From: an uncultured Candidatus Saccharibacteria bacterium
GTDB lineage: Bacteria > Patescibacteriota > Dojkabacteria > JAHIVN01
Length of the DNA: 64,000 nucleotides
Reading direction: 5' to 3'
NCBI GenBank assembly: GCA_964572065.1
Contig: CAZNER010000001.1
Span: forward strand, 504 to 64,503
The notes below the pieces were generated by a model. That model searched no databases, was not told the DNA's origin, and saw nothing but the letters and a program-made list of their open reading frames with translations. Positions within the stretch are counted from its first letter, which is position 1, and each line of letters begins with the position of its first letter. A program made the translations under genes and the position numbers. Positions 1 through 64,000 of this stretch are shown here, piece after piece.

Positions 1-62
1 CCACTACTTGTTTTTTATAATTATCGGTTGATATAGTAATATCTAAAACTAAGATAGCTTTT

Positions 63-800
63 TTACTTTTCTTTCTCTATCATTTCTAATAATGGAAAAC
101 TTGAAATAGTTTGATTTAATATTTTAAATCTTGATACTATTCGCCTTTTGAATTTATAATTTTTTATATTAAAATCTCTATATCCAAATTCAATAGATAA
201 ATTTTTAAAATCCGTCTTTAAAACTTCAGTATTGTTCACCCAATTTATAATTCTAGTAGCAGGAATCCTTACAAACATAATATCCAATTTTGATTTCTTT
301 ATTCTTCTATCTGACCATGATTTATTAATATATGTAGATAGTACAAACCAATCTTTGAATTGATTTACTATTTCTAAAGGTAGTATTAAACAAGCTTTCG
401 TGTGGGTAATCAACCCTTCAATAAGTTCTTGGGAATAAATATAAGTTTTATATAGTGGTTCTTTTAATTCATATACAAAAAAACTATAATAAGTCTTGGG
501 GTTTGTAAAGGGGAATTCTGTATTTATTAAATCTTTATAATACTGCTGCTGTCCTAAATCAAAAGTAAATCTATTACTTAAAGAACTGGCTTTTACTTCG
601 TATAATATATCCTGAAAACCTTTCCATACTATAACATCAGGATACATTTCCTGTCCTACTGCTTTATTGTTATATTCTCCATTAAATATTTTTGCCGCTA
701 GTATCTCATAAAATTGTCCTATAATAACTTTAGTTTTTGAAGCTGTTAATAATTCTTCGTTGTTATTGTTATTTTCTCGTAACCATTTCGGTATGGGCAT
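63..800 (-). CDS. PD-(D/E)xK nuclease-fold protein, function unknown
   Basis: 245-aa ORF. The stretch YPDVIVWKGFQDILYEVKAS fits a PD...(D/E)xK catalytic core. No other domain recognised. Confidence 0.45.
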   Translation of the reverse strand: MPIPKWLRENNNNNEELLTASKTKVIIGQFYEILAAKIFNGEYNNKAVGQEMYPDVIVWKGFQDILYEVKASSLSNRFTFDLGQQQYYKDLINTEFPFTNPKTYYSFFVYELKEPLYKTYIYSQELIEGLITHTKACLILPLEIVNQFKDWFVLSTYINKSWSDRRIKKSKLDIMFVRIPATRIINWVNNTEVLKTDFKNLSIEFGYRDFNIKNYKFKRRIVSRFKILNQTISSFPLLEMIEKEK

Positions 801-811
801 ACTTTATTTCA

Positions 812-1045
812 TCAATTTGATATCTTCTTATTTTTTTGCTTCTTCTTTTGAATAGCTTTTTTATAATCAAGATCTTCAGCGATAATAGTTAAAGCAACTT
901 TCCTCAAATGTCGTTTTCTTTCTTTTAAAAGAATGGAGCCTTCCCAAATAGTCTTCTCTAATGTGTCCAATAATTCCGGTAAAGTAACACCGAGTTCTGT
1001 GTTGTCAAATTTTTCAAAATAACCTGTTATTCTTTTTTTAATCAT
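812..1045 (-). CDS. hypothetical small protein with Lys-rich C-terminus
   Basis: 77-aa ORF, co-directional, 11 nt upstream of the next gene. GGAGGAA lies upstream of the ATG. Confidence 0.4.
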   Translation of the reverse strand: MIKKRITGYFEKFDNTELGVTLPELLDTLEKTIWEGSILLKERKRHLRKVALTIIAEDLDYKKAIQKKKQKNKKISN

Positions 1046-1282
1046 AATTACTATTCCTCCTATTATATATTATAAAATTTTTATCATAATTCTATAATTT
1101 TTCTTCTACTTTCTCAAACGCCTTATATTCCCCTTTTATATCTGGAAAATACTGAGGCAATTTAGTTAGTCTTTTGCCGCGCATATAATCTCCAAGGAAA
1201 AATTTATTGCAACCAACTAACGTCTGCGGATATGAGACGTTTCAATGTTTTATATCTGCTGTTGTACGCTGTGCTGATTTTT

Positions 1283-1486
1283 TCAAAATGGTAATTCGTC
1301 ATTTTGTATTCTGTTTTGATATTCTTCATATTCTCGTTCTTGTTCAGCCCGTCTTTCTTCTTCACGCTGTTGTTGCATTCGTTCACAATATTCAGGATTT
1401 CTATCATAAAAATCCTGTTCTCTGCGTATTCTTTGAATACACGATGATGGCAACACACATCCTGTTGGAAATTCTGGTCTGCTCAT
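1283..1486 (-). CDS. hypothetical highly charged small protein
   Basis: 67-aa ORF with AAGGAG 6 nt upstream of the ATG. E/R/Q-rich. Preferred over the overlapping alternative frames 1204..1458 and 1207..1488. Confidence 0.45.
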   Translation of the reverse strand: MSRPEFPTGCVLPSSCIQRIRREQDFYDRNPEYCERMQQQREEERRAEQEREYEEYQNRIQNDELPF

Positions 1487-1505
1487 AAATTACTCCTTTT
1501 AATAA

Positions 1506-1715
1506 TTAAAATCGGCATTGCATACAACGGTTCGGCAAACGGATGCCGCAACCTCTATTATTTTTTAACTTCTCACACAAATCACATAATAAATCAAACC
1601 ACCCATCTCCACAATCAATACCCCAACACATACATGTTTGAGACATTGGTAAATACCTTTCTCTAAACATATTGTTAAACCTTTTAAATAACCTATCTTG
1701 TAATTTTTTTGTCAT
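1506..1715 (-). CDS. Cys-rich small protein
   Basis: 69-aa ORF with many Cys (CMCWGIDCGDGW...CDLC...CG...CMQC). AAGGAA lies upstream. Confidence 0.5.
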   Translation of the reverse strand: MTKKLQDRLFKRFNNMFRERYLPMSQTCMCWGIDCGDGWFDLLCDLCEKLKNNRGCGIRLPNRCMQCRF

Positions 1716-1753
1716 AATATAATTCCTTATTACTAAAATTCTAACGGGTGTTT

Positions 1754-1903
1754 TTATAAACTTTCACAGTAGGCATCTAACGCTACTATACAAGCTTCTC
1801 TAGAATTATACGGCCCATATTCATGAGCCCACACTTCATCCCAGAAATACCACTTATCATCATCTTTCTGATGAATTATTATGTCTTCCATTTCTTGTTG
1901 CAT
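1754..1903 (-). CDS. unannotated 49-aa ORF
   Basis: Hand-translated MQQEMEDIIIHQKDDDKWYFWDEVWAHEYGPYNSREACIVALDAYCESL with no internal stops. AGGGGGTTAAGGA lies directly upstream of the ATG. Below the 60-aa cutoff of the ORF track. Confidence 0.4.
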   Translation of the reverse strand: MQQEMEDIIIHQKDDDKWYFWDEVWAHEYGPYNSREACIVALDAYCESL

Positions 1904-2042
1904 TCCTTAACCCCCTACAATCTTTTTACTATTTAAATATATTTTCCGAAAAACCCATACTCGCCTACAGTTAAATCTTTAAATTACAAACATATACACC
2001 TGATGACTATATAAAATATGGGGTAATTGTTTAAAAATCATT

Positions 2043-2058
2043 CTATAATAATATACAA
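2043..2058. repeat. 16-nt exact repeat (copy 1) in an AT-rich intergenic region
   Basis: ctataataatatacaa is identical to 19197..19212. Minus strand reads TTGTATATTATTATAG. Confidence 0.8.
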
Positions 2059-2412
2059 AAAATATAATATAACAGAAGTATAAAAATATTAAAAAATAAA
2101 CTATATAAATTATTGAATTATATAAAGATAAGTTTAAAATTTCTTATTCCTTATTATTCTTCTGGCAAACAAGTTAAAATGCGTCTTCGCTAAATGGGTA
2201 GGTATCCTCGATCTCATCCTCATAATTGCCGCCACTTCCAATACTGTATGATGGATGGTCTGACGAGGTATTGAACCTTCCAAACACCTCCCAATAACCG
2301 CCGCAGTTAATTATCGTTATATTATTATGTACATCTTGTATATCAAGTAGTGCTGACGCAAGAGTATCGTATGTTACGCGTCTGTGTATATCCCCTTCTT
2401 TTTACTCCTCCC

Positions 2413-2712
2413 TTAATTATTCTTATTTTTTATGCTTTCAGCTATTTTTTCGCCTAGCATTTTAAACCGGTCCGAAGGTTCTTTTAATAAATTATCAATA
2501 TTTTCTACTTCTAATCCCTTACAAAAAGCTACAAGCTTCTCCTTGTAAATATCCTTTATAATCTCTGGTATGTAATATTTACATATTGAATAACCAGGAT
2601 CGCCGTTTTTAAGTTTGACATCGCAATGGGCTATAAATTTATCATTTCCTTGATGCGTACATTTTTTATTAAGACACTTAATATTTAATTGTCTTTCATT
2701 TTCAAAGCTCAT
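2413..2712 (-). CDS. hypothetical Cys/His-containing small protein
   Basis: 99-aa ORF with CLNKKCTH...HC. AGGAGGATAAATA lies upstream of the ATG. Confidence 0.5.
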   Translation of the reverse strand: MSFENERQLNIKCLNKKCTHQGNDKFIAHCDVKLKNGDPGYSICKYYIPEIIKDIYKEKLVAFCKGLEVENIDNLLKEPSDRFKMLGEKIAESIKNKNN

Positions 2713-2824
2713 TATTTATCCTCCTTTCTGCTAACTCTTTGCTTGTTTTAAATATATTTTTTATTTCAATACCATAATAGGTACAAATCTCATTCATCCA
2801 AATCGCAAAATAACCATCTTTCAT
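2702..2824 (-). CDS. possible 40-aa ORF, or the 3' part of a frameshifted gene
   Basis: MKDGYFAIWMNEICTYYGIEIKNIFKTSKELAERRINNEL. The frame stays open upstream to 2878 without a start codon. Overlaps the next gene's start by 11 nt. Confidence 0.3.
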   Translation of the reverse strand: MKDGYFAIWMNEICTYYGIEIKNIFKTSKELAERRINNEL

Positions 2825-2912
2825 AACGCACTCTATTCCTTCTTTGTGAAATAGTACCTCTTCGTTTAATGCTGCTTCTTATATTTATCATACCTTCTTT
2901 TGTAAAACTCAT
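2790..2912 (-). CDS. possible 40-aa ORF, or the 5' part of a frameshifted gene
   Basis: ATGA overlap with the stop of 2909..3133. The N-terminus MSFTKEGMINI is followed by an Arg-rich tail that looks non-native. Confidence 0.25.
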   Translation of the reverse strand: MSFTKEGMINIRSSIKRRGTISQRRNRVRYERWLFCDLDE

Positions 2913-3133
2913 ATATTATCCTTATTACTGTCTAAATTAAACATATCTTTAAAAAAATCGGGCATATCATTATTTTTTCTATCGCCTTCTTTATACATTA
3001 AATCTGCAGAAGCTGCTTTAGTAGTTAATTGTTCAAAACAACTATTACACAAATAAATAGTAGTTTTTAACATCTTCCCTTTGCTTATTTCTCCTAATAG
3101 CTTATTACAGTTGTTGCAATGTTTTCTAGGCAT
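2909..3133 (-). CDS. zinc-ribbon small protein
   Basis: 74-aa ORF with two CxxC pairs (CNNC ... CNSC). Confidence 0.5.
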   Translation of the reverse strand: MPRKHCNNCNKLLGEISKGKMLKTTIYLCNSCFEQLTTKAASADLMYKEGDRKNNDMPDFFKDMFNLDSNKDNI

Positions 3134-3278
3134 TTTTGTTTGTTCTTTCTTGTTTTTCTAAATCAAAACATAACATCATAAATTCCTTGCCGTGTGCTGT
3201 GGGCTCAAATAATTTCCCGCCTAATCTTTTGAGCGGCGAATTTTCAGTAGAAATGTCTAATGAACACCTTACTTCCAT
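3126..3278 (-). CDS. unannotated small ORF (50 aa from the first ATG; frame open to 3347)
   Basis: The frame 3126..3347 is open for 73 codons and overlaps the downstream ATG (ATGCCTAG). The first ATG/GTG/TTG is at 3278. AAGGAG at 3330..3335 lies 6 nt from an in-frame ATA at 3321..3323. Confidence 0.35.
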   Translation of the reverse strand: MEVRCSLDISTENSPLKRLGGKLFEPTAHGKEFMMLCFDLEKQERTNKNA

Positions 3279-3336
3279 ATCAGGGTTTTCTAAAAGGTAT
3301 TTGGCTAATTCATGAGATTTTATTTTTAACTCCTTT

Positions 3337-3543
3337 TTAATTAGAAATTAACTTCTTATCTATTTCTTTATAATCTTTTCTGACTGTGTGGCCTTTACAA
3401 CTCCAAAAATCCGCGCATTTAGAATTTTTAGACTCTCTAAAAGTTGCCTGGTATGACTGATAAATAGAAGGATAAGCCATGTACCGATAACATTTACGTC
3501 TCACTTTACAAGAAGTATCTTCACACATTGTAATATCTGCCAC
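3337..3543 (-). CDS. Cys-rich small protein
   Basis: 68-aa ORF with CEDTSCKVRRKC...C...C. Its start abuts the patatin gene stop. Confidence 0.5.
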   Translation of the reverse strand: MADITMCEDTSCKVRRKCYRYMAYPSIYQSYQATFRESKNSKCADFWSCKGHTVRKDYKEIDKKLISN

Positions 3544-4502
3544 TATTTTACCCCCCTTTTAAAATCTGTATACAAAGCTTCTCCATATAGTCTATAAAGA
3601 TAAATATGTTTTATAGAATCTAATTTATCAGCTTCTTTTGGTATAAAACAATCCATTCTTTTAACTTTTATATTATCATACAAATTAGCTATGTATATAG
3701 CTCTTCTTATTTGTTCAATAGTAGATTCAATTCTTGCTTGCATTGGGTATTTTATTGCTTCTTTTATTATTCCTGTTTTTACTTTATTAAATGGTTTAAT
3801 ATAATTTGTGGTACCACAACCGAGGGATAAAACTTCTATACCTCCAGGTTCCATAGAAACCCAACCTGTAGCTACAGCTTCTAATATAACTTCTTCTAAA
3901 GTACAATTGTTTGTACCTTGACCGCCGTCTTGCCATATAGCTCCTTTAAAAGTTCTAGATATTGGATATATATAATTATCTGTCCATTCATAATTAGAAT
4001 CTTTTATAGATCCGAAATAATAAGCTGCAGATAAAGCAGAATTGGCTATAATATCTATTAATTTCATATCTTGGTCTTTTATACTCCATGATTTAAAAAA
4101 GTGAGTGCGAGATGAACATAAATTGAAAGCGGTAGTCATTAAATCTGTTTGTAAATCTTTTAATCTTATATTACTATTATTATTGTTGTTATGCGTATCT
4201 AATACTTTTTTTAAATAATCAATAAAAACCTTTCTATCATATTTGGCTTTGTTCCTCTTAAAGAATCTAAAAGGTCTTGGCGTAAATAATATAGGATTGT
4301 ATTTAATATATATTTCTTTAATTACTGATATATCTACTCCCGCTGCAAGACAACCGCCTATTATACTACCTGTAGAAGTGCCGCTTATCATATCAAAATA
4401 TTTATGAAGAGGTTGTTTGATATCTTTTTGCAATAAATCTAAAAATATTACTGGTATAAGACCTTTTATACCTCCACCATCTATTTGTAGAATTCTTTTC
4501 AT
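3543..4502 (-). CDS. patatin-like phospholipase
   Basis: Oxyanion motif DGGGIKG, nucleophile elbow GTSTG (GxSxG) and the dyad Asp motif QDGG, all in canonical order. Confidence 0.85.
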   Translation of the reverse strand: MKRILQIDGGGIKGLIPVIFLDLLQKDIKQPLHKYFDMISGTSTGSIIGGCLAAGVDISVIKEIYIKYNPILFTPRPFRFFKRNKAKYDRKVFIDYLKKVLDTHNNNNNSNIRLKDLQTDLMTTAFNLCSSRTHFFKSWSIKDQDMKLIDIIANSALSAAYYFGSIKDSNYEWTDNYIYPISRTFKGAIWQDGGQGTNNCTLEEVILEAVATGWVSMEPGGIEVLSLGCGTTNYIKPFNKVKTGIIKEAIKYPMQARIESTIEQIRRAIYIANLYDNIKVKRMDCFIPKEADKLDSIKHIYLYRLYGEALYTDFKRGVK

Positions 4503-4633
4503 TTAGTATAACCTTTCTTTTTTATATGTACGTTTCCTCCTTGATGGGGCATATACTTTCTTATAGTATATAGTGTAAAAATAAAAACTATTAATAATAT
4601 TGACATAATAATTATAAAACACATATTACTCAT
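4499..4633 (-). CDS. unannotated 44-aa single-pass membrane protein
   Basis: MSNMCFIIIMSILLIVFIFTLYTIRKYMPHQGGNVHIKKKGYTK. GGAAGGAA lies upstream. ATGA overlap with the patatin start. Confidence 0.45.
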   Translation of the reverse strand: MSNMCFIIIMSILLIVFIFTLYTIRKYMPHQGGNVHIKKKGYTK

Positions 4634-4648
4634 TTTTATTCCTTCCTA

Positions 4649-4963
4649 TTAAAGTCTTATTAATATAAAACCTGATAATATAAAACCGAAACCGACCCAA
4701 TTAATAAATTTATAGTGTATAGCGCAACCAAGTAAAATAAACATAAAATATTGACCAATAAAAAGTAAAGTATCATATAAAAGAGCGTCAAATAATAATC
4801 TTTTAGATGATCTGCTTATAATAGCCCAAAAAGGACAAAAACCCATGGCAAGAGTAAGTATAAACCATTTTATAGAATCTGCGGTATTATTCTGTTTAGA
4901 TATATAAGCATATAAAGCATACCATAATATGACAGCTATAGGCCACCAGAGATAATATTTCAT
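4649..4963 (-). CDS. small multi-pass membrane protein (3-4 predicted TM segments)
   Basis: 104-aa ORF dominated by hydrophobic stretches separated by short polar loops. Confidence 0.55.
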   Translation of the reverse strand: MKYYLWWPIAVILWYALYAYISKQNNTADSIKWFILTLAMGFCPFWAIISRSSKRLLFDALLYDTLLFIGQYFMFILLGCAIHYKFINWVGFGFILSGFILIRL

Positions 4964-5262
4964 ACAAAAAAAGTTTTCATTTTAGGGTTTGTCTTGAAAT
5001 TTTTAAGTTTTTCTTTAAAAAATTTCGTATTAGCAATACTATCTTTTAATATTTGATTGTAACAAGCAATTCTTGTTTTTAAACCCTTTAAATATTCAGA
5101 TCTTTTCCTATTTATTCTACGATTAATACATTTAGAACATATAGCTACTCTATGCCATAGATAAGAATCCTCTTCTACAAAATAAATAGTTTTCTTTTTT
5201 ATAACCTTGCCGCAAATATAACACTTATGATTTTTATTGGCTTTTCTTTTTACGTATGGCAT
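4960..5262 (-). CDS. zinc-ribbon small basic protein
   Basis: 100-aa ORF with CYICG ... CSKC. Confidence 0.5.
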   Translation of the reverse strand: MPYVKRKANKNHKCYICGKVIKKKTIYFVEEDSYLWHRVAICSKCINRRINRKRSEYLKGLKTRIACYNQILKDSIANTKFFKEKLKNFKTNPKMKTFFV

Positions 5263-5265
5263 TTA

Positions 5266-5682
5266 TTACTCCTTTACCCAATTTTTCCCCTTCCAAACTT
5301 TATTATATTTTTTATACATCGCAAACCCAAGCCACAATTGTTCCATAGATGCCGCCCCAAATAATGGAGGAGCAAAGTTTTCTTTTGCCCATTCATATAC
5401 TTCTTTTAACAGAATTACGTTATCTCCATAAAGATACCACCCATTTTTATCATTTTTTAATATATCCTGCAGTTGTTCTTGTCTCGGAAGCCAAATGTAA
5501 GTACCTCTAATACTTATAACAGTAGTTACTTGATATATACAAACAGTATGAGAAATTGGATCAATATAATAATCTCCTAACTCTAGCGTATACCTCATTG
5601 CTGTTTTTTTATGCTTTTTTCTATAATCTTGTATCTCTACTGCTTTTTTACATAATTCTATATATTTTTCGCTTACATCCAT
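5266..5682 (-). CDS. hypothetical protein
   Basis: 138-aa ORF, tightly packed with its neighbours. Confidence 0.55.
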   Translation of the reverse strand: MDVSEKYIELCKKAVEIQDYRKKHKKTAMRYTLELGDYYIDPISHTVCIYQVTTVISIRGTYIWLPRQEQLQDILKNDKNGWYLYGDNVILLKEVYEWAKENFAPPLFGAASMEQLWLGFAMYKKYNKVWKGKNWVKE

Positions 5683-5683
5683 T

Positions 5684-5974
5684 TTAAAACTCCCTATCTA
5701 TTTTAACAATATTTATTCCGTACTCTAATACAGGAAAATCGCTTTCCATTATTTCATCATAAAGACTCTCGGCTTCTTGCCGTGCTTCTTCTTTAGTTTT
5801 AAATACACTACATCCTTTCCATATTTTCCTAGCGTTAATTATATGAATATCAGGATCATCTGTTTCGCTATTCGTAGCAGCATCCCATTGATAATTCTCT
5901 ATAGCCTGCGTATGAACTACTCTATACTCCCCCTTAAGTGTTTCTAATATATAAATACCGTTATCTGCTGACAC
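5684..5974 (-). CDS. hypothetical protein
   Basis: 96-aa ORF, co-directional. Confidence 0.55.
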   Translation of the reverse strand: MSADNGIYILETLKGEYRVVHTQAIENYQWDAATNSETDDPDIHIINARKIWKGCSVFKTKEEARQEAESLYDEIMESDFPVLEYGINIVKIDREF

Positions 5975-6010
5975 GTTATTCTCCCTTTTATGATTTTTTC
6001 GATACTATAA

Positions 6011-6232
6011 TTAAATTAAATCGTGTTTTTCTGCCAACCAAAAAGGTACCCAAATATATTTATCATCATAATCTATTTGAGATTTTGGTAACCAAATACT
6101 TTCTTTACATTTCTTTAATTTTACTAAAATAGCTTTATCAGTTTCATGTTCTATATCTTCATACTCATAACATTCCCGTTCATTATTAAAATCCCCATCG
6201 TTATAATTGCTATAAAAATTATCAAAATCCAT
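6011..6232 (-). CDS. hypothetical acidic small protein
   Basis: 73-aa ORF with no SD. The ATG lies 9 nt downstream of a TATATT hexamer (6242..6247). Confidence 0.5.
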   Translation of the reverse strand: MDFDNFYSNYNDGDFNNERECYEYEDIEHETDKAILVKLKKCKESIWLPKSQIDYDDKYIWVPFWLAEKHDLI

Positions 6233-6278
6233 AATCTTTTAAATATACAAAAAGTATAAAAAAATTAAATACTTTCTC

Positions 6279-6316
6279 ATAAAAAACTGATACTTTTTTA
6301 TATAAAAATATCAGTT
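6279..6316 (-). terminator. Rho-independent terminator after the SLT gene
   Basis: Arms AACTGATA (6285..6292) and TATCAGTT (6309..6316) enclose the palindrome TTTTTATATAAAAA. On the minus strand the hairpin is followed by TTTTTT. Confidence 0.55.
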
Positions 6317-6343
6317 AAACGTAAATATACTGTAAAATTAAAA

Positions 6344-6952
6344 TTATATCAGGGAGTCCATAGCTTTTAACACCCTATTTCCGAAAATTTCCGGGTTTAC
6401 CCCCCGTTTAATCGAATAATCGCCCACGTTATATGCCTTTATACCTAAAATCAGGTTTTTGTGTTTTATAATACGGTCTCTTAAATATAAAGAACCTATT
6501 AAAACATTATAATAAGCATTATATAAGACATCTTTATAATATCTTATATTGTATTTTTCACACACTTCTTTTGCAGTAGAAGGTTTTACTTGCATTAATC
6601 CGATAGCAGATTCATATTTCTTATCATAATATAATTTAGTTCTTTTACTTTTTACATCCGGCCTAAAATTAGATTCTATTTGTATCATGGCAATTATTAA
6701 TTTCCAATCTAGGGCTGTTATTGTAGATACCTGGTTTATAATAAAAGTCAAATATAAAGTAGATACCCCTTTTTGCTTTTCTATCAAACTAGCATATATC
6801 CTATAAAATTGTTCTTGACTTTTATTTCTTGGTAAAATTTGATAATATTTAAGAGAAAAACCAGTTTTAAAATATTCTAAAAAGGGGGAGGTATTTACAG
6901 AAACAAAAATAAATAATATATATAAAAATGGATATAAAAATTTCATATTCAA
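6344..6952 (-). CDS. lytic transglycosylase (SLT domain) with N-terminal signal/anchor
   Basis: SLT motifs IESNF (catalytic Glu-Ser), GLMQV and AYNVG. Hydrophobic N-terminus. Confidence 0.8.
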   Translation of the reverse strand: MNMKFLYPFLYILFIFVSVNTSPFLEYFKTGFSLKYYQILPRNKSQEQFYRIYASLIEKQKGVSTLYLTFIINQVSTITALDWKLIIAMIQIESNFRPDVKSKRTKLYYDKKYESAIGLMQVKPSTAKEVCEKYNIRYYKDVLYNAYYNVLIGSLYLRDRIIKHKNLILGIKAYNVGDYSIKRGVNPEIFGNRVLKAMDSLI

Positions 6953-7428
6953 AAAATACTTTTCTTTGTTAATAAAGTAATCACTTTTTTAATATAAATA
7001 TGGGGTCTTTTAAATTTCTCTTGATTTTTAAATCTCGTACATATAGGAGAACAATTTCCATATAATAAACATTGAGTATCTTTTGGGATTTTAGTACCCG
7101 ATAAAACGTAAGTAATATCTTTATTGTGTAAAGAAAAAATACAATTAGAACATTTTTCAAAAAGTTTTCTACTGCAATTTCTATACATCTTAAAAAATTT
7201 ATATTCCTTTTCTAGAAAATATCTTTCCATATCAGTTTCAAAATATTCATACAAATTTTCACGTTTATGGGCAACATAACTAGAAGCAAAAGTAGAAGTA
7301 AAAGAAAACAAACTAGTACCTTCTTCTGCTTCATATCTAGTAGTAAAATAAGAAACAACAGAAGGTACTATATAATCCGGAATCTTTATAAGCTCTCGTT
7401 GGGTTAAAATGGTGTTTTGAATATTCAA
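6949..7428 (-). CDS. Cys-rich hypothetical protein
   Basis: 159-aa ORF with a TTG start preceded by GGGAG. Confidence 0.5.
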   Translation of the reverse strand: MNIQNTILTQRELIKIPDYIVPSVVSYFTTRYEAEEGTSLFSFTSTFASSYVAHKRENLYEYFETDMERYFLEKEYKFFKMYRNCSRKLFEKCSNCIFSLHNKDITYVLSGTKIPKDTQCLLYGNCSPICTRFKNQEKFKRPHIYIKKVITLLTKKSIF

Positions 7429-7450
7429 TATATAACTCCCATTAATTTAA

Positions 7451-7477
7451 ATTATACAAAAATTTAATAATTATCAA
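7451..7477 (-). promoter_or_regulatory. promoter-like element (TTGATA-15 nt-TATAAT, T-tract+GTATAAT motif)
   Basis: Minus strand reads TTGATAATTATTAAATTTTTGTATAATTTAAATTAATGGGAG upstream of 6949..7428. Confidence 0.4.
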
Positions 7478-7659
7478 GTCAATTTCCGCATATTTAAATG
7501 GGCATTAATAGTTACATCAGGAGTAGCTTTGTTGGGTTTATCAAGGGGAGATTTACGATATGGTTTATCAGGGGGACCTTCGGGTTGTCCTTTTCGAGGA
7601 TCATTTACAGTATTCCAAAGATTTTCTAATGTTCTATTTATATTAGGATTTTCATTCAT
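7474..7659 (-). CDS. hypothetical Pro/Lys-rich small protein
   Basis: 61-aa ORF with a 4-nt overlap with the upstream gene. Confidence 0.4.
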   Translation of the reverse strand: MNENPNINRTLENLWNTVNDPRKGQPEGPPDKPYRKSPLDKPNKATPDVTINAHLNMRKLT

Positions 7660-9446
7660 GCTTTAAAAGCCTTTAAAATTTTAAATACATCTTTTTGATA
7701 TTTCAAACTATTATTACTTTTCTTAATTTTTTTAGATAATTCTTTAAGCCAATTTAAAGCTTTTTGTTTTTCTGGCCCCTCCTCCATTTGCTGTACTTTT
7801 TCATAATAATTAATAACTTCATCAGCGCTTGGTAAAGCCGTTTGCTCAAATAAATCCTGAACTTCTTTTGTAATTTGCTGTCTCTCTTTTTTCGATTGTT
7901 CTAAAACTTCATTTAATGGTCTAACTTTTGACCAATCTTTAACTTCAGATAAAGGTATTTCTTTTACCTGTCCAAAAAGCATTTCTGTAAATAAGTCTAA
8001 TTGTTGTTTACTAAGAGGTTTATATTTCCTTAATATATCACCGGAATATTGAAAGTGCCTAGTAATGCCTATTTGTTCAAGAAGATTATAAATGTCCTCG
8101 GCAGAAAGATCCGTTAATGATAATTCTAATTCATTAAATTCTTGACTTTCCTCCCCATAATATTTTTCCGCCGCTTCTAAAACAGTATCCATTAAATCTA
8201 CGTGTTTAGATAGGGCAGTAAAATTTTTCCAAATATATTTCGCCGCCTCTTCTGGTGCCTCAGGTAAAGAAGAAATACTGCCCGCAAACACTTGATTACC
8301 TTCTGGATTTACCATAATAAAATGATCTGTCTTTTCAGGATCTTCAATTGCTACATAACCAAGCGGTAAAGAAATTCTCTCTACCCAATTAAAAACAGAT
8401 GCCCTCTTTGATTGTATTGGTGGTTGATTACTTTCTGGTCCTGATATTGTTTTTTCAGAATCCACCCTCGTAAATCCCTTCTCTAATCTTATATCTTTAG
8501 GAGCCGTGAGATAATCTAAAACGTTATATTGTTTCCACGCTTCTGCTTGACTACTAAAAGAAGATTCCGCAACAACATCCTTCTTATTATTTAAAACTTG
8601 TACAAAAGTTCTTTGTCTAATACCGGATACAGGAACTGGTATTTTTTCTAATTTTCGTTCTATGTTTTGTTTTTCTTCTTCTGTCGTTTTTGTAACTATA
8701 ATTTTGTATTCCCCTCCTGGTACATCATTACGAGCAAGGGGTTTATCTCCCACCCTTTCTTCCGCCACTTTATTTACCCTTTGATTGTTAGAAGCTACAC
8801 CCATCAACTCTCTGTATTTTTGAAGTATACCTTGTGCGTTGAAATTAGTAAAACCTCGACTCGCCGCCTCTTCTGTAATTAAAGGTAACAAATTAGTTAT
8901 ACTAGGCGGTACTTCTTTTTTATTCCCTTTTTGAATAGCCTTTTGTACCATTTCAACTATTTCTTTAATAGCTTCTTTTTCTGTAAAAGACTGTTTAGCT
9001 ATAGCAGGTTTAGAAGGTAACAATTTTTGTACCCACTCCCAAACTGTATCAGTTAATTCAGGAGCAGCTTTATAATATTGTAAATAATTTTTCACATGAG
9101 TTGGCGTTATAGCTGTGGGCTCTTGCCCTATAGTTTTTAAAAACTGTACCGCAATATATTTTGGATGTACCGCTTTCTTTGTAAAATTTAGATAGCCTTT
9201 ATTAGCTTGTAATATATCATAACTGGGCATCTGATGCATATTCTTGGGTTTATTATATTCATCTTTATTTAACCACGTAGCCACATTTTGATCTTCGTCA
9301 TCCCAATTCGTAGGTGTATAAGAAGTAACATCGTAAGTATCCGCAGATTCAAGAGCTTGTTTTTGACGTAATCTAGAAAAAATAGCCCCCGCTCTTTTTA
9401 ATTTATTATTCACTATCATGCCTCCTTTTAAAACCTTCCTTAGCAT
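7656..9446 (-). CDS. large hypothetical protein (possibly virion-associated)
   Basis: 596-aa ORF. The true start may be the ATG at 9419 or the GTG at 9413, just after AAGGAGG. Confidence 0.6.
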   Translation of the reverse strand: MLRKVLKGGMIVNNKLKRAGAIFSRLRQKQALESADTYDVTSYTPTNWDDEDQNVATWLNKDEYNKPKNMHQMPSYDILQANKGYLNFTKKAVHPKYIAVQFLKTIGQEPTAITPTHVKNYLQYYKAAPELTDTVWEWVQKLLPSKPAIAKQSFTEKEAIKEIVEMVQKAIQKGNKKEVPPSITNLLPLITEEAASRGFTNFNAQGILQKYRELMGVASNNQRVNKVAEERVGDKPLARNDVPGGEYKIIVTKTTEEEKQNIERKLEKIPVPVSGIRQRTFVQVLNNKKDVVAESSFSSQAEAWKQYNVLDYLTAPKDIRLEKGFTRVDSEKTISGPESNQPPIQSKRASVFNWVERISLPLGYVAIEDPEKTDHFIMVNPEGNQVFAGSISSLPEAPEEAAKYIWKNFTALSKHVDLMDTVLEAAEKYYGEESQEFNELELSLTDLSAEDIYNLLEQIGITRHFQYSGDILRKYKPLSKQQLDLFTEMLFGQVKEIPLSEVKDWSKVRPLNEVLEQSKKERQQITKEVQDLFEQTALPSADEVINYYEKVQQMEEGPEKQKALNWLKELSKKIKKSNNSLKYQKDVFKILKAFKA

Positions 9447-9825
9447 CTATCCTTTCAAATCGATATATTGGATGTTTTCTATAATTTACAATCATGCAAT
9501 CTTTTATAGTAATAATTAATTCCCCAAAATTCAAAGCATCCAACTCTTTCATTATAATATCAAAAAATTCTTTATTAGTTTGCTTTTCTATATCTGATAA
9601 AGGTTTTTTAAATATACGTACAATTTTTCCATTTTCTTTTTTATACTCAGCATCAGGTACAGAATCCACAGACCGAATTAATCTCTTATGTTTAGAAATA
9701 GTAATAATACCAGAACGCATATTAAAAACTAATCGTTTTAATATATTCTTTTTATCTTGTTCTGATACTTTCTCTTCTTGTGATAAAGGTATAGGTCTTA
9801 ATACCTTTTCCTGGTTACTATTCAA
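9406..9825 (-). CDS. hypothetical protein
   Basis: 139-aa ORF with a TTG start preceded by AAGGAAG. Confidence 0.45.
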   Translation of the reverse strand: MNSNQEKVLRPIPLSQEEKVSEQDKKNILKRLVFNMRSGIITISKHKRLIRSVDSVPDAEYKKENGKIVRIFKKPLSDIEKQTNKEFFDIIMKELDALNFGELIITIKDCMIVNYRKHPIYRFERIDAKEGFKRRHDSE

Positions 9826-9849
9826 AGGTTCTTCCTTTATATAAGCAGA

Positions 9850-9888
9850 ATAAAAGCCTTAAATATATTTATATATAAATAAGGCTTT
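9850..9888 (-). terminator. Rho-independent terminator after the QueD-PRTase gene
   Basis: 9-bp stem AAAGCCTTA (9853..9861) / TAAGGCTTT (9880..9888). The minus strand continues TTTTATTCTGCTT. Confidence 0.5.
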
Positions 9889-9925
9889 GTAACCAGAAAA
9901 TCAACATAAATCAATAAAAATACAG

Positions 9926-10894
9926 TTATCGATTTCTAGGTTCGTTAGGAGATTCATAAGGAAATTCTACCCATGCATCAACCCAGTTACGAATAAAAGT
10001 AGTACCTATTTCATAACCACATGAATTTTCTATCTGTTGTTTGAGAAATTCCCCATTTAACCAGCCAGGTTGACCTCTTCCGAACATAGCTATATAATTA
10101 AATATCCTTTTTTTAGAAAAAGCTGATATTTTAAAAATGTCTTGTAAAAGATTTTTTACAGTATGACCTGTATGCCAAATGTCATCAACAATCCATATCT
10201 CATAAAAAATGGGTATTTTTTGTATTTCCGACTCATGATGTATCACAAATAATTTATCTATATTTAACTTATGAGCTAAAATATTAGCCAAAACAGCCCC
10301 GCCTCGAGGAACACCAAAAAGAACTATTTTGTTGTTTTTTACGGCTTCTAGCGTTTTTAAATAACTAACCATATTATCTACGTATTTATTATAACGTTCC
10401 CATGATATTACTATTTTATCATCTTTGTTTTGTAATTGGGTTTCTTCTTTTTTATAATGTATTTCTTTTTCTGGGTAATACGTAGCATAAGATGTAGGTG
10501 TTTCATATATAGTTACTTTTTTTACAATTATTTCCAAGTTTTCTTTTTCCAAACGATCTATTAACCGAATATAAATAAATCTAGCTAAATTTTCTGAGGT
10601 AGGATTAGTTAAATATTCAGGTAATACAAAATATTTACTTGTTGCTGTTTTTTGTATTATAGAATCTTTTTCATTAGAAGAAATATATGCATGATCTAAT
10701 AAATTTATAATAGGTTTCATTAAATCTTTTAAAATAGTAAAATCAAGAACCATACCATCATTGTTTAATTCTGTTGCCCCTAATGTTATTAATACTTTAA
10801 AAGTATGACCATGTACAGACTTACATTTACTTTCATAGGGTAAAGCTAATCTATGCGCCGCATCAAAAGTGAATTCTTTTGTAACTGTATACAC
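9926..10894 (-). CDS. queD: 6-carboxytetrahydropterin synthase (QueD) fused to a type I phosphoribosyltransferase-like domain
   Basis: The N-terminal ~130 aa carry FTFDAAHRL...CKSVHGHTF (QueD/PTPS motifs). The C-terminal part carries GVPRGG and IWIVDDIWHTGHT (PRPP-binding-like motif). Confidence 0.75.
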   Translation of the reverse strand: MYTVTKEFTFDAAHRLALPYESKCKSVHGHTFKVLITLGATELNNDGMVLDFTILKDLMKPIINLLDHAYISSNEKDSIIQKTATSKYFVLPEYLTNPTSENLARFIYIRLIDRLEKENLEIIVKKVTIYETPTSYATYYPEKEIHYKKEETQLQNKDDKIVISWERYNKYVDNMVSYLKTLEAVKNNKIVLFGVPRGGAVLANILAHKLNIDKLFVIHHESEIQKIPIFYEIWIVDDIWHTGHTVKNLLQDIFKISAFSKKRIFNYIAMFGRGQPGWLNGEFLKQQIENSCGYEIGTTFIRNWVDAWVEFPYESPNEPRNR

Positions 10895-10905
10895 TTATTT
10901 ACCTC

Positions 10906-11658
10906 CTATATATTTTTTGTTAATTGAAATTTTTCATATACTACAAATTTATTTTTATCTTTTTCGTTTATAAAAATAGTAGGTGTTAACAATTCTTTTA
11001 CAAAAATAATTGTATTATCTTCTTGCAACTTCTTTTCTTCTTTTGATAATGCAGCAATAACAACATCTTCAATATTATCTAAAGTGTTTATATCATAAGG
11101 ACCTACCTTAATCTCAAATAATTCTTTTTTACCTTTTTGTTCTTTTACATTAAAATCATTCATCAATCCAAACTTTAATTTATTCTTATCGAACTTTTTT
11201 AATTCTGCTTGTTTTTCTTCTGTTTTTACTATCTGATTTATATCAGTAAATCTTTTATAAGGACTTCTAAGTGTACTTTTTATATACAATTCTTCTAAAG
11301 CTTTCTTACTTAAAAAATATTGTCCTTTCTTTTCTATATCCTTAAAACCGGCTTTAGATGGTTTATTCTTATTTTCTTTCTGCTTTTTATCTTCTTCTGG
11401 TTTTTCAAAATTATTAATTATTTGTTGTTTATTATCTACCTCTTGTATTTTATCTTCTTTGTTTTTAGTTATTGCCCCATAAGATAACTGTAAATCAACC
11501 AAAGGGGCATAACCTGGTTTATATTGTATAGACAAAGATTGTATATTTCTAGAATCCATATTAGCCCCATAACTCATAACTCTTATAGAATAATCACTTA
11601 AAATATGAAAACTAAATTGTTCCGATAATTGATCTATTGATTCTTTTTGTTTTTTCAT
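10906..11658 (-). CDS. hypothetical protein with Lys/Glu-rich central linker
   Basis: 250-aa ORF. Confidence 0.55.
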   Translation of the reverse strand: MKKQKESIDQLSEQFSFHILSDYSIRVMSYGANMDSRNIQSLSIQYKPGYAPLVDLQLSYGAITKNKEDKIQEVDNKQQIINNFEKPEEDKKQKENKNKPSKAGFKDIEKKGQYFLSKKALEELYIKSTLRSPYKRFTDINQIVKTEEKQAELKKFDKNKLKFGLMNDFNVKEQKGKKELFEIKVGPYDINTLDNIEDVVIAALSKEEKKLQEDNTIIFVKELLTPTIFINEKDKNKFVVYEKFQLTKNI

Positions 11659-12203
11659 TTTGTAATAATCCTTGAAAGATTAATTCTTACAAACAATTCA
11701 GGACCCGAAACAAAAAAAGCATATTCTTGTTTCATGGGATTTAAAAAAATAGTTCCAATAAGTTTCGGTTGCGGAAAAATATAAACCATGTTATCTGGAA
11801 TTTGGGTGGTTTTAAGAATCCTACAAGAAACTACCTCATGCATCAAATCAGTCCTCGTAGGATGTACTAGAGCGTATTGGGGTACAATACTTAATCTTCC
11901 TAGATAATAAAAAGCATCAGATACTTTAGAAACTGTGGTAACTTCTGAAACTTTACTTATTAACTTAAAAAATAACTCATCCCTTAAAGCCTCTTTTCCT
12001 TTTTCATCTTTAATCCATGGTAATTCACAACCCTTTATTGCTTCTATTGGTCTATTATATTGTTTAATACTTTTAGAAGCATCAATACCGTAAGCTAATC
12101 TACCTACAGGTTTAGCAAATAAAAGTTCTTCTTCTTTATATTCTTTAGTTAAAGTTAATAAGTCTAGCAAAGATTGACAAAAACCAAATTTAATATCTGA
12201 CAT
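11655..12203 (-). CDS. hypothetical protein
   Basis: 182-aa ORF with AAAGGGGG upstream. Confidence 0.55.
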   Translation of the reverse strand: MSDIKFGFCQSLLDLLTLTKEYKEEELLFAKPVGRLAYGIDASKSIKQYNRPIEAIKGCELPWIKDEKGKEALRDELFFKLISKVSEVTTVSKVSDAFYYLGRLSIVPQYALVHPTRTDLMHEVVSCRILKTTQIPDNMVYIFPQPKLIGTIFLNPMKQEYAFFVSGPELFVRINLSRIITK

Positions 12204-12217
12204 AAATTACCCCCTTT

Positions 12218-12373
12218 CTATTTAGTACAAGTCTTTATAGCTTCGATTCCTCCGCGTTCTTTTAAATCTTTCAATATCTCAATTAGTTTATCTTCTCCAT
12301 AAATTCTAATAAGCATTTTAAAAATTATCCAATCCGTAAAATGTATTCCTTTGTAATCAAGATATTGCGCCAT
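12218..12373 (-). CDS. unannotated 51-aa ORF immediately downstream of TerL
   Basis: MAQYLDYKGIHFTDWIIFKMLIRIYGEDKLIEILKDLKERGGIEAIKTCTK with no internal stops. GGAGG lies upstream, overlapping the TerL stop. Confidence 0.45.
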   Translation of the reverse strand: MAQYLDYKGIHFTDWIIFKMLIRIYGEDKLIEILKDLKERGGIEAIKTCTK

Positions 12374-12375
12374 CC

Positions 12376-14280
12376 TTACCTCCTAAATCTTCTATCTCTA
12401 AGTCCCGCAGCTGTAGTTGGGGGTCCTCCACCTCTACTACTTCCAGCAACAGGTTTTAAACCTCCATAACCTGGTAAAGAAGAACCAGTTACCGGACTTA
12501 ACGTAGTTGATTTTGGTTGCGGTCGTACTCCCGCCTGTAATAACTTCTTATAAAAATCTACACCTTGTATAGCATATTGTTCTAATAAATATACAAGATT
12601 TGCAGAAACATCAGCAAAGTCGTCCGTAGTAACTGGACCAGAATCTGGATGTTTATAAGTAACGCTATTACCAGACACTATTTCTTGCAAATATGCCAAT
12701 TCTAACAAACAAGTATCTATCCAATGATATTCTGTGTTTTGTTCAATGCCATAAAAATGTACTGTCTCTAAATTAAGTTTTTGAAAAAAGGCTCCATACA
12801 TCTTTGCTTTATAAGCATTCGTAAAAGTTGTTTCTAATGCTGGTAAATGTAGTTGTTGAAATTTCGCAATAGAAGAAGCACTATTATATTGGTCATAAGC
12901 AATCAATACAACATTTCTTAATCTACTTACTAAATCTAAAATAAATTGATCTACGACAAGTGGGTTTACAGGTATGGCATTTAAAAAACCTCCTTGATCT
13001 TGTATAGTAGGTTCGAAACCGTGTAACCCATCAACATAATAATGATAAGTATCCTGATCTATTTCTGCATGTCCCCAACCTACTGCGTATGTATCAGATG
13101 TGGGATCTGAACCTTTTGCTGGGTCTAAAGTTATAATATATTTATGCTCTATTCTTCCAGTAAGTAAAATGGGTTTATCTTTAATAGGTAATTTGGATAA
13201 TTTTTCAGTAGGTAAAAAAGAACCTGCAGGGTCTAAAAATTCAGCTCCATATTCTGATCTATAACCTCTTGGATCTTCTTTCTTTTCTTCTTGTAAATCT
13301 TCTTCTGCAATATGTGGATTAGCCCTCCAAGTTTCAGCCTGTATTGCTAAAACTGATAAACTTTCAAAACTTTCTTGATATAAACTATAACATCTACCAC
13401 CTTTTTCTCGTGGAGTACTTAAAGCTATAATTTTACCATCTTTACCAAAAGTTTTTACAGACGGAGTTAATGCTCTGTATACTTCTACATCAGTTTGGTT
13501 AGAACCTGCCTCTATTTGTTTTGTTTTACCACTTTTTATTTTAGCTCTCAAAAAATGGGCAAACTCATCAAAAATAATTAACAATGCAGTAACCCCTCTT
13601 GAACCTCTAGCAGTAGTCGATATACACCATAATAAAATAGTACCTCGTACATAATTTTCTCTCTGCTCTCCCCTTTTGCGCAAAGCATTCCGTTCTTGAA
13701 TTCTTCTATTATGTAAAGCATCGCGAGGTGTAAACAGTCTTAATTCTGTTTCTGAATCTTTATCGAAATCCAGATAATCATTAAAAAAAGCACAATTCTT
13801 TAAAAAAGCTTTAGCTCTCCTAAATACTTGTTTTGCTTGCCTTTCATTAGAAGCACAATTCATTAAACATATTTCATCATCTTCAATAATTCCATAATAT
13901 TTTTGCGGATTTCCTTTTTTTATTAACTTATAAGCCTCATAACATAAAACTAAAGCTACAAGTGAAGTCTTTCCAGATCTTCTACCTATAACTAAAACAA
14001 GTATTCGAAAAGGTATGGTCGCATTAACATACTTCATTAAATCAACACGCCAACGAGCTTTTACATAAACAATAAAAGCTTTTTCCTCTTCTGTAAAAGG
14101 ATATTTATCTACTACTTTATAATATAATTTTAAACAAACAGATTGCCAAGGAAATAAAGAAAGATGTAAAAAAGAAGGAGATGTGGTAAATTCTATAATA
14201 TCTACTACATCATCATGCGGCTTTTCTGCGGTGTCTATTTCTCGTATACGTTTCTTAAAATAATCTGAACCTACAGACAT
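12376..14280 (-). CDS. terL: terminase large subunit
   Basis: Walker A-like VIGRRSGKT, Walker B LIIFDEF, and a C-terminal RNaseH-like nuclease start ITLDPAKGSDPTSDTYA. Unusual Gly/Pro/Arg-rich C-terminal tail. Confidence 0.8.
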   Translation of the reverse strand: MSVGSDYFKKRIREIDTAEKPHDDVVDIIEFTTSPSFLHLSLFPWQSVCLKLYYKVVDKYPFTEEEKAFIVYVKARWRVDLMKYVNATIPFRILVLVIGRRSGKTSLVALVLCYEAYKLIKKGNPQKYYGIIEDDEICLMNCASNERQAKQVFRRAKAFLKNCAFFNDYLDFDKDSETELRLFTPRDALHNRRIQERNALRKRGEQRENYVRGTILLWCISTTARGSRGVTALLIIFDEFAHFLRAKIKSGKTKQIEAGSNQTDVEVYRALTPSVKTFGKDGKIIALSTPREKGGRCYSLYQESFESLSVLAIQAETWRANPHIAEEDLQEEKKEDPRGYRSEYGAEFLDPAGSFLPTEKLSKLPIKDKPILLTGRIEHKYIITLDPAKGSDPTSDTYAVGWGHAEIDQDTYHYYVDGLHGFEPTIQDQGGFLNAIPVNPLVVDQFILDLVSRLRNVVLIAYDQYNSASSIAKFQQLHLPALETTFTNAYKAKMYGAFFQKLNLETVHFYGIEQNTEYHWIDTCLLELAYLQEIVSGNSVTYKHPDSGPVTTDDFADVSANLVYLLEQYAIQGVDFYKKLLQAGVRPQPKSTTLSPVTGSSLPGYGGLKPVAGSSRGGGPPTTAAGLRDRRFRR

Positions 14281-14295
14281 AATTATTTCTTATAA

Positions 14296-14964
14296 CTAAT
14301 AACTAAAAATCGGATCTTCTATATTATTAGCTTTAAAAGCCTCCACCCTTTCAATGCAAGCAGGACATTTACCGCAAGGTGGTCGTAACCCATTATAACA
14401 AGAATGGGTAAATTCGTAAGGAACTTTTAAATCTAAACCTTTTTTAATTATTTCTTTTTTTGTTATATTAATATAAGGAGTAAATATAGTTAAATAATAT
14501 TTCGAAGGTCCGTAAGTAGACCCGGCATTTAAGGTTTGTTGTAATAAACTATAATAATTAGTTCTACAATCTCTATAAGCATCATAATCTTCTTTACAAG
14601 GAGTAATATAAATTTGTTCAATATTATGTACTTCTGCAAAAGCTGCGGCATAAGACAATAAAATAGTATTACGAAAAGGTACTACCGTTTTAACTTGTTT
14701 TTTCATCGAAGTGGGTACCTCTTGTTTTATATCTACAAGTGGAGAACCCCCTATTTGTGATAAATTTATATTCAATATGTTAAAAGGTACTTTATTCATA
14801 TCACATAACTTTTTTGCATACCGCAACTCTACCCTATGTCGCTGATTATAATCAAAACCCAAAGCCGTAATTTTTAAATCCCTATTATATAATAAATCAT
14901 ATAATAAAGTACTGGAATCCATACCTCCCGATAATAGTAATAAACATTTATCTGCCATTTTCAT
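14296..14964 (-). CDS. queC: 7-cyano-7-deazaguanine synthase (QueC)
   Basis: PP-loop LLLSGGMDSS and the C-terminal zinc cluster C..CGKCPAC. Confidence 0.9.
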   Translation of the reverse strand: MKMADKCLLLLSGGMDSSTLLYDLLYNRDLKITALGFDYNQRHRVELRYAKKLCDMNKVPFNILNINLSQIGGSPLVDIKQEVPTSMKKQVKTVVPFRNTILLSYAAAFAEVHNIEQIYITPCKEDYDAYRDCRTNYYSLLQQTLNAGSTYGPSKYYLTIFTPYINITKKEIIKKGLDLKVPYEFTHSCYNGLRPPCGKCPACIERVEAFKANNIEDPIFSY

Positions 14965-15253
14965 CTCCGGGAAAAGTTGTAATATTAGTATTTACATATT
15001 TAAATCTTTCTAAAGCCCATTCAATACCTTTAATAAAACCTACTAACTCCTCTGTTGGTACTCCTTTATATTTAATCTCAAAGTTTGGAGTAAATTCCCC
15101 AAGTAACTTAGTATTTCCCGCTTGTTTAGCGTGTCGATAACCTAAAACTGTCTGCATAGAATCTACTTCCATTTGACAATCTAAAGTAAATTGATTGGTT
15201 TTTCTTTTTGTTAATTCTTGTTCCCTTTCTAATTCCGTCATAAACATAATCAC
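14948..15253 (-). CDS. hypothetical protein
   Basis: 101-aa ORF. Confidence 0.5.
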   Translation of the reverse strand: MIMFMTELEREQELTKRKTNQFTLDCQMEVDSMQTVLGYRHAKQAGNTKLLGEFTPNFEIKYKGVPTEELVGFIKGIEWALERFKYVNTNITTFPGDENGR

Positions 15254-15501
15254 CTCCTGTATCTTAATATTTTGGGCTTAATTTTTCGTACTTGTATTTC
15301 TTGCTTTGGTTTTAAATCTTTTTTGGGATCTACATTACATTCTTTCAAAACTTTATTTATAAGATTAATAGCTTCAGTACATTTATCTTTTAAATGTACT
15401 TCTACAAATAAGGCTTCTTTTATCGATTCAATCTTTTCTACTGCTGTCTTAAGACTAAAAATAAATTGTATATTATCCACAATTTCTTGGACTCCAACCA
15501 C
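15250..15501 (-). CDS. hypothetical protein
   Basis: 83-aa ORF with a GTG start. An alternative GTG at 15480 overlaps the RNR stop. Confidence 0.45.
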   Translation of the reverse strand: MVGVQEIVDNIQFIFSLKTAVEKIESIKEALFVEVHLKDKCTEAINLINKVLKECNVDPKKDLKPKQEIQVRKIKPKILRYRR

Positions 15502-17848
15502 ATTGGGGGCAACTCAAACAACTATCTTGATAACGTAAAGGTACTCCACAATCAGGACAAGTCCCAACCATGGCACCTTTATCATTTATCTCAATAGTTT
15601 TATGATTATTTTCTATATGTTGATTTTTTATATAAGCTTCCATGGCTTTACCGATAGCATCAGGACAGGAAGTAATCACCCCTCCAGGTATTAAACTAGG
15701 AAAAGGACAACGAATGCCTTTTAATCTTCTTATTATAAAAGAAGGATCTACTCCTGCCCTTAACAGCAAAGAAGTTAAAGTACTAATAGTACTTAACAAA
15801 GCATTAATGCAATTACCATGAGGACCAAGTTTTGCGAAAACTTCACAAAAACCAACATCATCATTATTCATTGTAACATATAAACTACCGCATTCTTTCA
15901 ACCCAAATTTCTGAGTTTTACCTACCGTGGTACTAGGTCTTGGTCTTATCTCCCCATGCTTAATTTGTATTTTCGTTAAAGCTTTTTTATCTCTATCTAA
16001 ATCTAATACTTGTTTCTCTCTTGATTGATCCCTATATAATGTTAATCCTTTACAACCAAGTTTGTAAGCAAGCAAAATAGCTTCCTTAATATCTTTTTCT
16101 GTTGCTGTATTTTTAAGATTAATTGTTTTACTAACTGCATTATCTGTATATTTTTGAAAAGCCGCCTGCATTCTTACGTGCTGTTCATAATTCAAATCAA
16201 AAGTAGTAACAAATAATTTTTGTATTTCTTTCCAATCACTTTGAATCCATTCAATATTTTGTATAGACCCCCTATTTTTTATAATATCTTCTCGTATATT
16301 TTCTATATTAATATTCTTTTCTTTAAGTTTATCTATAAATAATGGATTCTCTTCTTTTAAAACCGTATCTAATACATGGTATTCTAATATAGTTCCAAAA
16401 TGGGGTTCTATACCTGAAGAACAATCTGCAATTTTACTTAAAGAACCGGTTGGTGCAATAGCTGTTACTGTAGCATTTCTCATATATTTATAAGGAGAAG
16501 AAGGTTGTTTATAAATACTTTTATCGAAATTTGGAAAATTACCCCGTTCTCGACCTAATTCTTCAGATGCATTTTTTGCCGTAGTTTCTATAAAATCCAT
16601 AACTTGTTCCGCCATTCTAAAAGAATGTTCTGAACCGTAAGTAATTTCCAATTTGGTTAACATATCAGCCCAACCCATAACGCCAAGTCCCATTTTGCGA
16701 TTAAGTTTAGTAACCCGTTCTATATCTTTAGTAGGATACTGATTTATATCAAGAATATTATCTAGAAAATGAACGCTAGTTACGACAGTATCTGACAATC
16801 TATCATACTCTATTTCTTTTTCTTTACTTACAAAATGTCCTAAATTTATAGAAGCGAGGTTACAAGATTCGTAAGGAAAAATTGGAATTTCACCACAGGG
16901 GTTAGTACTATCTATAACGCCAACCCCTGATAAATATTCTTCTTTTGTAGCATCTTTTTTATAAGTAGGATTATTACTATTTATGGTATCTAAAAATAAA
17001 AGTCCAGGTTCCCCATTTAACCATATATGTTTTATAATAGTATCAAAAATATCAGTGGCCTTTATTTTATCATATTCTTTATTATTAAAAACTAATGCCC
17101 AATCCTCGCTATTCTTTAATGCCTGCATAAAAGAATCATTTACAGCCACACTAATATTAAAATTAGTAACTTGTTGTTCAATTAGTAATTTAGATAATAT
17201 TTTAATATATAAATCGTCATCTTTCAAATTAAAAATACGCTTCACATCATTTATAACTTTCTGATGCTTATCATCCAAAGTGGCTTTACAAGTTATAAAA
17301 TCTAGAATATCAGGATGCCAAACGGGTAATACCCCCATATTGGCTCCGCGCCTCGTCCCTCCCTGTTTAACCGCCTCTGTCGTGTGGTTGTACATATCAA
17401 TAAAAGAAATAGGACCGGAAGTTTTTCCTCCTGTTTTATGTATAAAAGAACCTTTAGGTCTTAAATTACCGAAATTAAAACCTGTTCCGCCCCCATACCT
17501 ATGCACCATAGACATATCATATTGAGTACTAAAAATACTTTCCATAGAATCAAATACCGGTAATACAAAACAAGCAGATCCCATTTGCATTTTCTTACCC
17601 ATATTCATTAAAGCTGGAGTATTAGGAAGAAAATCTCTAGAATACATTAAATCATAAAACTCTGAAGTTAACTTATCAATATCTTTTCTAGAACTTCCAT
17701 AAATACTATCAGCAGCAGCCACAGCCGTAGCTACCCGTTTAAATAATTGTGGTATAGTTTCAATTATCTTTCCTGAAGGATCTTTTATCAAATATCTGCT
17801 CTGTAATACCTTCTTTGCATTCTCTGAAAACGGTTTTAGCCTTAACAT
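15473..17848 (-). CDS. nrdJ: class II (adenosylcobalamin-type) ribonucleotide reductase
   Basis: N-terminus VLQSRYL...ETIPQLFKRVA, active-site TNPCGEIP and CNLASINL, and a C-terminal Cys cluster CPDCG...CLSCPQCG. Confidence 0.9.
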   Translation of the reverse strand: MLRLKPFSENAKKVLQSRYLIKDPSGKIIETIPQLFKRVATAVAAADSIYGSSRKDIDKLTSEFYDLMYSRDFLPNTPALMNMGKKMQMGSACFVLPVFDSMESIFSTQYDMSMVHRYGGGTGFNFGNLRPKGSFIHKTGGKTSGPISFIDMYNHTTEAVKQGGTRRGANMGVLPVWHPDILDFITCKATLDDKHQKVINDVKRIFNLKDDDLYIKILSKLLIEQQVTNFNISVAVNDSFMQALKNSEDWALVFNNKEYDKIKATDIFDTIIKHIWLNGEPGLLFLDTINSNNPTYKKDATKEEYLSGVGVIDSTNPCGEIPIFPYESCNLASINLGHFVSKEKEIEYDRLSDTVVTSVHFLDNILDINQYPTKDIERVTKLNRKMGLGVMGWADMLTKLEITYGSEHSFRMAEQVMDFIETTAKNASEELGRERGNFPNFDKSIYKQPSSPYKYMRNATVTAIAPTGSLSKIADCSSGIEPHFGTILEYHVLDTVLKEENPLFIDKLKEKNINIENIREDIIKNRGSIQNIEWIQSDWKEIQKLFVTTFDLNYEQHVRMQAAFQKYTDNAVSKTINLKNTATEKDIKEAILLAYKLGCKGLTLYRDQSREKQVLDLDRDKKALTKIQIKHGEIRPRPSTTVGKTQKFGLKECGSLYVTMNNDDVGFCEVFAKLGPHGNCINALLSTISTLTSLLLRAGVDPSFIIRRLKGIRCPFPSLIPGGVITSCPDAIGKAMEAYIKNQHIENNHKTIEINDKGAMVGTCPDCGVPLRYQDSCLSCPQCGWSPRNCG

Positions 17849-18014
17849 CCTTTTTCTCCATTTTAGACATAATATTAGGTACTTGCTTAATTGTTAAATT
17901 ATACAAATTTTTAGCCGTTTTCGCTATATATTTCTTTTGTTTCATTGGTATATTTTGAGAAAGATACAATAATGCCAAACAAATAACAATAGTTTTAGTA
18001 ATAAAAGAAAACAT
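17760..18014 (-). CDS. possible small membrane protein
   Basis: 84-aa ORF with an N-terminal TM segment. Its 3' third overlaps nrdJ and contains a promoter-like TTTGTATAAT, so its true extent is uncertain. Confidence 0.35.
   Translation of the reverse strand: MFSFITKTIVICLALLYLSQNIPMKQKKYIAKTAKNLYNLTIKQVPNIMSKMEKKDVKAKTVFRECKEGITEQIFDKRSFRKDN
17898..17907 (-). promoter_or_regulatory. promoter-like T-tract+GTATAAT element about 50 nt upstream of nrdJ
   Basis: Minus strand reads AAATTTGTATAATTTAACAA, followed by a leader with GGAGAAAAAGG and then the ATG at 17848. Confidence 0.35.
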
Positions 18015-18068
18015 TACTTCACCTCCTTATAATTATTTATTAATTAAATATACTATAATATTCATCTT

Positions 18069-19034
18069 TTATTTTATTAAAGTAGCAATTTTAGATTCAA
18101 CATTCAAACGGTTATCAAAATTAGGCAATTTTTGGGCGCTTCTCGTATAAGCATTTACAACATCATACATAGTTGTATCTTCAATTTTTTTATTTCGTTC
18201 CTGTATTTCAATGTCTAAAGATTGCAATACATCTTCTCCGAACTTCTGTGTAAAATTAAATTGTTTATTAATTTCAGCGATAATTTCTTTTGCTGGACGC
18301 TTAGTTATCTTATAATCCAGTTTAAAAAATTGAGAAAATAAATCATTATACAAATCGCCATTTAAAGGAAATATTTGACTAAGTTGTTCTTCAATAGAAA
18401 TACCCTCTTTTTTGTTTCGATGTATCCGATTAATTAACCGATTACTTGTGTCCGCGATTACTAATCCATTACTACAAACTTGTCTCCAAATAACTGGAGA
18501 AATAAACAACCTTGAAGAACCTACCTCAGAATTTATTACCTGAATACCCGCTTTCACTACATCATTTTTGTAATCTTTTAAAGTTTTAGTAATATCCGGA
18601 AAAACCAAACGCAAATATAATTTTTCATTAGTTAATATAAAAGCATCTACTTTACTTTTAGTTGCTACCGCCTCTATGCCTTCTATTAGAGATGTATTAG
18701 CGACAGGAACGTGTTTATCTGTAACAATCCCTATAACTCCGTCGTCCTGATGCAATTTCAACCTTAATTGTTTATCTCGAAACTGTTCGCGGCTTTTCCA
18801 ATAATCTACTTGCTGTATAGCCATATCATTAGGTAATCTATTATAATAGCCAAGAGGTATACGCAACTTATCGCACAACTGAAAAACTCCATGATCAGAA
18901 AGAGGTAATATTTTTCGTTGTACACACATTTGATACTGATCAGACATTTCTAAATCTGCTGTGGCAATAGAAACATCTTCCCTTTTGTTATGCCAATCTT
19001 GTACTTGAGTTTTAATGGTTTCAAAAGTTTCCAT
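18069..19034 (-). CDS. DUF932-like (phage/plasmid-related) protein
   Basis: 321-aa ORF. The central stretch NSEVGSSRLFISPVIWRQVCSNGLV resembles the conserved DUF932 core (by eye). Confidence 0.5.
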   Translation of the reverse strand: METFETIKTQVQDWHNKREDVSIATADLEMSDQYQMCVQRKILPLSDHGVFQLCDKLRIPLGYYNRLPNDMAIQQVDYWKSREQFRDKQLRLKLHQDDGVIGIVTDKHVPVANTSLIEGIEAVATKSKVDAFILTNEKLYLRLVFPDITKTLKDYKNDVVKAGIQVINSEVGSSRLFISPVIWRQVCSNGLVIADTSNRLINRIHRNKKEGISIEEQLSQIFPLNGDLYNDLFSQFFKLDYKITKRPAKEIIAEINKQFNFTQKFGEDVLQSLDIEIQERNKKIEDTTMYDVVNAYTRSAQKLPNFDNRLNVESKIATLIK

Positions 19035-19084
19035 TTTTCCTCTCCTTTGTTTAATGTTTAAAATTGGTTTTTAATTCTATTAAT

Positions 19085-19113
19085 AATATAGTATCTTTTT
19101 CCGCAAAAGCCAA
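19085..19113 (-). promoter_or_regulatory. sigma70-type promoter (TTGGCT-17 nt-TATATT)
   Basis: Minus strand reads TTGGCTTTTGCGGAAAAAGATACTATATT, preceded by an A-tract. Near-identical architecture at 41935..41963. Confidence 0.5.
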
Positions 19114-19196
19114 GCTTTTTTTTAATATTTTTTAACATTTTATTTAAACGATTAAATGGATTTTTTAGTTAAAAAATAAGAATTTTTATATTATTA

Positions 19197-19212
19197 CTAT
19201 AATAATATACAA
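19197..19212. repeat. 16-nt exact repeat (copy 2)
   Basis: ctataataatatacaa is identical to 2043..2058. Confidence 0.8.
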
Positions 19213-19237
19213 TATTTAAACACAGAATTTTAAGAAA

Positions 19238-20128
19238 TTACCGGGAATTGGGTTGTGAAGAATTTTGAGGAAGTTTAGATATATCATTACCTAGAATATC
19301 AAAAACCTGACCTACATTCAATAATAAAGCCTTTTTTAAACTTAAATCTTTTACATTGGATTCTAAAACATCAAAAATTTTAGATTGTACAAGTTCTATA
19401 TTAGAAACTATGTTATTCAAAATAACTAAATTAATATTTGGTTGTTTAGCTTTTACTTCCCTATCTAAATTTTTATGCAATCCACACTCTATATCATTTG
19501 CAAAATCTTTAGTTAACCGTAACCAATTTAATAATTGTTCATAAACATCCCCTTTTAATATTCTTGCTTTATCTTTATTGTTTTCAATTTTAGCGTTTTG
19601 TAGTTCTTCAATTAAATCTTGAATTACAATTTCATTTATAAAATCTAGTTTTTGAGCTTTTTCTGCTTGTAATAACCTTATCTTATCATTTTCTTCTTTT
19701 TCTTTATGTCTAATATCTGTAGCTAACTTATCAAATTGTATTTGTTGTTTGTGTCCATCATCTACTTCCTGTTGATTACCTATAGAACCTTTTATTAATA
19801 ATTGTTCCGTATCAGAACGTTGATTCATTGAAAAATGTCTTATATGTTTATTTATTTTATCCGCCGTCAATCCGGGAATAAATGGTTTATATTTTTTTAA
19901 TAAAACTTTTTTCTTCATTTTTTTTATAAAAAAGTCTTTAGTTAAATTTATACCATACTTATGATTACAAATAAGACAACCCCTATTATAACCTGGTAAT
20001 TCTTCTGCTTGTAGCAATCTACTCTTATGTCCCAAACATTTAGCTTCATGACGAGAGCGACCGCCTTCGCTTTTAAACGTTCTACCACAACCTTTTCTAC
20101 AGGGCAATTTTTTATCAAAAATACTCAT
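19238..20128 (-). CDS. zinc-finger-containing hypothetical protein
   Basis: 296-aa ORF with N-terminal CRKGCGRTFKSEGGRSRHEAKC and CLIC. No SD. The ATG lies 8 nt after a TATATT hexamer. Confidence 0.55.
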   Translation of the reverse strand: MSIFDKKLPCRKGCGRTFKSEGGRSRHEAKCLGHKSRLLQAEELPGYNRGCLICNHKYGINLTKDFFIKKMKKKVLLKKYKPFIPGLTADKINKHIRHFSMNQRSDTEQLLIKGSIGNQQEVDDGHKQQIQFDKLATDIRHKEKEENDKIRLLQAEKAQKLDFINEIVIQDLIEELQNAKIENNKDKARILKGDVYEQLLNWLRLTKDFANDIECGLHKNLDREVKAKQPNINLVILNNIVSNIELVQSKIFDVLESNVKDLSLKKALLLNVGQVFDILGNDISKLPQNSSQPNSR

Positions 20129-20142
20129 AATAAATAAATATA

Positions 20143-20175
20143 CAAAAAAACAGGCCTTATTAATATAAGACCTGT
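20143..20175 (-). terminator. Rho-independent terminator directly abutting a promoter-like motif
   Basis: 11-bp stem (20150..20160 / 20165..20175) with a pair that is G-U only in the minus-strand RNA. Loop ATTA. Followed by TTTTTTT on the minus strand. Confidence 0.65.
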
Positions 20176-20199
20176 ATATAAAATGTAGTAAAAACTAAA

Positions 20200-22458
20200 T
20201 TATGCAATCGAAGCAGCTAAAGCTAATTCTTCTGTTTCTGCTTCTTCCATCCAATCTTCAATTTGAAAACCTTCAGACAGTAAAGAAGTAATAGCATTTA
20301 CAGTATCAGATAATGATTCAGTAACTTCCAATAATTGATTAGTTACCAATTCCATATCTTCTAATTGAGCAAAAACCGATTGCATTTTCTTTCTTGGCTT
20401 CGGTTGTTTAGGTATGGGCGTTACAAAAAATTCTACCCTATTTTTAAGTGATCGCATTTTCTGGTATAATTCTTCAATGCGACTTGCAGCATCTGGATAT
20501 TCTTCTTTTAATCTTTCTTTAAAATCTGTAACTTTAACAGATTGTGACCTCTCTATTTTTTCTAATATACCATAAATTTGATCTTTATACCTTAAAAACT
20601 TATCTTCAGAACTTCTTACATTCTTTGCAATAATAGACCATTTATTTAATAAATCCTGTTCTAAGTTAGGAATGTTTTTTTCCTTTCTCATAGCTTGTAC
20701 TTTTTCCATTACCTCCATTTGCATCTTTTGTGTTTCAGCAGTAAAGGTATTTAAAGTACTCTGTATTTGATCTACATTTTCAATTAACGTTTGTATCTCT
20801 GGACTGAATTCTTTAACGGGATAAGGCACTTCTAAACCTCGTGGCGGTTTAGTACGTTGTTTCGGAGGCCGGCTTAATTCTGGGGGCAAAGTTTCTTCTT
20901 CCCCTTCAGCTTTTTTATGTAAACGGTCCATTATAAAAGAATAAGCTGTAGGTTGTGCCGCTTTCATTACCTCTTTAATAGCCTTAATAATATCATCTCT
21001 ACGCATTCTGTATATTTGTTCAATTTCAAAAGGTACTGGAGCTACTCGATACTTAACCATATCAATTAATATAGTACGCAATTCTGAATCCGGTTTATCT
21101 TTTAAATTTAAAGTATCTACATTAAGATCTTCTGTAGCTTTTTTTGGAAACTTTTGATTTTGTATTTTATCTTTATCAATACTTTCCCACGGTGGATACT
21201 CAGGCCGTTCCCACCTTTCCATTCGATCTTCTTTACTTGGGTCATTACTTTCATCTACCCTCTTAGTATAATCCGGAAATTCTTGTAAACCTACCTCTAC
21301 TTCATCAGAATTCCTTCTTGGTATATTAGTATTCAAATCTCTCTTATTTGGTTCTTCAGTATGTAACTGGTCTTTGACATATTCCTTATCCCAATTTTCT
21401 CCCGCTACTTTACTTGTCTTAACTTTTACTACATCCTGTTGTTCTATATAATCATTAGCCATAAAAAGCTCTTCGCCAGTCATGGGATCCGTAACTTTAT
21501 ATCCCGAATCTAATACTTCTTTAACTTCTACTGGCTGCTCTCCTGGGGCTAAAGATTCAATAACTGTATCCCCAGGTTCAAAAGCTCTACGTATCAATTT
21601 CTTTTCTCTTTCCCCTAAAACTTTAAAACGCATAGGATCCAAGTCTCTCATGATAGTAGGTACGTGCGGATTAGTATTAGTATACCTAGGTATATCAACT
21701 TCTACTGGATCAAAAGTTTTACCCAAAGATAGTGCTTGAACAGCTTCTTTTGTAAATGGTACCATAGAATTTTTTGTCGTGGCAAAAGTCCTTGGCAATA
21801 TAAATCGTCCTGTACCTGGATGAAAACCTATAGAAGCTGTGACTGTTTGTCTTAAATCATTATTGTCTATATAATCAATCACAAAATCTGCCCTAACAAT
21901 ATTAGAATCTGTTTTATCTCTATAAGATTTTAAATAACGAAGTTGATTTCCAAACATTCCATTTTTTGTAGCATGTTTAGATAATTCATGAGCCATATGT
22001 TGAGCGGCTACTTTATCTACTATACTATTCGTTTGATTAATAGTATTAACAGACTTTGGGATTTGTTGTAAATAAGAATGCTTATATAACGATTTTTTTG
22101 AAGATAAATTTCTTAAATAACTTTCAGGTATGCTCAATAAACCAACAGGAAAGGAAACCGTCCACGCAGTTCCCGTTTTAGATTGTAATTTTCCAGTATG
22201 CTGATTCTTATAAACTTTGTTAATAAGCTCTGCATCAGAAGAAGATAAATTATGGACATCAGGAACTTTTGAAATTTTTACAAGATCCCCAGCAGCAAAA
22301 GTTTTTCTACTAAATGAAACAAATTGATCAGTATTATTAGTCTTTTGTTGTGATTCTATATTTGCCGCTTTAGTAACTATTTGGGTATTTAACCAAATAG
22401 GTAATTGAACCCCTTTTTCAGATAAACCCCTAAAAATATTTTGTAAAATCATACCCAT
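20200..22458 (-). CDS. large hypothetical protein
   Basis: 752-aa ORF with no motif recognised. Confidence 0.6.
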   Translation of the reverse strand: MGMILQNIFRGLSEKGVQLPIWLNTQIVTKAANIESQQKTNNTDQFVSFSRKTFAAGDLVKISKVPDVHNLSSSDAELINKVYKNQHTGKLQSKTGTAWTVSFPVGLLSIPESYLRNLSSKKSLYKHSYLQQIPKSVNTINQTNSIVDKVAAQHMAHELSKHATKNGMFGNQLRYLKSYRDKTDSNIVRADFVIDYIDNNDLRQTVTASIGFHPGTGRFILPRTFATTKNSMVPFTKEAVQALSLGKTFDPVEVDIPRYTNTNPHVPTIMRDLDPMRFKVLGEREKKLIRRAFEPGDTVIESLAPGEQPVEVKEVLDSGYKVTDPMTGEELFMANDYIEQQDVVKVKTSKVAGENWDKEYVKDQLHTEEPNKRDLNTNIPRRNSDEVEVGLQEFPDYTKRVDESNDPSKEDRMERWERPEYPPWESIDKDKIQNQKFPKKATEDLNVDTLNLKDKPDSELRTILIDMVKYRVAPVPFEIEQIYRMRRDDIIKAIKEVMKAAQPTAYSFIMDRLHKKAEGEEETLPPELSRPPKQRTKPPRGLEVPYPVKEFSPEIQTLIENVDQIQSTLNTFTAETQKMQMEVMEKVQAMRKEKNIPNLEQDLLNKWSIIAKNVRSSEDKFLRYKDQIYGILEKIERSQSVKVTDFKERLKEEYPDAASRIEELYQKMRSLKNRVEFFVTPIPKQPKPRKKMQSVFAQLEDMELVTNQLLEVTESLSDTVNAITSLLSEGFQIEDWMEEAETEELALAASIA

Positions 22459-22480
22459 TATACTTTACCTCCATATTTAT

Positions 22481-24199
22481 TTAAAAAGTCACTGGAATTT
22501 CTTCTTCTAAATCCTCAGGCCTTTTAGAGACTGTAATGTCTACTTTAGTACCATCTTGTTCCATAACAAAAGTTTGCTCTCCTTCTTCTGTTGGCGTTTC
22601 CTCAACAGCGGCAGCAGCTTCATATTCTTCATCGGGCATTGTTTCTTCTAAATTTTCTTCTTCATTTGTAAAATCTTCTTGCTCTTCTTTTGATTGATCT
22701 TCTTTATCTGGGGAATCTACAATCCAACTCATAGGATTAACGTCTTGACCTTGATTAGTAGGAGAAATGCTTCTAACATCGGCTGCTTGTTTCATATCAA
22801 TAATATCTTCAATCACTGCTGAAACTTTTTTATCTTGAGCTATTTTTTCTTGTTGTATACTTTTAAAAGCTCTTTGTTCCTGTCGAATGCGTTCTCTTTC
22901 TTGAGCCCTTAAATCCTCGAATACTCTTTCATTCCTTAATTGTACCCAAAGTTTTCTAAATTCTTCTTGAGACAATTCACCTGAATTATAATCTTGGTTT
23001 ATAATATCTTGAGCTTTTTGATATTCTTCTTCTACCCCAGTATAGTAATTAACACCTTTATAAATAAAAGCTCTTTTTCTAGAAGATTCTAGATCAGGTA
23101 ACTGTCCTCCTCCCGTTATTGAATCTCCTAATTCTCTTGCTTTATCTTCTAATTCAGATTCTAATTCTGGTCTGTTTTTTAATTCGACAGAGGCTTGTTG
23201 TAAAGCTTTTAATTCTGATAAACCCGGATTCTCATCTTTAAGTTCTATTGCTCTCATAACAACACCTAAACTGTTAGTCCATTTACCAAGAAATTCTTGT
23301 GGACTTTTTACTTTAGTAAACTCATTCATGAAATGTCCAGCCCAGTCTTTTGCGCTACTACTTATAGTATTAAGTTGTTGTGCTTCATTTATGGCTTCTT
23401 CTAGAAATTGGATAATTTTTTCATCGACAGCTTTTTTTCTAGAAGCAGTTCTAGGTAATATATTTGGAATAATACCCTTTTTTGCTGTCTCATATAAAAA
23501 GTCTGCCAATCCTCCTTCTGCAAGTACTGGATCAGAAGACGTTATTAAATCAATTTTTTCTTGTCTCGATTTAGCTTGTGAGCGTTCTTCTTCTACACCA
23601 TAATCACTAGGAACAAACCAAGTATCCCATTCTGATAATAAAGAATCAAGCTGTTCCTCAGATAATTTAGAAAGACCATTCCTGACTGTAGTCATAAAAT
23701 TATCTATAATATCAACACCCTTTACTTCTTTTCCGCCGTTTCTTAATTGTTTCCAAACATATTTAACTAAATTTAAAGCTTGTGCCAATTTATTCCTATT
23801 TTCTGAATCCTTAATTGTTTGTTTCAATATATTAAAATCATCAGGTAAAGCATATACAATTGTTTGATAAGTAAAAACTTTTCGAGGCAATTTATCTCTT
23901 ACTTTAGTAGAAGCTTTTCTTACAATACTGCCATTACCATCCATTTCAACAACAATCCATTGCTCTCCATCTACATCAGCCAAAGACCAAATAGATCCAT
24001 AATCATCTCCCGAGAGTTTTTGAAATTTATTACTACCAATATTTTTAAAAGCTTTTTTATTCTTTATAGAAGCTATTTTTTTTATACTTGTTTTATTGTT
24101 TTGTACTAATTGATTTCCCAACCTTTGTAATTGTTTTTGCAATTCTGTATTAACAGGACTATTATAACCCCTTACAGAACTAGATCTCGGCATTAACAT
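22481..24199 (-). CDS. large hypothetical protein with acidic C-terminus
   Basis: 572-aa ORF with AAGGAGGAA upstream. Confidence 0.6.
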   Translation of the reverse strand: MLMPRSSSVRGYNSPVNTELQKQLQRLGNQLVQNNKTSIKKIASIKNKKAFKNIGSNKFQKLSGDDYGSIWSLADVDGEQWIVVEMDGNGSIVRKASTKVRDKLPRKVFTYQTIVYALPDDFNILKQTIKDSENRNKLAQALNLVKYVWKQLRNGGKEVKGVDIIDNFMTTVRNGLSKLSEEQLDSLLSEWDTWFVPSDYGVEEERSQAKSRQEKIDLITSSDPVLAEGGLADFLYETAKKGIIPNILPRTASRKKAVDEKIIQFLEEAINEAQQLNTISSSAKDWAGHFMNEFTKVKSPQEFLGKWTNSLGVVMRAIELKDENPGLSELKALQQASVELKNRPELESELEDKARELGDSITGGGQLPDLESSRKRAFIYKGVNYYTGVEEEYQKAQDIINQDYNSGELSQEEFRKLWVQLRNERVFEDLRAQERERIRQEQRAFKSIQQEKIAQDKKVSAVIEDIIDMKQAADVRSISPTNQGQDVNPMSWIVDSPDKEDQSKEEQEDFTNEEENLEETMPDEEYEAAAAVEETPTEEGEQTFVMEQDGTKVDITVSKRPEDLEEEIPVTF

Positions 24200-24338
24200 C
24201 TTTATTCCTCCTTAAAGAATAACATTTAGGACAGGCAATTTTATTTTCAATCCTTTTTATAATGGTAGTAGGCTTACCACAAAATTCGCACTTTTTAGTA
24301 GTACTGGCAGATTGGCAACTAGTCCGTTTAGTAAGCAT
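24180..24338 (-). CDS. unannotated 52-aa zinc-ribbon ORF
   Basis: MLTKRTSCQSASTTKKCEFCGKPTTIIKRIENKIACPKCYSLRRNKDVNAEI with no internal stops. No SD. A TATATA hexamer lies 5 nt upstream of the ATG. Confidence 0.4.
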   Translation of the reverse strand: MLTKRTSCQSASTTKKCEFCGKPTTIIKRIENKIACPKCYSLRRNKDVNAEI

Positions 24339-24417
24339 AAAGATATATAGTAAATTTTTTAGGATTATTTTATATAATAGAAATAGTGCGGGAAAGACAG
24401 AAAATCAACAAAAAATA

Positions 24418-24651
24418 TTAATCTTTTGTCTTTAAACCGAGTAATTTATCAGCAGAAACTTGTAATAAAAGACAAAGTCTTTTAAAAGTTTTTAATGTGG
24501 GCCAAGCTTTATTATTTTCATATTGAGAAAATAACCCTTTAGTTTTACCAAAAGCTGTTTCAATACCGTGTAAAGTTCCAAATCTTTCTTTGCGTTTTTG
24601 TTTTAAAAGATGGGTATCTAAAACTTGATCTTGTAATCTATCAGTAATCAT
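24418..24651 (-). CDS. XRE-type helix-turn-helix protein
   Basis: The start is trimmed to the ATG at 24651 (ATGA overlap with the RuvC stop, AAGGAG upstream). HTH-like stretch KTFKRLCLLLQVSADKLLGL. Confidence 0.6.
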   Translation of the reverse strand: MITDRLQDQVLDTHLLKQKRKERFGTLHGIETAFGKTKGLFSQYENNKAWPTLKTFKRLCLLLQVSADKLLGLKTKD

Positions 24652-25172
24652 AAATCTCCTTGAAATTTGCCGATACGCCATTGATCTAAAAACCAAGCTC
24701 CAATACCAATAGCATCAGCAGTGTTATTATCTTTCATTTTTAATTTCAACGAAAAAGCATTATTAATACGCATTATTGTCTGTTTTTTGGATCTATTCCT
24801 TCCTTGCCACTGTACTGGTTTTACAAGATATACATATTTTGGATCGCAAAAATAAGTACAAGCAAAAATAATACCGCCCACAGTATATTGTACTAACATT
24901 ATAGATTCTGGATTTGTCCTATTTTGTTTGCCGGTATAATGATAAAATTGGGATTCTATAATAATTTTTGGTTCCTTATATTGATACTTTTCAATAAAAT
25001 GTTGTACATTAGAACCCATATATTGGACTTTCTTTGCTGCGCCTTTTTCTTTATAAACAAAAGTAGTATAGTCTTTTAACTTACCTTTATCGAAAAAAGC
25101 TATACCAGTAGCAGTACTAGACGGATCAATACTAAATAAATTAATAGGTACGGCTGTATATTTAAAAGCCAT
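24648..25172 (-). CDS. ruvC: RuvC-like Holliday junction resolvase
   Basis: RNaseH-fold acidic residues in the expected order: SIDPSSTATGIAFF, IIIESQF, NNTADAIGIG. Confidence 0.65.
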   Translation of the reverse strand: MAFKYTAVPINLFSIDPSSTATGIAFFDKGKLKDYTTFVYKEKGAAKKVQYMGSNVQHFIEKYQYKEPKIIIESQFYHYTGKQNRTNPESIMLVQYTVGGIIFACTYFCDPKYVYLVKPVQWQGRNRSKKQTIMRINNAFSLKLKMKDNNTADAIGIGAWFLDQWRIGKFQGDL

Positions 25173-25173
25173 T

Positions 25174-25815
25174 TCATACCTCTTTCACTACAGAAACATT
25201 GTCAATTAAACTTACAGAAAGATGTTTGTGTCCCATAGCTGCTATATCTCTATTGTGTGTTATATAAATTATTTGTTTTTTATTCCGTTCAGCAAAAGTC
25301 CTAACAAACTTGGCAAAAGCCAATACATAGTCTTTAGATATAAATTTACCTACTTCATCAAAACAAATAGGACCAAAACGACCCTCTAATTTTTCAAAAG
25401 CTAACGTTAAGGCTAACTTTAAAGTGGTAGCAACTATATCCAACATGCCTCCTCCGTATGTATCTTTTAAATCCCCTTTCATAGATTCGCCATTTATTAA
25501 AATACCAAATTCTACTTCGGACTGTCCCCGTCTTGATACAAAATTTACCATAAATTTAATAGTATCATCTTGGAAAATAGTTTGTAAAGCCATAGTAACC
25601 AAATCATTAATTTTTTCTTGTAATTCCTGCCTCGAACCGGCAATAGCTACTTCTAGTACTTCGTGACAGGCTACCAAATCTTGCAATAAAGTATTAGATA
25701 TAGATTTTTGCGTCTTTAATTCGACAATTCTTCGTTCTTTCTCTTCTTTAATACCTTTAATTCGAGAAAGCTCAAGTAATGTCACTTGAATTCTATTTTT
25801 TAATTCTTCATTCAT
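25174..25815 (-). CDS. sbcC: SbcC/Rad50-like C-terminal ATPase half
   Basis: Coiled-coil N-terminus, then a signature-like YGGGMLDI, Walker B ICFDEV and H-loop YITHN. Lacks a Walker A. Confidence 0.6.
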   Translation of the reverse strand: MNEELKNRIQVTLLELSRIKGIKEEKERRIVELKTQKSISNTLLQDLVACHEVLEVAIAGSRQELQEKINDLVTMALQTIFQDDTIKFMVNFVSRRGQSEVEFGILINGESMKGDLKDTYGGGMLDIVATTLKLALTLAFEKLEGRFGPICFDEVGKFISKDYVLAFAKFVRTFAERNKKQIIYITHNRDIAAMGHKHLSVSLIDNVSVVKEV

Positions 25816-26077
25816 TAGTTTTTATATTTTGTAATTGTGTTTCTACTTTCTGTAAAGCAGTTTCTACTTCTTTAGTAATTTTTACGCATTCTGTATCTAT
25901 GTCTTGCAATCGTTGTTTAACCTCCTGACTATTATTAAAACCTTTTTCCTTTATGGCTTTAATATAACCCTCTTTTTCCCCTTCAAGTTGAGATAACTTT
26001 CTTTCTATTTGTTGTTTTTTCTCATCCAATTGTTTTTTCTTTTCTTTAATTTCTTGTATTTGTTGCTGATTAATCAT
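25808..26077 (-). CDS. coiled-coil protein
   Basis: 89-aa ORF, heptad-like and E/K/Q-rich throughout. Confidence 0.45.
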   Translation of the reverse strand: MINQQQIQEIKEKKKQLDEKKQQIERKLSQLEGEKEGYIKAIKEKGFNNSQEVKQRLQDIDTECVKITKEVETALQKVETQLQNIKTNE

Positions 26078-26256
26078 AAACGCTCCTTTAATATATTTTT
26101 ATAATTACGCAACTTAACTAGCGGCCTTCTACATTTTTTTATTTGCTCAAATAAAAAAGTAAAAACATATAAAAAAAACAATACTAAACTACTCCAAATA
26201 TTATAAATACTAACTATTATAAAATACTTTATTGAAGAAAACATAACAATTACCAT
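26074..26256 (-). CDS. possible small membrane protein
   Basis: 60-aa hydrophobic ORF. Confidence 0.3.
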   Translation of the reverse strand: MVIVMFSSIKYFIIVSIYNIWSSLVLFFLYVFTFLFEQIKKCRRPLVKLRNYKNILKERL

Positions 26257-26265
26257 AAAAATTTA

Positions 26266-27300
26266 TTAACTAGATATTTTATTAATAAGTTCTTTTAATA
26301 AAACATGAACCTTATCATTTTTTTTTAAATCTTTTGCTACAAATAAAGCTTTATCCAAAGGGCTAGCTACTTCAAAATGTTGTATAGCCTCATTCATTCT
26401 GTCAATACAAGCCGAAGTTTTAGCATTTAATTCTATTTCTGTAGTTGTATTTTCTTGTTCAATAAAAACATCAGAAACTACAGATTTTAAATATATTTCT
26501 TGTATACTAATACCCCAGTCTTTTAATATTGTTAATACCGCACATTTAGGTTTTCTTTCTGTTTTGGTAAGTCTACTAATAGCTCCAGGATTACAAAATA
26601 ATATATCTTTTCCATCTCTCTTGCTATGTTGAAAAGTATTAGTTTCTATAAATTGTGCTTTATTATCTTTTACATTTATAACTTCAGTTTTATATCCAGG
26701 ATGATAATGGCCCGACAATATACAATCAAAAGAAGTAACTTTAGCTACATCTGAAAGTAATGTAAAATCGCAAAAAGGAAAAGGCTTATCCAATAACATA
26801 CTATGATATACCCCTATTTTATATATAGCAGTATCTTTACTTTTTTCTTTATATACATTTAAATTTTTATCCATATCTATACTATGATTAAAACCCGTAA
26901 TAGAAACGAGACTTTTATTTTCAGTACCCCGTACTATAGGACAAATAAACTCTTTTAAAGATTTAAGAACCCCAGATTGTATTAAATTACCTATAGCAGT
27001 TCTTGGTAATGTGGTTAAATTGTAGCCATCATAATCATGGGATCCAATAATTGTAAAAATAGGTGCTCGATAACCCTTAAAAATAGAAATAAGTTTATTT
27101 GTTACAGAATATGCAGGATCATATAAATCAAATAAATCACCGCCACATAAAAAACAATCTACTTTTAAAGTATTACCTATTTCTCCTACTTCTGTAAGTT
27201 TCTTACATATAGCTTCCAAATAATTATCTTTTCGAGATTTTGGATTAACACCCTTTAAATGTATATCTGTAAAATAAAGAATTTTCATATAATCACTCAA
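26266..27300 (-). CDS. sbcD: SbcD/Mre11-like nuclease
   Basis: Calcineurin-like phosphoesterase motifs FTDIHL, GGDLFD, GSHD and GHYH. The start may be the ATG at 27288. Confidence 0.85.
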   Translation of the reverse strand: MSDYMKILYFTDIHLKGVNPKSRKDNYLEAICKKLTEVGEIGNTLKVDCFLCGGDLFDLYDPAYSVTNKLISIFKGYRAPIFTIIGSHDYDGYNLTTLPRTAIGNLIQSGVLKSLKEFICPIVRGTENKSLVSITGFNHSIDMDKNLNVYKEKSKDTAIYKIGVYHSMLLDKPFPFCDFTLLSDVAKVTSFDCILSGHYHPGYKTEVINVKDNKAQFIETNTFQHSKRDGKDILFCNPGAISRLTKTERKPKCAVLTILKDWGISIQEIYLKSVVSDVFIEQENTTTEIELNAKTSACIDRMNEAIQHFEVASPLDKALFVAKDLKKNDKVHVLLKELINKISS

Positions 27301-28417
27301 GAATATAATTAATTTGTTTGTTTTCTAATTTAGTATTACATACAGGACAATATCCAGCTTCTTTTAATATTTTTTCACTCTCAACAATAAAAACATTCTG
27401 TTCTTTGTTTACTTCTTCTTTATCTTTTTTCCAATTTTTAATAGCCTCCTCCATTTTAACTATTTTATTTAAAAAAGCTATTAAAAAAGTGTGCTCTTCA
27501 TACAAACTTTCTATATTTTTAATATTTAACTCTTCATTTAATACCCTATATCTTTGCTTATAAATAGTATGTTCTTTATCTATTTTTTGTAACTGAATTA
27601 TTATATTATTTAAAAATTGATAATCTCTTAACAAGGTATCCACCTTAAGTAAATCTACGAAATCTAAAGATTTAAAACTGTTTAATTGCTTTTTACAAAA
27701 AACGATTTCTCCTTCTAACCGTTTAATATTTTGTAAATGATTTATTAAAAACTCTTTTTCTATATTTAATTGTTGTATTTTTTCTTGGCTACTTTGACAG
27801 TTTGTTCCTTCTTGCAATAATTTATCAATACATTCATATTTTATTAGTACTTCTTTTATATCAGAAATTTCAGTATCACAAGTTTTAATATTACGTTTTT
27901 GTTGTTTAATTCTTATATTTGCTTCTTGTTGTGCTTGATCTAAAACGTCTATACCTGTAAGTTTTCCAAACAATTTAGCTTTAACAGAAGCTGGATCATC
28001 TAATAAAAATAATTTATACTGGTCTGTAAAATGAAAATCAAAAGAAATATCCCTATATTTTATAATATCTAAAATATTAAAAACTTCTAAAATTTCCTTC
28101 GGTATGTGTTTACCAAAATTATCAAAAGTTTGAATTTCTCGTCCTTCTTTTTCTACAATATATCTATTGATTTTACCCACTTGTCTCGTAACTATACAAT
28201 CATCAAAATACAGTTTAATTCTATAACCTTTTTCTCCGAAAGTTATAAAATTATCTCCTGCCGGCAAATCCCTTAATATTTTTCGCAACGCTCTTAATAT
28301 ACTTGATTTACCATGATTAGTAGGACCAGTTAAAATAGTAACACCATCAGCAAAAGGTATTACAGTATTTTTATGTGATTGAAAGTTTTCTAATTCAATT
28401 TTCTGTAGTTTCTTCAA
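27293..28417 (-). CDS. sbcC: SbcC/Rad50-like N-terminal ATPase half ending at a CxxC zinc hook
   Basis: IELENFQSH...LTGPTNHGKSS (Walker A), a long coiled-coil, and CPVC 17 aa from the C-terminus. No signature motif or Walker B. Confidence 0.7.
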   Translation of the reverse strand: MKKLQKIELENFQSHKNTVIPFADGVTILTGPTNHGKSSILRALRKILRDLPAGDNFITFGEKGYRIKLYFDDCIVTRQVGKINRYIVEKEGREIQTFDNFGKHIPKEILEVFNILDIIKYRDISFDFHFTDQYKLFLLDDPASVKAKLFGKLTGIDVLDQAQQEANIRIKQQKRNIKTCDTEISDIKEVLIKYECIDKLLQEGTNCQSSQEKIQQLNIEKEFLINHLQNIKRLEGEIVFCKKQLNSFKSLDFVDLLKVDTLLRDYQFLNNIIIQLQKIDKEHTIYKQRYRVLNEELNIKNIESLYEEHTFLIAFLNKIVKMEEAIKNWKKDKEEVNKEQNVFIVESEKILKEAGYCPVCNTKLENKQINYILE

Positions 28418-28583
28418 TGTATTGAACCCTTTTAACTAAATGAAAATTTATATCTTGTTTTAAATTTTCTATATAAACCCAAGGCTTAGTGATACTCTCT
28501 TCTAATAAATTTTTCATTGATTGCATATCTGTAATAGAAAATTCTAAAAAATCACCCCTATCAAAATACAATCTAACTTTCAT
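28395..28583 (-). CDS. hypothetical small protein
   Basis: 62-aa ORF. Confidence 0.4.
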   Translation of the reverse strand: MKVRLYFDRGDFLEFSITDMQSMKNLLEESITKPWVYIENLKQDINFHLVKRVQYIEETTEN

Positions 28584-28585
28584 TA

Positions 28586-29674
28586 TTATTTCTTTTTCTC
28601 CCTTGTTTGTATCTTTCCATGTTCTTTTACTTCTGCATCTTGTATTTCAGAAAGAATGCGAGCATCATCTTCAGCCCTTATTTCCTTTATTTTGGCTTCT
28701 ACATCTTCTCTAATCATACCGAGAATATCTCGATTTCCAATAAGAAAGGTACGTGCGTTTTCTAAACCTTGACCTATTCTTTCTTCCCGATAAGAAAGCC
28801 AGGTACCGTTTTTTTGTAAAATATTAAATTTTAAAGCTTGTTCTATAACATCTTTCACTTTATCAATACCTTGACCGAAACGTAATTCGAAATGCGTAGT
28901 TTTCATAGGAGCAGCAACTTTATTTTTTACTACCTTAACTTTAGTTCTGTAAGCAATAATGTTAGAATCTTTATCCGCATCTGCATTTTTAACTGAAGAT
29001 TCTTTTCTAATATCTATCCTAACAGAACTATAGAATTTTAAAGCTTTACCACCAGTTGTAGTTTCTGGGTTTCCAAACATTATTCCGATCTTAGAACGCA
29101 ATTGATTAATAAAAATAAGACAGCAAGCAGAAGAACTTACAACTGCAGTAAGTTTTCTTAAAGCTTGGGACATTAATCTAGCTTGTAAACCTATATGAGA
29201 ATCCCCGATATCTCCTTCTAATTCTGCTTTTGGGACTAATGCCGCTACTGAATCTATTACTACAATATTTACAGCTCCAGATCTTACTAAAGTCTCGGCA
29301 ATACGCAAAGCATCATCCCCACAATCTGGTTGACTTATAAGTAAATTATCCGTATCTACCCCAAGTTTTTCTGCATAATTTAAATCTATAGCATGTTCTA
29401 CATCTATAAAAGCTGCTATATTACTAGTTTTTTGGGTTTCAGCTATAGCATGTAAAGCTAAAGTGGTTTTACCCCCACCTTCTGGTCCATAAATTTCTAT
29501 GATACGCCCTTTTGGAAAACCATAACCCACTGCTAAATCTATAGATAAAATACCTGTAGGTAACCAAGCAATATGTAAAGGTTTATCTTTTTTTCTAAAA
29601 ATGGCTCCTTTACCAAATTCTTTTTCGATTTGAGATACTGCAGTATCAATAGCTTTTTGTTTTTGTTCTTCCAT
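28586..29674 (-). CDS. recA: RecA recombinase
   Basis: [29 protein letters not shown] and FINQLR, with overall RecA length. Confidence 0.92.
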
Positions 29675-30249
29675 TATCCAAATTCCTCCTGCTTTTTTAT
29701 ATTATGTTGAAATTCTTCTTTAAGCAATTTTCTTAAAATATTACAATCTTGTTTAATTTTGGGTAAGTTCATTAATTTATTATAACACAACGTTGCTGGA
29801 TGTAACATTGGAAATACCCATAAATCAAAAAGAGATGACCAAAGAAGTTTCCCCCTAGCTTTCATAACCCCATCTTTTCCTGTAACAGTAGACAAGGCGT
29901 GTTTGCCAAGAGTACATATTAACCCCGGTTTGATTAATCGTATTTCTTCTTTTAAAAAAGGTAAACATTGTTTTATTTCTTCTTCTTTCGGATCCCTATT
30001 ATTAGGAGGCCTACATTTTACTACATTAGTTATATAAACTACATCTCTTGATAAGCCTATATACCAAAGTATTCTAGTAAGCCACACCCCCGCAGCCCCA
30101 ATAAAAGGTTTACCTTGCTCATCTTCTTTTTTACCTGGAGCTTCAGCAATAAAAGCAATAATAGGATTATCTGTTTTACCTCGTCCTAATACTACTTTAA
30201 TTCGGTTTTTATGTAAAGGACATCGAGTACAAGTACTTAAAGTAATCAT
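29674..30249 (-). CDS. family 4 uracil-DNA glycosylase
   Basis: N-terminal CTRCPL, motif [21 protein letters not shown], and motif B LHPA. Confidence 0.8.
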
Positions 30250-31106
30250 TAAAAATTACCGGGTAAATTTAAATCAAGAGAATTGGAATTGGCATCTTCT
30301 TTTTGTTCTTGAGCTGTTTTATTTCCTTGTTTTATATCTTTCGACTCAACAACAGGATCCGATACCGTTTGATTACTTATACTTGGCTGAGTAGGCTGAT
30401 TATTGTGTACTCCCAATAATTCACTCATTTCTTCTGCTTTACTTGGCGCTACCATATAAGACAAATCTTTTAAATCTGCTTCAGCTATTAACTTTTGAAA
30501 AGCTTCTGGTACCGATACTATTTTAGAATCTTGCATAAAAGGCTCTGTTTTATATCTTGTATCAGCTCCTGTACCTGTCTTCTCAAGTTTCCAAAGATAT
30601 TGAGTGATATCTCCATTACCCACATTCAAGTCCCCTAACCTACTGTGAATATCTTTATACATAGAAGGACTCACTTGATAAGGTACCAATTTATTATCAA
30701 ATTTAGCTTTCGGTTTATCCTGGCCATCTGGTCCCTCTACTAGTTTTATCTTACCGACTAGTGCCCAATAAATAATTACGTGTTCTGCTGGTTGTATCTT
30801 ACCTCTATATACATCTACTTCTGCTGTACCCATTTCTTTTGCTGCACAAGCAAGACAATTATTTGGATCTTTACCATAATTTTGGGTGCCATTAGCCATA
30901 CAACCTTTACGCCTAATATCTCCAGTAGCCGTATGAATATAATGAAAAGCTCCGGCATACGCTTTGCCATTACCAAGAATAAACAGATGTGTGGCATCTG
31001 TTTCTTGATCCTTAGCCCTCACTATATCTGTTCCCGTACCTATTTTACTTACAATAGCTGCTCCTACTTGCTTCTGTTTTTGGATTTCTTCTTTAGACAT
31101 CGCCAT
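30249..31106 (-). CDS. gp32-like single-stranded DNA-binding protein
   Basis: A His/Cys pattern H...C...CLAC resembles the T4 gp32 zinc site. OB-like core and a polar/acidic C-terminal tail. Sits between UDG and the replication genes. Confidence 0.5.
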   Translation of the reverse strand: MAMSKEEIQKQKQVGAAIVSKIGTGTDIVRAKDQETDATHLFILGNGKAYAGAFHYIHTATGDIRRKGCMANGTQNYGKDPNNCLACAAKEMGTAEVDVYRGKIQPAEHVIIYWALVGKIKLVEGPDGQDKPKAKFDNKLVPYQVSPSMYKDIHSRLGDLNVGNGDITQYLWKLEKTGTGADTRYKTEPFMQDSKIVSVPEAFQKLIAEADLKDLSYMVAPSKAEEMSELLGVHNNQPTQPSISNQTVSDPVVESKDIKQGNKTAQEQKEDANSNSLDLNLPGNF

Positions 31107-31140
31107 AAAAACCCCTTTCTTTTTAAAAATTAAAAAGTAT

Positions 31141-31827
31141 TCATCCTAAAGATATTTCCAAAGTATCTTTAGGTTTATAATATTTATCTACTGTAAATTT
31201 TTCCCCACTTGCCATTATAGAATGATCTGTTGAAACAAAAGTCTCCAAAAAAGTTTCTGCGTCTTTCAAAGTTTGGATACGAAAAGCTGCCGCTAAATCT
31301 GCGAAATGTAATATTTGATTAATAGTTCCTTCTGGAACACTCATAAACCGTTCATATAAACCATTATGAAAATAAATAGCATCGCAAATACGTTTAAGTT
31401 TAATATAATTTTCATTGCGTCCAGAATCAAAAACTTTTCCATAACGTCGCCATAAAATATCAGCTGTTAATTTACCATGTTCATAATAAAAAGGATAATT
31501 CCATTGGGATTCATGTTGTGTTCCAAATTTATAAATGTCGTGTAATAAAGCTGCTGCAAGAATGATATCTATTTCTGATTGGTCTAAATTTAAACTATCT
31601 GCAAATTTTAAACTGAAACAAGATACAAGTAACGTATGAACGCATAAACCTCCAACACCATTACACAATTCAGGATGATATTTACCCGTAGTAGAAGCAG
31701 AAGCTGTCCAAAAATAATTAGGAATATAACGTTCAAAAGTTTGCATTAATAATCCGTGTATATATGCATCTTTTACTCTATTCAGTACCTTATCAAAAAA
31801 AGAAATATTATACATAATTATTTTCAA
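31141..31827 (-). CDS. HD-domain phosphohydrolase
   Basis: H...ALLHDIYK (HD motif), with downstream His and Asp residues. Confidence 0.65.
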   Translation of the reverse strand: MKIIMYNISFFDKVLNRVKDAYIHGLLMQTFERYIPNYFWTASASTTGKYHPELCNGVGGLCVHTLLVSCFSLKFADSLNLDQSEIDIILAAALLHDIYKFGTQHESQWNYPFYYEHGKLTADILWRRYGKVFDSGRNENYIKLKRICDAIYFHNGLYERFMSVPEGTINQILHFADLAAAFRIQTLKDAETFLETFVSTDHSIMASGEKFTVDKYYKPKDTLEISLG

Positions 31828-32567
31828 TCTGTTTCTATAAGAACGTTATCATACTTGTGTTTTTTTTCTTCATGGTGTACCAATTCTAGCTTTTTAAAGG
31901 TGTTAGAATCATAAACTAAAATACTATTATTAATTAAAACTTCTAGTAATCTACCGCGAGCTTTTAACATACTATGTTGCCTTTCTAGAGCCGTTCTTCT
32001 ACTTTTCAAATATCTTAATTGCTTCTTTGAATTTTTTAATTTTTTTATAATAGCTTGATATTCTATTAAATTTTCTTTAACTTTATCAGATAAATTATCT
32101 CTTTGTTCTTGATCTGGTATTATATTATTAGTAAAATCTGATTTAACTGCCCATGTAAATATTTTACTGATTAAATAGTTTTTATACGATATTAAAAATT
32201 GAGTGTTTGTAAAATCCTCTGTTTCCCATTTAAAATACAAGATACGTAATCTTGCTATTATATCCTCTTTTGTAGCTTCTTTAGCTTTAATAAAAGAACG
32301 CTCATTTCTTAACCATTCTAAAATTTCTTCCCTTCTTTCTGCTTCCCAAATTTCATAAATACGTTCTAATTCTTCTATTTCTTCTTCTAAAGAATTTATT
32401 AATTCTGAGAAATAATCAAGTTTCGCAGGATTTTCATCCATCAACCTATTTAAAACAAAAGGATTAGTATCAAAATCTGTACCTAAATAAAGTTTACCAT
32501 TTAAAAAATAATCTGCTTCTTTTTTATATAACTCAGTTGCTGATTGTAATTTAGGTAAAGATGTCAT
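31824..32567 (-). CDS. hypothetical coiled-coil-rich protein
   Basis: 247-aa ORF. Confidence 0.5.
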   Translation of the reverse strand: MTSLPKLQSATELYKKEADYFLNGKLYLGTDFDTNPFVLNRLMDENPAKLDYFSELINSLEEEIEELERIYEIWEAERREEILEWLRNERSFIKAKEATKEDIIARLRILYFKWETEDFTNTQFLISYKNYLISKIFTWAVKSDFTNNIIPDQEQRDNLSDKVKENLIEYQAIIKKLKNSKKQLRYLKSRRTALERQHSMLKARGRLLEVLINNSILVYDSNTFKKLELVHHEEKKHKYDNVLIETD

Positions 32568-32568
32568 A

Positions 32569-32904
32569 TTATAAATCCATTTCTATATCAGATGTATTAT
32601 TCGTTTTATTTTCAAAAAAATCTTTTATTTCTTTAGTATTATTAGGTAAACGATTACTATTTTGATTACCTAATTTACGTAATATATATTCTTCCTTAAA
32701 AGATAAAGGATGGAAAACAAACTGTTTGATATCTTTTTCTGTAAGTTCTTTACATTTTCGCGTTAAATCTATAGATATTTCATCTAAAAGTTTTGAATCT
32801 GTTACTTCACCCTCCAATTCCGTACTAAATTCTTGACTTCTAAAAGGCTCAGTAAAAACTACTTGCTTAAAACTTTTTTTTATCTTAATTATGTGTTGAT
32901 CCAT
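32569..32904 (-). CDS. hypothetical protein
   Basis: 111-aa ORF. Confidence 0.45.
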   Translation of the reverse strand: MDQHIIKIKKSFKQVVFTEPFRSQEFSTELEGEVTDSKLLDEISIDLTRKCKELTEKDIKQFVFHPLSFKEEYILRKLGNQNSNRLPNNTKEIKDFFENKTNNTSDIEMDL

Positions 32905-32905
32905 A

Positions 32906-33334
32906 CTATTTTTTCTTAGTTTCTGTTTTATCTAATATATTCGGAACTTTATCATCTGCTTGCCAATGAACTCCAAAAGTATCTAAAACTGAAGAAAAAT
33001 CTTCAATGTCGTGTTTTATTAACCTATCACCAAAAACTATAGGTATATGTAATAATTCGTGATATAAACAAATAATTTTTTGCGCTTTATTTAACACATT
33101 AAAATTTTCATAAACACAAACAATAAAATATTGTATTTCTGTTATTAAACTATATAAAGGAGGTACCCGCTCTATGTACGCATTAGCCCTATGTTTTTGG
33201 CCTTGTCTCATTACTACTAGAATTTTAGATAAATCAACGTGAGAAAAATGTTCTGGTTTAGTTTCTACTAGTTGTTTAACCCATTTAACCCCTTCATCAA
33301 AAACATAAAAAATAACTTCTTTTTTTTGTACCAT
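32906..33334 (-). CDS. HExxH motif protein (putative small metallopeptidase-like)
   Basis: LYHELLHIP is the only recognisable motif. Confidence 0.4.
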   Translation of the reverse strand: MVQKKEVIFYVFDEGVKWVKQLVETKPEHFSHVDLSKILVVMRQGQKHRANAYIERVPPLYSLITEIQYFIVCVYENFNVLNKAQKIICLYHELLHIPIVFGDRLIKHDIEDFSSVLDTFGVHWQADDKVPNILDKTETKKK

Positions 33335-33354
33335 AATATACTCCTATTAAATTA

Positions 33355-33366
33355 AATATACAAAAT
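33355..33366 (-). promoter_or_regulatory. promoter-like T-tract+GTATATT element
   Basis: Minus strand reads AAAATTTTGTATATTTAATTTAATAGGAG. Close to the element at 7451..7477. Confidence 0.35.
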
Positions 33367-33390
33367 TTTATCTTTCATAAAAGATATTTT

Positions 33391-35910
33391 TTAATTTTTT
33401 TCGCTTTTCTCTTCTTCTTTAATTCCTTTACCTTCTACAGCTTCTCCCCAACGAGACACAGACTCTATATCCATTTTTGGCGGTAATACTAAACATTTTA
33501 ACGGACATTCTGCAATAATTTCAACTATTTGAATAACTTCTTGTTCAATTTCTTCTTTATACTCAATAACTACTTCATCATGTACAGTCAATACAATACG
33601 TGCGTCTAATTGTCTTTTTTTAAATTCTTTAAATATACGACCTGTGGCTAAAGATAAAATATCTGATGCCCCTCCTTGAATCGGGGAATTTACAGCTTCT
33701 CGTTCATATAAAGCAACTTTCTTTTTATCTCCCTTTTTAATCCTTTCTTCAATATCTAAAAATCTACGTACTCGCCCAAACAGACTAACTACTTCTTTGT
33801 AGGTTCTAGCACATTTTTTTATATTAGTAATCCAATTACTAATTTTTGGGTATCTGGCAAAATATCGGTTAATATATTCCTGGGCTTCTTCTACTGGAAT
33901 ACCTAATTGTTCAGCAACAGAAACCGGTCCCCTACCATAAATAATTCCAAATTCTATAGTTTTTATAGCTGTTCTAAGTTTTGCCGATACTTTTTCTTCT
34001 GGTATGTTAAAGGTATTTGCAGCAACTATTCTATGAATATCTTTATTCTGTCTAAAAGTATCAATTAAAGTTTCATCTCCTGTATAATTTGCTAAAACCC
34101 TCAATTCTGCGGCAGAATAATCGCAACAAAGCAATTTATAACCAGGACTTGCTATGAAAATATTCCTCATTTCTTCTGTTTTTGGTTGATTTTGTAAATT
34201 TGGTTCTCGAGAAGACAATCTACCAGTAGTAGTACCTGCTACAAGATAAGTAGTATGTACCCTATCGTTTTTATCAATTAATGGTTGCAGTCCTTCTAAA
34301 TAAGTAGATAAAATTTTAGCATCTGCTCTGTATTGCAAAAGTAATATAGGCAATTCATGTTGTGTTTTTTTTGCTAACTCTTTCAACACTTCCTCATCTG
34401 TAGATGGTCTTGGTATCATAGATTTCTTACACTTCGGGCAAATTACCTTATTTTTCCCTTGACCGGAACAATTAGGATCTGAACAAATATTTATTCCTGT
34501 AGTTTTTAAAACTGGCAACTTTAATTCAGTAAACAACTTATATCCCAATTGTTTTGGAGATTTTATATTAAAATCCCCAAATTTTTTATTTATACTATTT
34601 TCCAACTGTAATAATTTATCTTTATACTTAACTGTTAATTTTTTAATATAAGCAAGATCTACTTTAACTCCTATAAATTCCGTCTCACAAAGAGCTTCTT
34701 GTAAGGGCATAACTAAATCGAAAAACAATTTTTTAATTCCTCCCCTTCCGTAAAGTTTTTGTAACCGGTTTTCTTCTTGTTCTAACATATCTACAAAAAT
34801 ATGCTTTAACCGGAAAGTACAATCGGCGTCAGCTGCTGCATACCAATATAATACGTCTAAACGAAGCGTCCCGTAATTTCTATCTTTTCTGGGTATACCT
34901 TTTACAAAAGCTTGCAATTCTTCCTCATATCCTGCCATATCAGGAATAAATTGACTAGTACATTTTTTTAAATCATGAGTACCTCGTTCTTCATTTAACA
35001 TATAATGTAATAAAAGAGTATCAACATTAAAATTATTAACTTGTATACCTTCAACTTTTAAAAACTTAATATCAAATTTACCATTATGTGCTATCTTTGG
35101 TATAGGAGACTCTAATAAATCTTTTATATTTTGTTTTACAATAGACCAATCATGTCCCCAATTAAAAGCTTCATAATAACACCAGGGTATATAGTAAGCC
35201 TCCTTTTCTTTACAACACAAACTGATACCTATAATTTTATCATCTTTCCACCAATTAAAACCTGTCGTCTCTAAATCAAAAGCTATTTCTGAAGCTTTAT
35301 TCAGCGTTTCTATTATAATTTTAAATTTATCAATTGAATCTACCAAAATATAATTAACATTCTTTCTTTGTTCATTTGGTGTTAATCTTTTTTTAATTTT
35401 TAACAAATCCTCGTAAATTTTATCTGCTGTCTTTGGCCTTCGTTCAATAGCTGCCGGATCTAGTAAAGGAATAACTTCACAATTATAATCTTTATTTGTA
35501 AATATTCTACCATGAACCTGAGATATATCAGTCCGTCCTGTAAAAAACTGGCAAGCAACTTTACCGATAGGAACAATTAAAACGGGCTTTATATTTTTAA
35601 TTTCTGTTTCTAATATACTTTTACAATGATTAATTTCAATTTCAGTAGGGGGTCTTTTATTTTTTGGTGGGGGAACTTTAGGCAAGCATTTAACTAAAGA
35701 AGTTAAAAATAAAAGTTTAGTATCAAAAAGGCATTTATTACATAAATCATACAATCGCGCAGAAGCCTCATCTTTAAATAATGTTTTAGCAAAAGAATCC
35801 TGTATACTTGGAGCATCTTTTACAAATAATATTTTTGATTGATTTCCTAAAGCCCTACCTCGTAGACCTTCTTGATCATTTAAGGGACAGCCTTTACAAC
35901 AATCTTTCAT
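33391..35910 (-). CDS. polA: family A DNA polymerase with 3'-5' exonuclease domain and N-terminal UDG-family-4-like domain
   Basis: Exo I FDLETTG, motif A CCDYSAAELRV, motif B RTAIKTIEFGIIYG, motif C TVHDEV. The N-terminal ~170 aa begin CKGCPL like family 4 UDG, but with altered motifs VKDAPS and LLDPA. Confidence 0.88.
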   Translation of the reverse strand: MKDCCKGCPLNDQEGLRGRALGNQSKILFVKDAPSIQDSFAKTLFKDEASARLYDLCNKCLFDTKLLFLTSLVKCLPKVPPPKNKRPPTEIEINHCKSILETEIKNIKPVLIVPIGKVACQFFTGRTDISQVHGRIFTNKDYNCEVIPLLDPAAIERRPKTADKIYEDLLKIKKRLTPNEQRKNVNYILVDSIDKFKIIIETLNKASEIAFDLETTGFNWWKDDKIIGISLCCKEKEAYYIPWCYYEAFNWGHDWSIVKQNIKDLLESPIPKIAHNGKFDIKFLKVEGIQVNNFNVDTLLLHYMLNEERGTHDLKKCTSQFIPDMAGYEEELQAFVKGIPRKDRNYGTLRLDVLYWYAAADADCTFRLKHIFVDMLEQEENRLQKLYGRGGIKKLFFDLVMPLQEALCETEFIGVKVDLAYIKKLTVKYKDKLLQLENSINKKFGDFNIKSPKQLGYKLFTELKLPVLKTTGINICSDPNCSGQGKNKVICPKCKKSMIPRPSTDEEVLKELAKKTQHELPILLLQYRADAKILSTYLEGLQPLIDKNDRVHTTYLVAGTTTGRLSSREPNLQNQPKTEEMRNIFIASPGYKLLCCDYSAAELRVLANYTGDETLIDTFRQNKDIHRIVAANTFNIPEEKVSAKLRTAIKTIEFGIIYGRGPVSVAEQLGIPVEEAQEYINRYFARYPKISNWITNIKKCARTYKEVVSLFGRVRRFLDIEERIKKGDKKKVALYEREAVNSPIQGGASDILSLATGRIFKEFKKRQLDARIVLTVHDEVVIEYKEEIEQEVIQIVEIIAECPLKCLVLPPKMDIESVSRWGEAVEGKGIKEEEKSEKN

Positions 35911-36391
35911 TATTATATTTTCCTGTATATAATCTCGAAGACTCTGCTAACATAAAATATATAGTAGCTATTCTTGCTCCTTTTTCTACCTTTATAGTAT
36001 CCATAGCATACAATGTAGCTCCTGTTTGATTTTTAAAACCAGAATCATATATACCCGTTAAAATAAAACAACCGTATCTATTTAGAGAAGACCGGTGTGT
36101 AATAAATGCGCAAACATTATTAGGCAATGTAACCGATTCATTAAAATGTAAATTATAAAATCTAGGTCCAAAAAAAGTATACCAATTATTTTTGGAAGAG
36201 ATTTCAAGCCAATCTTCTTTTTTTGGTTTCTTTTTTTCATCTTCTTTTGAAATACTAAATTCGGAATGTCGATAATCTAAGCCGTAAGCTTTTTCTAATC
36301 TTAAATCTATAGAATTAGGTTGTATCTGATCTTTTAATACAGGTTTTGTAATCCAACCTTTTTCTATAGCGATTTTAGGGTTAATTATCAT
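35894..36391 (-). CDS. dCTP deaminase/dUTPase-superfamily protein
   Basis: N-terminus IEKGWI...IQPNSIDLRL and core HRSSLNRYG...GIYDSGF are typical of the Dcd/Dut beta-barrel fold. Confidence 0.65.
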   Translation of the reverse strand: MIINPKIAIEKGWITKPVLKDQIQPNSIDLRLEKAYGLDYRHSEFSISKEDEKKKPKKEDWLEISSKNNWYTFFGPRFYNLHFNESVTLPNNVCAFITHRSSLNRYGCFILTGIYDSGFKNQTGATLYAMDTIKVEKGARIATIYFMLAESSRLYTGKYNNERLL

Positions 36392-36599
36392 AAGTTTTTT
36401 CCAAATATTCTTTATTCAAACTATCTATAATTGTTTGTACATACTCTTTCAATAGACTATCATTTTGTAATAACTGCTGTTGAAATTTTTGTCGTTGAGC
36501 CTCCTTTTTTAAATTAGAAACTCTCAAAGTTAAGTATACTCCCATACACAATAAAAATATAAATATTAAAACATTAATAATTAAATTTTTTAATTCCAT
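36381..36599 (-). CDS. small single-pass membrane protein
   Basis: 72-aa ORF with an N-terminal TM segment. Confidence 0.4.
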   Translation of the reverse strand: MELKNLIINVLIFIFLLCMGVYLTLRVSNLKKEAQRQKFQQQLLQNDSLLKEYVQTIIDSLNKEYLEKTYDN

Positions 36600-36600
36600 A

Positions 36601-37170
36601 TTAACTACTTGTTAAACGTAAAAATTCGCTCTTAACTTCTGGTTTGTCTCTATAAAATCCATGTACAGAACTAGTAATAGTTTCATGATCTTCTTTTTCT
36701 ATACCGCGACTTGCCATACATAAGTGTTTACATTTCAAAACTACTCCTACTCCTTTTGGTTTTAAATGCTCCATTAATGCCCCAGCAATTTGATCCGTCA
36801 ACCGCTCTTGTAATTGCAATCTTCTTGCGAAAGCTTCTACTAAACGAGCCATTTTACTTAAGCCTAGAACTTTACCATCAGGGATATAAGATACATGGGC
36901 ACAACCAAAAAACGGCGCCAAATGATGTTCACACAAACTATATACACTTATATTTTTAAGTGTTATCATATTATCGTGTTTTTCAGTAAAAGTTCTTTTT
37001 AAAATATCTGACACAGAAGTATGATACCCTGAACACCAATACCTATAAGCTTCAACTACTCGCTTAGGAGTATCTTGTAACCCTTCCCTATTTAAATCTT
37101 CTCCTAAACCCTCAAGTAAAAGGGTTACACCCTTTTGCATTTTTTCATAATCAAAGTCGGCCATTTGCAT
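36601..37170 (-). CDS. folE: GTP cyclohydrolase I (FolE)
   Basis: CEHHLAPFFG and LQLQERLTDQIA. The start is trimmed to the ATG at 37170, preceded by GGAAGGAG. The longer ORF-track start at 37329 would overlap the upstream gene by 179 nt. Confidence 0.9.
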   Translation of the reverse strand: MQMADFDYEKMQKGVTLLLEGLGEDLNREGLQDTPKRVVEAYRYWCSGYHTSVSDILKRTFTEKHDNMITLKNISVYSLCEHHLAPFFGCAHVSYIPDGKVLGLSKMARLVEAFARRLQLQERLTDQIAGALMEHLKPKGVGVVLKCKHLCMASRGIEKEDHETITSSVHGFYRDKPEVKSEFLRLTSS

Positions 37171-37957
37171 ACTCCTTCCATTTGTTAATATTATATAAAA
37201 CGTTTTTATGTATTCTTTTATTATTATATTCTTTCCAAAACCAATTTTTATTTTTTGTGGGTTTTGGGTTCTGTATGTTATTGAAATGTTTATTTCTAAC
37301 TCCGTATATAAAAGGCATAGAAGAATCATTAGAACGTACTATATTATTATTTTTATAAAAAAGTAATTCAAGCGGATCACATAAACCTAATAGATGAATC
37401 GGTTTAGAATAATAAGTAGTTATAAAATCTATAAAAAGTTGCCTATTTATTACCTGTCTTGTTGTAAAATCTGGACTTTGATAAATAGGTACCCCCTCAA
37501 TACTATCAGTTACTGCAGGAATACAAATAGTATCAATTTCAGGTATTTTACAATATTCTAAAAATAAATTTATTCTGGATTGCCATGTAGAACCGTGAAT
37601 AACCGCAGCAATTTTACAATATTTATGTAAATGTTTTTTGTGTTTGCTAATAAATTCCTTAACTAAAAGATGAGTACCGTAAGCATCATTTGGTACTTCA
37701 GGAACCACTACTTCATCTACTTTTAATTTATTAGATAGAAATACCAAATCTTCACCTCGCAAAGCATAACCTAATTCAAAAGTGGAATTATCAAGCATAA
37801 AATAATTCTTTATCCCTTTATTCCTTATTAACTTAGAATAGAAATTCATATAAACTTTAGATTTTAAACAAAGATGGGCTAATATCAAATGAAAATCAAA
37901 TAAAGAAGCGTATGTTTTTAAATACTGAATATTCGTAATTAAACCCAATTTCATCAT
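37151..37957 (-). CDS. dpdA: candidate DpdA-like (tRNA-guanine transglycosylase-fold) DNA 7-deazaguanine transglycosylase
   Basis: 268-aa ORF wedged between QueE/unknown and FolE. The Asp-containing stretches MLDNSTFELG and RSNDSSMPF resemble the two catalytic-Asp regions of TGT/ArcTGT/DpdA (by eye only). Confidence 0.45.
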   Translation of the reverse strand: MMKLGLITNIQYLKTYASLFDFHLILAHLCLKSKVYMNFYSKLIRNKGIKNYFMLDNSTFELGYALRGEDLVFLSNKLKVDEVVVPEVPNDAYGTHLLVKEFISKHKKHLHKYCKIAAVIHGSTWQSRINLFLEYCKIPEIDTICIPAVTDSIEGVPIYQSPDFTTRQVINRQLFIDFITTYYSKPIHLLGLCDPLELLFYKNNNIVRSNDSSMPFIYGVRNKHFNNIQNPKPTKNKNWFWKEYNNKRIHKNVLYNINKWKEYANGRL

Positions 37958-38460
37958 TTAATCTCCGGAAGAATTATTTTATATGCCTTTTTATTCCTTT
38001 TTATCACAAAACCGTATTTATATCTAAGTAATTCAATTGTAAAAGATATGTATCTATCAATATCTTTTATATTATGATTTACAAATTTTTTAATTAAACT
38101 ATCCTTTAAATTAGCTTTTGTCTGTTCAATTTTTAAAGCTTCAAAAATAAAACGCCGCATACTTGAACGAAAAGGATTGGGATCATTCTTATCTTTTTTA
38201 AGTGTTAAATTTTGCTTTGGTTTTTCTATTTTTACCTTTTTTGTTTCTTTGTTTTCTATAATTACCTCTTTTTGTTGTTCTTTTTCATAATCAGCAGTTA
38301 CTATTTGCTCTACAACATTTTCTTCTTTTTTACGTTTTTCGTAAATATTTACAACTAATTGTTCATCCGTCAAAGATGGCCAACCAGATATTTGTAAATC
38401 TCTAGCGATACGTCTTAATTCTGGGCGCGTTTTTTTAGTTAATTGTTCTATAGTTTCCAT
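37954..38460 (-). CDS. basic protein with Rho_N/SAP-like N-terminal motif
   Basis: LTKKTRPELRRIARDLQISGWPSLTDEQLVVNI, followed by a Lys-rich linker. Confidence 0.45.
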   Translation of the reverse strand: METIEQLTKKTRPELRRIARDLQISGWPSLTDEQLVVNIYEKRKKEENVVEQIVTADYEKEQQKEVIIENKETKKVKIEKPKQNLTLKKDKNDPNPFRSSMRRFIFEALKIEQTKANLKDSLIKKFVNHNIKDIDRYISFTIELLRYKYGFVIKRNKKAYKIILPEIK

Positions 38461-38461
38461 A

Positions 38462-39193
38462 TTAAACCTCCACAGAAGAATTCGCCAACTCTGGCCAAAT
38501 ATATTTATGTAACTGTATTTGTACTTTTGTACGATCTAAAATATCAAGTAAATATGAAGAAGGCGGTGTTTGAAAAGCTCCCCTCTGTAACCATTTTACT
38601 AAATCTTTGGGAGCTACTATATTGTGTGCTGGGGATAAAGCAATATTAAAAGGAAAAGAAAAATATCCTTCGTGTTTTAATATAAATGCCCAAACCCAAT
38701 CAAAATCTTCTTCATCATAAATAACAAATTTTACCCAATCATTAGTACTTAAATGTGTTAAGTTATCATATATCATAGCAGTATTCATTCTTGATGCTGG
38801 AGTTTTAATATCTAAAACTATACTTTTTTGTACTCCTTTTTCTACTAACCCTTTTATGTTGTAAGAACCGTTAGTTTCTATAGAAATAGAATAAGCTACG
38901 GGTTTGACCAACTCTTCCATTAATCTATACAATCCGGTAGGTTGCATTAAAGGTTCCCCACCAGTTATAGTAATGCGCCTATTAAGAGCTATAGCCTTAA
39001 CTTCTTGCACAATTTGCGGTATAGACATAGATTTGTATGTCTCAAAAGCGTACTTAGTATCGCAATCTTTACATCTTAAATTGCATCCACCAAAACGAAT
39101 AAAAGTAGTAAACCCTCCCGCGCCGCCAGTACCATTGACTTCTCCGTCAATAGAATTAAATATAGAACATATATTGATTATATCTTTAGACAT
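38462..39193 (-). CDS. queE: 7-carboxy-7-deazaguanine synthase (QueE, radical SAM)
   Basis: FIRFGGCNLRCKDCDTKYAF (Cx3Cx2C) and ITGGEPL. No SD. The ATG lies 6 nt after a TATAAT hexamer. Confidence 0.85.
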   Translation of the reverse strand: MSKDIINICSIFNSIDGEVNGTGGAGGFTTFIRFGGCNLRCKDCDTKYAFETYKSMSIPQIVQEVKAIALNRRITITGGEPLMQPTGLYRLMEELVKPVAYSISIETNGSYNIKGLVEKGVQKSIVLDIKTPASRMNTAMIYDNLTHLSTNDWVKFVIYDEEDFDWVWAFILKHEGYFSFPFNIALSPAHNIVAPKDLVKWLQRGAFQTPPSSYLLDILDRTKVQIQLHKYIWPELANSSVEV

Positions 39194-39199
39194 ATTAAT

Positions 39200-39239
39200 A
39201 TTATATACAAAAAAGCCCTATCAAAATAATAGGGCTTTT
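39200..39239 (-). terminator. Rho-independent terminator fused to a promoter-like -10 element
   Basis: 11-bp stem AAAAGCCCTAT (39211..39221) / ATAGGGCTTTT (39229..39239). The minus strand continues TTTTTTGTATATAAT, with TATAAT at 39200..39205. Confidence 0.65.
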
Positions 39240-39259
39240 AATATTTAAAAATAATTTAA

Positions 39260-39466
39260 TTATTTATTTTCTGTACCAGGAACTTCTTTTTTTTCTCCTT
39301 TTTTTGTCAACATTACTTTTCTTGTAGATATTGCAACTTTAATTTTCTTCTCATCATCTTGCGGTCTTTGAGCTAAGACGGCTTTAACTATGTTCTCCCT
39401 TGTCTCATTTTTCACAAGCAAGGGGTCAATTATAGAAGCTCTAGTAACTTTTTTTTCTTCAGCCAT
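39260..39466 (-). CDS. hypothetical small basic protein
   Basis: 68-aa ORF with TAGGAGGA upstream. Confidence 0.45.
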   Translation of the reverse strand: MAEEKKVTRASIIDPLLVKNETRENIVKAVLAQRPQDDEKKIKVAISTRKVMLTKKGEKKEVPGTENK

Positions 39467-39524
39467 TTCAATCCTCCTAAATTAAAGATTTTAAAAAAAT
39501 AAATTATTATAAAAATACGTTAAA

Positions 39525-39710
39525 TTAAGTAGTTTTTACTTCCCCTAAAGTCTTTTCAAGATGCAACTTTATACTAAAAAGGTTATTTTCTTTTCCTTCC
39601 TCATAAACAGCATCCAACATGTCTATTCCAGATTGTAAAATTTTTCTAGTTTCCTCCTTTTCTATATCCAATTTATCTATTTGTAAGATTGGGTATCGGG
39701 CCATTAACAC
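39525..39710 (-). CDS. hypothetical small protein
   Basis: 61-aa ORF with AAGGAGG upstream. Confidence 0.4.
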   Translation of the reverse strand: MLMARYPILQIDKLDIEKEETRKILQSGIDMLDAVYEEGKENNLFSIKLHLEKTLGEVKTT

Positions 39711-39718
39711 CTCCTTTC

Positions 39719-40537
39719 TTAATTAGACATTAAAAAATTCCAACAATTACTTTCAATCTGTTTCCTAATTTTTTTAAGTTTATTTCTTGTAATACTTTTT
39801 TCACCGTATACATTACAATATAATCCATATAATTCATTTTCTGTAATCCTATAACCATCTTGACTAAACTCCACTAATAATTTAAAAATCCTTTGAGATA
39901 AAGCATCTAAAGAATTATTAAATAATTCCAAATCTAAAAATAACGAATTATCATTATTATAGCATGATGTCTTTTCCTCTAAACCCCGTTCCATTAATAA
40001 ATCAATATATTCTTCTTCATCTCTTATATTTACAATTTTTTTAGTCATTTGACAACACTTTTTATCAAAAAATTCTACTTCCGTTGGTACTCCACCTCTT
40101 TTTTGTGAATTATTCTTTATAATCTGATTATCAATCCTATCATTTTTAAAATATCTATAAAAATAACAATAAAAACCTTTTGGATCTAAACCCTCTGGAT
40201 CTTCTTGTAATTGTTGTTGTCTCAAATCTGAAGCCCTGTGTTTCCAATTCTTCTGTCCAAAAATCCTATTTGGTCGGTAACCGTCATCTTTTTCAGAAAC
40301 ATAATCAAAATGATAACCGGTTAGTATAGTATAAATCATAGCCCGAGCTTCATTTAACAAATCTTCTGGCGTAACTCCTTTAAGATATTTAGACCACTTT
40401 TCGCATAAATAACCCAGCTTAAAACCCAACCCATTTTCTAATGGTTCTTTTTCTATTATATCAATTATCTTTTCAATAGCTGTTTTATCATGATTCTTAC
40501 CTTTACGAATTAAATCTGCTGTTAACTCTGCAACCAT
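39719..40537 (-). CDS. hypothetical protein, possibly a divergent sigma-like/HTH transcription factor
   Basis: 272-aa ORF. The C-terminal stretch LSQRIFKLLVEF...ITENELYGLYCNVYGEKSITRNKLKKIRKQI is HTH-like (weak, by eye). Confidence 0.5.
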   Translation of the reverse strand: MVAELTADLIRKGKNHDKTAIEKIIDIIEKEPLENGLGFKLGYLCEKWSKYLKGVTPEDLLNEARAMIYTILTGYHFDYVSEKDDGYRPNRIFGQKNWKHRASDLRQQQLQEDPEGLDPKGFYCYFYRYFKNDRIDNQIIKNNSQKRGGVPTEVEFFDKKCCQMTKKIVNIRDEEEYIDLLMERGLEEKTSCYNNDNSLFLDLELFNNSLDALSQRIFKLLVEFSQDGYRITENELYGLYCNVYGEKSITRNKLKKIRKQIESNCWNFLMSN

Positions 40538-40552
40538 ATTGCCTCCAAATAT

Positions 40553-40885
40553 TTATTTTTTTAAATTATTTATATAATATTCTTTACCTTTTTCTGTTGG
40601 TTGATATAATTTTGCATGGTTATTACCTATTCCATTATAAAAACCATAAACCATTTCACCAGTCCAATATGGAGAATTATTTATACAAGTACATACTTGT
40701 CCAGCCGTTAAAAAACTACAATGATTTGCTCCAGCAATATCTACAACTCCGTGAATAAAATCTAAATCTCCCCAATCTACAAAGCCAGCATGTTTATTCA
40801 TATTATTATAAAACCAAACTAAAGCGGCTTTTGCAATACTCATATTTTTACCTCGACCTATTCTATGTATTCTATTTTTTTTCAT
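40553..40885 (-). CDS. hypothetical protein
   Basis: 110-aa ORF with no SD. The ATG lies 10 nt after TATAAT (40896..40901). Confidence 0.45.
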   Translation of the reverse strand: MKKNRIHRIGRGKNMSIAKAALVWFYNNMNKHAGFVDWGDLDFIHGVVDIAGANHCSFLTAGQVCTCINNSPYWTGEMVYGFYNGIGNNHAKLYQPTEKGKEYYINNLKK

Positions 40886-40969
40886 GCGAATTTTAATTAT
40901 ATAAGTATAAAATATTCTTAAAAGATAATAAATTTATATTCAAAAATCAAATTTTTATTATAAAAAGTA

Positions 40970-41009
40970 GAAAAACAGGAATAACTAAAATAGTTAAGTT
41001 ATCCCTGTT
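40970..41009 (-). terminator. Rho-independent terminator
   Basis: 13-bp stem (40974..40986 / 40997..41009) with one pair that is G-U only in the minus-strand RNA. The minus strand continues TTTTTCTACTTTTT. Confidence 0.6.
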
Positions 41010-41034
41010 TATTAATTGTAACCAAAATGACATA

Positions 41035-41580
41035 TTAGAAAAAATTAGAAAGTTGTTTACTAAAATATAATTTAACTTCAAGAAGATCATAATAAGCGTT
41101 ATCACTATATGGTTGATCTACTATATAACCATAATACCTATTATAATTGATTTCATACCGTTTAAAACAACGAAGTGAAATACCATACTGTAATATAGTT
41201 TGTGATGTATGAAAATTAAAATTATTTTTATTATGGGCATCCGCAATCAATTTCACATGTGCCCGACCTATTAAATATAGTACGTCATCGATATGCATAG
41301 CATCCAAACTAACATTCAAACCAAAATGATATTGGGCTAAAGCATCAATATTAATAGGAGTAGCATCTACCGGATTACCTTCATTATCTACTTGAAATAA
41401 GCGTTGATAACTATCATCTTCATCATATTCAGCACTAGGATAGGCTGACCAATTAGAAGTCAAAAACTTACCGCCATATATATAACCATCCAAATTACAA
41501 GGGTAAGTAATATTAGTACCACTAGCAACTGTTATAGCCAAGAAAAGAAGAGATAATGAAATTATTAAATATCTACGCAT
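41035..41580 (-). CDS. secreted protein of unknown function
   Basis: N-terminal signal-peptide-like MRRYLIISLSLLFLAITVASG. AAGGAGG upstream. Confidence 0.55.
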   Translation of the reverse strand: MRRYLIISLSLLFLAITVASGTNITYPCNLDGYIYGGKFLTSNWSAYPSAEYDEDDSYQRLFQVDNEGNPVDATPINIDALAQYHFGLNVSLDAMHIDDVLYLIGRAHVKLIADAHNKNNFNFHTSQTILQYGISLRCFKRYEINYNRYYGYIVDQPYSDNAYYDLLEVKLYFSKQLSNFF

Positions 41581-41641
41581 TTTTCACCTCCTTTTGTAAT
41601 TAAATAAACATTTTTCTATTAAAACATTTAAAAATTTTATA

Positions 41642-41905
41642 CTAAAATTTTACTTCCCACCTCGGTACATATTCTATACCTGTATCTATAGCATCTGATA
41701 CATTATCTAAATTAAAACGTCTAATACCCGGTTCCCTTTCAATATCCGTCATTAAAGAATAGCCCCAATAAAAGTTTTCTTTAATTTCATAGGGTTCTGT
41801 ATCTCTAATAGTAGTAACACCTTTTCTGTCTGTATAAGTTATTCTTACTATATGATTTTGTACTCCCGCATTTTGAATTACTGCTATTACATCTGGATTT
41901 GCCAT
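41642..41905 (-). CDS. stand-alone WYL-domain-like protein
   Basis: 87-aa ORF. The pattern RITYTDRKGVTTIRDTEPYEI...FYWGYS...IRRFNLDNV matches the WYL domain pattern (by eye). Confidence 0.5.
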   Translation of the reverse strand: MANPDVIAVIQNAGVQNHIVRITYTDRKGVTTIRDTEPYEIKENFYWGYSLMTDIEREPGIRRFNLDNVSDAIDTGIEYVPRWEVKF

Positions 41906-41934
41906 AATTAAACTCCTTTTTTGTTACATTTATT

Positions 41935-41963
41935 AATATAGCACCTTTTGAATTAAAAGCCAA
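41935..41963 (-). promoter_or_regulatory. sigma70-type promoter (TTGGCT-17 nt-TATATT)
   Basis: Minus strand reads TTGGCTTTTAATTCAAAAGGTGCTATATT, preceded by an A-tract. Paralogous to 19085..19113. Confidence 0.5.
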
Positions 41964-41995
41964 ACTATTTTTTAAAATTTTTCAACTTTAACCAT

Positions 41996-42970
41996 TTAAC
42001 CGTTTAAATCAGGTATTAAAGCCCCAGATTGAATTCTTTGATTAAAAAATTCTATAAATTCCTCACTAGTACAAGAATCTGGATCTTTTAAATTATTCGG
42101 TAAAGTTATTCTAGAAAAGTTTACTCCGTGATTAGAAACTCTAGATTCTGATTTAGCTTGCCCTAACTTACCAGGTAAATCAGAATCCATACATAATATA
42201 ATATCATCCCAATATTTTAATAATATAGGAACCTGATTTGATAATACTATACCCCCCAATACAGATACTGCATTATAACCAAAACGTTCCAAAGTTAAAA
42301 CATCAAATATGCCTTCAACGACTATCACATATTTCTTATATAATTTAGCCTTATATCCATTAAATAAACACTTTTCTACCCCAGATGGATATAAATATTT
42401 ATCTTCTTGTTTACCGTCAATTCTATGGGCGCAAAAGAATTTATACCTAGAATCTACATCAAAAATGGGTATAATAATGCGTTTTCTGTAATAGCCTGCA
42501 GAACAATAACGAATTTGTCTTTCTTTAATAATATCTTCTGTTAGTTGCCTTTTTCTAATAAGATAATCTAAAACATGTTTTGGAAGTTCTTCTGTCAAGT
42601 GAAAAGGCATAAAAACCACTTTATCTGTTTTTGTATCTGCTTTTTTCTCGTCTATAAAAATATCTGTAAAATCATTATTTAAAAATTCTTGTAGAAAAGT
42701 ATCTGGTTTAAGGGTTTTCCCTGAACCCCCGCTTGGCAATTCACCTGTTAATTCTAACCTTCGAGCTAAAGTCCAAATATTACCAGATTCGTGACAACCA
42801 AAGCAGTAAAACTTCCATGGATAATTTTTCTGAATAGAAAAAGAGGGGTGAGCATCTCCTAAACCTTTATCGTGATTTTCTGGCCAAGGACAGGTAGTTC
42901 TAACATTTTCTCCAAGATCTCTTATATTTTTAAAATTGTTAGCTTCTAAATAAGAAATAATATCAAACAT
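41996..42970 (-). CDS. dnaG: DnaG-type primase (zinc finger + TOPRIM)
   Basis: CPWPENH...FYCFGCHESG zinc-binding region. TOPRIM motifs VVEGIFDV and MDSDLPG. Confidence 0.8.
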   Translation of the reverse strand: MFDIISYLEANNFKNIRDLGENVRTTCPWPENHDKGLGDAHPSFSIQKNYPWKFYCFGCHESGNIWTLARRLELTGELPSGGSGKTLKPDTFLQEFLNNDFTDIFIDEKKADTKTDKVVFMPFHLTEELPKHVLDYLIRKRQLTEDIIKERQIRYCSAGYYRKRIIIPIFDVDSRYKFFCAHRIDGKQEDKYLYPSGVEKCLFNGYKAKLYKKYVIVVEGIFDVLTLERFGYNAVSVLGGIVLSNQVPILLKYWDDIILCMDSDLPGKLGQAKSESRVSNHGVNFSRITLPNNLKDPDSCTSEEFIEFFNQRIQSGALIPDLNG

Positions 42971-43021
42971 ATTTAATATGAACTACGCATTAACTAAAGA
43001 CTTATGTGTTTTCTTTGTCGG

Positions 43022-44518
43022 TTAATATAAACTATATTTACCTTTTTTAATAGTAGCTTCCATTTGTCTTTTTTGTTCTTCTTCTTGTATAGAACGAATT
43101 AAATAATCTGGACCCAATTTATTTATTAAATCTCTATATTTAGTTTTATCATGTAATTTACCCTCTTTAAAAGATGGACAAAGCATTGCTTGTTTTAATT
43201 CTTTACCTCCGTCTCTATTTTTAATAATACCTTGTCTAATTATACCATATAATTCATCTTTTCTAGTTTGAGCCAAATAAGACACGCCAGTTGCGTGTTG
43301 TACTGGATAAGGACTGTAGGCACTATCTTCTTCTGTCAATATTGGTTTATGCTTAGAAGTTTTTTTTGTTTGGTGTACTGCTACTACTACTAAACCTTGT
43401 TGATCATTCCAATTTCTAGCAAGCTGTGCCAAACCTTCTGATATGTTTCCCAAACCTTTCCAATCTCTTGAATCTGTTGACCCTTCCGCTTTCAAGTCCG
43501 GCAATTGATCTACTAATACAAGTTGGGGTTCAAAATCTTGTTCTGCAGTATTATATAATTCATTCTTTAAGTCAGAAACAGTAGCACCCTGATCAAAACT
43601 AATAACCTTATACTGTACTTTCCTTTCTTTTACTTTAGCCATTTGCGTTTCCCATAATTGCATATCTTCATTTGATAAATTGGGTACCCAGTCTCCTTTT
43701 TCATCTTTTACTATAGGATCTCTGAATTTTTCAAAAGGAATGCCAGTAAGTCTTACATACCATCTAGCCTGTGCCTTCCATTTATTCATTTCTATAGTAA
43801 ATAATACAGTAGGAATATTTTGTAAACAGGCATAAAAACTAAGTTCATTTAAAGTCCAACTTTTACCCATACCTGTGTAACCTAGAAATAAATAGTATTC
43901 TCCTCTATAAAAACCTCTCCAAGAATCATTTTTATCAATCAATTCTAAACCTGTACGAATACCTACATATTTTTCTGGGTTTGCTTTCTTTTCTGCTATT
44001 AATTGTTTATGAAAAGTAAAATCATCTACTATAGTACCGGCATTAACATAAATTCTAGAATCAGACTGAATGCGGGCATCTGTAAGAGCTTTTTCTGCTC
44101 CTTGAATATTACCTTCAGACAACTCTTCTTTAACAGCTTCAGTAACATCACACACTTTCCTAACCCGCGCCATTATCTGTAGTTGTTCCAATAAATAATT
44201 AAAACTACCTTCAGATACCTCTTCTGTAAATATCTTATCTATTAAAATTAAAAAATTTTCCTGTTCGGTATCTTTTTTGTTCTTTTTAACAGTATTTATC
44301 AAAATTTCTTTTAATTCTTCTTCATATAAAGGCTTATACACCTTATTAATAAGATTCTTAATAATAAGAAATATAAATTGTAAAGCTTCATCTTTAAAAT
44401 ACTCTTTCTTTAATAAAGTAGGTTTTTTACGTATATAATCAAAACAAGAATGATATTTTAAAATACAGGTAAGTAACCTACGTTCATAATCTACATTAGC
44501 ATATTGTAAACTACTCAT
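43022..44518 (-). CDS. dnaB: DnaB-like replicative helicase
   Basis: DnaB-like N-terminal domain, Walker A GYTGMGKSWT and a RecA-like C-terminal domain. Confidence 0.8.
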   Translation of the reverse strand: MSSLQYANVDYERRLLTCILKYHSCFDYIRKKPTLLKKEYFKDEALQFIFLIIKNLINKVYKPLYEEELKEILINTVKKNKKDTEQENFLILIDKIFTEEVSEGSFNYLLEQLQIMARVRKVCDVTEAVKEELSEGNIQGAEKALTDARIQSDSRIYVNAGTIVDDFTFHKQLIAEKKANPEKYVGIRTGLELIDKNDSWRGFYRGEYYLFLGYTGMGKSWTLNELSFYACLQNIPTVLFTIEMNKWKAQARWYVRLTGIPFEKFRDPIVKDEKGDWVPNLSNEDMQLWETQMAKVKERKVQYKVISFDQGATVSDLKNELYNTAEQDFEPQLVLVDQLPDLKAEGSTDSRDWKGLGNISEGLAQLARNWNDQQGLVVVAVHQTKKTSKHKPILTEEDSAYSPYPVQHATGVSYLAQTRKDELYGIIRQGIIKNRDGGKELKQAMLCPSFKEGKLHDKTKYRDLINKLGPDYLIRSIQEEEQKRQMEATIKKGKYSLY

Positions 44519-45152
44519 TTCTTATATTCTTTCCTGAAATTGAAATTAATATTAAACGTTCTGTAATAAAAGAAGCTAATTTAGTACCAAAAGTTTCTCG
44601 AATTTTATTAAAAGATAAATCAGAACTTATAAACAACCTTTTTAAATCCCAATTATACAAAACCATTTCTACAAAATCGGTAATGTGATTGGCAATAAAA
44701 CTTGTAGTACCTATATATCTATCCGTAAAATCATCAATAACTATAATCTGTGTTCGAGCAATTAAATCTCTTAATTGCATCCATAATTCATAATTAGTAT
44801 TTTGGTGACATTCTCTTAATATGGGTACTAATTCACTCATACGAAAACAATATACTATAACACCTTCTTTTATAAAATATTGAGCAGCAAGATAAGTTAG
44901 GGCACTTTTGCCTTGGCCTACATTATTAGAAGATTGTCCGGTAACATACAAACCTTTACCTTTTTCGCTAGTCTTACAAAAATTTAGTATTTTCTCCGCC
45001 ACATTTTTATTCTGCATATAATTATTCAAATTATCCAAATCCCAATAGGGACGAGGAATGTTAGCTTCAATATACCTCGTATATAAATGAAATTTTGGAT
45101 GATCTGGTTTTATTGTGTCTTGTAATTGTTTTATTTTTTGTTCTGTATTCAT
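44511..45152 (-). CDS. DnaC/IstB-like AAA+ ATPase (helicase loader candidate)
   Basis: Walker A NVGQGKSAL and Walker B IIVIDDF. Lies directly upstream of the helicase gene. Confidence 0.6.
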   Translation of the reverse strand: MNTEQKIKQLQDTIKPDHPKFHLYTRYIEANIPRPYWDLDNLNNYMQNKNVAEKILNFCKTSEKGKGLYVTGQSSNNVGQGKSALTYLAAQYFIKEGVIVYCFRMSELVPILRECHQNTNYELWMQLRDLIARTQIIVIDDFTDRYIGTTSFIANHITDFVEMVLYNWDLKRLFISSDLSFNKIRETFGTKLASFITERLILISISGKNIRNE

Positions 45153-46096
45153 AATAATCTCCTAAAAGAACTATGCGTTTGAATATGCTTTTCTTCTTTT
45201 TCTATTTCTAATAATATATTATTTATAGCCATCTTATCTTTTTTAATTTTAATCTGTTGTATATACCGCTCTACCTCCTCTTTTGAACAATCCCATGCTT
45301 GCCACTTTTCAATATAACAAGGAGGAGTAACCTGTTGTTTCTTTTCTGTATTTAAAAAATTCTGGATGTTATCAACACTACATAAAAGCGAAAGAAAAGA
45401 TTTCTTATTATGTCGAAAGTTAGATAACGAATCTATATGATGATTAATATAATCTAATAAATCTGTTTTTGTTTTACTGTGTTTTAAAAAAAATTCAATA
45501 AGATCTCTTTTAAATCTTGCTAAATATATACCTTTGTTTCTATCTCCTTCAACATAAGGAATATGATAACATTTAAAATATAATTGTTTAATATATAATA
45601 AAAAGTGAGTAGCCTTCCAAGTCTCTATATCTTCCGGTAAAACGCGCTTTTTCTTATTTGAAGGTTTCTTTTTATCCAAAACTATTTTAATATCCGAAGC
45701 CCGTTTCTTTTGATATACGTGGGTTGTCGCAAAAGTTACTAAATTTTTATACGCTCCAGGAGTAATACAATTTTGTTTTGTCATGATTTTACAATACCTT
45801 AAAAATTCTTTTTTAGTTAAATCTTTAACCGGTAAAATTTTATAAAAATTGCCGGTAGGCTTCCGAACTACTTCTAGTAACTCCCATATTTCTAATTTCT
45901 TTAATGATACAGATATAGCAGTATCTTGTATGTGTGTTTTAATTGATAAGTATTTTAAAGATAAAGAAACAATAGATGATTCTTGAGTGGCGCTTTCCAA
46001 ATATATAACAACATAAAGTAAAAAAGCGCTTTGCCCTATACCCTGTATATACTGATCTAAAAGTTTAGTGAAATCTTCTAATAAATTATTATTCAT
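45149..46096 (-). CDS. hypothetical protein (possible winged-helix replication initiator)
   Basis: 315-aa ORF upstream of the loader and helicase genes. wHTH-like stretch SLKKLEIWELLEVVRKP (weak). Confidence 0.4.
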   Translation of the reverse strand: MNNNLLEDFTKLLDQYIQGIGQSAFLLYVVIYLESATQESSIVSLSLKYLSIKTHIQDTAISVSLKKLEIWELLEVVRKPTGNFYKILPVKDLTKKEFLRYCKIMTKQNCITPGAYKNLVTFATTHVYQKKRASDIKIVLDKKKPSNKKKRVLPEDIETWKATHFLLYIKQLYFKCYHIPYVEGDRNKGIYLARFKRDLIEFFLKHSKTKTDLLDYINHHIDSLSNFRHNKKSFLSLLCSVDNIQNFLNTEKKQQVTPPCYIEKWQAWDCSKEEVERYIQQIKIKKDKMAINNILLEIEKEEKHIQTHSSFRRLL

Positions 46097-47793
46097 ATAA
46101 TATCTCTAATTGTAACTTCTTCTATTTCAGTATCGACTTTACCTTCATTAAACAAATCATTTATATCTTTCTTTTTCGTTAAAACTTCTAATACGTTCTC
46201 TTCTATCGTATTTTCTGTTATAAAATTAATTATAAAAACGGTATCGTGTAACGCCCCGGATCTTCTAATTCTACCCATCCTTTGGCGCATAGAAAAAGAA
46301 CTAAATAAAATATCGAAATTTACTAGATATTTACAAAATTGTAGATCTTGACCTTCTTTTAAAATATCACTAGTAATTAAAACTTTAGTATCTTTTGAAT
46401 TTCTAAATTTTTCTATTACCTCGAATCTGTCATCGATTTTAGTAGTAGCGCCCGATAACATTATATTTTTATAACCAGTAATAGAAAGTCTGTCTGATAA
46501 AAGCCTTACCATATCTGTAAAATAAGTAAAAACTACAATCTTATCATCAGAATCAGAAAGTAATTCTAAAAAAGAAAGTAATTCTTCTGTTTTAGAAGAA
46601 TAATCTAAAGCTGGATCCAATAACTGAGTAGAAAGACAGGCTTGTCTTAATTTTACAATCATTGGCAAATCTTCTAAATCTTCAAGGGGTTTCCTGTATT
46701 CGTTAGAAAATTCTTCTAAAGCTCCCTTTTTTAAATCTTTATATAATTTTTGTTGTCTTTTGTTTAAAGAAATATAGTAAGTCTTAACTACTACTTTCGG
46801 TAACTCTGCTTCTACTTCAAAAGCCTGCCTTCTTAAAAAATAGGGAGATATCAACTCTCTAAACTTATCTAAATTTCTATAACCTTTAATCTCTCCAAAC
46901 CAATCTTTAATAACAAAATTTAAACAAAAATCTTTAAAGAAACCAAAAATTCTCCAATCAATGAGTTTAAATAAACTAAATATTTGCTCTAACTTGCCAT
47001 CTGTTGGTGTAGCTGTTAAAGCAGATACATATAAAGCTTTAGTTGCAAGAGACCTAACTTTTTTGCTGCGTTCTACCATAAAATTAACTATATACTGAGC
47101 TTCATCCACAATTAACAAACTATTGTACAAATTCGGCTTAAGATATTTACATATTAATTTCCAATCTCTTACTAACAAATCATAATTTATAATTTTATAA
47201 GTTAAATTTTGTTTATAAAAATCTTCTCTTATTTTCTTACCACTACCAGAATGTATAAAATCTACAGTACTATTTGTAAATCTTTTTATTTCTTTAAACC
47301 ATTTTTTCTTTAAAGAAGCAGGACATATTACTATAACTTTTTTGATATGGGCGTTTTCTAATAATTTCTGTGCTGCAGCAATACTTTCAATAGTTTTTCC
47401 TAAACCTACATCATCTAATAATAATGCTTTTTTTCTATAAGTTAAAAATTTAGCCCCCACTTTCTGGAAGGAATATAAAGTACCTCTAAAGCTACCGCAA
47501 ACAAATTCTGTATCTTCTGCTTTTTTTAATACAGTTGTCGCAATAGAAACTTGTTGTTCTTGTTGCAATAATAGTTTTAAAGTCTCAGAAACATTAATTT
47601 GTTCATTTGGGAAAGTAGTTTGTAACCAAGATAAAACTTTTGGATAAAAAGAAAAAAGGCCTGTTAATGTTTTATTTTTTTCATCAAAAACAAGACCTGG
47701 GAATTTAGATAATTGATATAAAATATTATGAAAATAAAGACTGTAAATTATAATTTTAAAAGAAAAAGAATCAAATTTAGTAAAATAAATCAT
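46093..47793 (-). CDS. SNF2-family helicase/ATPase
   Basis: Motif I DDVGLGKT, motif II LIVDEAQ, motif III TATP, motif VI QRMGRIRR. Confidence 0.85.
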   Translation of the reverse strand: MIYFTKFDSFSFKIIIYSLYFHNILYQLSKFPGLVFDEKNKTLTGLFSFYPKVLSWLQTTFPNEQINVSETLKLLLQQEQQVSIATTVLKKAEDTEFVCGSFRGTLYSFQKVGAKFLTYRKKALLLDDVGLGKTIESIAAAQKLLENAHIKKVIVICPASLKKKWFKEIKRFTNSTVDFIHSGSGKKIREDFYKQNLTYKIINYDLLVRDWKLICKYLKPNLYNSLLIVDEAQYIVNFMVERSKKVRSLATKALYVSALTATPTDGKLEQIFSLFKLIDWRIFGFFKDFCLNFVIKDWFGEIKGYRNLDKFRELISPYFLRRQAFEVEAELPKVVVKTYYISLNKRQQKLYKDLKKGALEEFSNEYRKPLEDLEDLPMIVKLRQACLSTQLLDPALDYSSKTEELLSFLELLSDSDDKIVVFTYFTDMVRLLSDRLSITGYKNIMLSGATTKIDDRFEVIEKFRNSKDTKVLITSDILKEGQDLQFCKYLVNFDILFSSFSMRQRMGRIRRSGALHDTVFIINFITENTIEENVLEVLTKKKDINDLFNEGKVDTEIEEVTIRDII

Positions 47794-48572
47794 AAAAGCT
47801 TACGTACTTGTTTTTGTACTTTTTTTAACGCTTGATTTTTTATTAGTCGAATACGTTCTGATGTGAGTTTATAATCTTTTCCTAATTCTGCGAGCTTTTT
47901 TCTGGCTTCTCCAAACACGCCATAATACTGAGTCAAGACAGTACGTTCAATATTCGACAATTTGTCAATAGCCTCTTTTACTTTTAATACAAATTTTTTA
48001 TGATCTATTTGCTCTTCTATATTAATTTTTGAATCTTCACATAAATTTATAATTTCTTCAAGGGACGTAAAATTATTATCTAAATCTAGTAATTTTTTTG
48101 CGTAAATGGGATCTATACTTAGATCCTTTATTATATCATTAAAAGAAATACTTCGTTGGTGCTCTTGTTCTAATTTCTTTTCTGTTTGCTTTAATTCCCT
48201 CAATCGTTGAACTCCGGCAAAAGAAAATCTAATCAATCGACTGCGTTCTGTAATATATCTACACATAGCTGCATGAATACAAACCCGGGCGAAGTGTTTA
48301 AATGGTGCCCTATTCTTTCGTTTTAAATCAAATTTGTTAATGGCTTCAAACACCCCCTGATTACCACTAGCAATAAGATCAAGTAACGATACTTTTGTTT
48401 TCATTTCTGTAGCTATGCGTACCACCATTTTTAAATAAGAACACACAATAGCATTACGAGATTTAACATCTCCATTCTTTGCCTTCTCTATATGTATTAA
48501 AATATCCTGTTCTTTAAGAATAGGATACTTCTTTATATCTTTAAAATATGCTTTAAGTAATTGATTATCCAT
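47790..48572 (-). CDS. sigma-70 family RNA polymerase sigma factor
   Basis: Region 1.2/2-like YFKDIKKYPILKEQDIL...VVRIA, and region 4 ERTVLTQYYG...LAELGKDYKLTSERIRLIKNQALKKV. Confidence 0.82.
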   Translation of the reverse strand: MDNQLLKAYFKDIKKYPILKEQDILIHIEKAKNGDVKSRNAIVCSYLKMVVRIATEMKTKVSLLDLIASGNQGVFEAINKFDLKRKNRAPFKHFARVCIHAAMCRYITERSRLIRFSFAGVQRLRELKQTEKKLEQEHQRSISFNDIIKDLSIDPIYAKKLLDLDNNFTSLEEIINLCEDSKINIEEQIDHKKFVLKVKEAIDKLSNIERTVLTQYYGVFGEARKKLAELGKDYKLTSERIRLIKNQALKKVQKQVRKLL

Positions 48573-48579
48573 AATTAAA

Positions 48580-49455
48580 TTACGACCAAGAAAACCATCC
48601 GGGCAAAACTACTTTACTTAAGTTTTTATTTTTTTGTTTTTTAAAAGGACGCCAAGGTCCGTAAACCCCCACTTTAGTAGCAGCAGTTAAACAAGCGGCC
48701 CACCACGCAAAAGTACCATGTTGAAATAAAATATTATCAAAAGATCTAATAAAATTAAAATCGGCATCTAAAGCCCGGCCACACCTTACGATCGGATCTA
48801 ATTTTTTAAATCCCGTCACTAAAGAATTCATATAATCCACAGCTAATTGTAAATTATCAATTTTTACAGTTTCTGGTATAGAAGTATGAAATCGCATTCT
48901 TTTTAATTGCGATAAAGTTATTTTATCCCAATAAGGCATATCTGTAACAATATATAATTTTTTAAAAGTAAAATAAGATATGGCTTTTAAATACATCATT
49001 ATATCTACTTTATATTCTTCTTGATAATTATAACGGTGTAATAACCTATCTCCTAATCTCAAATGAAAAACTAAATCCTTCTTATTAGTAATAGGTATTG
49101 GTACGAACCATTTTTTAATAATAGACAAATACGGTTTAAACAACCTAAAATCTTCAAAATAACCTTCTACACGAAAAAAACAATTATCATATTTTTGCTT
49201 AAAAAAAGATACGGGACAATTATTATCAGAAATTGTAATTTTTTTATCATAAACTTTAGAAGAAGATTGTTGTATAATTTGCACCCCATCTACAAAAAGT
49301 TTATTTAAATATTTAAGACCATAATACCCAGGATAAGGCAATTTCACATATAAAGGGCAATTATAAAAAAAAGCTAATAATTTACCATAAATATACTGAA
49401 ATAAATTGTTACCAAAACCGTTAGTTAAACAAACTAATACTATATTTTTACTCAT
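48580..49455 (-). CDS. GT11-like glycosyltransferase (alpha-1,2-fucosyltransferase family)
   Basis: N-terminal NGFGNNLFQY, HLRLGD, and the C-terminal GTFAWWAA motif characteristic of GT11. Confidence 0.72.
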   Translation of the reverse strand: MSKNIVLVCLTNGFGNNLFQYIYGKLLAFFYNCPLYVKLPYPGYYGLKYLNKLFVDGVQIIQQSSSKVYDKKITISDNNCPVSFFKQKYDNCFFRVEGYFEDFRLFKPYLSIIKKWFVPIPITNKKDLVFHLRLGDRLLHRYNYQEEYKVDIMMYLKAISYFTFKKLYIVTDMPYWDKITLSQLKRMRFHTSIPETVKIDNLQLAVDYMNSLVTGFKKLDPIVRCGRALDADFNFIRSFDNILFQHGTFAWWAACLTAATKVGVYGPWRPFKKQKNKNLSKVVLPGWFSWS

Positions 49456-50134
49456 ATTTTTTATTTTTAAAAAGTAAATTTCCTTGGGGTGTTTTATCTG
49501 AATACTTTGAAATCAATCCAAAATTTAATTTTTGTAAAAGTATTATTGTTTGCTTTCTATTAAGACCCCCTTCATAAGTTGTTTCCCCATATTCAGTCCA
49601 TAAATATTTTATATTATCTTTATACTTTCCAAAACCTTCAATTACTTCTTTTTCCGCTCCTTGTACATCAATCCATATAAGATCAACAGCTAATATTTGT
49701 TGTTCTGTTAACCAAGTATCTAATCGTTTTGTTTTAACATAAATTTTTGGGGCGTCTTTTACAAAAATATGTCCTTGTTTTAAAGAAGAAGCGCCAGAAC
49801 GATTTAAACGCCATTTTATATAATCTGTTCTCTTAATCCAAGCATATTTTTTAAATAAAAATTCCTTCACTTTACTTTCATAACTTTGATAAAAAGGCAA
49901 AACAGAAAAATCTTGATTAAATAAAGCATACTCAAATAAATGTAATCGAGTATCTTTTATATAATTTTTTATAACTGTTATATTTCGAGGATCGGGTTCA
50001 AAACAATACAATTTTAAATCTTTGAAGGTATTCAAAAATTTAATAGAATCTTCCCCATAATGGGCCCCAACTTCTATTATAATTGGATTTTCCTTTTGTA
50101 ATAACTGTTTAAAAATATTATGTATATTTGACAT
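49448..50134 (-). CDS. FkbM-family SAM-dependent methyltransferase
   Basis: IIIEVGAHYGEDS and LYCFEPDPRN. Confidence 0.7.
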   Translation of the reverse strand: MSNIHNIFKQLLQKENPIIIEVGAHYGEDSIKFLNTFKDLKLYCFEPDPRNITVIKNYIKDTRLHLFEYALFNQDFSVLPFYQSYESKVKEFLFKKYAWIKRTDYIKWRLNRSGASSLKQGHIFVKDAPKIYVKTKRLDTWLTEQQILAVDLIWIDVQGAEKEVIEGFGKYKDNIKYLWTEYGETTYEGGLNRKQTIILLQKLNFGLISKYSDKTPQGNLLFKNKKYE

Positions 50135-50136
50135 AG

Positions 50137-51099
50137 TTACTTCTTATGCGCATAGTATTCTTTTATATAAGCTAATACTTGTTTTGCCCTATTTCTCCAA
50201 GTATGTTCTTGTATGGCTGTTTTATAAGCAGTCTCTATTATAGCGTTTCTTTGTTGTTCATGCTCTAAATAATAATAAAATTTATCAAATAAATTCTTTA
50301 AATTATTTTTAAAAACCACACAATTAACTCCATCTTTAAAAATATCTTTATAAGTATCTGGTATTTCAGAACAAAAAAGTAAGGTTTTAGATAACCAAGC
50401 CTCAAAGTATCTTGGAGGCATATCTCCATAAGCTGAAGGTATAGACAACCACATTTTCGACTTACACATAATCTGTGCGTATTCTTTATAATTAGTAATA
50501 CGACAAGAAACAGAATCACTACCTCGTAAAAAACATTTTATATCTTCCCGTTTAGAGAAAGCCTCTTGCACTTTAATCCTCAAATTCTCTGTACTAAACG
50601 CTCCTTTCGGATAATACTTACTGTGATGTAATGCTCCCGAAAAACCAATATCATAAAAACGTTTATAGCCATAATCTTTAAAAATTGATGGATCAGCAGC
50701 ATGGCACAACCTTCTAGTTTTAATTTTCGTATTTTTTTCGTACTTTTTATACTCAGCAGCAGCGCATAAAATTAAATCGACATTATTTCTTTTACAAAAA
50801 AACAATTTCTTTTGTAAATAGTTTTGGGGTTTAAATAAATTATAAATAACCAACTGCCTCGCTTGGTTTAGCCCTTTAATACTAGAAAAAGAACGATCTT
50901 TGTTAGACCAACCTAAACCGAAAAATATAGTTTTCGGAGAAAAAGGGCAAATCCTTAATATTTCTAATATATTTTTTGGGGTTTTGTTATATAAATAACA
51001 AGGAGTTAATTTTTTCAATTCTTTATATAAACTTTTGTAAATAGGATAAGTATCTGCATAACTAGTATTTACTATAGGATCTATAAAAAGTATAGACAT
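50137..51099 (-). CDS. CgeB-like GT-B glycosyltransferase
   Basis: C-terminal PPRYFEAWLSKTLLFC...FKDGVNCVVF...YYYLEHEQQRNAI...HTWRNR resembles the CgeB/Glyco_trans_1_2 C-terminal domain. Confidence 0.55.
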   Translation of the reverse strand: MSILFIDPIVNTSYADTYPIYKSLYKELKKLTPCYLYNKTPKNILEILRICPFSPKTIFFGLGWSNKDRSFSSIKGLNQARQLVIYNLFKPQNYLQKKLFFCKRNNVDLILCAAAEYKKYEKNTKIKTRRLCHAADPSIFKDYGYKRFYDIGFSGALHHSKYYPKGAFSTENLRIKVQEAFSKREDIKCFLRGSDSVSCRITNYKEYAQIMCKSKMWLSIPSAYGDMPPRYFEAWLSKTLLFCSEIPDTYKDIFKDGVNCVVFKNNLKNLFDKFYYYLEHEQQRNAIIETAYKTAIQEHTWRNRAKQVLAYIKEYYAHKK

Positions 51100-51128
51100 A
51101 AATAAAAACCTTTCATAATTTATAAAAA

Positions 51129-51773
51129 CTAATTCAATAATGGAAAATATTTTTCATCTAAAAAAATTAAATTCCCAGTATCTACTAATAATATATAATT
51201 TTTACTTTCTCCTAAATCTTTCATGGACCAAAAAGAAGTAGAACCATCAATATCTTTTTTATGTATAGCTCCTTCTCTTTGTATAATCCAATCATCTATA
51301 CCGCTATGTTCTATTATCACAATTTTAGGTCTATAATTTGTTAAAGATTTCCAAATATGATAATCTGGACCATCAACATCAATACTTAATATATCAAAAT
51401 CTTTAATTATGGGAGTATTAGAAAGAATATTATCTAATAAAGTTCCTTTACCTGGAAGATAATGTACTATTTTGTTTCTTAAAATAACATTTTTTGGGTA
51501 TTTTAATTTCTTTATTGTCTTTTGCAATTGTCTAAATTTAATAATATCTGCTTCTATTAATACCCCTTTCCAATTTTTATTTTCTATTAAATTAAAAGTA
51601 TTACTAAAACGTTTTCCATCCCAAGCCCCAAACTCACAACACCAACCTTGATGTATATTAAGTTTATCAATTAAATAAGCTAAAATGCCATCTTCCCCGT
51701 GTTGACTATAAATACTTCGCCTTTTGCAAAGTAAGGAACTTGCATAATTTTTGGGTTGTTTTATATATTTCAT
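51129..51773 (-). CDS. FkbM-like methyltransferase (SQHGEDG subtype)
   Basis: YSQHGEDGILAYL...CCEFGAWDGKRFSNT...GVLIEAD. Paralog of 55715..56560. Confidence 0.55.
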   Translation of the reverse strand: MKYIKQPKNYASSLLCKRRSIYSQHGEDGILAYLIDKLNIHQGWCCEFGAWDGKRFSNTFNLIENKNWKGVLIEADIIKFRQLQKTIKKLKYPKNVILRNKIVHYLPGKGTLLDNILSNTPIIKDFDILSIDVDGPDYHIWKSLTNYRPKIVIIEHSGIDDWIIQREGAIHKKDIDGSTSFWSMKDLGESKNYILLVDTGNLIFLDEKYFPLLN

Positions 51774-51781
51774 ATTTACTT

Positions 51782-52492
51782 TTATTTTCTAAAATGTATT
51801 ATAGGATTTAATTTATCCGCCTTTTTAACTACATCTTTAGATATAAGTTTATAATTATATTTATTCAACAATTTACAAAACTTTTCAATCCCGTAAAAAT
51901 ACCAACGCCCATTATTCGGTGGACCATCATAATCTTTTATAAAAGTTTCTAAATTTTTGAAACCTGCTTGAAGCATTAATTTTTGTTTACCTTTTATATC
52001 ATAATATTTATCTGCATCTGCTATCATAATAAAACAGTTAGCTCCGAATTTTAATTTGTTATACAAATTTTTCAAATAAGCTTCCGCTCCGGAATAAGAA
52101 ATATGACAAAAAACATCATAAGAAAAGATATAATCTATAGTATTGTCTTTAAATACCGAACAACTAAAATCAGATACAGTAAAATATTTAATATATTCTC
52201 TTTTAGGAATACGCTTCCAAAAACCTGTATGTATAGGATCTGAAATATCAATACAAAACAACTGTCCAGCATTAAGCATTTTCTGTGTCCAAAAACCCCC
52301 ATCTGCTCCTATTTCTAAAATAGTAGTTTTTGGAGTAATATAAGGAATAATACAAATACTAACTATCTGTTCTAAATCTTGGAATTTAGATAAACGACAA
52401 GCTTTCTTCCAACCGAGTTGTGCTCGGGAAGTACCATTTTTCCAAAAAACTTTTAAACTTTTTATTTCTTTTTTAAGCTTATTAATAATCAT
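51782..52492 (-). CDS. class I SAM-dependent methyltransferase
   Basis: Motif I ILEIGADGGFWT. Confidence 0.55.
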   Translation of the reverse strand: MIINKLKKEIKSLKVFWKNGTSRAQLGWKKACRLSKFQDLEQIVSICIIPYITPKTTILEIGADGGFWTQKMLNAGQLFCIDISDPIHTGFWKRIPKREYIKYFTVSDFSCSVFKDNTIDYIFSYDVFCHISYSGAEAYLKNLYNKLKFGANCFIMIADADKYYDIKGKQKLMLQAGFKNLETFIKDYDGPPNNGRWYFYGIEKFCKLLNKYNYKLISKDVVKKADKLNPIIHFRK

Positions 52493-52537
52493 TTTATAAT
52501 TCTTAATATGATATACTGTGTTTATTTGTTTATATAC

Positions 52538-52565
52538 AATATATAATCAATTCCTTAAAAGCCGA
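52538..52565 (-). promoter_or_regulatory. sigma70-type promoter (TCGGCT-16 nt-TATATT) inside the glycan block
   Basis: Minus strand reads TCGGCTTTTAAGGAATTGATTATATATT. Same GGCTTTT...TATATT architecture as 19085..19113 and 41935..41963. Confidence 0.4.
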
Positions 52566-52655
52566 CTCATGGGTACTACAATTATCCTCAAAGCTTTTTC
52601 CTTTTGTTCTAAACGTTTTAATAAATTATCTTATAAAAATAAATAATCAGAATAT

Positions 52656-53303
52656 TTATTCGTAATCTTTCAAAGTAAAAGCAAAATAATCAATTTCTTT
52701 TTTAAACTTCTTATATACTAAAGCGGCCGTTTCTTTATTATAATATTCAACAAAAGACTTACTATGGTTATAAGATCCTACATTTAATTTTAAATTTTTA
52801 TTGTATTTTTTAATATTCAAACGATTTAAAATAATTGCTAAATCTTTATTAAAATTTTCATAACGACCTATAAAATCAAAAATGGGCTTGTTTTTAATTA
52901 CAGTAAGATAGTATTGGTCAATCCAAAAATCATAAATATCTTTATTGGGTATTACAATGTTTTTAATAAAATTTTCAAAAGAAGTACCTGGGCGTTTATC
53001 ATAATGCCAATTAGATACTAAAAGATCATATTTATTTCTAATAAAAGTAAATTTAAAATAAGCATCCCATTCTTTTACTATGTTTTTAAAATACTCAAGT
53101 TTATTATTATAAGACAGTTTTTTGTTTGTTAATACTCTCTCATCTATTCCATTATTTCTTAAAATCTGGGTGATTGTGCTTCCTCCAGTTTTAGCTATGT
53201 GAAAGTATAAAATTTTCTTTTCTTGATTAAGTACGAATGGTGTCAATAAAGTTTGTCCTTTGCCGTCCATTCTAGCAAATTTAGTTAAAATATTAGAATA
53301 CAC
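52656..53303 (-). CDS. sulfotransferase (carbohydrate sulfotransferase-like family)
   Basis: 5'-PSB-like FHIAKTGGSTI and 3'-PB-like FIRNKYDLLVSNW. Confidence 0.6.
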   Translation of the reverse strand: MYSNILTKFARMDGKGQTLLTPFVLNQEKKILYFHIAKTGGSTITQILRNNGIDERVLTNKKLSYNNKLEYFKNIVKEWDAYFKFTFIRNKYDLLVSNWHYDKRPGTSFENFIKNIVIPNKDIYDFWIDQYYLTVIKNKPIFDFIGRYENFNKDLAIILNRLNIKKYNKNLKLNVGSYNHSKSFVEYYNKETAALVYKKFKKEIDYFAFTLKDYE

Positions 53304-53315
53304 AAATAACTCCTA

Positions 53316-54017
53316 TTAAAAAATTTTTTGTATATAAAAAGCTGGTATGTTGTTTTGTTTTAATAGCAATTCCTTATAATTATTATTCAATAAATCTACT
53401 ATATTTTTAGGATAAACTTTATAATCTGCTTTACTACAAACAAATGTTTTTTGTAATTGTAAAGCAAAAACTTCTGGCAATTCAAGAAACGCCGCCAATT
53501 CTTTTGTATTTTTTTGCAAAAACTCATATTTTAAAAACAGCAATTTAGGATGTTTAAATTTTAACCAAGATAGAAAAAATCCTGTAAAATCTAAAAAATC
53601 TGGATAATCTTCCAAAAAAGTTTTTAACGATATATCTTGTAAAGTTAATTTTTTAGATATACCAAAAGGTATACTTAATTGCACAAATCGTCTAGTACTA
53701 AAAAAATAATCGTCCCCTAATTTCCGAAAACGATCACACCGCCTTATATGCGACAATAAAGCGTTTCTTGGATCTCTATAAACAAAAATTATCTTATCCA
53801 ATGTTTTATAATTTATATTTGGTTTAGTATGATGTATATAGGAATGTATATTACTAGGAAATTTAACAGATAAATATTTATTAATAAAAGAGTTTAAAAA
53901 TTTAAACCCAGAACCCCCATAACTAAATAATTTAACTCCAGTAAATAACTCTTTATTATTCTTAATTATTTTAGGTAACTTATATACCCGAAACATATCT
54001 TTATCTAAACCTTTCAT
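53316..54017 (-). CDS. sulfotransferase-like protein (paralog A)
   Basis: SYGGSGFKF (P-loop-like PAPS 5'-phosphate site) and VYRDPRNALLSHIRR (3'-PB-like). Paralog of 55059..55664. Confidence 0.45.
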   Translation of the reverse strand: MKGLDKDMFRVYKLPKIIKNNKELFTGVKLFSYGGSGFKFLNSFINKYLSVKFPSNIHSYIHHTKPNINYKTLDKIIFVYRDPRNALLSHIRRCDRFRKLGDDYFFSTRRFVQLSIPFGISKKLTLQDISLKTFLEDYPDFLDFTGFFLSWLKFKHPKLLFLKYEFLQKNTKELAAFLELPEVFALQLQKTFVCSKADYKVYPKNIVDLLNNNYKELLLKQNNIPAFYIQKIF

Positions 54018-54043
54018 AAATTATTTCCTATATCTAAAATAAA

Positions 54044-54940
54044 TTATTTTTTATTGTCTTTAATGCTCGGAGCTATGTCGTGTAAATGCCTATATAATCC
54101 TTGATTATGATAACCTTTTTCTACAACCTTTAAATTATAAATAGGTTTATTGTCGTATATTAAATAGAACAAGCTATATAATTCATTATCCCCCCATCTA
54201 TATTTATAAATACCTCCAGCACTATTTATAGCCGCTACCCACTTCTTCCATAAAATAGAACGAAACATAGAAGTCTTCATTATATAAGAATCTGCCCAAG
54301 GCAAAAAATGAAAATTTTCTTCTGCTTTGTTATCTTCTAACAGATTTTGTAATAATCTGGACTTAGGCGTTATATTATTTACAAGCAAAAAATTCTTTGT
54401 AAATTGCCATAAATTAATTCTGGTATCTAAATGTCCTTGATGTGGTTTTCCGTTTTTAAGTCTTTGACCCACTATTAAAGCTCCCATACTTTCAGTTCTT
54501 TTACTCATAAACTCAAATGGATCATAAGGCAATTCTTTAATATAACCAGATTCATCATCATAAAAAGCTATATAATCGTAATTTTTAAATTCTGTATTTG
54601 GATAATTATAACAATTAACTATAAAATGACACATATGTAAATAACCTTTTCGAGCAATAGAAAAAGCTTTTTTAACATACCAAAGATTCGTACGATTATA
54701 AAATAATTCTTTTTTTGATATGTGTTTTGGAGTATTGTAATCTATTCTTCGGAAATAAATATTTTTCGAGATCGTATCCCAAACCCTTTTTCTAAAATCT
54801 ACATCTTCGTAAACAGTATCAAAGTAATATACATAAACAGGATAATTATGTTTATAATTATAATAAGTAAATAAAGATTGTAAAAACCTCGGCAAACATT
54901 TTTTTCGAGAAGAAAGTAAATTTATACAAGCTTTTAACAT
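54044..54940 (-). CDS. GT15-like (Kre2/Mnt1-type alpha-1,2-mannosyltransferase family) glycosyltransferase
   Basis: ACINLLSSRK...YPVYVYYFD...F and GYLHMCHF...YDYIAFYDDESGYIKELPYDPFEFM parallel the fungal Kre2/Mnt1 conserved blocks (YRHMCR, YDxF.FM), by eye. Confidence 0.55.
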   Translation of the reverse strand: MLKACINLLSSRKKCLPRFLQSLFTYYNYKHNYPVYVYYFDTVYEDVDFRKRVWDTISKNIYFRRIDYNTPKHISKKELFYNRTNLWYVKKAFSIARKGYLHMCHFIVNCYNYPNTEFKNYDYIAFYDDESGYIKELPYDPFEFMSKRTESMGALIVGQRLKNGKPHQGHLDTRINLWQFTKNFLLVNNITPKSRLLQNLLEDNKAEENFHFLPWADSYIMKTSMFRSILWKKWVAAINSAGGIYKYRWGDNELYSLFYLIYDNKPIYNLKVVEKGYHNQGLYRHLHDIAPSIKDNKK

Positions 54941-55004
54941 TTCTTTAAATCCTCTTTGTAAAGATTTTTTATAGTTTAAATAAGTTTATTATATTTCTCT
55001 TTAA
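54894..55004. repeat. direct repeat copy A (about 110 bp)
   Basis: Nearly identical over the first ~75 nt to 55676..55783 (one T-tract length difference, one G/A change), then about 80-90% identical. Contains the real start of 54044..54940 plus a decayed copy of the 3' end of 55715..56560. Confidence 0.85.
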
Positions 55005-55058
55005 AACCTTAAACTTGTAATTATTAATAAACAATCAAATACCCATAATTATAAATTA

Positions 55059-55664
55059 CTATTGCTTTACAAAGAAGGGAGGTAAAGAATCCTGTAATTT
55101 TATCAATTTTTCATATCTTTGAGTTAATAACTTTTGAATCTGTAAATCCTTTGAAAGATAATCAGAAATTCTATGTTTAAAGGTTTTTCGTAAAACAATA
55201 GCATAATTGGAATCGAGTTTTAAAAACTTTAACAACTCATTTATAATTTGAGGCAATTTTTCGTATCTAACAAAAATTAGAGAATTTCCCGGTCCAGGAT
55301 TAAAATCAAACCACGCTTTAAAATAGTCATATAATTCAAAAATATCTTCAGAATAATTCATCAAAAAAGTTTCTAAATTAAAATTTAATGGTACCATCTT
55401 CCTTTTAATACTGTGATTAATAAAAAACATATTTATCCAATTTTTATTTTTGCCGTTTTGACTCCTTTTCCATTCTTGTCTTCTAAAAAAAGATAGCACA
55501 GCATTACGAGGATCTCCATAAATAATTATATGAATATTACACAATCCGGGAATTGGCCTGCGGTGTGGGTTGTGCTTAGAATTTCGTACTACTACATATT
55601 TTTCTAAAAAAGAAACTAAAAAGTGATAACCGCAACCACCATAACTAAATATTCGAATACTCAT
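55059..55664 (-). CDS. sulfotransferase-like protein (paralog B), bracketed by direct repeats
   Basis: SYGGCGYHF and IYGDPRNAVLSFFRR. TAAGGAG upstream. Confidence 0.45.
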   Translation of the reverse strand: MSIRIFSYGGCGYHFLVSFLEKYVVVRNSKHNPHRRPIPGLCNIHIIIYGDPRNAVLSFFRRQEWKRSQNGKNKNWINMFFINHSIKRKMVPLNFNLETFLMNYSEDIFELYDYFKAWFDFNPGPGNSLIFVRYEKLPQIINELLKFLKLDSNYAIVLRKTFKHRISDYLSKDLQIQKLLTQRYEKLIKLQDSLPPFFVKQ

Positions 55665-55673
55665 AATTGCTCC

Positions 55674-55721
55674 TTAAACATTTTTTCGAGAAGAAAGTAA
55701 ATTTATACAAGCTTTTAACAT
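55674..55721 (-). pseudogene. 15-codon 5' remnant of the GT15-like gene
   Basis: ATGTTAAAAGCTTGTATAAATTTACTTTCTTCTCGAAAAAATGTTTAA duplicates codons 1-13 of 54044..54940, then stops. The stop overlaps the SD of 55059..55664. Confidence 0.7.
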
Positions 55722-55783
55722 TTCTTTAAATCCTCTTTATAAAGATTTTTTATAATTTGAATAACTTTATCATATTCTTTAAT
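55676..55783. repeat. direct repeat copy B (about 108 bp)
   Basis: See 54894..55004. This copy contains the intact 3' end of 55715..56560 plus the truncated GT15-like start. Confidence 0.85.
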
Positions 55784-56560
55784 AATCCATTCTTTTCTTC
55801 TATCAAAACCGTAGCTTTTATAATTCGTTTGTTGTAATATATTTATTATAATACTATTAGTTAATTTTACGGTATCTAAACATTGTTGTATATAAGGAAT
55901 TCTTCTAGGAATAGCTAATAATCCGTTATAATATTGTTCTAATAAAGATTTAGAAACATTAAAAAAAGTAAAAAATTCTTTTTTAATAAAAAAAGCGTCT
56001 TGATAACTACATAAAAGCTTATAACCTTTACTTTCAAAAACAGAATTCATAACTTGTAAACTCTGTTGTATGTTATACTTAGCTATTATTTTAGGTACTC
56101 TTTTATAAAACGGGTGTAATACCTGACCTCCTTCGATACAAACAACTATAGGTAAATGTTTAATAATAGTTTCGAAAATTTCTAAATCTAAACCGTCTAT
56201 ATCAATAGAACAAAAAGCAATCTGAGGAACCTTTTTATAGGTATTCTCCAATATATTATCAAATAAATTATTGCCAGAAAAACCCACAGCAATATTTACG
56301 CAACGAATGTTTTTATCCTTTTTATAATTTTGTTGTAAGTAATCAAATTTATTTTTATTACTTTCTATAAAAAGCCCTGACCAACCATATTCGTATAACC
56401 GTCTACAATTACTACCTTTAATACCATCCCAAGCACCAAATTCTACAAAAAAACCGGTATTCACAGCTAATTCCTTAAATATATATTCTATAATACCATC
56501 ATTTCCGCAAGTAGAATACTTATCATATTTATAATTTAATATATTCTTTTTTACACTCAT
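55715..56560 (-). CDS. FkbM-like methyltransferase (SQHGEDG subtype)
   Basis: YSTCGNDGIIEYI...FVEFGAWDGIKGSNC...GLFIESN. Paralog of 51129..51773. Confidence 0.55.
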   Translation of the reverse strand: MSVKKNILNYKYDKYSTCGNDGIIEYIFKELAVNTGFFVEFGAWDGIKGSNCRRLYEYGWSGLFIESNKNKFDYLQQNYKKDKNIRCVNIAVGFSGNNLFDNILENTYKKVPQIAFCSIDIDGLDLEIFETIIKHLPIVVCIEGGQVLHPFYKRVPKIIAKYNIQQSLQVMNSVFESKGYKLLCSYQDAFFIKKEFFTFFNVSKSLLEQYYNGLLAIPRRIPYIQQCLDTVKLTNSIIINILQQTNYKSYGFDRRKEWIIKEYDKVIQIIKNLYKEDLKKC

Positions 56561-56566
56561 TTATAT

Positions 56567-57544
56567 TTACTCTTTAGATTTTAATATCTGATTTACAATC
56601 CAAGGATAAGTTTTTATTAAACCTTCTTTTAAAGTATATTGAACTTTCCAACCTAAAGTTGCTATTTTGTTACTTATTAAAACTCTGGCTTCTACGCCAA
56701 CGGGCCCCGGAATTGAATGTAATTTTATAGTTTTATTGGCTACGCTGGCTATAGTAGCTGCTAACTCTGTTACAGAAACAAATTCTGCTGAACCAATGTT
56801 TGCTGGTTCAGTTAAAGAAGATTGCATTAATATATATATACCCTTAATAGTATCATCTATGTAAGTATAAGAACGTACAGCCGTACCATCCCCCCAAATA
56901 TCTATAGTACTGCCATCGTTCGCTATAGCTATTTTACGGCATAAAGCCGCGGGAGCCTTTTCTCTACCTCCTCGCCAAGTACCTTCTGGCCCATAACAGT
57001 TTTGAAATCTAGCTATTCTAATAGTCATGCCATATTTACGACCGAAAGCAGCAATCATGCGTTCTGTATATAATTTCTCCCAACCATATTCGTTGTCTGG
57101 AAAAGCTGGATAAGCAGCTTCTTCCGGCAAAGCTTTTTCTCCTATACGCATATTTCTATAAACACAAGCAGAAGAAGAAAAGAAATATTTTTTAACGCCT
57201 TTTTTAGCACAAGCATGAATCATATGAATATTTATTAAAGCGGAATTGTGCATGATTTCACATTCTGCAGATTCAATAAAACCCATACCTCCCATATCTG
57301 CTGCGAGTTGGTATACTTCATCGGGTACTTGTTTGTTGTCTATATCCATATCTTTTATATCGACAGCTTTTATACAATTTCCTGGATCTCTCAAATCTAA
57401 TAAAAGAAAATCGTCTGCTGTGCTGGCTGAAAATTCTGGGTGTTTCAAATCAACCCCTCGAACCCAATAGCCTTCTTTTTTAAGTTTCTTGACTAAATGA
57501 GAACCTATAAAACCGCCAGCTCCTGTCACTAAAGCTGTTTTCAT
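56567..57544 (-). CDS. GDP-mannose 3,5-epimerase-like NAD-dependent epimerase
   Basis: VTGAGGFIGSH, LAADMGGMGFI, SSACVY, YGWEKL, RFQNCYGPEGTWRGGREKAPAALCRK, WGDGTAVRSYTYIDD and IPGPVGVEAR follow the plant GME sequence block by block (from memory). Confidence 0.8.
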   Translation of the reverse strand: MKTALVTGAGGFIGSHLVKKLKKEGYWVRGVDLKHPEFSASTADDFLLLDLRDPGNCIKAVDIKDMDIDNKQVPDEVYQLAADMGGMGFIESAECEIMHNSALINIHMIHACAKKGVKKYFFSSSACVYRNMRIGEKALPEEAAYPAFPDNEYGWEKLYTERMIAAFGRKYGMTIRIARFQNCYGPEGTWRGGREKAPAALCRKIAIANDGSTIDIWGDGTAVRSYTYIDDTIKGIYILMQSSLTEPANIGSAEFVSVTELAATIASVANKTIKLHSIPGPVGVEARVLISNKIATLGWKVQYTLKEGLIKTYPWIVNQILKSKE

Positions 57545-57567
57545 AATAATACTCCTTTCTTAAATAA

Positions 57568-58113
57568 TTATTGATATACCCCTTCAATTTTAAACTTTAC
57601 ATTTTTAATATCTTTTAATTGTTGAATTAAAAAATCATGTTTTAATTTTGAATACCCCGTCTTAGTATAATGAAATTCTACAGATAAATCATTTATATAG
57701 TGAATAGTCTTGTCTTTAAGCATTTTTTGTAATACCTCATATTCCGCGCCTTCAATATCCATCCTTAAAATAATATAATCATCTTTCTTGAAAGTTCTAA
57801 CTAACCAATGACTAAAATCTATACATTTAACTTTAAAAGCTGCTTCTTTATCTACATTATTTTTACTTCCGATAAGTGTACTACCTGTCGCTGTTAATTT
57901 TTTTGAATTAATAAAAAACTCTACCCAACCATAATATATCCATAAAGCATAATCTAAAAATAATATATCTTCCCTATTTACTAAATATTTCTTAAAATAA
58001 GGATTTGGTTCAAAACAATAAATCTCAAAAGAAGGTTCATAAAAACTTTCTTGTTTAAAAGCCTCTATAGATTGGCCTTTGTGGCCTCCGGCGTCTATAA
58101 AAATTTTTCGCAT
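57568..58113 (-). CDS. FkbM-family methyltransferase
   Basis: IFIDAGGHKGQS and IYCFEPNPYF. Confidence 0.65.
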   Translation of the reverse strand: MRKIFIDAGGHKGQSIEAFKQESFYEPSFEIYCFEPNPYFKKYLVNREDILFLDYALWIYYGWVEFFINSKKLTATGSTLIGSKNNVDKEAAFKVKCIDFSHWLVRTFKKDDYIILRMDIEGAEYEVLQKMLKDKTIHYINDLSVEFHYTKTGYSKLKHDFLIQQLKDIKNVKFKIEGVYQ

Positions 58114-58133
58114 ATATTTATCTTAAAAATATA

Positions 58134-59042
58134 TCAAAACAAACAACTTTGTAATACTTCTAAATATTGTTTAGAAACATGACTAATTTGTAAAATCTCA
58201 GGCAATTTCACTCTATCTCTTTTAAAATACTTTTCATGTAAAGCTTTTAACAATTTTTGTTCTATAATATTAGGTAAAATATTAAAAGATTCTTTATAAT
58301 AGTCAATCTTTTCTTCTTTTTCTTCTCCCGATAATATAATACAACCTTCAATAAGTCGAGACATTTCTGTCGCCCCACCGCAGGCATCCGTAGTAATAAT
58401 GGGTATACCAGCGCCTACTATTTCTAGAAAAGCGTTTGGACACCAATCTTTTTTTGCTATATAAATCCCTAAATCCATTTTTTGTAAAAGGGCTTTAATC
58501 TGTTCTTGATTTCTTTGTCCATGATATTTTACATTAATAATATTTCTTTGTATATCTGGGTTACCTATTACGTGTAAAAAACTATTAGGATGTTTTACTA
58601 CAAACTTTTCAAATATATTTAATATCTCTTTTAACCTTTTCCAACGTCGCCAAGAAGCTAATACTACTATATTAAATTCTTTATGGGGTATATAAGAACT
58701 ACACCAATTTGGTTCTATGCCATTATATATTATTGTATTTTTATTTTCTGGTACTTGTAAATATTGTTGACAAACTTTTTTACAAAAACTACTTTGATAA
58801 ACAACTTTACAAGCAATTTGGGTACTTTTTCGTACTTTAGAAATATGGCTTTTATCGTTCAAAAATAAACCGTCTAATCTTAAAACTTTGGGTAAGTTCG
58901 TTTTGGTTTTAAATTCTATAAAAGAAAGATGTATATTCGCTTTTTTAAAATCAGAAACTATGTTATGATTTAAATTTTTCCAATGGGGTATTAACCTTTG
59001 AGTAAATATATGGGTTTTACCATTATCAATAAAAATATTCAT
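58134..59042 (-). CDS. GT-B (GT4-like) glycosyltransferase
   Basis: C-terminal FLEIVGAGIPIITTDACGGATEM (EX7E-type region). Confidence 0.6.
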   Translation of the reverse strand: MNIFIDNGKTHIFTQRLIPHWKNLNHNIVSDFKKANIHLSFIEFKTKTNLPKVLRLDGLFLNDKSHISKVRKSTQIACKVVYQSSFCKKVCQQYLQVPENKNTIIYNGIEPNWCSSYIPHKEFNIVVLASWRRWKRLKEILNIFEKFVVKHPNSFLHVIGNPDIQRNIINVKYHGQRNQEQIKALLQKMDLGIYIAKKDWCPNAFLEIVGAGIPIITTDACGGATEMSRLIEGCIILSGEEKEEKIDYYKESFNILPNIIEQKLLKALHEKYFKRDRVKLPEILQISHVSKQYLEVLQSCLF

Positions 59043-60983
59043 TTATAAAGTTTGTGCCTTTAAAAAAACTTGTTTATAACGTAAATTAACATCTTCAATA
59101 TTTAAATTTGGAATTTTTGTTTTTATTCTATCTTGATATTTAAAATAAGAATTAAATAATCCACGTATTTGTTCTGCGCCGAGCTTAGATAAAGAAGTTA
59201 TATAATCTTTTTTTTGAGTGTCTACCTCTAAAACTTTTCCGGTATTACCTACAAAAATTCCCACAGAACCACCTTGAATACAAATAATAGGTACACCACA
59301 AACAAAACTTTCTAAAACTATATTCTGCCAATCATCAGGCAAAGGATGATATAAAGCATCTAATTTATTATATATTTCAAGTCGTTTTTTTGCATCTGGT
59401 TTGCTAAAATAAGTATATATATTATCTTGCAATTTATACAATATAGTTTTAGACATATTATCTCTAAAATGTTTTTGACATTCTTTATTAATTTTTCCAA
59501 TAAAAAACAAATTCATAGAATAATTCTTTCTCTTGCATTCAAAAAATATCTCAAATAAACTATTTATCTGAAAAGGATATTCAAAAGGTCCAAAAATACC
59601 AACGTTTTGTAATTTTCTATTTCTTCCTCGATATTTAAAAAATTCTAAATCTACATTATTTTGTATGATATCGAAATTTTTCTCTCTAAAATATAAGGCA
59701 TCGGCTTTATTTTTTATATGTATATTAGAATATATTACAAAATCGGCATTTTTAAGACAGAAAAGAACTTTACTATTATATTCTTTCATGCGTTTTGTAA
59801 AAGTTGTTTGTAACATCTCATAAAATATAGAGTAATAAAAACTCGAAAGTTTAAAAACAATTTTAATATTTTTTTCTTTTAACGAATTTAAAATTTCTTG
59901 ATCAAAAAAAGTATTATCATAAAAAGCCGCTATTCCTTTTTTCGGTTGTCGTACTATATTTACATATTTTGTATCTATAGTAGTTTTATATTTATCTTCT
60001 GCTTTTAAAAAAATAGTACAAGATTTATACTTAGGATTCTTTAACACTTTTTCATAAATAGTAATTAATTTTTGGCCTGTTTGTTTCCAAGTAAAATTAT
60101 TTAATATAAATTTATGTAATTTATCATTCAAAGGAGTTTTTAAAACTTTATTTAAAGTTTCTTTCATACTAGACAAACTAGAAGTACAATAAAAACCGTA
60201 ACCCCCTAAATATTCTTCTATGCAACCTACTTTTGTAGTAATTACGTGACAACCCGCAGCAGCCCCCTCAATACAAGCAAGTGAGGCAACTTCTGATGTC
60301 GATGGTTGCATAACAATACTAGCTTTCTTAAAAACTTCAATCATCTGTTCATGCGGTATCCAATCATTAAATTTTATATTATGATTTGAAGCTTCTTTTA
60401 TGCATTTATCATAATAATTATAGTCACTGCGTTCTTTACGGCCATAAAAATCTATCGGTATATTATATTCCTTTGCAACTTTTATAGTAGCCAATTGATT
60501 TTTCAATCCGCAATAAGGACCTACTTGTATTATTTTGCTTTCTTTTTTATTTATAGGTAAATCTTTAAATAAAGAAGCTTCTACACCATTATGTACTATA
60601 TAACAATTTTTTTGGTTTTTAAAACCAGCACTTATAGCATCTTGTTTTTCCCTTTTTCCCAAAAAAATAACAGCTTCAGCTTCTCTAAAACAATTATCAT
60701 AACATTGATAATGCCTACCTTGTTTATGATAATTGGAAAGGCCCCAATAAATAGGAGACCAAACAATAGGTTTAGATAAGCTATGAGCTATTTTTATATA
60801 AGTATAAGCTTTCACAAATAAATGAATAACATCAAAATCTTTTAAGTGTTTATGATCACTAGTAGTTTTAAGAAAAACTTTATATCCAAGTTTTTCTATA
60901 GCTTTCGCTGTTTCTATAATTTGTACTGCATGACCACCTTTGGGTAAACACCTCAATCCTGGCATCCAAAGACAGATATTCAT
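59043..60983 (-). CDS. two-domain GT-B glycosyltransferase
   Basis: The N-terminal half has GGHAVQIIE...PSTSEVASLACIEGAAAGCHVITTKVG. The C-terminal half has a second GT1-like LESFVCGVPIICIQGGS. Confidence 0.65.
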   Translation of the reverse strand: MNICLWMPGLRCLPKGGHAVQIIETAKAIEKLGYKVFLKTTSDHKHLKDFDVIHLFVKAYTYIKIAHSLSKPIVWSPIYWGLSNYHKQGRHYQCYDNCFREAEAVIFLGKREKQDAISAGFKNQKNCYIVHNGVEASLFKDLPINKKESKIIQVGPYCGLKNQLATIKVAKEYNIPIDFYGRKERSDYNYYDKCIKEASNHNIKFNDWIPHEQMIEVFKKASIVMQPSTSEVASLACIEGAAAGCHVITTKVGCIEEYLGGYGFYCTSSLSSMKETLNKVLKTPLNDKLHKFILNNFTWKQTGQKLITIYEKVLKNPKYKSCTIFLKAEDKYKTTIDTKYVNIVRQPKKGIAAFYDNTFFDQEILNSLKEKNIKIVFKLSSFYYSIFYEMLQTTFTKRMKEYNSKVLFCLKNADFVIYSNIHIKNKADALYFREKNFDIIQNNVDLEFFKYRGRNRKLQNVGIFGPFEYPFQINSLFEIFFECKRKNYSMNLFFIGKINKECQKHFRDNMSKTILYKLQDNIYTYFSKPDAKKRLEIYNKLDALYHPLPDDWQNIVLESFVCGVPIICIQGGSVGIFVGNTGKVLEVDTQKKDYITSLSKLGAEQIRGLFNSYFKYQDRIKTKIPNLNIEDVNLRYKQVFLKAQTL

Positions 60984-61663
60984 TTTTTATTTCTCCAATG
61001 TTGTTGTATTTTTCTAACCCATTCTTGTTGTTCCGCGTTTCTTGTTCTACTCATTTGATTTGCGTGTCCTTTCCATATACAACAGAAATGGTTTATTTTC
61101 GCTATCTTGAAACCTTTAAAAACCAGACGTAACCACATATCATAATCACCACAACAAATAATCTTATCATTATAACCGCCCGCATCAAAAAAAGCTTTTT
61201 TACGATAAGCGACGCTTGAATGACATATTGGATTACAAGTAAGTAACCTTTGTTTACTAAAATTTGGAGTAGGTTTAATAGGTTTAGAACCCAAAAACCA
61301 ATCACCGCATACTAAAGTTACGTCTTTATGTCTGTCTAAATAATCGCATTGTATAATTAATCTGTCATTAGTCATCATATCATCAGAATCTAACTCTACT
61401 ATATAATCTCCAACAGCTTTTTTATTACCGTAATTTCTAGCATTAACCCATGTATTATAATGTTTATCTAATTTATAAACTCTTAATCTTGGATATCCGG
61501 CTTTTTGTAAAAAAGATACTGTTTTATCGGTAGAACCGTCATCTACTACTATAATTTCGAAGTCATCAAAACCAGTACAAGAAGTATTTAAGTAGACACT
61601 TTCAAGACAACGTTCTATAAATTTTCTAGAATTATATGTTGGAATTACAACAGAACATTTCAT
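60980..61663 (-). CDS. GT2 family glycosyltransferase
   Basis: VVIPTYNSRKFIERCLESV, IIVVDDGSTD and ELDSDD. Confidence 0.85.
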   Translation of the reverse strand: MKCSVVIPTYNSRKFIERCLESVYLNTSCTGFDDFEIIVVDDGSTDKTVSFLQKAGYPRLRVYKLDKHYNTWVNARNYGNKKAVGDYIVELDSDDMMTNDRLIIQCDYLDRHKDVTLVCGDWFLGSKPIKPTPNFSKQRLLTCNPICHSSVAYRKKAFFDAGGYNDKIICCGDYDMWLRLVFKGFKIAKINHFCCIWKGHANQMSRTRNAEQQEWVRKIQQHWRNKK

Positions 61664-62643
61664 GTTTTAAACTCTTTATATGATTCCGTATATTTAAATA
61701 TGGGTATTCTTCCAAGGAAATACAAAACTTTTGAATATTCTTTTTGTTCTGTTCCTTGATTTGTTTCTATTTTTTTCACTTGGTTAACCAATAAATCTTC
61801 TTCTTTTTGAATACATTTAACTTCTTTTCTTGTTTCAGTTTCGATATTTATAGGAATTATCGGTTCCTGTCGCTTTTTGATATCTTTAAACTTCCAAGCT
61901 TTCCTTTTTAATTTCTCATGCTTTTCCATATCAATATATTTATTATTCCAAACTTCAGGACAAAAATCATTATAATAAGGACCTGCAGCATGAAAGCATT
62001 TTACATCTTTTAATATACCCGCTCTTAAATGGTTTTGTTCAAGCCGCTTTATATAATTACCATCTTCAAAAAAATAAATACGATCTTTTAAATAAATAAA
62101 TTCCCCTACTTTATCATATACTGTTCTCGGAATCATAGAACACCAACCACCAACTGGTCCGTATTTAATAACGAAATCTTCATAATTCTTTTCTGTATAT
62201 TGATAGTCTGCCCAAATACCTCCATTCGTATGTTCGTTCTGTACTACGTCTAAAGCTAAAAAACCTAATAACTTATCTTTATGAAAAGCTTTTAACATTA
62301 AATAAATAAAATCTCTATCTGGCAAATCAATAACATCATCATCAATCTCTAAAAAATGAGTACCAGTAGCTAATCTAGCTAACAAACAAAAAGCATTACA
62401 ACCAATATTAGTATGAAAATTTATACCGTAAAAATCTTGTATAAATTTATTTTTTTGTTTTAAATTATTTAAAGACAAATTATTAATAAAAGAAGCAGTA
62501 TTATCTGTACTGCCATTATTCCATATAAGTAACTCAAAAGGATGTCGTATTTTATTTATTATAGCATTAAAACATTTTTCAAACAATGGAAATCTATTAT
62601 AAGTTACTAATAATATACTAACATAATTGCCTGTTTTTTTCAT
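61660..62643 (-). CDS. GT2-like glycosyltransferase
   Basis: SILLVTYNRFPLFEKC, LLIWNNGSTDNT and EIDDDV. Confidence 0.7.
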   Translation of the reverse strand: MKKTGNYVSILLVTYNRFPLFEKCFNAIINKIRHPFELLIWNNGSTDNTASFINNLSLNNLKQKNKFIQDFYGINFHTNIGCNAFCLLARLATGTHFLEIDDDVIDLPDRDFIYLMLKAFHKDKLLGFLALDVVQNEHTNGGIWADYQYTEKNYEDFVIKYGPVGGWCSMIPRTVYDKVGEFIYLKDRIYFFEDGNYIKRLEQNHLRAGILKDVKCFHAAGPYYNDFCPEVWNNKYIDMEKHEKLKRKAWKFKDIKKRQEPIIPINIETETRKEVKCIQKEEDLLVNQVKKIETNQGTEQKEYSKVLYFLGRIPIFKYTESYKEFKT

Positions 62644-63212
62644 ATTTTTCTACCTATACAACCAAGACCGCAACCCGATCTTTCTTCATTATAAACAAAA
62701 TCTTTATGAGCATTTAAAAATTTTTTTACTCCTCGCATTAAATCTATACCGGGAGTTGCTATGTCATGTAGTAATATATAACCATCATCTTTTATTTTCT
62801 TATACCACAAAGTAAGCTCTTTATATATATGCCCTTCTGTATGTTCTGTATCTATAAATAATAAATCTATAGTTCTTTTTTCCCAACTTTTATGGGCTTC
62901 TAGACTAGATTCGGTATTAAAAGTCCAAAAATCATTAAATTTATTAGAATCTCCCAATCTTTCTATAAAAGTAGTGTTTGGAGGACCGACCCGTTTTTGT
63001 AGGGGTATTATATCATAACTATATAAATGACCCCCAACTGTAACTATCCCGGCAAGTAATGCTTGTGTTGAAACTCCTCCTCTTACTCCCAATTCTACTA
63101 CAGTTTTAGCATTTAAATATATAACAAAATTCATCAAAACTGTAAGATGCGGTCTTATATCAGAAGATATTTTAGATAATCCCTTTAAATTATCTAATAA
63201 TAATTTTTGCAT
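62640..63212 (-). CDS. class I SAM-dependent (O-)methyltransferase
   Basis: VVELGVRGGVST and LLFIDTEHT. Confidence 0.6.
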   Translation of the reverse strand: MQKLLLDNLKGLSKISSDIRPHLTVLMNFVIYLNAKTVVELGVRGGVSTQALLAGIVTVGGHLYSYDIIPLQKRVGPPNTTFIERLGDSNKFNDFWTFNTESSLEAHKSWEKRTIDLLFIDTEHTEGHIYKELTLWYKKIKDDGYILLHDIATPGIDLMRGVKKFLNAHKDFVYNEERSGCGLGCIGRKI

Positions 63213-63214
63213 TT

Positions 63215-64000
63215 TTAAGTTAAAAAATCAAATTTATGTTTTTCCAATCCTGTTAATTTTTCTTTCCAATCCTTCATAAAAACATCTCTACTGTTATTAT
63301 AATATTGTTCAACTTGGGGACTCATAGAACCGTGTTGCATATGTATAATAGACGCTAAACCATTATATAAAATAGTATAGCCAGCTTCTATAGCTCTAAG
63401 CATCATTTCTGTTTCCTCATAATACATAAAATATCTTTCATCAAAACCTTTTAATTCATCAAAAACTTCTTGCTTCCATAACATACAACAACCAGACACT
63501 CCTTGTACTTTTTTAACATAATTGTATTGACCCCGATCCATCTCTAGTCCCCCAAAATTGTGTCCTTTAAAAGTATTTGTAGGCATTAAGGTGCCCGCAG
63601 ACATTATATTGCCATCCAAGTTAATACATTTAGGCCCAACACAAGCAACTTTATCATCAAAAGAATATAAAGTATCACTTAAAATAGTTAACCAATAAGC
63701 GTCACATACAATAGTATCATTATTCAAAAACAAGTAATCTACATTACCAAACTGTTCTTTTGCAAAAGTAACTCCTTGATTACAAGCTTTTGCAAAACCT
63801 TTATTCTCATTATTAAGTATAGCATAACAAAACTTTTGATTTTGTAACTGCTGTCTTGTTTCATCTGTAGAATTGTTATCTACCACAATAAGTTCATAAT
63901 CTATATGTTGTCTGCTTTGTTGTGTATTATGTATTATAGACTCAATACACTGTTTTGTAAGCTGCCATTTATTATAAGTAACAAAAATAATCGCTATTTT
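63215..64000 (-). CDS. GT2 family glycosyltransferase (5' end beyond the window)
   Basis: The frame stays open to the window edge: ...IAIIFVTYNKWQLTKQCIESI...LIVVDNNSTDET...FLNNDT. The ORF-track start at 63886 is internal. Confidence 0.75.
   Translation of the reverse strand, partial: KIAIIFVTYNKWQLTKQCIESIIHNTQQSRQHIDYELIVVDNNSTDETRQQLQNQKFCYAILNNENKGFAKACNQGVTFAKEQFGNVDYLFLNNDTIVCDAYWLTILSDTLYSFDDKVACVGPKCINLDGNIMSAGTLMPTNTFKGHNFGGLEMDRGQYNYVKKVQGVSGCCMLWKQEVFDELKGFDERYFMYYEETEMMLRAIEAGYTILYNGLASIIHMQHGSMSPQVEQYYNNSRDVFMKDWKEKLTGLEKHKFDFLT

Follow-up and report, generated by a model that had tools for sequence, protein, structure and literature searches.

The window considered here, a stretch of 64,000 nucleotides, ends in a block of glycan-synthesis genes whose source is an uncultured AT-rich marine phage. 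From position 48580 to the window edge, 18 consecutive open reading frames (ORFs) lie on the minus strand, and a gap of 7 nt separates them from a sigma-factor gene; both counts, put forward earlier by a sequence-only reading, were reproduced. They encode eight glycosyltransferases (GTs), six methyltransferases, three sulfotransferase-type proteins and one GDP-mannose 3,5-epimerase (Table 1). The same reading gave a 15 kb block of 18 ORFs and proposed extending the contig past position 64000. An overlapping contig (L001), identical to window positions 59958..64000 (0 mismatches in 4043 bases), continues the block for another 3.9 kb with two extra GT genes, g19 and g20, which brings the whole to 20 enzymes in about 19.3 kb. 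Past g20, L001 encodes a 73-aa holin-like protein with one transmembrane (TM) segment and an Amidase_2 endolysin, which form the far border of the block, and fibre-like proteins. These Ser/Thr-rich fibre-like proteins and the lysis genes sit just upstream of the block.

Table 1. Genes and promoter-like motif of the glycan block, with predicted functions
Feature	Position	Strand	Predicted product or role	Match
Sigma-factor gene	47790..48572	-	Sigma factor; downstream block boundary, replication genes next	phrog_351, E 1.6e-27; Sigma70_r4
g01	48580..49455	-	GT11-like, alpha-1,2-fucosyltransferase-fold GT-B; core trio	
g02	49448..50134	-	FkbM-family SAM methyltransferase	PF05050, 46.2 bits
g03	50137..51099	-	Glyco_trans_1_2 (CgeB-type) GT; core trio	PF13524, 70.1 bits
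g04	51129..51773	-	Divergent FkbM-like methyltransferase	PF05050, 27.1 bits, partial
g05	51782..52492	-	Class I SAM methyltransferase	Methyltransf_11/23/25
Promoter-like motif	52538..52563	-	GGCTTTT-N13-TATATT, in 163-nt gap upstream of g05	
g06	52656..53303	-	Sulfotransfer_2, carbohydrate-type, PAPS-dependent	PF03567, 40.9 bits
g07	53316..54017	-	Divergent sulfotransferase-fold protein	PF00685, 21.5 bits (cutoff 22)
g08	54044..54940	-	GT15-like (Kre2/Mnt1-type alpha-1,2-mannosyltransferase); core trio	PF01793, 40.1 bits
g09	55059..55664	-	Paralogue of g07, sulfotransferase-fold family, more degenerate	Profile A5
g10	55715..56560	-	Divergent FkbM-like methyltransferase	PF05050, 22.4 bits, just below cutoff
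g11	56567..57544	-	GDP-mannose 3,5-epimerase (GDP-D-Man to GDP-L-Gal/GDP-L-gulose)	
g12	57568..58113	-	FkbM-family methyltransferase	PF05050, 46.2 bits
g13	58134..59042	-	GT4/Glycos_transf_1	PF00534, 39.9 bits
g14	59043..60983	-	GT4, 646 aa	PF00534, 68.3 bits, N-terminal half
g15	60980..61663	-	GT2	PF00535, 102.5 bits
g16	61660..62643	-	GT2	PF00535, 40.6 bits
g17	62640..63212	-	Methyltransf_24 class I methyltransferase	PF13578, 67.2 bits
g18	63215..64000	-	C-terminal GT2 domain; ORF cut by window end	
g19	beyond window, in L001		GT2, 231 aa	
g20	beyond window, in L001		GT4, 405 aa	

Enzyme families of the block

With g19 and g20 counted, the GT proteins of the block number ten and their GT domains about 12. 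The eight in the window are those listed by the sequence-only reading: three GT2, two GT4, one CgeB-type and one GT15-like protein are recognized by Pfam, and a GT11-like protein, g01, by its fold. The latter has no sequence match in Pfam, NCBIfam or the PDB, and belongs to a family of at least 474 proteins, none of them named, with TNGFGNNLFQY and HxRxGDR as invariant motifs. In a Foldseek search of the PDB, its AlphaFold (AF2) model (pLDDT 92.6) best matches the fucosyltransferases FUT8, AtFUT1 and NodZ, and the top match in BFVD is a 'Glycosyl transferase family 11 [uncultured Caudovirales phage]' (E 3.9e-11, TM 0.60/0.69). The family profile of g08 matches Kre2/Mnt1 in the PDB (1s4n, E 3e-12), and the alignment brings the YxHMC and RWGD motifs together; no TM helix was found in g08, which is soluble, and its homologues (at least 225) are metagenomic without exception. 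Homologues of g13 are present in 13 related loci. Two GT domains had been proposed for one GT4-like protein, g14; the N-terminal domain stands, whereas the C-terminal half gives only a sub-threshold PF00534 match (17.4 bits, E 0.0033) and is probably a degenerate second GT-B half. Since the hydrophobic stretch at residues 555-574 lies within this sub-threshold Glycos_transf_1 region, it would represent a buried GT-B core segment and not a TM helix. The full-length g18 in L001 is a two-domain protein of 664 aa, with a GT4-like N-terminus and a GT2 C-terminus.

Pfam likewise agrees with the earlier count of six SAM methyltransferases, FkbM-type enzymes included, the weak FkbM protein g10 being assigned through its paralogy to g04 (E 1e-26). 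Homologues of g02 occur in 12 related loci (42-52% identity), those of g10 in 10, giant-virus-binned contigs among them (44-55%), and related loci also carry g05 homologues (40-61%).

Three proteins with sulfotransferase-type PAPS motifs had been claimed, and this holds in canonical form for g06 alone. Its motifs YFHIAKTGGS (5'-PSB) and FTFxRNKxDxLxS (3'-PB) are invariant in five homologues, and the homologue in contig L019 is 62% identical. The other two are divergent: in g07 the 3'-PB Arg is kept and the PSB-loop Lys replaced, while g09 (32% identical to g07, E 2e-25; no Pfam match) has Gly instead of the 3'-PB Arg, and its canonical PSB-loop Lys is also replaced. The top 42 matches of the g07 AF2 model (pLDDT 78.5) in a PDB fold search are all sulfotransferases, and the g07/g09 family profile matches cytosolic sulfotransferases (SULT7A1, E 1.7e-8). 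Both proteins are devoid of the canonical PSB-loop lysine and are perhaps inactive or dependent on a different donor.

The proposed GDP-mannose 3,5-epimerase-like enzyme, g11, aligns over its full length with the Arabidopsis enzyme (2c59, E 3.4e-81, versus 9e-25 for the next family) and contains the motifs SSACVY, YGWEK and GGREKAPAA. In relatives, GDP-fucose synthesis replaces the epimerase: in contig L005, the g01 homologue is followed downstream by one other SDR gene and then, at about 1 to 2 kb, by genes for GDP-mannose 4,6-dehydratase and GDP-fucose synthase. There are two L-galacto-configured GDP-sugars, GDP-L-Fuc and GDP-L-Gal, so their supply in relatives and in the window is consistent with the fucosyltransferase fold of g01. 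Genes supplying PAPS or GDP-mannose were not found in the window.

Phage origin and recurrence of the module

Enzyme families of this kind resemble those of bacterial surface-polysaccharide loci, and the block could in principle be such an O-antigen or capsule locus mis-assembled onto phage DNA near 48573..48579. This artefact is scarcely credible. The junction between the sigma-factor gene and g01 is crossed by an independent Logan contig from each of two runs (43448..54929 with 1 mismatch; 43448..53593 with 0 mismatches), which excludes a chimeric join there at the assembly level, and L001 crosses the far border into the endolysin gene. In relative synonymous codon usage (RSCU), the block correlates with the phage core at r = 0.987, compared with 0.988 between halves of the core, and GC3 is the same (17.3% versus 17.4%). 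Phage hallmark genes flank the block, and the phage context comprises TerL, RNR, PolA, primase, DnaB, a helicase and the sigma factor. Furthermore, the module occurs on 16 IMG/VR contigs, whereas none of the cellular loci retrieved from 185,579 species genomes has it as a block. A promoter-like motif of the phage also lies inside the block. GGCTTTT-N9-15-TATATT matches the window exactly three times, always in intergenic minus-strand positions and only at the sites named by the sequence-only reading (0.18 matches expected; one of 100 shuffles reaches three). Border-crossing contigs, codon usage and the internal motif all indicate, as that reading had it, that the block is truly phage-borne. 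Since the distal five genes have a promoter-like site and tight spacing in common with the sigma-factor and replication genes, there is a hint that they are expressed early or in the middle of infection rather than late.

A core trio, consisting of the GT15-like g08, the CgeB-like g03 and the GT11-like g01, was found in all related viral loci with enough flanking sequence, g03 being present in all viral loci that carry the module; the accompanying methyl- and sulfotransferases vary. Among these loci are one contig of 345 kb and two giant-virus-binned ones (L017 and L018); the latter two carry six of the genes, with identities of 28-46%, and their giant-virus assignment follows the source's binning and flank content. 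The flank of L018 contains ABC1 kinases, an aaRS-like gene and sugar-nucleotide genes, on both strands. Module-bearing contigs span 29-46% GC. No GT15 gene was found in GenBank phages, and cellular genomes yielded only 10 distant GT15 matches (26-34% identity), with no synteny around them and no block. These comparisons identify the module as viral rather than cellular and as widespread in uncultured viral contigs, not a one-off.

Sulfation had been regarded as foreign to the standard functions of phages, a view corrected by Sulfotransfer_2 homologues on at least 34 IMG/VR contigs. At least six distinct module-carrying related contigs have sulfotransferases, and contig L068, whose GT15 protein is among the closest to that of the window (66% identical), has an APS kinase inside its module. 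Judged from gene content, sulfation is a real, recurrent trait of the module. Some giant-virus glyco-clusters are likewise reported to have sulfotransferase and APS-kinase genes (PMC10117803). Nor is elaborate glycosylation machinery as rare in phages as had been assumed, since large GT sets are reported from cyanomyoviruses, with 13 GTs in S-SCSM2R (PMC12801897).

Possible products and targets of the glycan

Because the enzyme families hold up and the block is phage-borne, it is a well-founded prediction, shared with the sequence-only reading, that the phage is equipped to synthesize a heteroglycan with methyl and sulfate groups; the recurrence of the module in relatives, one with an APS kinase, reinforces it, and the virus probably does produce such a glycan of its own. 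A TM helix is predicted in none of the 20 enzymes, and Pfam, PHROGs and NCBIfam scans of the block gave no match to lipid-carrier priming, flippase, polymerase or ABC-exporter functions. Within the approximately 73.8 kb available, neither membrane or export parts for the glycan nor capsid and tail genes were found.

The target is a separate question. The sequence-only reading had named virion proteins or the surface of the infected cell as probable targets, and remodelling of the host envelope is the main rival to modification of the virion. The soluble transferases would modify the host's own lipid-linked precursors of O-antigen, capsule or S-layer glycan at the inner membrane face, the host itself priming and exporting them. 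The surface of infected cells or of their debris would then carry a changed glycan with methyl and sulfate groups, which could deter grazers, block superinfection or keep progeny from being lost on debris. Even without TM helices, a GT2 or GT4 enzyme can work as a peripheral membrane protein on host Und-PP-linked intermediates, so missing export genes are compatible with such a target. O-antigen loci typically contain GT2, GT4 and GT11 families, the distal genes are apparently co-transcribed with early-type replication genes, and this role is the one usually suggested for the large sets of GT genes and of 'cell wall synthesis and modification' genes in the T4-like cyanomyoviruses P-SSM2, S-SCSM1 and S-SCSM2R (PMC12801897). 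We nevertheless consider it unlikely, if a serious contender: priming transferase, flippase, polymerase, ligase, exporter and TM helices are all lacking; core genes recur in contigs binned to giant viruses, and the hosts of these would be eukaryotes, devoid of a bacterial envelope; the syntenic module is missing from cellular genomes; and contigs of 29-46% GC suggest varied hosts, which is awkward for dependence on one lipid-linked precursor.

FkbM and Methyltransf_24 enzymes also serve in natural-product tailoring. This, together with uniformly soluble enzymes, would suit a free, lipid-linked or metabolite-linked sulfated, methylated oligosaccharide within the infected cell, such as a compatible solute, signalling glycoside or glycolipid. 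Such a product is improbable, as ten GT proteins with about 12 domains far exceed the usual needs of small-molecule glycosylation, the scanned parts of about 73 kb revealed no genes for building an aglycone, and a conserved core with variable tailoring would be typical of surface antigens under diversifying selection. Still less probable, indeed very doubtful, is glycosylation of modified bases of the phage genome to evade restriction. Hypermodification by phage GTs, which attach diverse glycans to 5hmC DNA, has been described (Pyle et al., bioRxiv 10.1101/2023.12.21.572611), but no enzyme that would generate 5hmC or 5hmU turned up in the window. Instead, the phage has a preQ0/7-deazaguanine pathway (FolE, QueD-like, QueC and a radical-SAM enzyme). 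Moreover, we know of no DNA-glycosylation precedent for GT15-like, GT11-like, FkbM and carbohydrate-sulfotransferase enzymes with GDP-L-galactose supply.

The evidence leans towards virion proteins as the target. Giant-virus glyco-clusters have been proposed to glycosylate capsid fibrils (PMC10117803), and mycobacteriophage capsid and tail-tube proteins bear glycans, according to work cited in PMC12619734. The best reading, which we advance tentatively, is a soluble cytoplasmic module that would place a mannose/L-galactose glycan, O-methylated and sulfated, on virion proteins. The GT15-like g08 would take host GDP-mannose directly, and g11 would convert host GDP-mannose into GDP-L-galactose, the putative donor for g01. 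The remaining GT2, GT4 and CgeB-type transferases would lengthen the hetero-oligosaccharide sugar by sugar, the six SAM methyltransferases would add O-methyl groups, and the one canonical and two divergent sulfotransferases would sulfate the glycan with host PAPS. Because priming enzyme, flippase, polymerase and exporter are lacking and core genes occur in giant-virus-binned contigs, the proposed acceptor is a structural protein of the phage in the cytoplasm, from its capsid, tail or fibres. We infer the donors and acceptors, the sequence in which the enzymes act and, most of all, the virion as target. The product would be a charged, methyl-capped glycan coat of the virion, which may modulate adsorption, stability or recognition.

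Phage context and extent of the block

By its gene content the window is phage DNA, and the PHROGs matches are collected with the other features in the table. Across the whole stretch GC content is ~29%, the GC skew is steadily negative, and the minus strand carries nearly all genes. Cultured relatives are distant only, with 26-35% identity for PolA and TerL, and at the DNA level positions 40000..64000 had no match among GenBank phages. No tRNAs, sought as a clue to the host, were found. SD-like sites precede 28 of 54 genes, against a background of 13%. Bacteroidota seldom use such sites, so that a host from this group is weakly disfavoured. Bacteroidota are the hosts of the 'moraphages', a lineage of large aquatic phages with four core glycosyltransferases (GTs) (PMC12619734).

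Between 48580 and the window end lie 18 back-to-back minus-strand ORFs, separated by 7 nt from the sigma-factor gene and from each other mostly by -8 to +50 nt (two exceptions, 118 and 163 nt); the final ORF is truncated by the window edge. The sequence-only reading had described a 15-kb, 18-ORF block. The consecutive ORFs were confirmed, and the true extent proved larger. The overlapping Logan contig L001, identical over window 59958..64000 and reaching virtual coordinate 73169, completes the edge-cut ORF (664 aa, GT4-like and GT2 domains) and adds one more GT2 and one more GT4, after which the block gives way to a holin-like protein of 73 aa with one TM helix, an Amidase_2 endolysin and fibre-like proteins rich in Ser and Thr. 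The block therefore consists of 20 enzymes in ~19.3 kb, named here g01 to g20 from the sigma-factor side outwards: 10 GT proteins, 6 methyltransferases, 3 sulfotransferase-type proteins and 1 epimerase. An exact 36-mer search of IMG/VR and JGI metagenomes found no match extending past L001. At the left end, contigs L030 and L031 (JGI 3300029258, ENA ERZ27256770) both break off 589-592 bp before the window begins, a shared end that may be a genome terminus or an assembly-breaking repeat. The searches covered ~73.8 kb of the phage genome, and the capsid and tail genes lie outside this sequence.

A chimeric join near 48573..48579, which would have separated the block from the phage, is ruled out at the assembly level, as two contigs, each from a different run, span the sigma/g01 junction with 0-1 mismatches. 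In agreement with this, RSCU of the block and the phage core correlate at r = 0.987, the same value as between the core halves, GC3 is 17.3% and 17.4%, respectively, and a promoter-like motif lies inside the block. Recent capture of the epimerase gene (36% GC) was also considered and ruled out, as its GC excess falls on the first two codon positions and its GC3 is 22%.

The promoter-like motif GGCTTTT-N9-15-TATATT has three matches in the window (0.18 expected), all intergenic. Its fuller form is TTGGCTTTT-N12-13-(A/G)CTATATT, and the block copy, upstream of g05, reads TCGGCTTTT...TTATATATT. Judged from the sequence, the phage's own sigma factor may target this motif. A generic scan for sigma-70 promoters and terminators was uninformative in such AT-rich DNA (129 promoter-like sites vs 109 expected).

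Other genes of the window and of L001 deserve a brief description. A preQ0/7-deazaguanine set is formed by GTP cyclohydrolase I (235 bits), QueC (199 bits), a radical-SAM QueE-like protein and a QueD-like PTPS fused to a phosphoribosyltransferase-like domain. Its presence suggests that the phage DNA carries 7-deazaguanine modifications; a DpdA-type transglycosylase was not found among the ORFs scanned. The GTP cyclohydrolase I match begins at residue 65 of the downstream member of an overlapping ORF pair, so translation probably starts downstream of the listed start codon. A patatin-like phospholipase, an unusual phage gene, is encoded among small unknown ORFs, and its product possibly acts on host membranes. 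On L001, the 924-aa fibre-like protein (20% Ser+Thr) has the motif SGSI six times, where shuffled sequences average 0.19 (0/2000 shuffles reach 6), and its 241-aa neighbour has two PSGS[L/V] motifs; no SGS-type motif occurs in other window proteins. SGSI may be a repeat with a structural role, or else a candidate site for glycosylation. PHROGs, Pfam and GenBank phages contain no homologs, and a scan of IMG/VR with the 924-aa protein likewise gave none.

Features of the window and of related contigs (window positions unless a contig is named)
Feature	Coordinates	Strand	Evidence or remark
Patatin-like phospholipase	3543..4502	minus	60.7 bits
Terminase large subunit	12376..14280		PHROGs match
Ribonucleotide reductase	15473..17848		PHROGs match
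Family-A DNA polymerase	33391..35910		PHROGs match
Sigma factor	47790..48572	minus	PHROGs match
Primase, DnaB helicase, SNF2-type helicase			PHROGs matches, in window
preQ0/7-deazaguanine set	36601..37329, 9926..10894, 14296..14964, 38462..39193	minus
Overlapping ORF pair	36601..37329, 37151..37957	minus	179-nt overlap
Shared promoter-like motif	19085..19111, 41935..41961, 52538..52563	minus	upstream of three gene groups
g01, GT11-like	48580..49455	minus	fold and motif
g06, Sulfotransfer_2	52656..53303	minus	PF03567
g07, sulfotransferase-fold	53316..54017	minus	paralog of g09
g08, GT15-like	54044..54940	minus	PF01793
g09, sulfotransferase-fold	55059..55664	minus	paralog of g07
g11, GDP-mannose 3,5-epimerase-like	56567..57544	minus	2c59
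924-aa fibre-like protein	L001 1239..4013 (virtual ~69157..71931)		upstream of lysis genes
241-aa neighbouring protein	L001 500..1225 (virtual ~71945..72670)
Radical-SAM/SPASM protein	L005 11781..12635		within glycan module, 170-kb IMG/VR contig
402-aa protein	L068 6715..7923		Methyltransf_13/14 match, in module
APS kinase	L068 10612..11133		P-loop LTGLPCSGKTT, in module
Sulfotransfer_1 and Sulfotransfer_2 genes	L019 3502..4419 and 11543..12589		in module

Enzymes of the block

Pfam searches of the block within the window matched GT2 three times, GT4/Glycos_transf_1 twice, and Glyco_trans_1_2 (CgeB-type) and GT15 once each, which upholds seven of the GT calls made from the sequence. The two GT domains proposed for the 646-aa GT4 were recovered in part: the first half is matched, and the C-terminal half has a sub-threshold GT1 match only. 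The GT15-like g08 scores 40.1 bits against PF01793 (cutoff 25), and its family profile retrieves 1s4n (Kre2/Mnt1, E 3e-12) and Ktr4 (E 4e-11) from the PDB. The segments GYLHMC[HN]F and YRWGDNE, invariant in 18 homologs, align with SYRHMCRY and ERWGDAP of 1s4n. The Pfam match begins at profile position 73, and g08 has no hydrophobic segment corresponding to a type II membrane anchor (maximum 19-residue hydropathy 0.65). By its sequence, g08 is classified as a soluble prokaryote-virus version of GT15.

The remaining GT call, a GT11-like protein next to the sigma-factor gene, needs rewording. The GT11 model PF01531 does not match g01, and neither does any Pfam family even at E <= 1, any NCBIfam family, or any PDB entry by sequence or profile; its own family comprises at least 474 unnamed metagenomic proteins. 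The AlphaFold model of g01 (pLDDT 92.6) has a GT-B fucosyltransferase fold, with FUT8, AtFUT1 and NodZ on top among PDB folds (probability ~1, TM 0.38-0.46), and its best BFVD matches are phage and Mimiviridae proteins annotated as GT11 or Fut1_Fut2-like (E 3.9e-11 to 2.8e-9, TM up to 0.69). In the GDP-binding HxRxGD-type motif, H131, R133, G135, D136 and R137 are invariant. Given this agreement of modelled fold and motif and the failure of the sequence models, g01 is filed as 'GT11-like', short of GT11 membership.

Six methyltransferases, including FkbM-type enzymes, had been predicted, and Pfam bears this out with four FkbM-type proteins, of which two match strongly and two weakly, and a single member each of Methyltransf_11 and Methyltransf_24. 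Against PF05050 (cutoff 22.7), g02 and g12 score 46.2 bits and g04 scores 27.1 bits; g10, slightly under the cutoff at 22.4 bits, is kept as a clear paralog of g04.

PAPS-binding motifs had been assigned to three sulfotransferases, and here the outcome is mixed. The sequence of g06 identifies it as a sound Sulfotransfer_2 member (PF03567, 40.9 bits, cutoff 22), whose PAPS-loop motifs HIAKTGGS (5'-PSB) and RNKxDxLxS (3'-PB) are invariant in five homologs. The paralogs g07 and g09 belong to a divergent family with 403 representatives. A profile of 49 family sequences matches SULT7A1 (E 1.7e-8), sulfotransferases account for 46 of its 48 matches, and the top 42 matches in a fold search with the g07 model are all sulfotransferases; the Pfam Sulfotransfer_1-like score of g07 is 21.5 (cutoff 22). 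Homology and fold are thus retained for both paralogs, and the motifs hold in part. Throughout the family, SYGGSG aligns with SYPKSGT, so that the canonical PSB-loop Lys is replaced by Gly, and the 3'-PB Arg, kept in g07 (YRDPRNALLS), is Gly in g09. Because the canonical lysine is absent, the activity of g07 and g09 is uncertain.

The assignment of g11 as a GDP-mannose 3,5-epimerase-like enzyme is secure at the family level, with a full-length match to Arabidopsis GME (2c59, E 3.4e-81, residues 6-324) far above the runner-up family, UDP-glucose 4-epimerase (E 8.8e-25). Its translation contains SSACVY, YGWEK and GGREKAPAA, which may correspond to the AtGME catalytic Cys/Lys pair and the SDR YxxxK.

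Relatives of the module

At least 225 homologs of g08 exist, every one from metagenomes; Tara Oceans contributed several, and one has a <0.22 µm fraction sample label. They occur on 16 IMG/VR contigs and on the 345.5-kb NCBI contig L019 (GCA_044240345.1). When all block proteins were compared with the related loci by tblastn, a core trio of GT15-like (g08), CgeB-like (g03) and GT11-like (g01) genes was found in all viral loci whose flanks were long enough, on contigs of 29-46% GC. Most phage loci also have GT4 and GT4/GT2 genes, methyl- and sulfotransferases vary, and among the loci compared g07, g09, g14-g17 and g19 are private to the window phage. For the sulfotransferase g06, a single-protein scan of IMG/VR gave no match, and homologs came from an alignment query. 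The sigma factor has relatives at one distant IMG/VR locus, which lacks an adjoining block.

Sugar supply and tailoring differ between relatives. In L005, GDP-mannose 4,6-dehydratase and GDP-fucose synthase genes lie ~1 to 2 kb downstream of the g01 homolog, past one other SDR gene, and no GME-type epimerase was found in the locus. L068 (28.7% GC) has one of the GT15 proteins nearest to that of the window (66% identity). Its module contains an APS kinase, three SDR sugar-nucleotide enzymes and a 402-aa protein that from its sequence we take to be of the sugar C-methyltransferase type. Related phages would therefore invest in PAPS supply and in branched or methylated sugars. The L019 module, which also carries sulfotransferase genes, is broken by a ThyX gene, with an IS1595-family transposase nearby.

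Two IMG/VR GVMAG contigs, L017 and L018 (GC 19.5% and 24.6%), which belong to giant-virus MAGs by the source's binning, carry clustered homologs of six genes (g01, g02, g03, g04/g10, g05 and g08) at 28-46% identity. The L018 flank encodes ABC1 kinases, an aaRS-like protein, and Gmd-like, RmlD-like and DegT aminotransferase genes, with both strands coding. L018 shows no enrichment of AAAATTGA, the early-promoter octamer of Mimiviridae (3 vs 7.9 expected), and this result lends no support to a giant-virus assignment. These clusters reflect either cross-realm sharing of the glycan module or a binning artefact.

A tblastn search with g08 found no match in 50,697 GenBank phage records, in which the CgeB-like g03 has one weak match, and 185,579 species genomes gave only 10 distant single-gene GT15 matches (26-34% identity) without synteny. 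Literature searches on combinations of phage sulfotransferase, FkbM and GT15 yielded no account of this module. Virus-encoded glycan clusters are known; as far as GenBank phages and the searchable literature show, this module family is previously undescribed. It is distinguished by a soluble GT15, a new GT11-like family, an interchangeable GDP-L-Gal/GDP-L-Fuc supply, multiple FkbM methyltransferases and recurrent sulfation.

Acceptor, known systems and significance

No TM helices were predicted in the 20 block enzymes, and searches of Pfam, NCBIfam and PHROGs over ~73.8 kb revealed no priming transferase, flippase, ABC exporter or polymerase. The module would thus be a soluble, step-by-step design of the giant-virus type, unlike a bacterial export pathway. 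In the proposed route, GDP-mannose would feed the GT15-like enzyme directly and would also be converted by 3,5-epimerisation into GDP-L-galactose, in place of which relatives would supply GDP-L-fucose. As these two donors differ only at C6 and g01 has a fucosyltransferase fold, we infer that g01 uses GDP-L-galactose. Methylation and sulfation would then tailor the glycan. Sulfation is credible given the APS kinase in L068 and the predicted sulfotransferase that accompanies a SAT/APS kinase in the fibril-glycosylation clusters of Moumouvirus australiensis and Cotonvirus, both Megavirinae (PMC10117803).

As acceptor we favour, by inference, a virion protein, since the enzymes are soluble, the core is apparently common to viruses of eukaryotes and kept across contigs of such different GC content, and the block adjoins fibre-like proteins and lysis genes. 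Virus-encoded soluble GTs clustered with a donor-sugar enzyme, as found here, are one feature of autonomous virion glycosylation. The main rival is that the enzymes remodel lipid-linked envelope glycans of the host, the usual proposal for the GT sets of cyanomyoviruses (PMC12801897). These 'cell wall synthesis and modification' or LPS sets of P-SSM2, S-SCSM1 and S-SCSM2R resemble the block in being marine and in combining many GTs, among them GT11, GT2 and GT1, with NDP-sugar epimerases. For S-SCSM2R, 13 GTs and 22 cell-wall/LPS-type genes of predicted function are reported, and the lists for these sets include no FkbM methyltransferases, sulfotransferases or GDP-mannose 3,5-epimerase (PMC12801897). 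The block has no sequence relationship to them and its genes are contiguous, and the window phage, with its family-A DNA polymerase, is not T4-like, unlike these cyanomyoviruses. Bacterial O-antigen and capsule loci share GT2, GT4, GT11-like, GDP-sugar epimerase, methyl- and sulfotransferase genes with the block; however, Wzx/Wzy and ABC-transporter loci possess a priming transferase, flippase, polymerase, chain-length regulator and exporter, all of which the block lacks. Hypermodification of DNA with glycans is unlikely: no 5hmC-type or other enzyme providing an acceptor base is present among the annotated window genes, and the phage encodes the preQ0/7-deazaguanine pathway instead.

Glycosylation of virion proteins has precedents. 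Giant viruses (Megavirinae, chlorovirus) resemble the block in their many soluble, also multi-domain GTs, sugar-nucleotide enzymes and sugar methyltransferases, and GT11-like folds are common among Mimiviridae proteins in the BFVD fold search. In contrast, the carrier of the block is a tailed phage of bacteria, as indicated by TerL, the sigma factor, the Amidase_2 endolysin and SD-like sites; its predicted donors are GDP-Man and GDP-L-Gal, whereas Megavirinae use UDP-Rha, viosamine, bacillosamine and quinovosamine; and the virion target, shown for some giant viruses, is deduced here from genes. In mycobacteriophages, the phage's own GTs glycosylate capsid and tail-tube proteins (Freeman et al. 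2023, as cited in PMC12619734), and phage Maravista has two putative GTs (PMC11256854). The mechanism is the one proposed for the block, with few GTs compared with ten. We know of no mycobacteriophage with tailoring sulfo- or methyltransferases or a sugar-nucleotide enzyme.

A broader reading, which we consider improbable at present, is that a virus-specific module common to marine tailed phages and eukaryotic giant viruses coats virions with sulfated, O-methylated fucose/galactose/mannose glycans; it would consist of the core trio and a GDP-L-Gal or GDP-L-Fuc supply, diversified between lineages by methyl- and sulfotransferases, with an APS kinase in one relative. If true, this would be the first case of phage particles carrying sulfated glycans made by a virus, and such glycans might chemically resemble algal sulfated fucans or galactans, affecting sticking to hosts, marine gels and grazers.

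For enzymology, the block offers a soluble GT15, the new GT11-like family and the sulfotransferase family without the canonical lysine. For giant viruses and a few mycobacteriophages, glycosylation by enzymes of the virus is well documented; for marine phages it has been guesswork. The block reveals a conserved, self-contained glycan pathway in abundant uncultured marine phages, with predictable donor chemistry (GDP-Man, then GDP-L-Gal or GDP-L-Fuc) and with sulfation and methylation recurring among related modules. Core genes apparently shared with giant-virus contigs would be evidence that a module for decorating virions has been exchanged between two viral realms. If the glycan is on virions, it would give a new view of particle charge and stickiness, of adsorption to hosts and marine gels, of virus decay, and of what viruses contribute to the sulfated and methylated sugars in dissolved organic matter.
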